From the IMG/VR virus record IMGVR_UViG_3300014202_000273, positions 1 through 32,661 of that record: 32,661 bases of DNA. One strand, written 5' to 3'. The notes below the pieces were generated by a model that saw only the letters and a list, made by a program, of their open reading frames with translations, searched no databases and was not told where the DNA came from. The stretch comes from a virus. Lineage: Duplodnaviria; Caudoviricetes. The position numbers and the translations under genes are program-made. Shown here piece after piece: positions 1-32,661 of the stretch. How positions within the stretch are numbered: the first letter of the stretch is position 1; each line of letters begins with the position of its first letter.

Positions 1-85
1 CGCGGCAAATTCAGCATGGACGATATCCGAAGCCGTCACGGTAGTGTTGCGGTTAAGGGTGTGGATAGGGCGCGGATAGCGGCTT
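1..85. repeat. Inverted repeat R, outer copy, left window edge (exact reverse complement of 11153-11237)
   Basis: 85/85 identity read by eye. It runs to the window edge, and identity ends inside the stop codon (TGA here, TAG in the other copy). Confidence 0.97.
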
Positions 86-87
86 GA
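1..87 (+). CDS. 3' end (partial) of a second copy of the J-domain gene
   Basis: Translates RGKFSMDDIRSRHGSVAVKGVDRARIAA*, identical to the C-terminus of 11151..11648(-). Confidence 0.9.
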   Translation, partial: RGKFSMDDIRSRHGSVAVKGVDRARIAA

Positions 88-93
88 ATGTGG

Positions 94-115
94 GCGGGGT
101 GTAAGCCCCGCTTTT
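94..115 (+). terminator. Rho-independent terminator (short U-tract, possibly leaky)
   Basis: GCGGGG-TGTAAG-CCCCGC-TTTT directly after the J-domain stop. Confidence 0.65.
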
Positions 116-128
116 AAAACTATTAGAG

Positions 129-581
129 ATGGAGACCGAAAAGATGAGCAAAAACATAATAGAGCAAGCGCTTAAGATAATGGAAAGCGAGTTCAAAGCG
201 GGCGGCGATAAATATAATTCCAGCCGATTAGTAGCCGACTATTGCAGATTGCAGATAGGCAATGAACCAGAGGAAGTGTTTGGCGTTCTGTTTATGAATA
301 ACCAGTTTGAAATGCTTTCGTTCGATAAACTGTTTAGAGGTAGCGTGACCGAGGCAAGCATACCGCCCCGAGCGATAGCAAGGCGCATGTTTGAATTGAA
401 CGCTAGCAGAATGGTTTTAACGCACAATCATCCGAGCGGTGATGTAACCCCGAGCAAGGCTGATATTGCGATAACAGAGAAATTTAAAGGGTTATTTAAA
501 GAGTTTGATTGTGTGGTGGTAGATCACATTATTGTTAGTGGTAAGAGTTCTTATTCTATGTCAGAGAGAGGGGATTTGTAA
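129..581 (+). CDS. radC: RadC-family JAB/MPN+ domain protein (short form)
   Basis: EEVFGVLFM...HNHPSGDVTPSKAD...DHIIV, the RadC JAB metal-binding motif. Confidence 0.93.
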   Translation: METEKMSKNIIEQALKIMESEFKAGGDKYNSSRLVADYCRLQIGNEPEEVFGVLFMNNQFEMLSFDKLFRGSVTEASIPPRAIARRMFELNASRMVLTHNHPSGDVTPSKADIAITEKFKGLFKEFDCVVVDHIIVSGKSSYSMSERGDL

Positions 582-736
582 TGACAGATTCAATAATAGT
601 AATAACGTGTATGCAGATATTCATGCTGTGGCTATTGCAAGTAGCAGAAACAATAAACTTCGGAAGCATTAGCGTACTAATAACTTTTTTCGCGCTAGTG
701 CAAATGTGGATGTTTGATAAGTGGGGTAAGAAATGA
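581..736 (+). CDS. Small membrane protein (51 aa; not in ORF track)
   Basis: MTDSIIVITCMQIFMLWLLQVAETINFGSISVLITFFALVQMWMFDKWGKK. TAATG overlap with radC and ATGA overlap with the next gene. Confidence 0.65.
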   Translation: MTDSIIVITCMQIFMLWLLQVAETINFGSISVLITFFALVQMWMFDKWGKK

Positions 737-915
737 AAAAGGTAGTTAACTACATAGTTGTAAATGGGGACGGCATAAACGACATAGGTCGAAGAGTAAT
801 GGACTATATAAAAGATGGCTGGCAACCATTCGAGAAACCGTTTATTTATAAAATATCAGAAAGCGCCAGCAACCTTTGGGCGCAAGCATTAGTTAAGTAT
901 GAGGACGATAAATAA
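733..915 (+). CDS. Small hypothetical protein, DUF1737-like
   Basis: YIVV...V.DYIKDGWQP...QALVK pattern. Translationally coupled to its neighbours. Confidence 0.65.
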   Translation: MKKVVNYIVVNGDGINDIGRRVMDYIKDGWQPFEKPFIYKISESASNLWAQALVKYEDDK

Positions 916-1145
916 TGACAAAGCAAAAATATGATGAATTGATGGGTATGCTCAAAAGCTACGATGAAAGCAATTTAAAAGAGCTATTTATCGATCTTGA
1001 TGACCCAGCACTTGCAGAGCGCATAGCTAATGTAGCCTACGCATTTGTCGAAACATGGGCGGATAAAGAAATCGAAAAGCACGAGCTATCACAAAACGAG
1101 GACGCGCTAGAAGTTGATAACGCTAGAAGGGTAAGGGAATTGTAA
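915..1145 (+). CDS. Hypothetical protein
   Basis: 76-aa ORF with TAATG coupling at both ends. Confidence 0.75.
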   Translation: MTKQKYDELMGMLKSYDESNLKELFIDLDDPALAERIANVAYAFVETWADKEIEKHELSQNEDALEVDNARRVREL

Positions 1146-1228
1146 TGATAAGTATCGAATTTATTCTCTGGTCGATGATAACTACCATATTAATAATCGG
1201 TATCTTTATAGGACATTATTTTTTATGA
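1145..1228 (+). CDS. Single-TM peptide (27 aa; not in ORF track)
   Basis: MISIEFILWSMITTILIIGIFIGHYFL. TAATG and ATGA overlaps. Confidence 0.55.
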   Translation: MISIEFILWSMITTILIIGIFIGHYFL

Positions 1229-1368
1229 AATCAAGATTGCTGAAAATGCTAGAACCTTTTTGCATAGTATTCATGGCTTTTTCAATTATAACATTCGCGG
1301 TGGCTACTGGAATGATCTTAGTAAAATTGCTTATTATTTTTAATGGTTATTTAAAATTGGGGGTTTAA
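1225..1368 (+). CDS. Small membrane protein (47 aa; not in ORF track)
   Basis: MKSRLLKMLEPFCIVFMAFSIITFAVATGMILVKLLIIFNGYLKLGV. Coupled start. Confidence 0.6.
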   Translation: MKSRLLKMLEPFCIVFMAFSIITFAVATGMILVKLLIIFNGYLKLGV

Positions 1369-1369
1369 G

Positions 1370-1543
1370 ATGAACAAACGAGAAGCAAAATTCATAATGC
1401 AATTACCCGATGGTTATGAATGGACTTTTGTTGATGATGGAAGGTTTTTGTGTGGGGCTTCTGCCGATAAAGAAGTTTTGCTATACGAAATTGTGAATGG
1501 TGAGTTAGTGAAACGCGAGCTAAAATTTCAAGAGGCTAAATAA
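1370..1543 (+). CDS. Hypothetical protein (57 aa; not in ORF track)
   Basis: MNKREAKFIMQLPDGYEWTFVDDGRFLCG..., with a GGGGG RBS. Fills the gap exactly. Confidence 0.7.
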   Translation: MNKREAKFIMQLPDGYEWTFVDDGRFLCGASADKEVLLYEIVNGELVKRELKFQEAK

Positions 1544-1765
1544 ATGAAATCTAACTGCTGGAAATACCCAAAGAAAGGTGAATTGCCAGAACTGAATACG
1601 ACCGTACTTTGTTTTACAGGCGGTGCTAGATTTGGCCAATACGAACTTGGCTCGATGGTGACAGATTCGACTGGTGAAGCTAATTGGCAAATGGAATATA
1701 GATCTACAGAATATGAAAACCCTATTGCTTGGTGTAACGTTCCTGACGTGCCGGAGTTTATATGA
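1544..1765 (+). CDS. DUF551-like phage protein
   Basis: W......ELPE....VL...IAW...P..PE pattern. Confidence 0.65.
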   Translation: MKSNCWKYPKKGELPELNTTVLCFTGGARFGQYELGSMVTDSTGEANWQMEYRSTEYENPIAWCNVPDVPEFI

Positions 1766-2049
1766 AATCAGAATTAATTAAAGCACCAGAATCTGACTGC
1801 TGTAAAGCCGCTATGCGAGTCGTAGGAACTGAAACAAAACACTATCGTTGCAACCATTGCGGTATGCCATGCGATCAAGCGCAAGAAGAAACTAAACCAA
1901 CCCATCAAGATGACGATAAGCGCGGAATTTTGGAAGGGTTAAAGTTAGCAAGAGAGGAAGTTATCAAAGGTTTATTTACTGAGCCAGTTTGCATTTCAGA
2001 TGTAGTCAAAGCAATAGACGAACTAATCGAACAACATTCAGGTGAATAA
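1762..2049 (+). CDS. Zinc-binding hypothetical protein
   Basis: SDCCKA...CNHCGMPC, with a GGAG RBS. Confidence 0.75.
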   Translation: MKSELIKAPESDCCKAAMRVVGTETKHYRCNHCGMPCDQAQEETKPTHQDDDKRGILEGLKLAREEVIKGLFTEPVCISDVVKAIDELIEQHSGE

Positions 2050-2238
2050 ATGCAAAGACGCACAATAACAGTAAAGTTTGAATACGATCTCGATGACCTT
2101 GAGCAATGGGTTGGAGAGGAATTATCAGACGCAATGATTGAATGGGTTTATAAGACGCTAGAGAAAGACATACCTACTATTGTAGAGCATACGATGAAAA
2201 GCCTTTTTGAAAGTGAACACCCATCTTTAGGAGAGTAA
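2050..2238 (+). CDS. Hypothetical protein
   Basis: 62-aa ORF abutting the upstream gene, with an AGGTG RBS. Confidence 0.7.
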   Translation: MQRRTITVKFEYDLDDLEQWVGEELSDAMIEWVYKTLEKDIPTIVEHTMKSLFESEHPSLGE

Positions 2239-2240
2239 AA

Positions 2241-2441
2241 ATGAAAATGATACGTTTTAACGAAGGTGTATTAATTAATCCGAAGAAAATAGAAGCCGTA
2301 ATGGTTGTAAAATCGCTAGGCGATTCTGCTGTAGTCGATGTTTGCTGTAACAGAATGTCATTTAACAGGCTTTTCGATACCTACGAAGAAGCCATGAGCT
2401 TTGCTGAGGCAATAATACTTGAAGTGGAGAAGTATGCGTAA
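2241..2441 (+). CDS. Hypothetical protein
   Basis: AGGAG RBS and TAATG coupling to the exonuclease. Confidence 0.75.
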   Translation: MKMIRFNEGVLINPKKIEAVMVVKSLGDSAVVDVCCNRMSFNRLFDTYEEAMSFAEAIILEVEKYA

Positions 2442-3271
2442 TGACAATTAGCCCCGGCGTTTACGCCACAATGTCAAATGACGAGTACCACGACCACAAG
2501 GAATCGCTTTCACGGTCGAGTATTCGAGACTTTGCGGATTGCCCCTATAAATATTGGGCTTTGCATCTTAACCCGCTAAGACCGCCAAAAGTGCGAACTG
2601 ACGAGATGATATTCGGTAGTGCGTTTCATACGTTTATTCTTGAAAACGACAAGTTTGATGATGAGTATTTTATCTTGCCCGAAAAGGTTTTTAAAAAGGA
2701 TAACCCCGAACAATATGAAATCAACAAAGCACTCGAAGAGGAAGCCGAAAAAACCAACAAAATCGTGTTGTCGCAAAAAGAATATATCACTTTGTGCGAT
2801 ATGCGTGATGCGCTCAATCGAGATGGACGAGCTATTGACCTTATCAAAGGCGCGGTTTACGAATCATCTTACTTTTGGAAAGACGAGGGAAGCGGGTTAA
2901 TGGTTAAGGCTCGCCCCGATATTCTCCATACCAACATGATAGTTGATTTAAAGACTATTGCAGACGCGTCACCGGAATCTTTTCGTAGATCGATGGTAAC
3001 GGGTGGATATCATTGGCAGGGCGCTATGATTCGTGACGGCGTTCGAGCGATAGAGGGTAGAGATATACCAAACGTGATTAATGTGTGCATCGAGAAAAAA
3101 TACCCTTACAGCGTTGGCATTTACTTAATTGAAGAATCCGCTATTGAAGTTGGGCAAGCTGAATATAAACACCACTTAAAAGGAATCAGGGAATGTATCG
3201 AGACAAACGTGTGGCCGGATTATGCTATCGAAACGGTGGGTTTACCAAAATGGTATGCGTCAAATTTATAA
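2441..3271 (+). CDS. RecE/exonuclease VIII-like PD-(D/E)XK nuclease (DUF3799-type)
   Basis: PGVY...SNDEYH...SLSRS, FGSAFH..ILE, E.SYFW, KARPD...IVDLKT, Y.WQ motifs. Confidence 0.9.
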   Translation: MTISPGVYATMSNDEYHDHKESLSRSSIRDFADCPYKYWALHLNPLRPPKVRTDEMIFGSAFHTFILENDKFDDEYFILPEKVFKKDNPEQYEINKALEEEAEKTNKIVLSQKEYITLCDMRDALNRDGRAIDLIKGAVYESSYFWKDEGSGLMVKARPDILHTNMIVDLKTIADASPESFRRSMVTGGYHWQGAMIRDGVRAIEGRDIPNVINVCIEKKYPYSVGIYLIEESAIEVGQAEYKHHLKGIRECIETNVWPDYAIETVGLPKWYASNL

Positions 3272-3339
3272 AACAGTTTTTGCTGAGTATGTTTTTTATT
3301 GGTTTTATTGTTTCAATAGCTTATTTTTATAGCAACTAA
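3250..3339 (+). CDS. Possible single-TM peptide (29 aa)
   Basis: MVCVKFIKQFLLSMFFIGFIVSIAYFYSN, overlapping the exonuclease 3' end. Confidence 0.4.
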   Translation: MVCVKFIKQFLLSMFFIGFIVSIAYFYSN

Positions 3340-3359
3340 TCACGCTACCGTGATACTAT
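3340..3359 (+). promoter_or_regulatory. Operator TCACGCTACCGTGA overlapping an extended -10 promoter (TG-A-TACTAT)
   Basis: Same TCACG-N4-CGTGA palindrome as at 11842-11877. Lies about 25 nt upstream of the gene at 3385. Confidence 0.65.
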
Positions 3360-3384
3360 AAAGCAACTTTTTAGGAATGAAGCA

Positions 3385-3678
3385 ATGCAAGAGAAAGATT
3401 ATCCCGAAAACTACACTCAAGAGTTAATTGATGTACAGAAAAAGATGGAAACGCTCCTTTATGATTGCGCTTATCACTCTTTCAGCGATGACCGTGTGCG
3501 AGTGGCGTTTATCCAAGACGTAGCAACTAACTTCATGGGCAACATGTTTTTAAGTGTAGCTAATGAAAAGCTAGGCGAGCCAGCAAAAGAAAAACTACTA
3601 GAGCAAGCAATGCACGGCTTTCAAAGCTGGGTACTACACCGAAAAATTGACCTAGAACAAAAAAAGGATATGCACTAA
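3385..3678 (+). CDS. Hypothetical protein
   Basis: 97-aa ORF with an AGGA RBS and TAATG coupling. Confidence 0.8.
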   Translation: MQEKDYPENYTQELIDVQKKMETLLYDCAYHSFSDDRVRVAFIQDVATNFMGNMFLSVANEKLGEPAKEKLLEQAMHGFQSWVLHRKIDLEQKKDMH

Positions 3679-4538
3679 TGACACAAGAATTAGTTATTAA
3701 AGATACGGGTGTTTTAGCCCGTGCCGAGTTAGATACACAGATTTCCACGGCTAAAGCCTACCCACGCGAAGCGCAGAAAGCTATCCAGTATGCAACCATG
3801 CTGGCTACCATGGACGAAGCTACTGCGCAAAGCTGTTATTACTGCTTGCCGAGAAAAGATAAAAATGGAAATAAAGTTGAGATTAGAGGCGGTTCGATTC
3901 GCTTAGCTGAAATTATTGCTAATGCTTGGGGCAATCTACATGCGGCTACTCGTATCATAGAAAACGATGGTAAAAATATCACTGCTGAGGGTGTTGCTTG
4001 GGATTTAGAAACTAACGTCAAAATATCGATGCAAAACAAAGTGTCTATTTGGTTTGGTGCTAAAGACGGCAAAGGCGGCTATCAAGCCAATGCTGATATG
4101 CAGACCATGCTGGCTAATGCGGCAAGCGCTAAAGCCCTGAGGAACGCAATTTTCAAGGTTGTGCCCAAGGCGTTAGTTGATATAGTCCGCGATAAAGCCA
4201 TGAGCTTTTCAATCGGTGACGTTAAAACTGTTAATGCCAAGGTTAAGGAAGTGATCGACAAGTTAAATAAAATGGGGCTTACCACCGAATCTATACTTGA
4301 ATACTACGGTTACGACAGCATTGGTAAAATTACACCCGCTGATTACACATCTTTACTAGGCGTTGGTACCGCGATTAAAGAGGGCTATATTAAGCCTGAG
4401 CAAGTATTTAATGTCGAAACCGATGATATACCCGGCATGAGTGCCGCTGAAAAAGTGCAAAACCTTTTAGCTGAAATAAAGCCAAAAGTAGATGCACAAA
4501 CAGGAGAAATTAATGAGAAAGACCGAAATTCTAACTAG
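3678..4538 (+). CDS. Conserved phage protein, putative single-strand annealing recombinase
   Basis: D.QISTAKAYPR / YYCLPR / G.SIRLAE....WGN motifs. It sits beside a RecE-like nuclease and ends in VDAQTGEI, typical of SSAP tails. The function is inferred. Confidence 0.6.
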   Translation: MTQELVIKDTGVLARAELDTQISTAKAYPREAQKAIQYATMLATMDEATAQSCYYCLPRKDKNGNKVEIRGGSIRLAEIIANAWGNLHAATRIIENDGKNITAEGVAWDLETNVKISMQNKVSIWFGAKDGKGGYQANADMQTMLANAASAKALRNAIFKVVPKALVDIVRDKAMSFSIGDVKTVNAKVKEVIDKLNKMGLTTESILEYYGYDSIGKITPADYTSLLGVGTAIKEGYIKPEQVFNVETDDIPGMSAAEKVQNLLAEIKPKVDAQTGEINEKDRNSN

Positions 4539-4731
4539 CGCCCAGGCGGCTGAAAAGTTGGGCGTCACGCCGGATTATATTCGCCGTTTGATTATGGATG
4601 GCAAGATCAAAGCCACAAAATTTGGCAATAGCTGGACGATGACAGCAAAGGATATTTCACACATTAAACGCAAGCGGTTAATTAAAAGTGAAGGGGATGT
4701 TACGAATGGAAGCGAGAGAGTCGATAAATGA
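4513..4731 (+). CDS. HTH_17 (excisionase/MerR-like) DNA-binding protein
   Basis: LTSAQAAEKLGVTPDYIRRLIMDGKIKATKFGNSW. The AGGAG RBS favours the ATG at 4513. Confidence 0.88.
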   Translation: MRKTEILTSAQAAEKLGVTPDYIRRLIMDGKIKATKFGNSWTMTAKDISHIKRKRLIKSEGDVTNGSERVDK

Positions 4732-4879
4732 TAGTTCTAAATTAGTGGCTCAGGCTATCGAGTCACTAAAATACGTTCCGACTAAGCAAGAGTTAAAAAC
4801 GTGGGATGCTGAGCGCAACACGCAAGAAGTTATAGTAATGCTCGAATTAGTTTTAGAAAAGTTAACAACAAATATGTAA
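4706..4879 (+). CDS. Hypothetical protein
   Basis: GGGGA RBS before the ATG at 4706. Confidence 0.65.
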   Translation: MEARESINDSSKLVAQAIESLKYVPTKQELKTWDAERNTQEVIVMLELVLEKLTTNM

Positions 4880-4892
4880 AAGGAAGTGATTT

Positions 4893-5006
4893 ATGCAATT
4901 AAAAAATATACTATTCGCATACTTTCGATGTTTTGCCTGCTACGCCTTAAGTAGCGGCAAACGAAAAGTGTGCGAGCATTGCGGCGCACGATTACCTAAA
5001 ACATAA
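4893..5006 (+). CDS. Small zinc-ribbon protein (37 aa; not in ORF track)
   Basis: CFAC...CEHCG, with an AAGGA RBS. Confidence 0.6.
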   Translation: MQLKNILFAYFRCFACYALSSGKRKVCEHCGARLPKT

Positions 5007-5026
5007 TTTAAATAAAGAGACCATAA

Positions 5027-5176
5027 ATGAAAGCTAGTCATGTTAAAAAAGCGTTAAAGTGTATTACTGTTATTGAAGCCAACGTCGCTAAGTTAAAAGC
5101 CCTGCTTGACGTTTCAAGTGTCGAAGCGGCGCCCGTTATGAAGCGTAAGAAGAGAAAGGCTAAAAGTAAGAAGTAG
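5027..5176 (+). CDS. Small basic protein (49 aa; not in ORF track)
   Basis: MKASHVKKALKCITVIEANVAKLKALLDV...KRKKRKAKSKK. Confidence 0.6.
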   Translation: MKASHVKKALKCITVIEANVAKLKALLDVSSVEAAPVMKRKKRKAKSKK

Positions 5177-5182
5177 ATTAAC

Positions 5183-5251
5183 TGGGGATAGCTCTGGAAG
5201 AGTACAGGGGTACTTAACCTGATGGCTGGTTCGATTCCAGCATCCCCACTA
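5183..5251 (+). tRNA. Degenerate tRNA-like element (pseudo-tRNA)
   Basis: Acceptor TGGGGAT/ATCCCCA, D arm GCTC/GAGT, anticodon stem CAGG/CCTG, canonical T arm GCTGG-TTCGATT-CCAGC. The anticodon loop is abnormal and no CCA is encoded. Confidence 0.65.
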
Positions 5252-5283
5252 AATCGCAAGGTGTTCCATCCACCTAATAGCCG

Positions 5284-5419
5284 CTTACAGAAGCGGGCGA
5301 TAAATCTGTAAGGAAAAAATATAACGTGTGCGTGTAAAGCGCGTTTACAGTGTAGATAAGGTTTTCTCGTCCATTATCCGTTTGCACTCAAGCCGACTGG
5401 CTGAATCCAGTCACACGTT
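5284..5419 (+). ncRNA. Structured ncRNA: hairpin plus cloverleaf-like domain (C4/CI-like antisense candidate)
   Basis: CTTACAGA/TCTGTAAG hairpin. AACGTGT/ACACGTT closes TGTAAA/TTTACA, a long middle arm and a T-loop-like GACTGG-CTGAAT-CCAGTC arm. Confidence 0.6.
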
Positions 5420-5447
5420 GTACCTTTAAAACGAAAAGGAAAGTGCC

Positions 5448-5666
5448 ATGGATTTCGATAAATTATCGACAAGACAATTAAAGAAAATCAGAAAGTTTCA
5501 CCGTAAGATTCGCAAGCTAGAAACCTCAAAGATACTACGCGCCGCAATTCACAATCTTATCGTCAAAAAGCAATTAAAATTCTACGTCGAACAAGCTAAT
5601 GCTTTCGGCAACTTAATTAACCGACCAACCAGAAACGAACGGAGAGCAATGCAAAATGTCAGATAA
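5448..5666 (+). CDS. Basic hypothetical protein
   Basis: AAGGA RBS; 72 aa, K/R-rich. Confidence 0.7.
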   Translation: MDFDKLSTRQLKKIRKFHRKIRKLETSKILRAAIHNLIVKKQLKFYVEQANAFGNLINRPTRNERRAMQNVR

Positions 5667-5811
5667 ATTAACCGAGCATGAACAAGGCTGGAATGATGGC
5701 AGACAAGACTTGTTAAAGTCGATGCTAGAGTTAGCAGAAAACACAGATTTAAAAACGGTTATACAGGCAATCAAAGAAGAGTTAGAAGAGTTAGAAGAGG
5801 ATAGCGAATAA
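5656..5811 (+). CDS. Acidic hypothetical protein (51 aa; not in ORF track)
   Basis: MSDKLTEHEQGWNDGRQDLLKSMLELAE..., with TAATG coupling. Confidence 0.65.
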   Translation: MSDKLTEHEQGWNDGRQDLLKSMLELAENTDLKTVIQAIKEELEELEEDSE

Positions 5812-6047
5812 TGGACAACCGCCTAGATTATATCGGTGGCTTTGAAGATGGCACCACCGAGAAGATGTCAGCATTACGCGCTAAGTTCATCGAGCTAGAT
5901 AACGAATTGCGTTTGCTTAGTGATATTAATAGCCACCAGTCACCCGCGCTAGGGCGAACAATTGCGCTTTCCCGCACACACCTAGAAACCGCCTCAATGT
6001 ACGCGATCAAGAGCCTGTGCTTAAAGCATGAGAAGAGACCAGAATGA
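5811..6047 (+). CDS. Acb2/Tad1-like nucleotide-sponge anti-defence protein
   Basis: Helical hairpin ending GRTIALSRTHLETASMYAIKSL, resembling the Acb2/Tad1 R..A...T.LE.A.M.A.K motif. The N-terminus MDN.....GF.D also resembles Acb2. Confidence 0.65.
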   Translation: MDNRLDYIGGFEDGTTEKMSALRAKFIELDNELRLLSDINSHQSPALGRTIALSRTHLETASMYAIKSLCLKHEKRPE

Positions 6048-6208
6048 CAGACAACAACAGAAAGGAAGTGCTAGAGATCATGACCAACTTACAGATTGCT
6101 CATGATCGTATGAAAAATATACCAGAGACTTATGCGCGTGATGAAGCCTACAAGCTGATCGAGCAAGCGCATGAAGCAACCAGTAAACTTTTATTGTCGA
6201 GGAGCTAA
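6044..6208 (+). CDS. Hypothetical protein (54 aa; not in ORF track)
   Basis: MTDNNRKEVLEIMTNLQIAHDRMKN..., with an ATGA overlap. Confidence 0.65.
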   Translation: MTDNNRKEVLEIMTNLQIAHDRMKNIPETYARDEAYKLIEQAHEATSKLLLSRS

Positions 6209-6210
6209 CC

Positions 6211-6498
6211 ATGACAAATGATAGACCGCAAGCAAATGAAGGTGAATCTTGGGAATTTGTTAGCCAATATCGCGGCGCCTTATGTGATCGTTTAAAAGTT
6301 GATGGCGGCTGGCTGTACCGTACAGGCACACCAGAGACTATCGCCATGTCATTTGTGCCTGATATTGATTTACAACGCTACCAGAGCCACCTCAGAGACG
6401 CGTACAAGCAGGGTTACAGCGCGGGATACATTGATGGTCACAAAGAAAGATCGCCAAGCCTTGACGAAATTCAGCAGGATAGGAGCGATATCCCATGA
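6211..6498 (+). CDS. Hypothetical phage protein
   Basis: GAGGAG RBS and an RLKVDGGWLYR..FVPD motif. Confidence 0.8.
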   Translation: MTNDRPQANEGESWEFVSQYRGALCDRLKVDGGWLYRTGTPETIAMSFVPDIDLQRYQSHLRDAYKQGYSAGYIDGHKERSPSLDEIQQDRSDIP

Positions 6499-6686
6499 GA
6501 GGCATAGAGGACAAGTACCCAGAAATGGAGCTAAACGCTGGAAGCTGGGAAATTACGTTCGTCGATCAGGGTTCCGGTAGCCGCTTAATCGGGCGCTACA
6601 CTTTCAAAAGACCAACGCTAATAACTCAAGTGGTACGGGTAGGATTCAAGATTTTCGAGATTCGTACTGATTGCAGAATGATATAA
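6495..6686 (+). CDS. Hypothetical protein
   Basis: AGGAG RBS and ATGA overlap. Confidence 0.7.
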   Translation: MRGIEDKYPEMELNAGSWEITFVDQGSGSRLIGRYTFKRPTLITQVVRVGFKIFEIRTDCRMI

Positions 6687-6689
6687 CTC

Positions 6690-7069
6690 AGTTTACGCGC
6701 ATCACAAAGGAAGTAAAGGATGCGCGTTTACCTTTCATACGATTGTCTATACCCAATCGCAATACAACAACAACCCTAAAACGGTATCGCTTTCTTTCAA
6801 GGACGAGGAGTTTATCGCCATTTCTTCCCAGTCGCAATAAAAAATAAACTAGCCATAACAATCATTTACTAAATGAGTGGCGTTTGATAAATTGCTCAGA
6901 TTGAATTTGCTTTGAAAGTGCTACGGGGTGGTCGCTAAACCACCCACAAGCTGGAATTACAAGGATTCCCGCATAGTAGCATCTCTTGATTTAAAATCAA
7001 TATTTAACACACAAAAAATACGCTTTTACCGCGTAAGGATTATTTACAGCCAACGCCAAAGGAATCTAC
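6690..7069 (+). promoter_or_regulatory. Long structured non-coding leader upstream of the replication initiator
   Basis: Hairpins ACGCGCATC/GATGCGCGT and CGATTG/CAATCG, and a junction GTGCTAC[GGGTGGT/ACCACCC][GGAAT/ATTCC]GTAGCAT. Confidence 0.55.
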
Positions 7070-7972
7070 ATGGCTAAACGGAAATGGTTTGTTAATGAGT
7101 TGTTTGATCAAATTTACAAAATTAAATGCAGTAGAAACGCAAAGCTACTTTTACTTTGTCTAGCTAAATTTGCTGATAAGGAAGGGCTTTGTTTTCCAAC
7201 AACCGAACAATTATCAAGAATGAGCGGCATAGGGCAGGGAAATTTATATCGACATTTTAAAGAACTAATTAAGTTGAAAATTTTAGAAGTAAAGCGAAAA
7301 AAAATAGGAGCAGGACGAATGACAAGAAATTTTTACACAATAAACATAAAAGCAATTCTTGAAGTAAGGGAAGAAAACGGTGAGTTGACGGCAACGATAC
7401 ATCCAGATTCCGATGTTAAATTGAACAAATTTTCATCTGATAATGAGCAGAGCAAAAAAGGATCAATACATCACAGTGATGTTTTGATAGACCGATCAAT
7501 ACATCACAGTGATGTATTGCTTCTATCTACTAACTACCCAACTAAAGAAGAACTACCCAAAGACCTAAAAGATATTGTCCGACAAGAGCATTCGGACGAA
7601 ATGAATGTGTCTAATTTATTATCAGATTGTTTGTTTCATCAATTCTGGTCCGCATACCCCAGAAAAGAGAAAAAGAAGGAAGCCTACCGAATTTGGAAGC
7701 GTGACAAGCTAGAGCGTATCGGCGAGGAAATAATTCAAGATGTGAGATTGCGCCAGATCAAACATGACCGATGGGCAGACCATGCTTATATCCCAATGCC
7801 AACCACCTACCTGCATAACGAATGCTGGAATGATGAAATTACCGAGAGGACTGCCAATGAACACAACCGACAACAAACCACAGTCGATCAAGCATCTGCT
7901 AAAGAAAATAAACGTGAGCGACAACTCAGAGAAGCATTCGACAAATACGACCGAGTCCGATCACAACGGTAG
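7070..7972 (+). CDS. Phage replication initiator (lambda O-analogous; N-terminal HTH_36-like)
   Basis: AKLLLLCLAKFAD..G.CFP....L N-terminal wHTH, FWSAYPRK..KKEA...W and YIPMPTTYL...W C-terminal domain, and internal iterons. Confidence 0.88.
   Translation: MAKRKWFVNELFDQIYKIKCSRNAKLLLLCLAKFADKEGLCFPTTEQLSRMSGIGQGNLYRHFKELIKLKILEVKRKKIGAGRMTRNFYTINIKAILEVREENGELTATIHPDSDVKLNKFSSDNEQSKKGSIHHSDVLIDRSIHHSDVLLLSTNYPTKEELPKDLKDIVRQEHSDEMNVSNLLSDCLFHQFWSAYPRKEKKKEAYRIWKRDKLERIGEEIIQDVRLRQIKHDRWADHAYIPMPTTYLHNECWNDEITERTANEHNRQQTTVDQASAKENKRERQLREAFDKYDRVRSQR
7461..7560. repeat. Iteron-type replication origin inside the initiator gene
   Basis: GATCAATACATCACAGTGATGT at 7461 and 7494 (33-bp period), each palindromic. 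AACTACCCAA follows twice in an A-rich tract. Confidence 0.75.
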
Positions 7973-8327
7973 TATTCCAGATTGGGTACATGATCTTTTT
8001 ATTTTGTTTTGTGCTAATTACGGCGCTGTATGGCTGGACACCGTTAATGACGAACGCGCCGAGCTTATAAAGCAATGCTTATGGCGTGATGTTATCGGCG
8101 TATTCAATGTGGATGTAATAAAGCAAGCCGCTAAGGAAGTTTTGGTTAAATGCCCAATATACCCGCCAAAAGTAGGTGAGTTTTATTCTGTGTGCCAAGA
8201 AATAGTGGAACGTGACAACAAACCTAAAATTCCTTGGGCAACAGATCTACTTTTAGAACAACGCGAAATAAAAAAAACTGAAATGCCGGATAGTCTTAGA
8301 AAACTTTTTAAAAATTGGCATAAGTGA
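7857..8327 (+). CDS. Helicase loader, lambda P-like
   Basis: Follows the initiator. LF......YG..W ... W...I..F ... YPPKVGEF motif. GAGGA RBS at ATG 7857. Confidence 0.7.
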   Translation: MNTTDNKPQSIKHLLKKINVSDNSEKHSTNTTESDHNGSIPDWVHDLFILFCANYGAVWLDTVNDERAELIKQCLWRDVIGVFNVDVIKQAAKEVLVKCPIYPPKVGEFYSVCQEIVERDNKPKIPWATDLLLEQREIKKTEMPDSLRKLFKNWHK

Positions 8328-8351
8328 AATACACAACTAGGGATATACTGA

Positions 8352-8594
8352 TTGACCAATAAAAATAATGAAAATGCAGACATGAACAAGAAAACCTTTG
8401 ACCAAGTAAACGGCTACTCACGCCTGATAGTGAGAGAATTGCATGATGTGGTGATGGACGATGCCGTGTATGAGAAGCTGAAAGTGGTGTTAATGCTGGC
8501 TGAGGAACTGGAAAGCTACATGCTGGCTATGACAAAGCAAGAAGTCGTGCCACAATTAGGTACGAATATTGTGCAGTTCAAAAGACGGGCGTGA
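8352..8594 (+). CDS. Hypothetical protein
   Basis: Helical ORF ending NIVQFKRRA. The start (TTG or a later ATG) is uncertain. Confidence 0.65.
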   Translation: MTNKNNENADMNKKTFDQVNGYSRLIVRELHDVVMDDAVYEKLKVVLMLAEELESYMLAMTKQEVVPQLGTNIVQFKRRA

Positions 8595-8595
8595 A

Positions 8596-8976
8596 ATGGC
8601 GAAAACCAATAGTCTAGTTGAGTACATAATAAATTACGGGCGAATGAACGTGATTAGCGGTAACTCTACGTCAAAATCTCAGCGATCAGATATTGGGAGA
8701 TGTAGGAATTGCTGGTCAAAAACAGACTGGTCTAGTTTATACTGCGCAAATTGTATTAGTTTTTTACAAAAAGACGCTAACTACAAAAATAGGGTAAGAA
8801 ACTTTACATCCAGATTAATTGCCAGTGGGCTTTTATTTAAAGAACCTTGCGAAGTATGTAAAAAAACTGAAGTAGACGCTCACCATGTTAATTATGACGA
8901 GCCTGCAAATATAAAATGGCTTTGTCGTTTTCATCACAGGCGCGAGCATGAGCAATTGAAGGAATGTTCTACATGA
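8596..8976 (+). CDS. HNH-type endonuclease
   Basis: CEVC...DAHH.NYDEP..I.WLCRFHH...H. Confidence 0.8.
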   Translation: MAKTNSLVEYIINYGRMNVISGNSTSKSQRSDIGRCRNCWSKTDWSSLYCANCISFLQKDANYKNRVRNFTSRLIASGLLFKEPCEVCKKTEVDAHHVNYDEPANIKWLCRFHHRREHEQLKECST

Positions 8977-9152
8977 AACCTAGACCAACAAAACACCAAG
9001 GCAGTTTCTACAAAATACTCGAACGCCTAACCCCGCAGGAACGCGAGGCATTACTGGCAATGAAGCACGCGCCTGGGCGAGAACCGCAGGGCATAACCAC
9101 CAAAAAAGCAAAGGAGATGCAAAATGAGGGTAGCGAGAGCCAACAAAGTTGA
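8964..9152 (+). CDS. Hypothetical protein
   Basis: 62-aa ORF overlapping both neighbours in the operon. Confidence 0.55.
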   Translation: MFYMKPRPTKHQGSFYKILERLTPQEREALLAMKHAPGREPQGITTKKAKEMQNEGSESQQS

Positions 9153-9429
9153 CGCTAACCACGCAGATATCGTCAAGGCGCTACGATCGGCAGGTGCCCT
9201 AGCACTTAGCCTTACATCATGCGGAAATGGCGTCTGTGACGTTTTAATTGCGTTTAATGGGCGTATGACTCTGGCGGAAATTAAGGATGGCAAAAAACCA
9301 CTCAGCAAGCAGATGCTCACCCCGATGCAAGAAAACTTTTTTAGGGAATGGGATGGTTATTGTGTCATCTTGCGTTCCGTTGAAGATGCCCTGCGGTTAC
9401 TTGGCAAAATGTCACGGGCTGAGGAATAA
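9124..9429 (+). CDS. VRR-NUC-like PD-(D/E)XK nuclease (putative Holliday-junction resolvase)
   Basis: VDANH..IV.ALR..G...G..D......G.....EIKD......LTP.Q..F...W, with an AAGGAG RBS. Confidence 0.82.
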   Translation: MRVARANKVDANHADIVKALRSAGALALSLTSCGNGVCDVLIAFNGRMTLAEIKDGKKPLSKQMLTPMQENFFREWDGYCVILRSVEDALRLLGKMSRAEE

Positions 9430-9433
9430 GCAA

Positions 9434-9604
9434 ATGGTATTCTCAACCTGCTGTAAAGCCGACGTTATGGTCATCGGTTACAAGACCGCCGCCATGGACG
9501 TGTGCAAGGCGTGTAATTTGCCCTGTAAGACGTTTTGCATCCTAGCCCTAGCCGATGTGATAGAATACTGCAATGACCCAACCACAGACGAAAATGGGGG
9601 CTAG
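9434..9604 (+). CDS. Small zinc-binding protein
   Basis: STCCKA...CKACNLPC, with a GAGGA RBS. Confidence 0.6.
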   Translation: MVFSTCCKADVMVIGYKTAAMDVCKACNLPCKTFCILALADVIEYCNDPTTDENGG

Positions 9605-9606
9605 AA

Positions 9607-9849
9607 ATGGATATCTGGACGCTTGCTAAGAAAATCTTCCCAAAACCGATCATGCCGCAAAAGAGATATGCTCTTATTTTGTGCGTAGCCGTATACATGG
9701 GGCTTAAAGTTTACGTCACCATGACACCAGACCCCATGGACGATATGATTCTCGAACAAGCCCAACAAATCGCCATGCAGATTTTAGCTGAGGCTGACGC
9801 GGTGGACGTGCCGGTTAGTGTGGCTGTACCTGAGCCGTCAATTCGGTAA
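9607..9849 (+). CDS. Single-TM membrane protein (holin or other role unproven)
   Basis: KRYALILCVAVYMGLKVYV hydrophobic segment followed by TPDP.DD. Confidence 0.65.
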   Translation: MDIWTLAKKIFPKPIMPQKRYALILCVAVYMGLKVYVTMTPDPMDDMILEQAQQIAMQILAEADAVDVPVSVAVPEPSIR

Positions 9850-9890
9850 TAATGGAATTGGTTATAACCTAAACACCAAGGAGTTTTACA

Positions 9891-10133
9891 ATGGCACACA
9901 CACCAGAACAAGCTAGAAAAAAGGCAGAGGCAATAAGCGACGCAAGACGATATAACACATTGCGCCAAACACCGGGCAAGCCAGAAGGTTATGAGTCAAC
10001 CCCTGCCTATGATCGGGAAGTAATTGCGAACCAAAAAGCTAGGGAAGATAGTTATAAGAAATCAACTTTTGAAAAAGTGCTTTTCGCTACTCATGATTTT
10101 ATAGCAACTGGAATGAAAGGAAGCAAAAAATAA
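9891..10133 (+). CDS. Hypothetical protein
   Basis: AAGGAG RBS; 80 aa. Confidence 0.75.
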   Translation: MAHTPEQARKKAEAISDARRYNTLRQTPGKPEGYESTPAYDREVIANQKAREDSYKKSTFEKVLFATHDFIATGMKGSKK

Positions 10134-10229
10134 TTTATTATTTTTTGATTTGCGCACCAGCTCATTTTTATGCCAAACTGAATACGCATTTCCAACATCC
10201 TTCAAAATAAAAAAAGTTCATGGTCTTTA

Positions 10230-10262
10230 GCCCCAGCCTTCGACAAGCTGGGGTGTTTTTTT
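10230..10262 (+). terminator. Rho-independent terminator at the convergence point of arm A
   Basis: GCCCCAGC-CTTCGACAA-GCTGGGGT-GTTTTTTT. Confidence 0.85.
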
Positions 10263-10404
10263 AGTAAACATTAACTTTCTTGGTTAGGTGCTTATAGCCG
10301 TGCATTGCTCCAAGGTATAGTAGCAAGCCAAGATAGCCACCTAGCCTACATACCAAAATAAAACCCAACCCGAACAAAACATCTTTTAGTTTTAGGTTTT
10401 TCAT
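10261..10404 (-). CDS. Small membrane protein (47 aa; not in ORF track)
   Basis: MKNLKLKDVLFGLGFILVCRLGGYLGLLLYLGAMHGYKHLTKKVNVY, with a GGAG RBS. Confidence 0.6.
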   Translation of the reverse strand: MKNLKLKDVLFGLGFILVCRLGGYLGLLLYLGAMHGYKHLTKKVNVY

Positions 10405-10419
10405 TTCTAACACTCCAAA

Positions 10420-10683
10420 TTAACTACAGTTATAGCAAACCCATTTGTCGTGATCGGTGTCTCTCTCACGGTTAAAGCCACGGTCTGTTGGTGCTAAAAA
10501 CGATCGGCACATAGCGCAAAATCCTGGCTCATCATGAACCTTCAAAACATTGTACGTTTCGATAAGATCGGAAAGCACAATATTGTCTTGTTCAAGTTCG
10601 TTTGCGGTAGCCATAATCCTTTCTTTTGTAGCGTTAATTTTTTGCTTCAAATTCCTAATAATGACCCGCATTTGATCGTTCAT
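10420..10683 (-). CDS. Coiled-coil plus zinc-finger hypothetical protein
   Basis: Heptad N-terminus, CAMC...CYNC, GAGG RBS, TAATG coupling. Confidence 0.75.
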   Translation of the reverse strand: MNDQMRVIIRNLKQKINATKERIMATANELEQDNIVLSDLIETYNVLKVHDEPGFCAMCRSFLAPTDRGFNRERDTDHDKWVCYNCS

Positions 10684-10892
10684 TACTTAACTTCCTCGAA
10701 TTCAAAAGCTGGTACATGCTCGGCAGGAAAATCCACGTTAAGCTCGGTTAGCGCGTCTTTTGTCTCTTCGATATCAGCATGAAGCTGGCGCATCAAACGC
10801 TCACCATTCGCGTAGCTTTGGCGTAGATCGTCAAGTTTAGCTAGTAAGTGTGATATCAGTTTCTTTTTGTTTTCTGCTATTAGCTTGTTCAT
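10683..10892 (-). CDS. Coiled-coil hypothetical protein
   Basis: GAGGA RBS and ATGA overlap. Confidence 0.75.
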   Translation of the reverse strand: MNKLIAENKKKLISHLLAKLDDLRQSYANGERLMRQLHADIEETKDALTELNVDFPAEHVPAFEFEEVK

Positions 10893-11080
10893 GGTTTTGT
10901 TTCCTCAGCTAGTGAATGATCAATAAATAATTGGTTTAATACTTCGCAAACTTCCTCGTCTGTTATGCCTTTTGTTTCAGAAATTACAACCTCTAATTTA
11001 TATTTTAAGTATGCTTGATCTTCGCTCAATTCACGATTCAATATTCTACATTGCGCTTCTGTTTCTTCGCCCCAACTCAT
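10889..11080 (-). CDS. Hypothetical protein
   Basis: AAGGGG RBS; 63 aa. Confidence 0.7.
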   Translation of the reverse strand: MSWGEETEAQCRILNRELSEDQAYLKYKLEVVISETKGITDEEVCEVLNQLFIDHSLAEETKP

Positions 11081-11150
11081 AGTTTTTTTCCCCCTTTAAG
11101 TTAATCACCCGCCGCCCCTCGTAAAGGACAAGGAACGGCTAGTTATCAAC

Positions 11151-11648
11151 CTAAGCCGCTATCCGCGCCCTATCCACACCCTTAACCGCAACACTACCGT
11201 GACGGCTTCGGATATCGTCCATGCTGAATTTGCCGCGTGACGTGGTACGCTCACCACCGCAAAAACTCCACATCAACTTCTTAGGCGCCCAACGGTACCC
11301 GCTAGACTTCAATACTTCGCGGTGTGGCTTCGTATCACCTGAAACCCATATCCAACTGCCGCATATCTCAATCGTCAAGCCTAAGCCAATGACGGCGTTT
11401 AAAGCGGCATTAAGCTCTTCGCTCAAATCTACTTCCTCGCTTGCTACATCGTCCTTAACCATGCCAGCCACATAATCCGATAGCGCCTGATATGCCGCGT
11501 TAATCAGCTTCATCATCTCCAACCCCGCAGGGTTCCTATCCGGGTGATACTTACTGCAAGCCTTGCGATATGCCAGCTTGATACCTTCAAAATCCGTACT
11601 GCCCTGCAAGCCCAAAACCTTTAACGCTTCCGCGTGGCGCATTTTCAT
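11151..11648 (-). CDS. J-domain (DnaJ-like) protein with phage-type C-terminal domain
   Basis: ALKVLGL...IKLAYRK....YHPDRNP...MKLINAAYQAL, with the HPD intact. Confidence 0.92.
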   Translation of the reverse strand: MKMRHAEALKVLGLQGSTDFEGIKLAYRKACSKYHPDRNPAGLEMMKLINAAYQALSDYVAGMVKDDVASEEVDLSEELNAALNAVIGLGLTIEICGSWIWVSGDTKPHREVLKSSGYRWAPKKLMWSFCGGERTTSRGKFSMDDIRSRHGSVAVKGVDRARIAA

Positions 11649-11803
11649 TAGTTCGCCCCTTCTAAAATCTTGACTACTTCGGCTAGTGCTTCAACCTGCC
11701 CAGCCCAATAGCTAAACTCGCGGTTCGCTTCGGGGTTCGTGCTAACTTCACTTGCTCTCTGATTGCTTCTCGCAACCGCTAACATGTTTAAAATCTCTTT
11801 CAT
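11648..11803 (-). CDS. Small early protein (51 aa; not in ORF track)
   Basis: MKEILNMLAVARSNQRASEVSTNPEANREFSYWAGQVEALAEVVKILEGAN. GGAG RBS and TAATG coupling to the J-domain gene. Confidence 0.75.
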   Translation of the reverse strand: MKEILNMLAVARSNQRASEVSTNPEANREFSYWAGQVEALAEVVKILEGAN

Positions 11804-11841
11804 TTCTTGTATCTCCATCTCAGTTTAATAGTATCGCTTAG

Positions 11842-11885
11842 TTACGATAGCGTGAATACTAACTCACGACAGCGTGACGTGTCAA
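11842..11885 (-). promoter_or_regulatory. Sigma70 early promoter with two operators
   Basis: TTGACA(11885-11880)-N18-TAGTAT(11861-11856) with an A-rich upstream tract. TCACGCTGTCGTGA lies in the spacer and TCACGCTATCGTAA just after the -10. Confidence 0.8.
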
Positions 11886-12327
11886 CAACTCTCGCAATTT
11901 ATTTTTCTGCCTCTTGATCTGTATGTAAGAGAACGGGCGCGTTCATTTGATTAACCGAAAAATCTCAAGTTTTGTACAGTTTTGGGAGGGGGATAGCCGG
12001 CGGGGCGGGGCTGGCTTAGGGATCCGGTGCCCCAAAACTCTCTCGAACACTTTCCCAGCGATCAGGTCAAGAACGGTCAGCCAGGGCGTTGGGGTTGTCA
12101 ATTCACCGTCATTTTGTAGTGAATTCCCCGTCGATTTGTAGCCAGAGATTTTATGTGCTAAGGCGTGGCGAAAGTGGTGAAAGTGACGGGATTAAAAAAC
12201 ATTTATGCGGTAGGCGAGAAGTTGTGCTTAATTCGGTACGAGGAAGTGTTGTGCTTAAAAGCCTACTGGGATGTTTCGTATTTGTGAGGGGCTTGCGGGG
12301 TGTCGTAGAGGCGTTTATAGTTCGGTT

Positions 12328-12576
12328 ATGAAATTCGATGACCTTGAACACACAAAGCATCTAGCAAAACAATGCCCTCGCGGTAACGAAGAGCATAATT
12401 ATATTCCATCAGATTGGTTGGTGACGTCACAAAGCAAGCAATTGCGAGAACTCATTTGCACCCGATGCTTTCACCGAGTGCTTATGGACGATATCAAATT
12501 CATGTTTCAGCAACCTATCAAGCCGCCTACTACGCGAGAAATTTTTTATAGCGAGTTAGAGAATCCTGTTTCTTAG
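12328..12576 (+). CDS. Possible small zinc-binding protein
   Basis: C......H...CTRC. Starts 6 nt outside R, has a weak RBS and overlaps the lysin tail-to-tail. Confidence 0.4.
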   Translation: MKFDDLEHTKHLAKQCPRGNEEHNYIPSDWLVTSQSKQLRELICTRCFHRVLMDDIKFMFQQPIKPPTTREIFYSELENPVS

Positions 12577-12997
12577 CCTTTCCAGCCACCGTATTGAAAT
12601 GCGCTTTGTAATATTCCCAATAGCCCTCTGCATCGTTATTTTTAGGGAATGGATTAGACACGCGGCGATAATGCAAACGAGCCATAACGGTAGCGAACTC
12701 CAGATCATAAATAAGCCTATCTTCCGCAGGCATTCTATAAGCATTGAAGTTAGTCCCTAGTATCAAGCTGAGATGCGGGTGGTGCTTAATATAATTCTGC
12801 CATATATCGTTATAGGTTGCTGGCTCCATCTGGTAGATACCAAGAGCAGGACCCTTGATCTGTTTTAGATAAGTACCGCCGTCAGATTCTACCGCGCAAG
12901 TAAACAAAAGCAGGTTCACAGCGAAGTCAGTGTTCATGTGTAGCTTGTCCAGAGTTGGCTTGATAACAAGGTCTCTGAGTTGGTCATGGTTTAGCAT
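12530..12997 (-). CDS. Lysozyme/transglycosylase-like protein (putative endolysin)
   Basis: LLLFTCAVES..G.YLKQ..GPALGIYQMEPATY (catalytic Glu-Ser plus G..Q motif), and Y...YNT-like C-terminus. Confidence 0.75.
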   Translation of the reverse strand: MLNHDQLRDLVIKPTLDKLHMNTDFAVNLLLFTCAVESDGGTYLKQIKGPALGIYQMEPATYNDIWQNYIKHHPHLSLILGTNFNAYRMPAEDRLIYDLEFATVMARLHYRRVSNPFPKNNDAEGYWEYYKAHFNTVAGKAKKQDSLTRYKKFLA

Positions 12998-13059
12998 GTC
13001 TTTATAATCTCCAAGCTGTAGGTTATGATTAGTACAAGTTTACCAAAAAGAGCCGACTT

Positions 13060-13707
13060 ATGGCATTTGATGCTCAAGCAAAATTCAAAGAACTCAAAAA
13101 GAATTTTTCCAAAGATGCAATGGGCAAACTTTATAACGAAGATGTTCATTGCCCTATGATTATCGACAGAATGAATAAGAAAGGTACATATAGTTCATTT
13201 TGTTTAGAAGTTGGCATTGCTGAATCGACTTTCTTTCGTTGGGTGCAAAAGTATCCCGTATTTGAGTTTTCATATTACTACGGCAAGATGGTTGCACGGC
13301 AGAATTGGGAAGAGGAAGGCGAGGCATTGCGCGATCATGTTTATGAGAAAGGCGAGTCTGGTCACTCATTTGAATATTGGCGCATGGTTGGCTGGTCTAG
13401 GTTTGGCGTTGGTAAGAATCAGCGTATTAGGCTAGAGCTAACTCCAGGCGCAAGCCCAATGGTTCATTACAAAGAAATCATGTCACAAGCCGCCAATGGT
13501 GACTATACAGCGGGTGAGATTAAGCAGTTAATGGAAGCCGTTAATATTGGCTTTACCGCGCATCAAGTTTGCGTGTTACAAGAGCAGATTGATGCCTTAA
13601 CAACAGACTTAGCCAAAATGGATAATAACCGCAATGCGCAATCTTCAATCACAAATAAACCAACTGCGCAAAAAGATACACATTCCGTGGCAGATAATCT
13701 TTGTTGA
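13060..13707 (+). CDS. terS: Terminase small subunit (putative)
   Basis: HTH FCLEVGIAESTFFRWVQKYPVF followed by A...WEEEG. First gene of the head operon. Confidence 0.7.
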   Translation: MAFDAQAKFKELKKNFSKDAMGKLYNEDVHCPMIIDRMNKKGTYSSFCLEVGIAESTFFRWVQKYPVFEFSYYYGKMVARQNWEEEGEALRDHVYEKGESGHSFEYWRMVGWSRFGVGKNQRIRLELTPGASPMVHYKEIMSQAANGDYTAGEIKQLMEAVNIGFTAHQVCVLQEQIDALTTDLAKMDNNRNAQSSITNKPTAQKDTHSVADNLC

Positions 13708-13768
13708 CCGCGAAGTAAAGCCGGAAGAGTTTGAAGAAAAGACAATCTACGTTCATATATGGATTTAG
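13634..13768 (+). CDS. Small hypothetical protein (44 aa; not in ORF track)
   Basis: MRNLQSQINQLRKKIHIPWQIIFVDREVKPEEFEEKTIYVHIWI. Ends just before the next RBS. Confidence 0.5.
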   Translation: MRNLQSQINQLRKKIHIPWQIIFVDREVKPEEFEEKTIYVHIWI

Positions 13769-13784
13769 TAAAAGGAGATTTATC

Positions 13785-14081
13785 ATGTCACGTTGGTATG
13801 ACCCATACGGTATCGCATCAGAAACTTATCACTTTGTCACCCATGCACCGACTGCCGCTGAGAAGCGAGTGCAGATGAATGCCATTCAAGATCAGATGAA
13901 GTTTTATAAAGACCAGACAGCTATTGCTGAATCTGAAATTGCCCGCAAACGCGAGGAAATGTCAGCAGAGAAACGCCGCATTAACGAAAAGCAAATCCGT
14001 GCATTGAGACGCTCTTCGCGTCCTAGTGGTTTTATGGAAGCTGGACGCGGTGACGAACTCAACACTCAATTAGGTAGCTAA
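13785..14081 (+). CDS. Small pre-portal virion protein (position of T7 gp7.3)
   Basis: AAGGAG RBS at ATG 13785. Coiled coil ending in LG, directly before the portal. Confidence 0.7.
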   Translation: MSRWYDPYGIASETYHFVTHAPTAAEKRVQMNAIQDQMKFYKDQTAIAESEIARKREEMSAEKRRINEKQIRALRRSSRPSGFMEAGRGDELNTQLGS

Positions 14082-14084
14082 TGA

Positions 14085-15719
14085 ATGGCAAACGAAATGG
14101 TAGCGGCACCCGACCCGCAGATAGTAGAGAAATTGCATCAAGAGTTAAAAAAGCGTTACAAAGCGGCAAAGGGTATCGCAGACTTGTGGCAGTCTATCCT
14201 GCAAGCCTCATTCTTTTATGCCGTACCGTTTCGTAACCGTTTTTATGAACCTAGCCCTTCGTTTCAAGGAAACATGAAGAACGCAAGGTTGTATGACACA
14301 ACAGCGGTTGAGGCTACTCAAACATTCGTTTCTAAATTGCAAGACACCATGACACCCCCACAAACGCAATGGGGTTATCTTGAAGTCGATGAAACAATGG
14401 TTGATGACCCAGAAGACCCCACAACGATCATGATGTTGCAAGATGCGCAGATGAAGCTAAACACTTACATGCGCAAAATGTTTAATTACATCCATACGTC
14501 CAACTTTGATGTGGTTATTAACGAGTGTTATTTTGATTTAGCTATTGGCACCTCGTCACTGGTTATCAATCAAAATACTGACAGATGCCCATTCCTTTGC
14601 ACAAGTATCCCTATCGATAAATTATGTATTGAGGAAGCCGTTGACGGCAAAATCCGTACATGGTTTAGAACTTGGCAAGAGATGAAAATATCTGAATTGA
14701 ACACTCGCTGGCGCAAGATCATTCTAACGCCTGAAATGGTTCAAGAGATGATGGCTAACTCAGATGCTAAAGTACGTCAGCTTTATGAGGGTGTTGCTTA
14801 TTTCCCTAATGAGTCTAAGCCCTACCTATACTCAGTCTGGACCGATAGCGCATTGCTCTATTCTGAATGGTTAGAGTCGAACCCAGGCATTGTCTGGCGC
14901 TGGCAGAAAACCAATAACGAAACATGGGGGCGTGGTCCAGTCATGACCGCATTACCATCCATTATCAGTTTAAACGAGATGGCGCGCGTTGAATTGGCGG
15001 CGGCAAACTTAAACGTGTTCAGACCGTACATGGGCTTTTCCGATTCTGTGTTTAACCCCCACACGTTTCGCTTAGAGCCATTTACGGTTATCCCTATCGC
15101 ACCTATCGGCACGGGTGGTCAATTGCCATTAGTGCCGTTGCCTGGATCTTCTGACGTTCAATTCACACAGCTAACAATTGCCGATTTGCGAATGCAAATC
15201 ATGCGATTGCTATTTGCTGAAAGCCCTAGTGATTCAGCTAGCGTCCAGCCACAAACGGCTTACGAGTTAGCATTGAAACAGCAAACGCTGGCGCAAAAGA
15301 TTGGACCGTTGTTTTCTCGTTTACAGCAGGAATTTTTAGAGCCAGTCTTTGAACGCTTTGCGCATATCCTGCATGTCATGGGTTTATTACCAAGACCAAA
15401 AATCGGTGATCTTGAAATCAAATTCAAGTACAAGTCACCACTAGAGTTAGCGAAAGGTCAGCAGGATATTGCTCGCCTAACGCAATTCGTGCAGTTGATG
15501 CAGGGAATCATGGGACCACAGGTTACTCAGATTTACATGAACCCCAAAACGACACCGTACTTGATGGCAAGCGCATTACAAATTGACCCTCGTTATCTAA
15601 ACAAAGTTGATGAAGTTGCCGCAGTTATGCAGGGCGTTCAAGACAAGCAAAGCATGATCGATGCGTCAGGCATGACCCCTGAGCAACCCCAAAACCCTAG
15701 CGAGCAAATGATTCAATAA
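14085..15719 (+). CDS. Portal / head-tail connector (T7 gp8-like)
   Basis: LYDTTAV, DLAIGT, RW....E.WGRGP...ALP, TA.E, GP..SRLQ.EFL.P, Y.SPL motifs. Confidence 0.95.
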   Translation: MANEMVAAPDPQIVEKLHQELKKRYKAAKGIADLWQSILQASFFYAVPFRNRFYEPSPSFQGNMKNARLYDTTAVEATQTFVSKLQDTMTPPQTQWGYLEVDETMVDDPEDPTTIMMLQDAQMKLNTYMRKMFNYIHTSNFDVVINECYFDLAIGTSSLVINQNTDRCPFLCTSIPIDKLCIEEAVDGKIRTWFRTWQEMKISELNTRWRKIILTPEMVQEMMANSDAKVRQLYEGVAYFPNESKPYLYSVWTDSALLYSEWLESNPGIVWRWQKTNNETWGRGPVMTALPSIISLNEMARVELAAANLNVFRPYMGFSDSVFNPHTFRLEPFTVIPIAPIGTGGQLPLVPLPGSSDVQFTQLTIADLRMQIMRLLFAESPSDSASVQPQTAYELALKQQTLAQKIGPLFSRLQQEFLEPVFERFAHILHVMGLLPRPKIGDLEIKFKYKSPLELAKGQQDIARLTQFVQLMQGIMGPQVTQIYMNPKTTPYLMASALQIDPRYLNKVDEVAAVMQGVQDKQSMIDASGMTPEQPQNPSEQMIQ

Positions 15720-15728
15720 CGAGGCAGT

Positions 15729-16058
15729 ATGTCAGACCAAAACATAGTTAATCCGTACTTAGAGCCGACTAATTACTTTGATGGCTATAACGAAAGCGTC
15801 CAAAAGCTAAAAGAAAATCCAGCATTGTTGGAGTTTTCAAAATTATGCTATGAGGTGCTACACCATAACGAGCAAGGAAAAATGTTACTTAATTTCCTTA
15901 AAACAAATTATGTAATCCCCAGCCTTGTTAACATCAATGCACCCCAGTACAAAGAGCAATGCGTTTGGTCAGAGGGTTATAAAGACGCTTTTAGGTTATT
16001 ACTTAAAGCAGTCGATACGCATATCGAATACATCAAGACGGAGACAAAAAGCACATGA
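15729..16058 (+). CDS. Hypothetical protein between portal and scaffold (Bbp19-like)
   Basis: GK.LL..L....EG pattern and synteny. Confidence 0.7.
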   Translation: MSDQNIVNPYLEPTNYFDGYNESVQKLKENPALLEFSKLCYEVLHHNEQGKMLLNFLKTNYVIPSLVNINAPQYKEQCVWSEGYKDAFRLLLKAVDTHIEYIKTETKST

Positions 16059-16750
16059 CAGATGAAGTAATACCGAATAGTGGAGAAACGCCAAATACGC
16101 CAGATCCAAGCTGGTTTATAGAAGACAATATGCCTGGGACTGGTGATCGCCCGCAATGGCTTCCTGAAAAGTTTAAGTCTGTAGCAGATATGGCAACAAG
16201 CTACTCTGAATTGGAAAAGCGAGTTGGCACGGCACCCGATGATTACGATATGTCGAAATCCAAATATATCGATTCCGAATATGCACCTTTTCAAGAACTG
16301 AAAGAACTAGCCAAGTCTAAGCGCGTTCCAGCCGAAGTCATGGATAAAATGCTAGAGTCAGTCGATAAATACCTCGATGAGTTTTCAATTGACTATAAAG
16401 AAGAATTTAAAAAGCTAGGTGACAATGCCAAAGAGAGATTAGAAACTTTGGATAATTGGGCTAAAGCCAACCTAAGCCCCGAGTCGTTTGAAGCATTAAC
16501 TAGCAATATGAAAAGCGCAGATACCATTAAAGCACTAGAAGAGATAAGGAATAAAATGATGTCAAACGGTGTAGTCGTTCCAAGCGGTAATGAAAGCTCA
16601 GCTACCAATACATACACGGTTGCCGATCTCCAAGAAGAAATGACAGCGAATATCGACAAATACAAGACTGACCCTAAATACCGTGCCGAGATGGCTCGCA
16701 AAATCGAGATAGCCTCCAAGACGTCAGGTTATGTTGACAAGAATATGTAA
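16055..16750 (+). CDS. Capsid scaffolding protein (T7 gp9-like)
   Basis: RPQWLPEKF....MA.SYSELEK, WAK.NL, Y..DP.YR motifs. Confidence 0.88.
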   Translation: MTDEVIPNSGETPNTPDPSWFIEDNMPGTGDRPQWLPEKFKSVADMATSYSELEKRVGTAPDDYDMSKSKYIDSEYAPFQELKELAKSKRVPAEVMDKMLESVDKYLDEFSIDYKEEFKKLGDNAKERLETLDNWAKANLSPESFEALTSNMKSADTIKALEEIRNKMMSNGVVVPSGNESSATNTYTVADLQEEMTANIDKYKTDPKYRAEMARKIEIASKTSGYVDKNM

Positions 16751-16764
16751 CATGTTGCTATAAT
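16734..16764 (+). promoter_or_regulatory. Capsid promoter TTGACA-N19-TATAAT with extended -10 TG
   Basis: Both hexamers are consensus; the spacer is 19 bp. Confidence 0.7.
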
Positions 16765-16907
16765 AATATCCAATCTCACGGGTTACTGACGCAATCCGTG
16801 GGAAGGATAACTTTCCATGCGGAACCCTTTCAGGACAATTCCTCATGACATGGCAAGCCCTAAATCTAGTCAAGACACTTTATTGATTAAATTATTAGGG
16901 GAACACC

Positions 16908-17738
16908 ATGTCCACTTCCTTAACAGTAGTACAACAGATTGAGTTTGATGCGCTTGTTAAAGCCGAATACCATTCCCGTGGCTTTTTGCTACGCGACACC
17001 ATCCGTATGCGCCGTGATGTTATTGGTGCATCCATTGAGTTTAGAAAAGTAGGTCAGGTTATCGCCGTTCCTACTGGCTACTTGCAATCGGTAACGATTC
17101 AAGACCCAGGCTACAACAAAGCAGTAGCAACCCTCTTGAAGTATACCGCCCCAACCGCAGTCGATAGCGTTCAGGAATTGACGGTTAACTTTGATGCCAA
17201 GATGGAAAATGCCATGTTGGTTGCAGATGCTTTAGGTCGTCGTTCAGATCAAATCACGATTGACGCCTTAGCCGCTGATGTAGGTTCAACGATTGTTGAT
17301 GGTGGTACGAACTTCACCTACACCAAATATACCCGCATGATGGAATTTTTTGAAAATAACGCCGTTCCGTTAGGCGAACGCTTTGTTGCAATGTCAGCTT
17401 CTAACTTCCGAAGCTTACTTGCCGCTGACCAGTTCGTTTCGACCTTCTACACACAGAATCGCGTGTTAGATAGGGCTTTCGTAAAAGAATACTTAGGTTT
17501 TAACTTAATCATCATCCCAGAAATGACCGAGGGTGGTTTGCCTAAGACTGGCAATATCCGTACCGCATTAGCTTGGCACCGCCAATCAACAGGTATGGGT
17601 GTAGGTCACGATTTCAGAACCGAAATCAACTACCTGCCACGCGAAACCTCATGGCTCATTAACGGTATCTTCTCTGCTGGTGCAGTCGTTATTGATAACC
17701 GCGGTACGCTCGCAATTAACTGTGATGAAAGCGTCTAA
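16908..17738 (+). CDS. Major capsid protein
   Basis: Follows the scaffold. F...V...Y....LR, ALGRR.DQI.IDAL, YLGF..I, EINY.P...SWL motifs. Confidence 0.92.
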   Translation: MSTSLTVVQQIEFDALVKAEYHSRGFLLRDTIRMRRDVIGASIEFRKVGQVIAVPTGYLQSVTIQDPGYNKAVATLLKYTAPTAVDSVQELTVNFDAKMENAMLVADALGRRSDQITIDALAADVGSTIVDGGTNFTYTKYTRMMEFFENNAVPLGERFVAMSASNFRSLLAADQFVSTFYTQNRVLDRAFVKEYLGFNLIIIPEMTEGGLPKTGNIRTALAWHRQSTGMGVGHDFRTEINYLPRETSWLINGIFSAGAVVIDNRGTLAINCDESV

Positions 17739-17768
17739 ACCTAAACGAACTTTAAAGGAGCTTTAACA

Positions 17769-18560
17769 ATGGCTTTTCTTATTCAAAACTGGTCCCGCCA
17801 GTCAGTCGCATTAAACACTGGCAAGACGGATGTTGATGGTGCCGCTTATGGCGGTCCAGCAATATTCACATACCGTTCCGCTACTGATGACGTTGCAACG
17901 ATTTCAGCCGCTAACTACTTTGCGCCTGATGCCGCTGTATACGATTTATCGGTTGGCGATATCATCATGGGCTTAGGTAGTGATGCAAGTTTTGCATTAC
18001 AAGTATTAACCTTAGACCGTGAAGCAAACACGATTACCACTGGCAGTATGGGCTTAACGACTTCAATCGGCACAGCCAATATTGTTGATGGTGCAGTAAC
18101 CACCGCAAAGCTAGCCGATAACGCCGTAACAAGCGCAAAGCTAGCTTTAAACGTATTGCAATATGCCGCAGTAGCCGTTTCCTCTGCTGATTTCTTAGGT
18201 ATGTATGCAACACCTAAGTTATTAGTTGCGGCTGGTGGTGCAAATACATTAATCGTTCTCGACAAAGTTGATTTACTGATGACCTATAACTCTGCGGCTT
18301 ATGCGGCTGGTGGTGTAGTAGCAGTTCAGTATGCAAACACGGCGAACGGTGCAGGTGTTATTGCTTCCACAACTTTAGCGGCGGCTTCATTCCAAGCAAC
18401 TGCGAGCACAGGCTTTATGTTTAATACTGGTGTTGTGGCTCAGACGTTTACAACCTGCGTTAACCAAGGTTTGTACTTGTCAAATATCACAGGTGAATTT
18501 ACAACTGGTAACTCAGCGTTCGTTGCGCATTGTTGGTACAAGGTAATTCCAAGCATCTAA
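17769..18560 (+). CDS. Capsid decoration / head-fibre-like protein
   Basis: Post-capsid gene with YRSATD..ATI.AANYF and D.AVT.AKLA repeats. Confidence 0.7.
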   Translation: MAFLIQNWSRQSVALNTGKTDVDGAAYGGPAIFTYRSATDDVATISAANYFAPDAAVYDLSVGDIIMGLGSDASFALQVLTLDREANTITTGSMGLTTSIGTANIVDGAVTTAKLADNAVTSAKLALNVLQYAAVAVSSADFLGMYATPKLLVAAGGANTLIVLDKVDLLMTYNSAAYAAGGVVAVQYANTANGAGVIASTTLAAASFQATASTGFMFNTGVVAQTFTTCVNQGLYLSNITGEFTTGNSAFVAHCWYKVIPSI

Positions 18561-18574
18561 GTCTAATCAGGAGC

Positions 18575-18598
18575 GGGCGTTAATCTCATTTAACGCCC
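18575..18598 (+). terminator. Hairpin after the head genes (weak terminator or stabiliser)
   Basis: GGGCGTTAA-TCTCAT-TTAACGCCC, with no clear U-tract. Confidence 0.5.
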
Positions 18599-18622
18599 TA
18601 ACTGACACTAAGGGTATCCATA

Positions 18623-19225
18623 ATGGCAGTAAATAAAACTTCTATCGTTTCTCAAGCTGTCCAGATCATGGGGCATAAGCCCATTCAGACTTTAGACAAT
18701 GCAGACGATATGGTCATTGCGGCAGAGCAAGCTTATGACATGCTATTGCCAGCCGTATTGAGTGCAGGAAACTGGCGGTTTGCGACGCAAATTGCACAGC
18801 TATCAAAATCAGTAGAAACACCACCACCGAATACTTATTGGACCAGCATTTACTTATTACCCGCTGGTTACTTAAAAAATACCCGTATATGGCCACAAAA
18901 CTACGATTATGAGATTTACGAAAATAATCGGCTGTATACCAATTGGGGCGGTCAGGCTATGTACATGGAATACATGTTTGTGCCGGACGTTTCTCGATTA
19001 ACCCCGTTATTCATTAATTATTTTGTTTATGAAATTGCGGCACTTTTGGCACTAAATACCGCACAAAAGCCAGAATACTATCAAGTCATTGAAGCAAAGC
19101 GCATACAAATGTGGGCGCTGGCGGCGGCGGCAGATGCGCAAAACAGACCTAACTTTAGTCAGATTAACTTCCCTGCACTAAACAGGCGTGACATTGGCGG
19201 CTTGATTGGCAACGCAATTGGCTAA
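18623..19225 (+). CDS. Tail tubular protein A / adaptor (T7 gp11-like)
   Basis: I.S.A....G..PI..L, W.FA....L, Y.LP..YL motifs and synteny. Confidence 0.88.
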   Translation: MAVNKTSIVSQAVQIMGHKPIQTLDNADDMVIAAEQAYDMLLPAVLSAGNWRFATQIAQLSKSVETPPPNTYWTSIYLLPAGYLKNTRIWPQNYDYEIYENNRLYTNWGGQAMYMEYMFVPDVSRLTPLFINYFVYEIAALLALNTAQKPEYYQVIEAKRIQMWALAAAADAQNRPNFSQINFPALNRRDIGGLIGNAIG

Positions 19226-19237
19226 TTGAGGAATCAA

Positions 19238-21745
19238 ATGCCTAACGAATTATGGTCTCAAGATTCATTCTCTAAAGGCGAATTATCGCCATACATGTAT
19301 GCCAGAGTCACCGTTCAGCAATACTATAACGGTTTAAAAACCGCATTGAATGTTTTGTGCTACCCACAAGGCGCGGCTGGTAAACGCTTTGGTACGCTCT
19401 ACAATGCCACGCTAACGGGTGTCACTAGCGCAAATGATATCTTTTTTCAAACCTTCCAATACCTGAATGAGTGCGTTTATCAGATTTTATTCAAGCCTAA
19501 TGAAATTGATATTTTCCTTGAAGGAATATTAATTGCTAATGTGGTAGGAACAGCATTAACTGGCTCGGATATATTCGACCTGGACTACACGGTTTTAGAT
19601 AACCGATTCAGAGTGTCAGGTCAGGGGTTGGTACCCACTGATTTAATTCGTGGACCAAACGGGGCTAATCCAATTATCAGTGTAGCGAGTAACGAATTTA
19701 CATTTACGACACCGATCACAGCAGGATTAGTGTTGCCAATTCGTTTTACCACAACAGGCACATTGCCTGTTACCGTGCCACAGATCAGGGCTGGTATTAC
19801 CTATTTTGGTTTTACGACTTCAACAACCACAATGAAGTTATACAAGACTGCGCCAGACGCAAAAGCAGGTTTGAACCCATACACTATTTCGACTGCTGGC
19901 ACAGGCGTTAATAATATTTTCTTACAAAACGCCTGGACGTTTGTGCCAGTCGTCTTTAGAAATCGTCCAGTGTTTGATTTTGATGGTGGCTATGATGCCA
20001 TGACGTTTACCCCGTCAGCGGCTAGTGGTGCGGCAGTCACATTAACCTCTAGCGCGGCGATCTTTACCATGGCGCATGTCGGTGGTGCCTTTAATGGAAA
20101 CGGTGGTGTAGCACGAATTACGGGCTTTACGAACTCGACAAACGTGACGATTGCCGTTGATGTTCCTTTTGATTCAACCGCGCCTATTGCTGGGATTTTA
20201 AGTTTATTAAGAGAGCCAGCATGGAGTACCGCAAGGGGGTGGCCGCAAAAATGTTCTAGCTTTCAAAACAGAGCATTGTTTGCAAATAGCGAGTCGCTTT
20301 GTAATGGATTCTGGGCAAGCGCGATTAATGACTATAACGACTTTAACGACTTACAAACTGATGATGATGATGCGATTAGCTGGTACCCATCCTCAGATGA
20401 AGTAAACTTTATTAAGTTTATTGTGCCTTACCGCAGTATCACAATCCACACAAACACAGGCGTATTCTCGAGTCCGTTGTCAGTACAAAGCGCGATTACA
20501 CCAAAAACATTTTCATTGGATTTGCAGGAAGCGACCCCTGCTGATCGTGTACAGCCAAGACCCATCGATAACCAAATTATTGTTGTATCAGGCAATGACG
20601 TACACACTATGATCTGGGAAGGTATCAACAATGCCTACACTTCAAGCATTGTCTCGTTAACAAGCGAGCAATTAATCAGAGACCCCGTTGATGAAGCTCC
20701 ATTCACAGATTTACGGCGCGCTGGCAGTCGTTACGTTTTTATTATTAATGCTAACGGTTCTATGGCCATTTATCAGACACTTCTAGCCGAGCAAGTATCA
20801 GGTTGGACGCCTAGCATTATGGAGCAATCCTATGGAGATGCTAAATTCCGATACGCGGCTACAAGCGCGTCAGGGCGAGGCTGGTTTATTGTGGAAAGAG
20901 AAATTGCTACGGCTAGCGCGCCAATTGCATTAACTAATAACACATCGACAACTTTAACAGCCGTAGCTAGTAATTTTGCAACCGATGCGGCAACAGCCGT
21001 ACAGTTCACAACGGCAGGTGTTTTGCCAGTTAGCTCACCGCAAATTGCGCTATTAACGTATTATTGGGTAATCGGGGTAACAGCAGATACCTTCAAAGTT
21101 TACTTATCTCAAGCCGACGCTTTAGCCGATGAAAATGCGATTACGTTTACTGATTACGGCACGACAAGCAATGTTGTTCCTTGGCCGTTGGTAGCTACAT
21201 TCTTTTTAGAAGAGCTAACCTTTGAAACGCATTTAGATTGCGCCCAATATTACACTGGCGCGGCAACCGATACCGTAACAGGCTTATCGCGGTTTAACGC
21301 TCAAAACGTAAAAATGGTTGGTGACGGTTTTGGGTTTAGCGCGCAGGGCAATAACAGCGAAGTTGAGTTTGTTGCGCATGGTGAGCCAGTGCAGGTCAGT
21401 GAAGCGTATATCGGCTTTCCAATTCGTACTGTTATGGAACCGATGCCATTGTCGTTAGCGGCTGGTCCGAATGTAAAATCATCAACGCTGACCGAGCCTA
21501 AGCATATCCGTTTTGTACGCTTTATGTTTAATAACACCATTGGTGGCACAATTAATGGCGTTCCGATTGCGTTAAAGCCATTTGACCAAGCTGGCATTGG
21601 CGAACCGCCGGCGCCTGCGCGTGGCGTCTTTGAAATGAGCGTGATGAAAGGGTGGGATGATTTTAACAATCCATCGTATACCATTGAGCATGACGAACCA
21701 TTCAATATAGAATTATTGGGTGTATTTTACACCGTAGAAATTTAA
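19238..21745 (+). CDS. Tail tubular protein B / nozzle (T7 gp12-like)
   Basis: SFSKGELSP...R, GAAGKRFGT, WS..RGWP....FQNR..FA. GAGGA RBS at ATG 19238. Confidence 0.9.
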   Translation: MPNELWSQDSFSKGELSPYMYARVTVQQYYNGLKTALNVLCYPQGAAGKRFGTLYNATLTGVTSANDIFFQTFQYLNECVYQILFKPNEIDIFLEGILIANVVGTALTGSDIFDLDYTVLDNRFRVSGQGLVPTDLIRGPNGANPIISVASNEFTFTTPITAGLVLPIRFTTTGTLPVTVPQIRAGITYFGFTTSTTTMKLYKTAPDAKAGLNPYTISTAGTGVNNIFLQNAWTFVPVVFRNRPVFDFDGGYDAMTFTPSAASGAAVTLTSSAAIFTMAHVGGAFNGNGGVARITGFTNSTNVTIAVDVPFDSTAPIAGILSLLREPAWSTARGWPQKCSSFQNRALFANSESLCNGFWASAINDYNDFNDLQTDDDDAISWYPSSDEVNFIKFIVPYRSITIHTNTGVFSSPLSVQSAITPKTFSLDLQEATPADRVQPRPIDNQIIVVSGNDVHTMIWEGINNAYTSSIVSLTSEQLIRDPVDEAPFTDLRRAGSRYVFIINANGSMAIYQTLLAEQVSGWTPSIMEQSYGDAKFRYAATSASGRGWFIVEREIATASAPIALTNNTSTTLTAVASNFATDAATAVQFTTAGVLPVSSPQIALLTYYWVIGVTADTFKVYLSQADALADENAITFTDYGTTSNVVPWPLVATFFLEELTFETHLDCAQYYTGAATDTVTGLSRFNAQNVKMVGDGFGFSAQGNNSEVEFVAHGEPVQVSEAYIGFPIRTVMEPMPLSLAAGPNVKSSTLTEPKHIRFVRFMFNNTIGGTINGVPIALKPFDQAGIGEPPAPARGVFEMSVMKGWDDFNNPSYTIEHDEPFNIELLGVFYTVEI

Positions 21746-21755
21746 GGATATAAAA

Positions 21756-22247
21756 ATGGAAATCTTGCTCGCCATGCAAGCGGCTGGAATGGTTACAGAC
21801 TGGTTAGCGGCTAGAGACCAAATCAAGATGGGGCGCTTAGGTGCGCGAATGGAGCAAGCTGGTATTGAATCTAATATTGCTATGACCCGTTTACAGTCTG
21901 AGGACGCAAGCCTGCAAGCTATGCGCAAACTTAGACAGACTCTAGCTACCCAAACAGCTATATCTGCCGCCCGTGGCGCTAAAACTGGTGCTGGTACAGC
22001 TTTCTCATTGACCACAGAATCTATTAGCAACTTTAACGATGATGCAAGAGCGCGTCGCATGAACTTGTTAGCCAAAGAAGCTAATTTAAGAGCCGCTGGC
22101 GTATTATCAGGATTGCATCAACTCGAATCTGAAACACAGATTGGTCGCTCAATGACGAATCGGTTTATGAACAATACACCAACAAGTAGCATGGGTGGAT
22201 TCTCTAACACATCATCTGGCGGTAACTTTGGTTTTACCCCTGCATAG
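21756..22247 (+). CDS. Internal virion (ejection) protein, gp14-like
   Basis: Ala/Gly/Gln-rich, in the position after the nozzle. Confidence 0.7.
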   Translation: MEILLAMQAAGMVTDWLAARDQIKMGRLGARMEQAGIESNIAMTRLQSEDASLQAMRKLRQTLATQTAISAARGAKTGAGTAFSLTTESISNFNDDARARRMNLLAKEANLRAAGVLSGLHQLESETQIGRSMTNRFMNNTPTSSMGGFSNTSSGGNFGFTPA

Positions 22248-22256
22248 GAAAATATA

Positions 22257-24632
22257 ATGGCTGAAAAATTACCAGAGTATGAAAGAACGACTGCCATTGA
22301 TGCGCAAGTTTCGGTTCCTGAATGGGGAAAAGTGTTAACTAACTTTGCGCAAAATACAAATATGCTAGGCGATATTGGCGCAACGGTAGCTCAAAACGCT
22401 AGCCAAGAAATTGCTCGTCGTAAAGGTGCTGAGTTGGGGCAGAATCCACGCGGCGATATGCTACCCCCTATTACTGATTTTGATAAAACACTTAAAGAGA
22501 GTTATGAGACACAAGCTCAAGCTACGTTAGGATTGCAGGGCAATCGTTTACTTGCTGATGCTGATATTCAAGTACATAGCGCAAACAGAATTACGCCTGG
22601 ACTAATTGCCAACACTAATAAACAGGTGGCAACAGGATTAAGCAAGATTGCCGAGCAAGCGCCAAGTAATGTAAAGGGTAAATTGCAAGCGCAGTTCGGT
22701 GCGCAGTTATTACAGCAAGATCACCAATACAGAACAAAAATGGTCTCTCAAGAGCGAGAAGATCAACGTAATACGATTATTGCGTCAGGTCGTGAAAATG
22801 CACGGGTGGCTTATGATCTTGCAATGGGTGGCGATTATGAAGCCGCAAAACGATTAGCTGATGATACCAAAAAAGCAAATGATGTTGCCGTTAAAAGCAG
22901 ACTAATCACCAAGCAAGAAGCTGACACAAATTCAGACCCAGTTCGTAAAAATGCTTTAGCAGGTATTTATACCGCTGGCTTAATGCAAGCGCGAAAAGAT
23001 GGTAAAGAAGCTGAGTACCTCAAAAAGTTTGGCGAAGAAAAACCAAGTGATATCAAAAGTTATGATGATTATGAATTTGTAGGAACGTCGTTATTACAAA
23101 ATGTTTCTAGGATGGACAATCTATCGCAACGGAATGCTCAATTAAAGATTGCGCAATTTCAGTTAGCGCAAACGGAAGATATCAATGGTGTTACTGGTGA
23201 AATGATTGCTGATCTTCAAGCAAATACTACGCCAGCTCAGTTTGCTCAAACTATGACTTCATTTGTAAAAGCTAAACAAGCGGCAGATAAAGCCGCAAAA
23301 ACTGCAAACGAAGCCGCCGCCGTTTTTACCGATATTGAAAAATTTCCATTACTTACAAGCGATGAAAAAAACGCCGCATTTAAAATAGCGACTGCCGATT
23401 TTATGAATAAACGCGAGGCAATGGGTGCGCCAGTTTCAGAGCAAGAGGCGCAGACACAAGTAGCCATGAGCGCAGGTGGTACAATTCCTAATTATGTTGC
23501 TGTATTAAATAATAAGCTAAGAAGCACAAACCCTATAGCGATTCAGGAAGCTAGCGCCGCGGTGCGGTACATGTATAAAGCTGATAAAGGTCAAAACTTG
23601 CAAGGCTTGACCGATGAAGCTAAAGCAATGATGTATGCCTACGATTCAATGAAAGACGTATATGACCCAATCGAAGCGGCGCAGAAAGCGCATGAAAAAA
23701 TTTATAATAAGAGCCAAGAACAGCGTGACGCTAACAACGACGCGTATGTAGATTTCAAATCATCTTTGCGTAACAAGGGAATGTCAACTGCACAACACGC
23801 TTTAAAAGTTGCAGATATCCCAAAAGATGCTGTAACAAATATTCCAATGGTTTCTGATTATGCCAGTCAAACATTTGAATCATATTTTAAATTGACGAAT
23901 GGCGATCAAGAAACAGCCGAGAAAATGACCAAAGACCACATGAATCAAGTTTTTGGTATGACTACCGTTAACGGTCGTAAAGAATACGCGTACTTACCAA
24001 TCGAAAAAGTTTTGGGATTGCCAGAAAATTCTAACGGTGCTATTCATGACGATTTAACTGGTCAGGTATTCAAACAGTTTGCTAAAAGCAGAGAAATGTA
24101 TGATGCGGGCAGATCGGACTGGTATTGGGAAATTAAGCCTCGTGTCGATGCCGCTGATGCAGTAAAAGCAAGAACTGAAATCAATGAAGCCAAAGAAGCG
24201 CAGAGAAAAGACCCAGTTAGAGAAGGAATATTTGACGTCAAAGGCATACGTCAAAAGAAATTAGCTAATCAGAAAACAATGGACGAATTTAACAATGGTC
24301 CGCCACCAGTCGCTATTCAAGTATTCAGAGATGGCACACGCAAACAGTTTGAGTTATCGATACAGGCTGATTCAGGGTTAACCCGTACATCAAACTCAAA
24401 TGCCCCGATTGCTGGTGGTTACATTGTTAATTTAAAAACAGCCAATAGCACAATGCCAATAGCTGACCCAATTACTGGAACCATCACATACATTCCAAAT
24501 GCTGATCGTATTCGACGTACTCAACTTGCAACAACGCAACTTTCAACAGGCGAGCAAGTCGATAGTCTAATGAAGCAAGCGATTATGATTCTTGGCAAAC
24601 AAAAGGTATTAGGTCCAATCTATGGAAAATAG
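22257..24632 (+). CDS. Internal virion (ejection) protein, gp15-like
   Basis: 791 aa, helical and Ala/Gln-rich; synteny. Confidence 0.7.
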   Translation: MAEKLPEYERTTAIDAQVSVPEWGKVLTNFAQNTNMLGDIGATVAQNASQEIARRKGAELGQNPRGDMLPPITDFDKTLKESYETQAQATLGLQGNRLLADADIQVHSANRITPGLIANTNKQVATGLSKIAEQAPSNVKGKLQAQFGAQLLQQDHQYRTKMVSQEREDQRNTIIASGRENARVAYDLAMGGDYEAAKRLADDTKKANDVAVKSRLITKQEADTNSDPVRKNALAGIYTAGLMQARKDGKEAEYLKKFGEEKPSDIKSYDDYEFVGTSLLQNVSRMDNLSQRNAQLKIAQFQLAQTEDINGVTGEMIADLQANTTPAQFAQTMTSFVKAKQAADKAAKTANEAAAVFTDIEKFPLLTSDEKNAAFKIATADFMNKREAMGAPVSEQEAQTQVAMSAGGTIPNYVAVLNNKLRSTNPIAIQEASAAVRYMYKADKGQNLQGLTDEAKAMMYAYDSMKDVYDPIEAAQKAHEKIYNKSQEQRDANNDAYVDFKSSLRNKGMSTAQHALKVADIPKDAVTNIPMVSDYASQTFESYFKLTNGDQETAEKMTKDHMNQVFGMTTVNGRKEYAYLPIEKVLGLPENSNGAIHDDLTGQVFKQFAKSREMYDAGRSDWYWEIKPRVDAADAVKARTEINEAKEAQRKDPVREGIFDVKGIRQKKLANQKTMDEFNNGPPPVAIQVFRDGTRKQFELSIQADSGLTRTSNSNAPIAGGYIVNLKTANSTMPIADPITGTITYIPNADRIRRTQLATTQLSTGEQVDSLMKQAIMILGKQKVLGPIYGK

Positions 24633-27600
24633 AACCGCTAAAGATATTGCCGATAAGTATTTGAATACCCCTAAAACGGAAACACCCGTTCCGGTTGATA
24701 TTCAGTATGATGAAAACGTACACCCGTTTTTTGAAGGGCAAGCGGTTACAAGTTTGGCGCCTAAGTATCAGCCGTCACCTAGTTTTTTTGAATCTGTAGG
24801 TCAGAGTTTTGTTCAAAATAATGATTTTGGATTAGCCTATAAGTTTTCAGCAGAACAAGAAAACCAAAATAATCCACTTTTTGACCCCGTACCTGAAAAC
24901 TGGAAAGTATCAGATGACGAATCAAACTTCGCAGGAATCCAGCAAAAGTATTATGGCTACATCATGGATGCTTCCGGTCCAAAAGATGCTAAGCGTCGCT
25001 ATTATCATGTTTTGGATTTACAAGAAGCGGATGATTATTACAACCGTGGTTCATTCTTAGCGCATTTGATTGGTGGTATACCCGCGGCATTATTAAGCCC
25101 AACTTCATTTATTCCAATGGCGGCAACCGTAAAGTATGCGCGACTAAGCACAACGATGCTTGAAAACATACCGAAAGTTGTTAGTGGTGTGGCAGGTTCA
25201 GCCGTTGCGCACGAAGCATGGGTGGAAACAAACAAAGTAGGTGGCAATCTTGAAGACTTCGCGCTCAACGCCTTTACAGACACTATTATGGGTACTGCTT
25301 TTATCGGTGCTGGCTTGGGGCTTGGTCATGGGTTTGACGGTCTTAAGTTTTGGAACGCCAGAGAACAAGTTAAGCTCAATTATGAGGGGGTGGATGTTAA
25401 GCCACTCGTTAATGAAGACGGCATAATTGAAAGATATGTTGCAAGCTCAAATACATTAAGCGCGGCTCGTGTTTCCGAGGCAGAGGCTTTTGTAAACTCT
25501 ACTATGGCTCAAACTGGGTTATTTGCAATTCCTAAAATTGGCGGCTGGTTTGGCAAAGGTGCTGGTAAAATTAATCCTATTATTCGTGGGTTAAATTCCC
25601 GCTTTCCTGTTATGCGCGGTTACGTTGATCGCATTGCAGATCATGGTCTTGTTACGGAAGGGAACATTGCTGGCAACGCTTCACCAGATAAGTTTGAAAT
25701 AATGATGGCTAATTTATCGGGCGATAATACCGCCATGTATTTACAGCTAAAGGGTTTGCACTTAGAGCGTAACGGCATCGAGCCAGGTAATGCCGCCATC
25801 AACTTGGTTGCTAAAACAAAAGCAAAGTGGAAAGGTGATGGATACACAGACGAATCAAAATTTGCTAATGAGATTGTTGATGTATTGATTAATGAAACGC
25901 CTAGTCCGCATGGTGCAGTTAATGAAGCGGCTAATATGCTTCGCACTAAAATGGATGAGAGTTACAAAGCATTTCGTGAAGCATACGGTTTGCCTGAGTC
26001 ATGGTTACCGCCTAAAACGTCCCGCGGCTTTTTATCGAGAGTCTATGATGTAGCGCAAATGAATCAGAGACCGGATGAATGGGAATCTATGTGGGTTGAA
26101 TGGTTAAAACATGCTGATGGCTTAATCAATTCTTACATGAAGCCTATCCGAGATTTAGAGAAACAAATTAAGCTCGATGAAGCTGTACATCAAAATTATA
26201 TACGCACACCAAATTTAACTAGCGCTCAGATAAAAGCCTCTGCCGATAAACTTTTAAACCAACAAAAGAAATTAAAGCAGATGAAAAACAAAGTTCAGGA
26301 TGAGATGCGCTCTAATGAAAATTTGCGTATGCACTTAGACGATTTTGGCGCGCTTTCTGCAAAAGAAGCGTCAGCGCTTAGAAAGCTAAAAAAGCCATTG
26401 AGCGAGATGAACAAAAAACTTAAAGCGGCTAGAGAGGCGCTTGCCAAGCATAAGTTTGAAATGATGAAAGCTAAGTCCAGCGCCTCTAAAGCTAAAACCA
26501 AAGAGACTGCCGTAAAGTACATGACAGAATATGACAAGCTAGAAAAAGGCTTATCAAAGCTAGAGGATGACGCTAGAGCATTGCGTGATTTGCGCGACAA
26601 AGAAACTGACCGCTTGCAAGAGTTAGTGCAGGACGGAAAAGTTGACCCAATTCTCTATGAGAAAATTCCCGATAGCCAATTAGTCAAATTTAAGAAAACG
26701 TCAGATCGTTTAAAGTTTAGAGATACTTTTGAATCTGAATTTCACATGCGTCAATCGGCTAAGGCTTACCATGAAACAATAACCAATCAAACTGCCGAAG
26801 ATACAATTAATCAGATTATGGGTAGTATGCTTGGACGTCATGGCGAGAATACTCTTAAAGAAAGAACGCTGATGATTCCCGATGAGATTTTGTATAAAAA
26901 CAATTTCCTATCAAAAAACCTTGGCGTTAATGTTATGAATTACAGAAATGTATTAGGCAGAAAAACATTCCTGAAAAATGTATTCAAAGACGTAACACTT
27001 GAGGGTGGTATCAAGCCTATTGTGCTTGAACTGGATAATCAAGCTAGAGGCATGAGAAATGCTATCACTGAAAAAATCAAATCAGTGAAAGCCAGCAAAA
27101 AGCCTGAAAAAGAAAAAGCCGCTGAGATTGCAAAGCTGGAAAAAGAAGCCCTTGATTTATCCAAAGACTTTAACAACACCAAAGAAGATATGAACCTTTG
27201 GTATAACAAAATGATGGGGCGCGTTAGCGGTAGTGCCAAGATGCGCCAGTTTGCCAAAGTTACCCGTAGCTTTGCGGCCAGCGTAAGGTTAGGAGCCGTA
27301 CCATTAACCATGTCTACAGATACCATGGCTATAGCTTTCAAGCATGGTTTATGGCCGCAAGTTCGTGACGGTTTATTACCAATGCTAAGTAATGCTTATA
27401 ATTTAATGAAGGGTGGCAAAGGCAATGGTTATGCTGAAAACGCAGGTCATGCAAACCTTGGATTAAACCATGCACTTTCCGGTTACTCAGATCGTAATTG
27501 GGCTGGTAGGTCACAACCTTATGAGCCAGTCGGCAACAAATTAGTTAGCGGCATGGAAAAGATGGGACAACTATCAGGCAACCTAGCTGGTACTAACTAC

Positions 27601-28467
27601 ATCGAAAACTTCCTGCAAAGATGGACTGCCTCGGTAGTTCAAAGCAAAGTTATTCGCTACATGCTGGATTACAAAGCTGGAACCTTATCTGCTAAGAATA
27701 AAGAAAAACTTTTAGTATATGGTTTAGACCCTGAAAAGTGGGCTGATCGTATGCTCAAGGGTTGGGAATCACGAGGTAAAGACGGCAACGGTATTGGCGG
27801 TTATCAAAGTCGTTACTGGGAATGGGCTGATCTTGAAGCCTCCAACAAAATGGCTGAGACAATTCAACGCGGCGTTCGTGACACAATTATTCGTCGCGGT
27901 ATGTTTGACGCGCCGTTTGCCATGGATGACCCAATGTTCAGTATTATTTTCAGTTTTAAAGGCTGGGTAATGGCATCGTTAACGCGCTACCTCACGCCTT
28001 TAATGCAAAGACCTGATGCTGAAAAATTGATTGGCACCATGTTAATGCTCACGGCTGGAGCGACCGTCACCCCATTGCGACGCCTCGCTAAAGGTGAAGA
28101 CCCTATTCAAGAAGACGATAATATGTTCTGGAACGCTATGGTCGATGGTGGTGTATTTAGTTCTGTCACCGATACATTAGAATATGCCAACGTATTAATG
28201 GGCGGCAACCTTTTAAAGGATGTTAAGAACGATAGATATGCTGAGCGCACAATAGCGGGTGCATTAGCTGGACCCGTAGGTGGTATGGCTGAGGATTTTG
28301 TACATATTATTAAAATGATGAGTAGTGGTAATTTCAATCAAAACGACGTCAATAAAATGGCGCGTTTGATTCCATTCACTCAATCATGGCACACACGCTA
28401 TCTTAGCAACAAAATGGTAGAGTCTTTTGGCTTACCAAAAACGTATAATGAAGCAAGCAGACAATAG
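24622..28467 (+). CDS. Large internal virion (ejection) protein, gp16-like
   Basis: 1281 aa with coiled coils, a C-terminal IFSFKGW / GP.GG / RLIPF pattern, and synteny. Confidence 0.75.
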   Translation: MENRTAKDIADKYLNTPKTETPVPVDIQYDENVHPFFEGQAVTSLAPKYQPSPSFFESVGQSFVQNNDFGLAYKFSAEQENQNNPLFDPVPENWKVSDDESNFAGIQQKYYGYIMDASGPKDAKRRYYHVLDLQEADDYYNRGSFLAHLIGGIPAALLSPTSFIPMAATVKYARLSTTMLENIPKVVSGVAGSAVAHEAWVETNKVGGNLEDFALNAFTDTIMGTAFIGAGLGLGHGFDGLKFWNAREQVKLNYEGVDVKPLVNEDGIIERYVASSNTLSAARVSEAEAFVNSTMAQTGLFAIPKIGGWFGKGAGKINPIIRGLNSRFPVMRGYVDRIADHGLVTEGNIAGNASPDKFEIMMANLSGDNTAMYLQLKGLHLERNGIEPGNAAINLVAKTKAKWKGDGYTDESKFANEIVDVLINETPSPHGAVNEAANMLRTKMDESYKAFREAYGLPESWLPPKTSRGFLSRVYDVAQMNQRPDEWESMWVEWLKHADGLINSYMKPIRDLEKQIKLDEAVHQNYIRTPNLTSAQIKASADKLLNQQKKLKQMKNKVQDEMRSNENLRMHLDDFGALSAKEASALRKLKKPLSEMNKKLKAAREALAKHKFEMMKAKSSASKAKTKETAVKYMTEYDKLEKGLSKLEDDARALRDLRDKETDRLQELVQDGKVDPILYEKIPDSQLVKFKKTSDRLKFRDTFESEFHMRQSAKAYHETITNQTAEDTINQIMGSMLGRHGENTLKERTLMIPDEILYKNNFLSKNLGVNVMNYRNVLGRKTFLKNVFKDVTLEGGIKPIVLELDNQARGMRNAITEKIKSVKASKKPEKEKAAEIAKLEKEALDLSKDFNNTKEDMNLWYNKMMGRVSGSAKMRQFAKVTRSFAASVRLGAVPLTMSTDTMAIAFKHGLWPQVRDGLLPMLSNAYNLMKGGKGNGYAENAGHANLGLNHALSGYSDRNWAGRSQPYEPVGNKLVSGMEKMGQLSGNLAGTNYIENFLQRWTASVVQSKVIRYMLDYKAGTLSAKNKEKLLVYGLDPEKWADRMLKGWESRGKDGNGIGGYQSRYWEWADLEASNKMAETIQRGVRDTIIRRGMFDAPFAMDDPMFSIIFSFKGWVMASLTRYLTPLMQRPDAEKLIGTMLMLTAGATVTPLRRLAKGEDPIQEDDNMFWNAMVDGGVFSSVTDTLEYANVLMGGNLLKDVKNDRYAERTIAGALAGPVGGMAEDFVHIIKMMSSGNFNQNDVNKMARLIPFTQSWHTRYLSNKMVESFGLPKTYNEASRQ

Positions 28468-28478
28468 GGATATCTACC

Positions 28479-30998
28479 ATGACAAGTGTAATTATCGATG
28501 ACACCCTTCCGTACACGCAGAGTATTGCTACAGCCGCGCAAACTGTTTTTGATACCAACTGGACTGTTGACGCCATAACCGATGTGGTTGTGTATGCCCG
28601 CGCCGATGGTGTGGCGCCGAATGACGTCACTCAAGTAGTTTCATCGATTAATTACACTGTTACTCTAATCGGCGTACAGCAGACTGTCAGGGTTACATTC
28701 TTGGTTGGGCGTACTGTTGACGATGTTATTACCATTACGCGCAACACCCCCGCAGATCGTGACAATATTTACATTAATACCAATTTTACCCCATCGATGC
28801 TAAATGGTGATTTTGGGCGTCAGGTTTTAATGATTCAGCAAAACGACCTTTACAACACCCAATTAACGCCGCGCTACAATACAAGCGCCACAATTGAGCC
28901 AGTAGTCGATACGATTCTACCCATTTTGATTGCTAGCCAGTCATGGCGCAAAAACGCAGGGAATACAGCGTTTGAGGGTTTTGTTGCATTAGGTCAGCCT
29001 GAGATAGACCCGATTACATTTATTGTAAAGACGGCAGACCCATTAGTGCCAGCCGCGCAATCGCTGGGTGCATTAACAACGGGTATTTTACTTAACACGG
29101 TTGTCGCAACAACTGGAACGCTTTCCATTAGTGCGCCCCTTACCTCGCTACATCTTGCGGGCATTGCCGCCGATCAATTCCCATACGGCACTGGTACTAA
29201 CACCTATGGAGTATCTGGCATTTCCGCATATAGCCGAACCTTATTACCAGAAGCAAGTCTTGCCGCATGGCAAACCGCTCTGGGTATTCCTGGGGGTGGC
29301 GGCGCTTACTTTGCCATTGCCAATAATCTTTCCGAAGGTGTGCCTGCAACCATGCGCACTAATCTTGGATTAGTCATTGGTACTGACGTACAAGCCTATG
29401 ATGCTACGCTTCAAAGTCTTTCAAGTCTTGGCACCATGTCCGATGTATTTGCTTACACGACTGGCGTCGATACATGGGCAGAAACTCCCATAACGGCTTT
29501 AGGGCGATCTTTGTTAGGTGATGCTAGCCAAGCTGACATGAACACTACAATTGGTTCCTTGCCTCTTGCTGGTGGCACCATGACAGGCAATTTAATCCTG
29601 AATGGTCCTGCAACTTTAGCAAGTCAGGCTGTCACGCTCTCTCAGCTTAATTCTGTGATCTTGAATGAGCAGTTAGCTTGTGTGGTAGCAACCGATACCG
29701 ACTTACCAACGTGGACGTATGACAACGGTGTATTAGGCGTGGGTGCAACCTTAACTGCCCCTAGCAATGGTGCATCGACTTTTGATGGCATTATTCCTAC
29801 TGATGGTCAGCGGGTATTAGTTTTATTCCAGACTACTAACCCAGCATGGCAGGGCGCCTATACAATCGTTCAGGGTACAGGCGGCACACCTACCGTATTA
29901 ACCCGCGCAACGGATTGGGACCAAGCCGCTGAAATGAACGCTGGCGATATTTTCTCAGTAGTCACGGGTACAACCTACGGCGCGTCACAGTGGATGTTTG
30001 CTCAGACTGCCGCTATTACTGTTGGCACCACCGCTTTGAACTTTACGCAATTAGCTGGTCAGGGCGCATTGCTTCGGGCGAACAACCTTTCTGATCTGCC
30101 TAGCCCATCAACCGCTAGAACTAATCTTGGCTTGGTCATTGGCACTAATGTTCAGGCTTATGACGCTACCTTGCAAAGTATCTCTGCGCTTGGTACTGCC
30201 GCAGACAAAATAATTTACACGACGGGTATCGACACATGGGCAGAGGCCGATATCACAGCATTAGGGCGCACCCTCTTAGCTGATGCAACCGCTTCCGATA
30301 TGCGCGATACAATTGGCGCGTCACCCTCAGCATTAGCTACCAATCAGATTTTTGTGGGTAGTGCTGGCGGTGTAGCCACAGCCGTTGCGCTGTCTGGTGA
30401 TGCTACAATTGCCGCTAGTGGGGCGTTAACAATTGCGGCTAATGCAATTACCACGACTAAGATTGCAGATAACAATGTCACTAATGCCAAACTTGCTGAA
30501 ATGGCAACCCTTACAATTAAGGGTAATAATACTGGCGGAACGACCGAGGCATTAGATTTAACGGTTGCTCAGGTTCAGGCTATGCTTGCGCCAGCGTGGG
30601 CAACTTTCACGCCAACTTTAACCCTTGTTGGTGGCGGCGGAAATGTTGTGCCAACTTACACTTCTGTTAGTACGGGAAGGTACGTAAGAGAAGGCAACAC
30701 AATAACAGCTATGATCAATTTTTCGAACACGGCTGGTGGTACGGCTGGCGCTGGCACTGGCCAGCTAACAATGGCATTACCAGTTACACCTGGAGCATCC
30801 TGTGTTGGGCAACTATTGCCAATAGGCCGCTTGGTACAAGGTGTTAATACATTTCAGCTATTAGCCGCAATTACGGCAAGCACTGCAACAGCGTCTCTGT
30901 TTTATCTGAATGGCTCTACATTAAATGTCGTCACTGGTGCAGATCAAAGTAACGGCATCAGAGTATTGCAAACTACATTAATTTATGAAGTCGATTAA
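28479..30998 (+). CDS. Tail fibre protein
   Basis: N-terminal adaptor-binding domain (ITITR.TP...LNGDF....MIQQ), Thr/Ala/Gly-rich repeated shaft units and a beta-rich tip. Confidence 0.88.
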   Translation: MTSVIIDDTLPYTQSIATAAQTVFDTNWTVDAITDVVVYARADGVAPNDVTQVVSSINYTVTLIGVQQTVRVTFLVGRTVDDVITITRNTPADRDNIYINTNFTPSMLNGDFGRQVLMIQQNDLYNTQLTPRYNTSATIEPVVDTILPILIASQSWRKNAGNTAFEGFVALGQPEIDPITFIVKTADPLVPAAQSLGALTTGILLNTVVATTGTLSISAPLTSLHLAGIAADQFPYGTGTNTYGVSGISAYSRTLLPEASLAAWQTALGIPGGGGAYFAIANNLSEGVPATMRTNLGLVIGTDVQAYDATLQSLSSLGTMSDVFAYTTGVDTWAETPITALGRSLLGDASQADMNTTIGSLPLAGGTMTGNLILNGPATLASQAVTLSQLNSVILNEQLACVVATDTDLPTWTYDNGVLGVGATLTAPSNGASTFDGIIPTDGQRVLVLFQTTNPAWQGAYTIVQGTGGTPTVLTRATDWDQAAEMNAGDIFSVVTGTTYGASQWMFAQTAAITVGTTALNFTQLAGQGALLRANNLSDLPSPSTARTNLGLVIGTNVQAYDATLQSISALGTAADKIIYTTGIDTWAEADITALGRTLLADATASDMRDTIGASPSALATNQIFVGSAGGVATAVALSGDATIAASGALTIAANAITTTKIADNNVTNAKLAEMATLTIKGNNTGGTTEALDLTVAQVQAMLAPAWATFTPTLTLVGGGGNVVPTYTSVSTGRYVREGNTITAMINFSNTAGGTAGAGTGQLTMALPVTPGASCVGQLLPIGRLVQGVNTFQLLAAITASTATASLFYLNGSTLNVVTGADQSNGIRVLQTTLIYEVD

Positions 30999-31021
30999 TC
31001 AAACTAAAGAGGAAGTTAAAA

Positions 31022-31327
31022 ATGTCACCCGAAGAAATTAAAAAGTTACAAGATCAAGTCAAAGGTTTAACGGCAAACGGTCAGGCTTTAAGAGAGCAAT
31101 TGCATGAGTTAACTGATTCATGCGCAACAGTTCGCACTAACCTGAATTTAATGAATCAGCATTACAGCGAAGCTATGGAAAAGAACAAACACCTAGTTCA
31201 GCTTAATCAGGTTTTAGAGTCGCAGGGTAAAGATTTGAATGCTGAAAACATGCGCTTGAATCAGAAGATTAATGAGCTAACTTCACTAGAGGCACCGTTG
31301 CCGCCAGCCGAAGAAGGTGTTAACTAA
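31022..31327 (+). CDS. Coiled-coil hypothetical protein
   Basis: GAGGA RBS and heptad repeats. Confidence 0.75.
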   Translation: MSPEEIKKLQDQVKGLTANGQALREQLHELTDSCATVRTNLNLMNQHYSEAMEKNKHLVQLNQVLESQGKDLNAENMRLNQKINELTSLEAPLPPAEEGVN

Positions 31328-32634
31328 TTTACGTTAAAATACCTTTTAGAAATCCATACCCGCACCAAGCGAGAATGCTTAAGTCGTTAGCACAAGACAA
31401 AAACATTCTCGCTGTAATTCATCGCCGCGCAGGCAAGGACATTTTTTGTACAGATGCTCTAACCTATCGCGGATTAAAAAGAGTAGGTACTCACCTATAT
31501 CTTTTTCCATTACACAAGCAAGCCCGCTCTGTTATCTGGCAGGGCATGGACTTTGAGGGTATTCCATTTCTAAATGCCGTACCCCATGCACTCATTGAAA
31601 AAAAGAATGAGGCTCGCATGGAGATTGATCTGTTTAACGGTAGCAAGTTAATCCTGGGCGGTTCGAACAACTATGATGGCTTGATGGGTACTAACCCCGT
31701 CACGATTATTTACTCTGAGTTTTCTCTGCATAACCCAATGGCTCGCCAGCATCTTGACCCTATCTTAATTCAGAATAAGGGAATCGAGATTCTGCAATAC
31801 ACGCCTCGTGGTATGAACCACGGCTTTGAAATCTACAACACCGTCAAAGACAATCCCGATTACCACATTGAGCATTTGAGTGTAGAGCAAACATTCAAGC
31901 ATGACGGCAAGCGTATTATCACAGACGAAGATATTGCTAGAGCAAAAGCTCGTGGCATGTCAGAGGAAATGATACGGCAGGAATTCTATGTAGATTTTGA
32001 AGTCGGCAACCTCGGCGCATACTACACGCGCGAGATGAGTGACATGGTGCGCGAAGGTAGAATTTTACCTATAAAGCCAGACCCCTCACTTCCGCTTCAC
32101 ACCATTTGGGATTTGGGCGGGACCGACGCAACCGCTGGCTTGGTGTATCAGATTGTCGGGAAATACATCCATATCTTGATGCTACTGCATGATACAGGTT
32201 TTGGTTTAAAGCATTACCTAGACCTAGCCGAGCGTTACCGTCAATCCGTTGGCTGTCGCTGGGGGCAACACTGGATGCCTCACGATGTTAAGCAAGAACA
32301 CCAAGGATGGGAACACACCGAGTCTCGTATCATGCAAGCTCGCAAGCATGGTTGGCAATTAATGGTTGTACCGAAGGTAAACTTCCAAGACGGTATCGAA
32401 GCCGTCAGATACATGTTCCCGCGCCTTAGAATCGATTCGCTCAACTGCCAGCAATTGCTAAGAGCAATACGAGAATATCAACGTCAGTTTAAAGAAGGTC
32501 AGGGTGTATTTTCTAAGATGCCATTAGAAAACTGGGCAGTACACATTGCAGATGCACTACGCTATCTCGCGCTAAACTATAAACGCCTCTACGACACCCC
32601 GCAAGCCCCTCACAAATACGAAACATCCCAGTAG
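31327..32634 (+). CDS. terL: Terminase large subunit (probable ATT start at 31327; first ATG at 31375)
   Basis: Walker A HRRAGKD, Walker B IIYSE, coupling motif YTPRG.NH, QEFY.DF, nuclease WDLG..D and H.ADALRY. Confidence 0.95.
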   Translation: MYVKIPFRNPYPHQARMLKSLAQDKNILAVIHRRAGKDIFCTDALTYRGLKRVGTHLYLFPLHKQARSVIWQGMDFEGIPFLNAVPHALIEKKNEARMEIDLFNGSKLILGGSNNYDGLMGTNPVTIIYSEFSLHNPMARQHLDPILIQNKGIEILQYTPRGMNHGFEIYNTVKDNPDYHIEHLSVEQTFKHDGKRIITDEDIARAKARGMSEEMIRQEFYVDFEVGNLGAYYTREMSDMVREGRILPIKPDPSLPLHTIWDLGGTDATAGLVYQIVGKYIHILMLLHDTGFGLKHYLDLAERYRQSVGCRWGQHWMPHDVKQEHQGWEHTESRIMQARKHGWQLMVVPKVNFQDGIEAVRYMFPRLRIDSLNCQQLLRAIREYQRQFKEGQGVFSKMPLENWAVHIADALRYLALNYKRLYDTPQAPHKYETSQ

Positions 32635-32661
32635 GCTTTTAAGCACAACACTTCCTCGTAC
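32575..32661. repeat. Inverted repeat R, outer copy, right window edge (exact reverse complement of 12236-12322)
   Basis: 87/87 identity read by eye, running to the window edge. Includes the last 19 terL codons and the stop. Confidence 0.97.

Follow-up and report, generated by a model that had tools for sequence, protein, structure and literature searches.

Large-scale isomerism of tailed-phage genomes has been described only recently, in cyanophages and in the jumbo phage Matilda, and without a mechanism. In the Anabaena/Nostoc myophages A-1(L), N-1, Elbi, A-Lf14, A-Alj1 and A-Hlh1, one inverted pair of 400-700 nt surrounds ~30 kb, and both isomers coexist, as shown by PCR and read mapping; the available part of the preprint assigns no recombinase, and its Table 6 lists five further repeat-bearing phages (10.64898/2026.02.14.705889). 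Matilda and Sarumanvirus (Burkholderia jumbo phages) are described in the accessible text with four isomers and two distinct repeat pairs (10.64898/2026.10.21.760668). Smaller invertible segments include the 11-kb L-region of halovirus phiH, which is bounded by insertion sequences in some variants (PMC6210493, as far as available), and the G segment of Mu and the C segment of P1, in which short invertase sites flank tail-fibre genes (10.64898/2026.02.14.705889, 10.64898/2026.10.21.760668). In contrast to the genomes described below, these segments are not a conserved whole-genome plan.

According to the accessible parts of the sources, plastid DNA and the 2-micron plasmid are circles with one inverted pair, two unique regions and two isomers, and a double rolling circle has been proposed for 2-micron, plastid and herpes simplex virus (HSV) DNA (PMC3147054). 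HSV-1 has two unique arms bounded by inverted repeats and an exonuclease and annealase pair (UL12/ICP8) that has been likened to Red and RecET (PMC3147054, PMC3415443). By gene content, the closest characterised relative of the phage analysed here is LME-1 (KT271770), described in the available text as having a short-tailed, T7-like virion (PMC12407071). The two have the same virion gene order.

We analysed a window consisting of the whole record IMGVR_UViG_3300014202_000273 (32,661 nt; Table 1). A sequence-only reading had reported that each of its ends is an exact reverse complement of a central segment, and had proposed a closed genome A-R-B-R' of 33,659 bp in which the second copy of R was collapsed in assembly. 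Both matches were reproduced at the same positions, and each reaches the window edge; the rough chance expectation for one exact match of 85 nt is ~1e-40. The only other exact repeats of at least 16 nt in the window were two short direct ones (5775/5784 and 7461/7494). Arms A and B are 11,067 and 20,252 bp long and R is 1,170 bp, which gives 33,659 bp for A+B+2R. The GC content of R is 49%, compared with 41% in A and 44% in B. When the window was closed as A-R-B-R', the terL, J-domain and RadC reading frames were intact. Since all four junctions occur in the window and the same layout is present whole in a relative (G051, described below), the window is very likely a short-read assembly of a podophage with this closed genome. 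The proposed collapse also agrees with the same two stubs in five relatives and with an R depth far above 1x in the only comparable sequencing run.

Table 1. Features of the window, IMGVR_UViG_3300014202_000273
Feature	Position	Strand	Remarks
R' stub, A-side end	1..85	+	Exact reverse complement of 11153-11237; last codons of J-domain gene
Arm A, early, recombination and replication genes	86..11152	.	Transcribed inward from both R copies
Exonuclease VIII/RecE-like nuclease	2441..3271	+	phrog_412, E 6e-75; DUF3799
Predicted single-strand annealing protein (RAD52/Red-beta/Sak fold)	3678..4538	+	286 aa; predicted structure
Lambda-O-like replication initiator	7070..7972	+	phrog_270, E 1e-27; palindromic repeats inside, 7459-7524
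Endonuclease	9124..9429	+	Weak Holliday-junction-resolvase match; phrog_93, E 1e-8; phrog_5702, E 1e-4
Hairpin and T-run at convergence of the two A operons	10231..10264	+	Read from sequence
J-domain protein gene in R	11151..11648	-	PF00226, E 1e-11; two copies in closed genome
R, central copy	11153..12322	-	1,170-bp repeat
First early gene in R	11648..11818	-	56 aa
Sigma70-type promoter-like site, pointing into A	11856..11885	-	TTGACA-18-TAGTAT; top scan row, in a scan with no overall excess over shuffles
Clade-conserved cis motif	11985..12059	-	Core 12023-12059; RCTG-N16-AGTT-N7-ACCGGA, then C-tracts
Orphan duplicate of final terL codons	12263..12322	-	
Arm B, lysis, packaging and T7-type virion genes	12323..32574	.	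Markers same as those of LME-1
Conserved gene from R into B, facing lysin	12331..12576	+	81 aa; tblastn matches in 44 other sequences of 115
Probable endolysin	12530..12997	-	31% identity, E 5e-12, to annotated ZP6 endolysin
Probable terminase small subunit (HTH protein)	13060..13707	+	Label inferred; weak HTH matches; Atlas lead 0.82 only
Portal, scaffold and major capsid genes	14085..17738	+	
Terminase large subunit (terL)	31375..32634	+	phrog_2, E 3e-16; final 60 nt in R'
R' stub, B-side end	32575..32661	+	Exact reverse complement of 12236-12322

The gene layout was largely as the sequence-only reading had described it, with A transcribed inward from both R copies to a convergent terminator, and with terL and the lysin gene pointing outward from B into R. 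Some details needed correction, and the four junctions make good biological sense. The A-side boundary splits the stop codon of the J-domain gene (T/GA in the terminal copy and T/AG in the central copy). The B-side boundary lies inside terL, so that the ~19 C-terminal residues of TerL are encoded by R' and appear in the central R as an orphan duplicate. Further, the gene at 12331-12576 reads from R towards B, and the hairpin between the A operons (10231-10255) is followed by a T-run only when read on the + strand and was absent from the list produced by the terminator scan.

Arm B contains a T7-type, LME-1-like virion module in T7 order (portal, scaffold, capsid, tail tubes, internal virion proteins, fibre and terL). 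Identity to LME-1 was 27% for portal, 30% for capsid, 29% for TerL and 34% for the exonuclease. Unlike the window, LME-1 has no inverted repeat and no motif, and its terS homologue faces terL instead of preceding portal. The best identity to named phages was 36% for the capsid and at most 35% for TerL; comparison of TerL with solved structures, as a guide to the packaging class, gave no match.

Arm A encodes RadC and many small genes in addition to those listed in Table 1, and a scan of 52 window proteins revealed neither an integrase nor an invertase or polymerase. The model of the protein encoded after the exonuclease had a pLDDT of 78.8; VIA against RAD52 gave Z 8.5 and an rmsd of 4.6 over 136 aligned residues, and annealases filled nine of the top 10 Foldseek rows (best E 6e-3). 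We therefore predict, with moderate confidence, an annealase of the RAD52/Red-beta/Sak fold. Palindromes occur not only in the rep gene of the window but also in G054 and G056, within ORFs that are putative rep genes, and the origin is likely to lie inside the rep gene at these repeats. The rep gene was off-centre in A in all eight genomes (at 0.20-0.45 of A), as most positions would be. The endonuclease of the window matches Holliday-junction resolvases weakly, and RusA occurs in G016 and G020. As clues to the host, matches of RadC were uninformative, and the bins holding G051 and G052 bore unrelated labels and were set aside.

Relatives were gathered using the J protein, TerL, the capsid and the R motif, and 56 records, chosen mostly by length from among the matches, were taken whole. 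Including the window, 48 of 57 records passed the clade threshold, and 24 of these 48 contained an inverted repeat (at least 60 nt at 97% identity or more). Among the 29 clade records that contain both terL and terS, and therefore both ends of the virion arm, the repeat was present in 23, as had been expected of related contigs by the sequence-only reading. Of the remaining six, G019 and G021 are interiors of the repeat-bearing G016 and G020, and G001, G013 and G022 end before a boundary. The exception, G052, covers 3.1 kb past its lysin gene, and neither the motif nor a remnant of terL was found there. Whether it represents an ancestral single-copy state is doubtful, as it nests among repeat-bearing records and the extra genes past its lysin resemble tail-module genes of B elsewhere. 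The two-stub pattern of the window was found in G016, G020, G024, G036 and G056, where R measures 487-1,193 nt. The 24 repeat-bearing records have a median TerL identity to each other of 71% and a minimum of 58%, and such records were on all deep branches of a FastTree tree of 30 records picked for carrying the markers. None of 13 controls (five named phages and eight records outside the clade) had the repeat or the motif. A+B+2R was 31.9-36.4 kb in seven genomes.

B-side boundaries of the repeat were sharp in all five aligned pairs, and no decayed homology was detected past the exact boundary in these pairs; G034 has a few mismatches immediately inside it. A-side boundaries were at or beside ribosome-binding sites, start codons or stop codons in six of nine pairs; those of G024 and G054 were inside ORFs, and the site in G016 is unexplained.

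G051 (G051:C24, 34,725 bp; capsid 76% identical) contains both repeat copies whole, at 6350-7418 and 18159-19227. Over their 1,069 nt the copies differ at a single position, which lies three bases from the boundary. A measures 10,740 bp. B, of 21,847 bp, spans the contig ends, and an ORF reads through from one end into the other. One contig thus holds two unique regions and one near-identical inverted pair, that is, a quadripartite layout. The repeat of G051 also carries a tRNA-Met gene.

Further evidence came from contigs of ~90% relatives in four other sequencing runs (X1-X4), which were compared with positions 1-15,000 of the window. In X1, X2 and X4, J-gene contigs passed position 11152 into sequence resembling 86-115 of the window, that is, through the left junction. 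In X3, a contig started 30 nt inside the R/B boundary, as a branch of the assembly graph at that point would give. In X2, the R-core contig had a depth of 225.1, compared with 59.4 for an 11,763-nt A contig. For this one relative, and for R against A only, a depth of 1x was excluded, but the ratio was 3.8x and not the ~2x predicted earlier; it was also above the 3x maximum expected from terminal redundancy.

Read from B to A, R contains the terL tail, a spacer, the motif, the promoter-like site and the first early genes. A matrix search placed the motif in 41 of 115 sequences, with two sites in G051 and one in each of the others; 32 of these hits had been used to train the matrix. Three pattern scans of IMG/VR returned 25 hits, and every one of them was in a clade record. 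In 31 of 42 rows, the motif was located 40-253 nt past the terL stop codon. It was followed in 31 of 42 rows by a TTGAC...TATAAT-like site, 30 of these at 148-234 nt. Since the promoter-like site and the first early genes are inside R, both ends of A begin with the same promoter. The alignment of the motif was almost gap-free, with imperfect dyad arms ~35 bp apart. No consensus pairs of a structured RNA were found in 26 sequences, and there were no Rfam matches in the window; so the motif appears to behave like a protein-bound DNA site. A short PVPHNS-like peptide on the reverse strand across the motif was set aside by eye, as its stops vary while the bases past them stay fixed. Beyond the motif, the early genes in R differ between species. 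In blastn comparisons of the R of the window with that of six relatives, there was no match in five and a 66% match over the J gene in the sixth. In the literature searched, mostly outside subscription journals, there was no account of the clade or the motif.

In T7-type genomes, the terminal repeat is located at the junction between terL and the early genes. Because the motif lies at the same junction, it is a candidate packaging or terminus site, and we tentatively propose, at slightly less than even confidence, that it is recognized or cut by terminase. Packaging is taken as its leading role because the origin is probably in the rep gene. Contig ends were inconsistent as physical termini: G050 and G053 stop 136 nt past the start of the motif, L090 at 41 and L083 at 169.

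R has diverged between species, yet its two copies in any one genome match, which implies ongoing recombination between them. Of 13 records that include A sequence, 11 encode the exonuclease and annealase pair; G056 lacks both homologues of the window proteins and has a RecT match. A clade-wide invertase was not found. It is probable that homologous recombination, rather than an invertase, keeps the copies identical and flips the arms, and the ExoVIII and predicted RAD52-fold annealase pair is its likely agent. Strains at least 99.97% identical were assembled both ways. A-end x leads to terL in G001 and to the lysin gene in G002, and end y leads to the lysin gene in G003, representing three of the four possible paths; x leads to terL in L308 and to the lysin gene in L309/G036 (two paths). 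These are assemblies, in which the choice of path across a repeat of 0.5-1.2 kb may be arbitrary; flipping of the arms relative to each other is nevertheless likely, and we would expect it with good confidence if the copies recombine.

Several other explanations of these data were considered. Inverted ends may arise from fold-back chimeras formed during amplification or from two strains mixed in one sample, and misassembled inverted repeats are described in the available part of a report on SIO1, a single-genome case (PMC6775973). No public run contained more than 0.13 of the sampled words of the window. The same gene-anchored boundaries, however, recur in 23 of 29 clade records, both copies are whole in G051, the junctions occur in other runs and the repeat is absent from all 13 controls. 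We therefore regard an artefact of the sample as hardly credible, and we are nearly certain that A-R-B-R' is real and clade-wide. If R'-A-R and R-B-R' were instead separate molecules, the assembly graph would be the same with ~4 copies of R per copy of an arm, which is near the ratio in X2; further, many records consist of B alone with inverted ends, and seven of 50 are classed in the database as having inverted terminal repeats. Yet B-only records are also expected from assembly breaks at R, stub lengths such as 77, 99 and 127 resembling assembler k values, and G051 is one contig with exactly two copies. We know of no segmented tailed phage and consider a two-piece genome very improbable.

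The remaining alternatives accept two copies and concern how they are maintained. A site for a phage or host site-specific recombinase (FRT-, dif- or fimS-like), as in 2-micron, would be compatible with the fixed spacing and dyad arms of the motif, and A of G051 encodes a 210-aa tyrosine recombinase (E 6e-35). That protein, however, matched one of 115 sequences, itself, and had no counterpart among the 52 window proteins; identity extends hundreds of bases past the motif, and the boundaries drift. We regard this role of the motif as distinctly unlikely. It is also conceivable, although rather unlikely, that the orientation is fixed or rarely flips, with non-crossover conversion explaining the identity of the copies and with the duplication serving as a second early promoter and an increase in gene dose. 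The contig of G051 has one orientation only, and the data include no R-spanning reads. Against a fixed orientation are identical strains that assemble both ways, and assemblies that stay open at both stubs even when R is only 487-539 nt (G024 and G020; insert sizes not given). Further, comparable cyanophage repeats give both isomers in the portion of the preprint available (10.64898/2026.02.14.705889).

The preferred reading, in which the inverted copies recombine, can be set out as follows. The exact stubs of the window, the same pattern across the clade and the two whole copies in G051 establish the duplication, and each R holds the terL tail, the fixed-spacing motif, the promoter-like site and the first early genes. 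Gene conversion would keep the copies identical, and crossovers between them would invert A relative to B, generating two isomers. If the motif is the terminase site, as we tentatively suggest, virion DNA would have the order end, A, internal inverted end, B, end, with four linear isomers, and the unit length would remain the same after any flip. The promoter would then adjoin a DNA end in either isomer, and sites in the same orientation would be one genome apart. More speculatively, and with some doubt on our part, a crossover occurring when only one copy has been replicated would convert theta replication, started at the off-centre origin of A, to a double rolling circle that yields concatemers for packaging. 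Such a switch fits the layout, with weak support.

Compared with the Anabaena myophages, the clade has in common one inverted pair, two large arms and repeats that differ between phages, as far as the preprint could be consulted (10.64898/2026.02.14.705889). However, these 68-kb phages are unrelated to it, with one 36-aa match among 14 markers and no common motif; KU234533 has a 717-nt inverted pair at 98.5% identity and a motif score below zero. The repeat of A-1 lies between structural genes and includes no part of an annotated gene, whereas R contains genes, the terL tail and the motif, and divides early from virion genes. Matilda resembles the clade in its dumbbell graph, in stubs of length k, in collapsed repeats of elevated depth, in genes located in the repeats (expressed in Matilda) and, if the arms of the clade flip, in orientation isomers, but is, in the accessible text, a linear 267-kb genome of three segments with two unrelated pairs (1.5 and 18 kb) at its ends (10.64898/2026.10.21.760668). 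The window and G051 each have one repeat family and two arms in a genome of ~34 kb, and not this tripartite plan.

The sequence-only reading had called the layout HSV-like or 2-micron-like. With its single repeat pair it is plastid- or 2-micron-like, and it would qualify as HSV-like only with virion ends located inside R. The doubt that the same reading expressed about a precedent in tailed phages does not stand, given the Anabaena myophages and Matilda. In 2-micron, inversion depends on Flp-FRT, whereas no clade-wide recombinase was found here, and neither plastid nor 2-micron DNA is packaged in virions. The repeats of HSV contain duplicated early genes and packaging signals. HSV-1 DNA has its ends within the repeats and four isomers, whereas the clade is known from assemblies; an exonuclease and annealase pair of the HSV type is present in the window by family match and predicted fold. 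Without claiming homology, we raise the possibility, which we hold as doubtful, that the clade has converged on the herpes simplex plan, in which a packaging terminus with an early promoter and genes is duplicated inverted inside the genome, there are four isomers, and annealase-mediated flips lead to an end-free double rolling circle that supplies concatemers.

What is new here is a clade of uncultured, T7-type, LME-1-like podophages whose repeat is the terL-to-early junction. It differs from the known isomer phages in that the repeat has genes and a conserved site, and in that the early and virion modules are cleanly parted. The repeat breaks short-read assemblies, and most clade records comprise half a genome, lack one copy or are classed as having inverted terminal repeats; this genome plan has therefore been hidden in databases. 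The clade adds more than 20 divergent podophage lineages with a clear repeat anatomy, consisting of terL tail, DNA site, promoter and early genes. The purpose of the repeat thereby becomes testable, whether as a packaging site, a second early promoter or a double rolling circle switch. Should the virion ends prove to be in R, the reasons for herpesvirus isomerisation could be studied in a small bacterial virus.

Among contigs from two independent public sequencing runs (X2 and X3), those of approximately 90% identical relatives were compared with window positions 1-15,000. In run X2, the depth of the contig carrying the core of the inverted repeat R was 3.8x that of the contig of the early arm (A), the comparison covering arm A and not the virion arm (B). 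This ratio is more than two copies of R would account for.

The end of the G050 contig and the start of the G053 contig, two relatives bearing the same dataset number, had 434 nt of R in common; one of these contigs lay on the terL side of R and the other on the lysin side. Both ended at the identical base, 136 nt past the start of the conserved DNA motif of R. In the relative G052:C36, a tail-fibre-like module was found beyond the lysin, at the expected position of R, and the motif was absent from the whole record. The G051 relative did not match the window lysin; a tRNA-Met(cat) gene, of which this record has two copies, occupied the B end of its R in place of the terL tail. Arm A of G051 further carries genes for a tyrosine recombinase of 210 aa and for proteins with ankyrin repeats and an HD domain.

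Features of the window and its relatives
Record	Feature	Position	Detail
Window	RadC gene	92-577	
Window	ORF-free gap	4732-5447	
Window	tRNA-Ser(act)	5183-5249	67 nt; ARAGORN
Window	78-aa protein	5811-6047 (+)	PF24729 Acb2/Tad1 hairpin domain, E 3.5e-7, above cut-off in protein scan
Window	Genes at opposite A end	10526-10907	
Window	J-domain protein	11151-11648 (-)	HPD motif present
G051:C24	tRNA-Met(cat)	6367-6441; 19136-19210	
G052:C36	Tail-fibre-like module	1-3100	
G054	CsrA-family regulator	22987-23271 (= L273:2987-3271)	Arm A; PF02599, E 5e-15

In arm A of the window, the 78-aa protein is a candidate anti-defence nucleotide sponge, as judged from its domain match. The tRNA-Ser(act) call lies inside the ORF-free gap and may be degenerate, because it had no Rfam match. 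The coding-strand G skew was strong immediately downstream of both R promoters (+0.27 at 1-1500 and -0.21 to -0.24 at 10500-12000) and weakened inward.

The J-domain protein has relatives at 50-68% in phages outside the clade of the window, and its gene, located within R in the window, is a mobile early gene. In record 10 of run X3, a single contig linked RadC, in the same direction, with the genes of the opposite A end, an arrangement suggesting that a gene can relocate from one early operon to the other.
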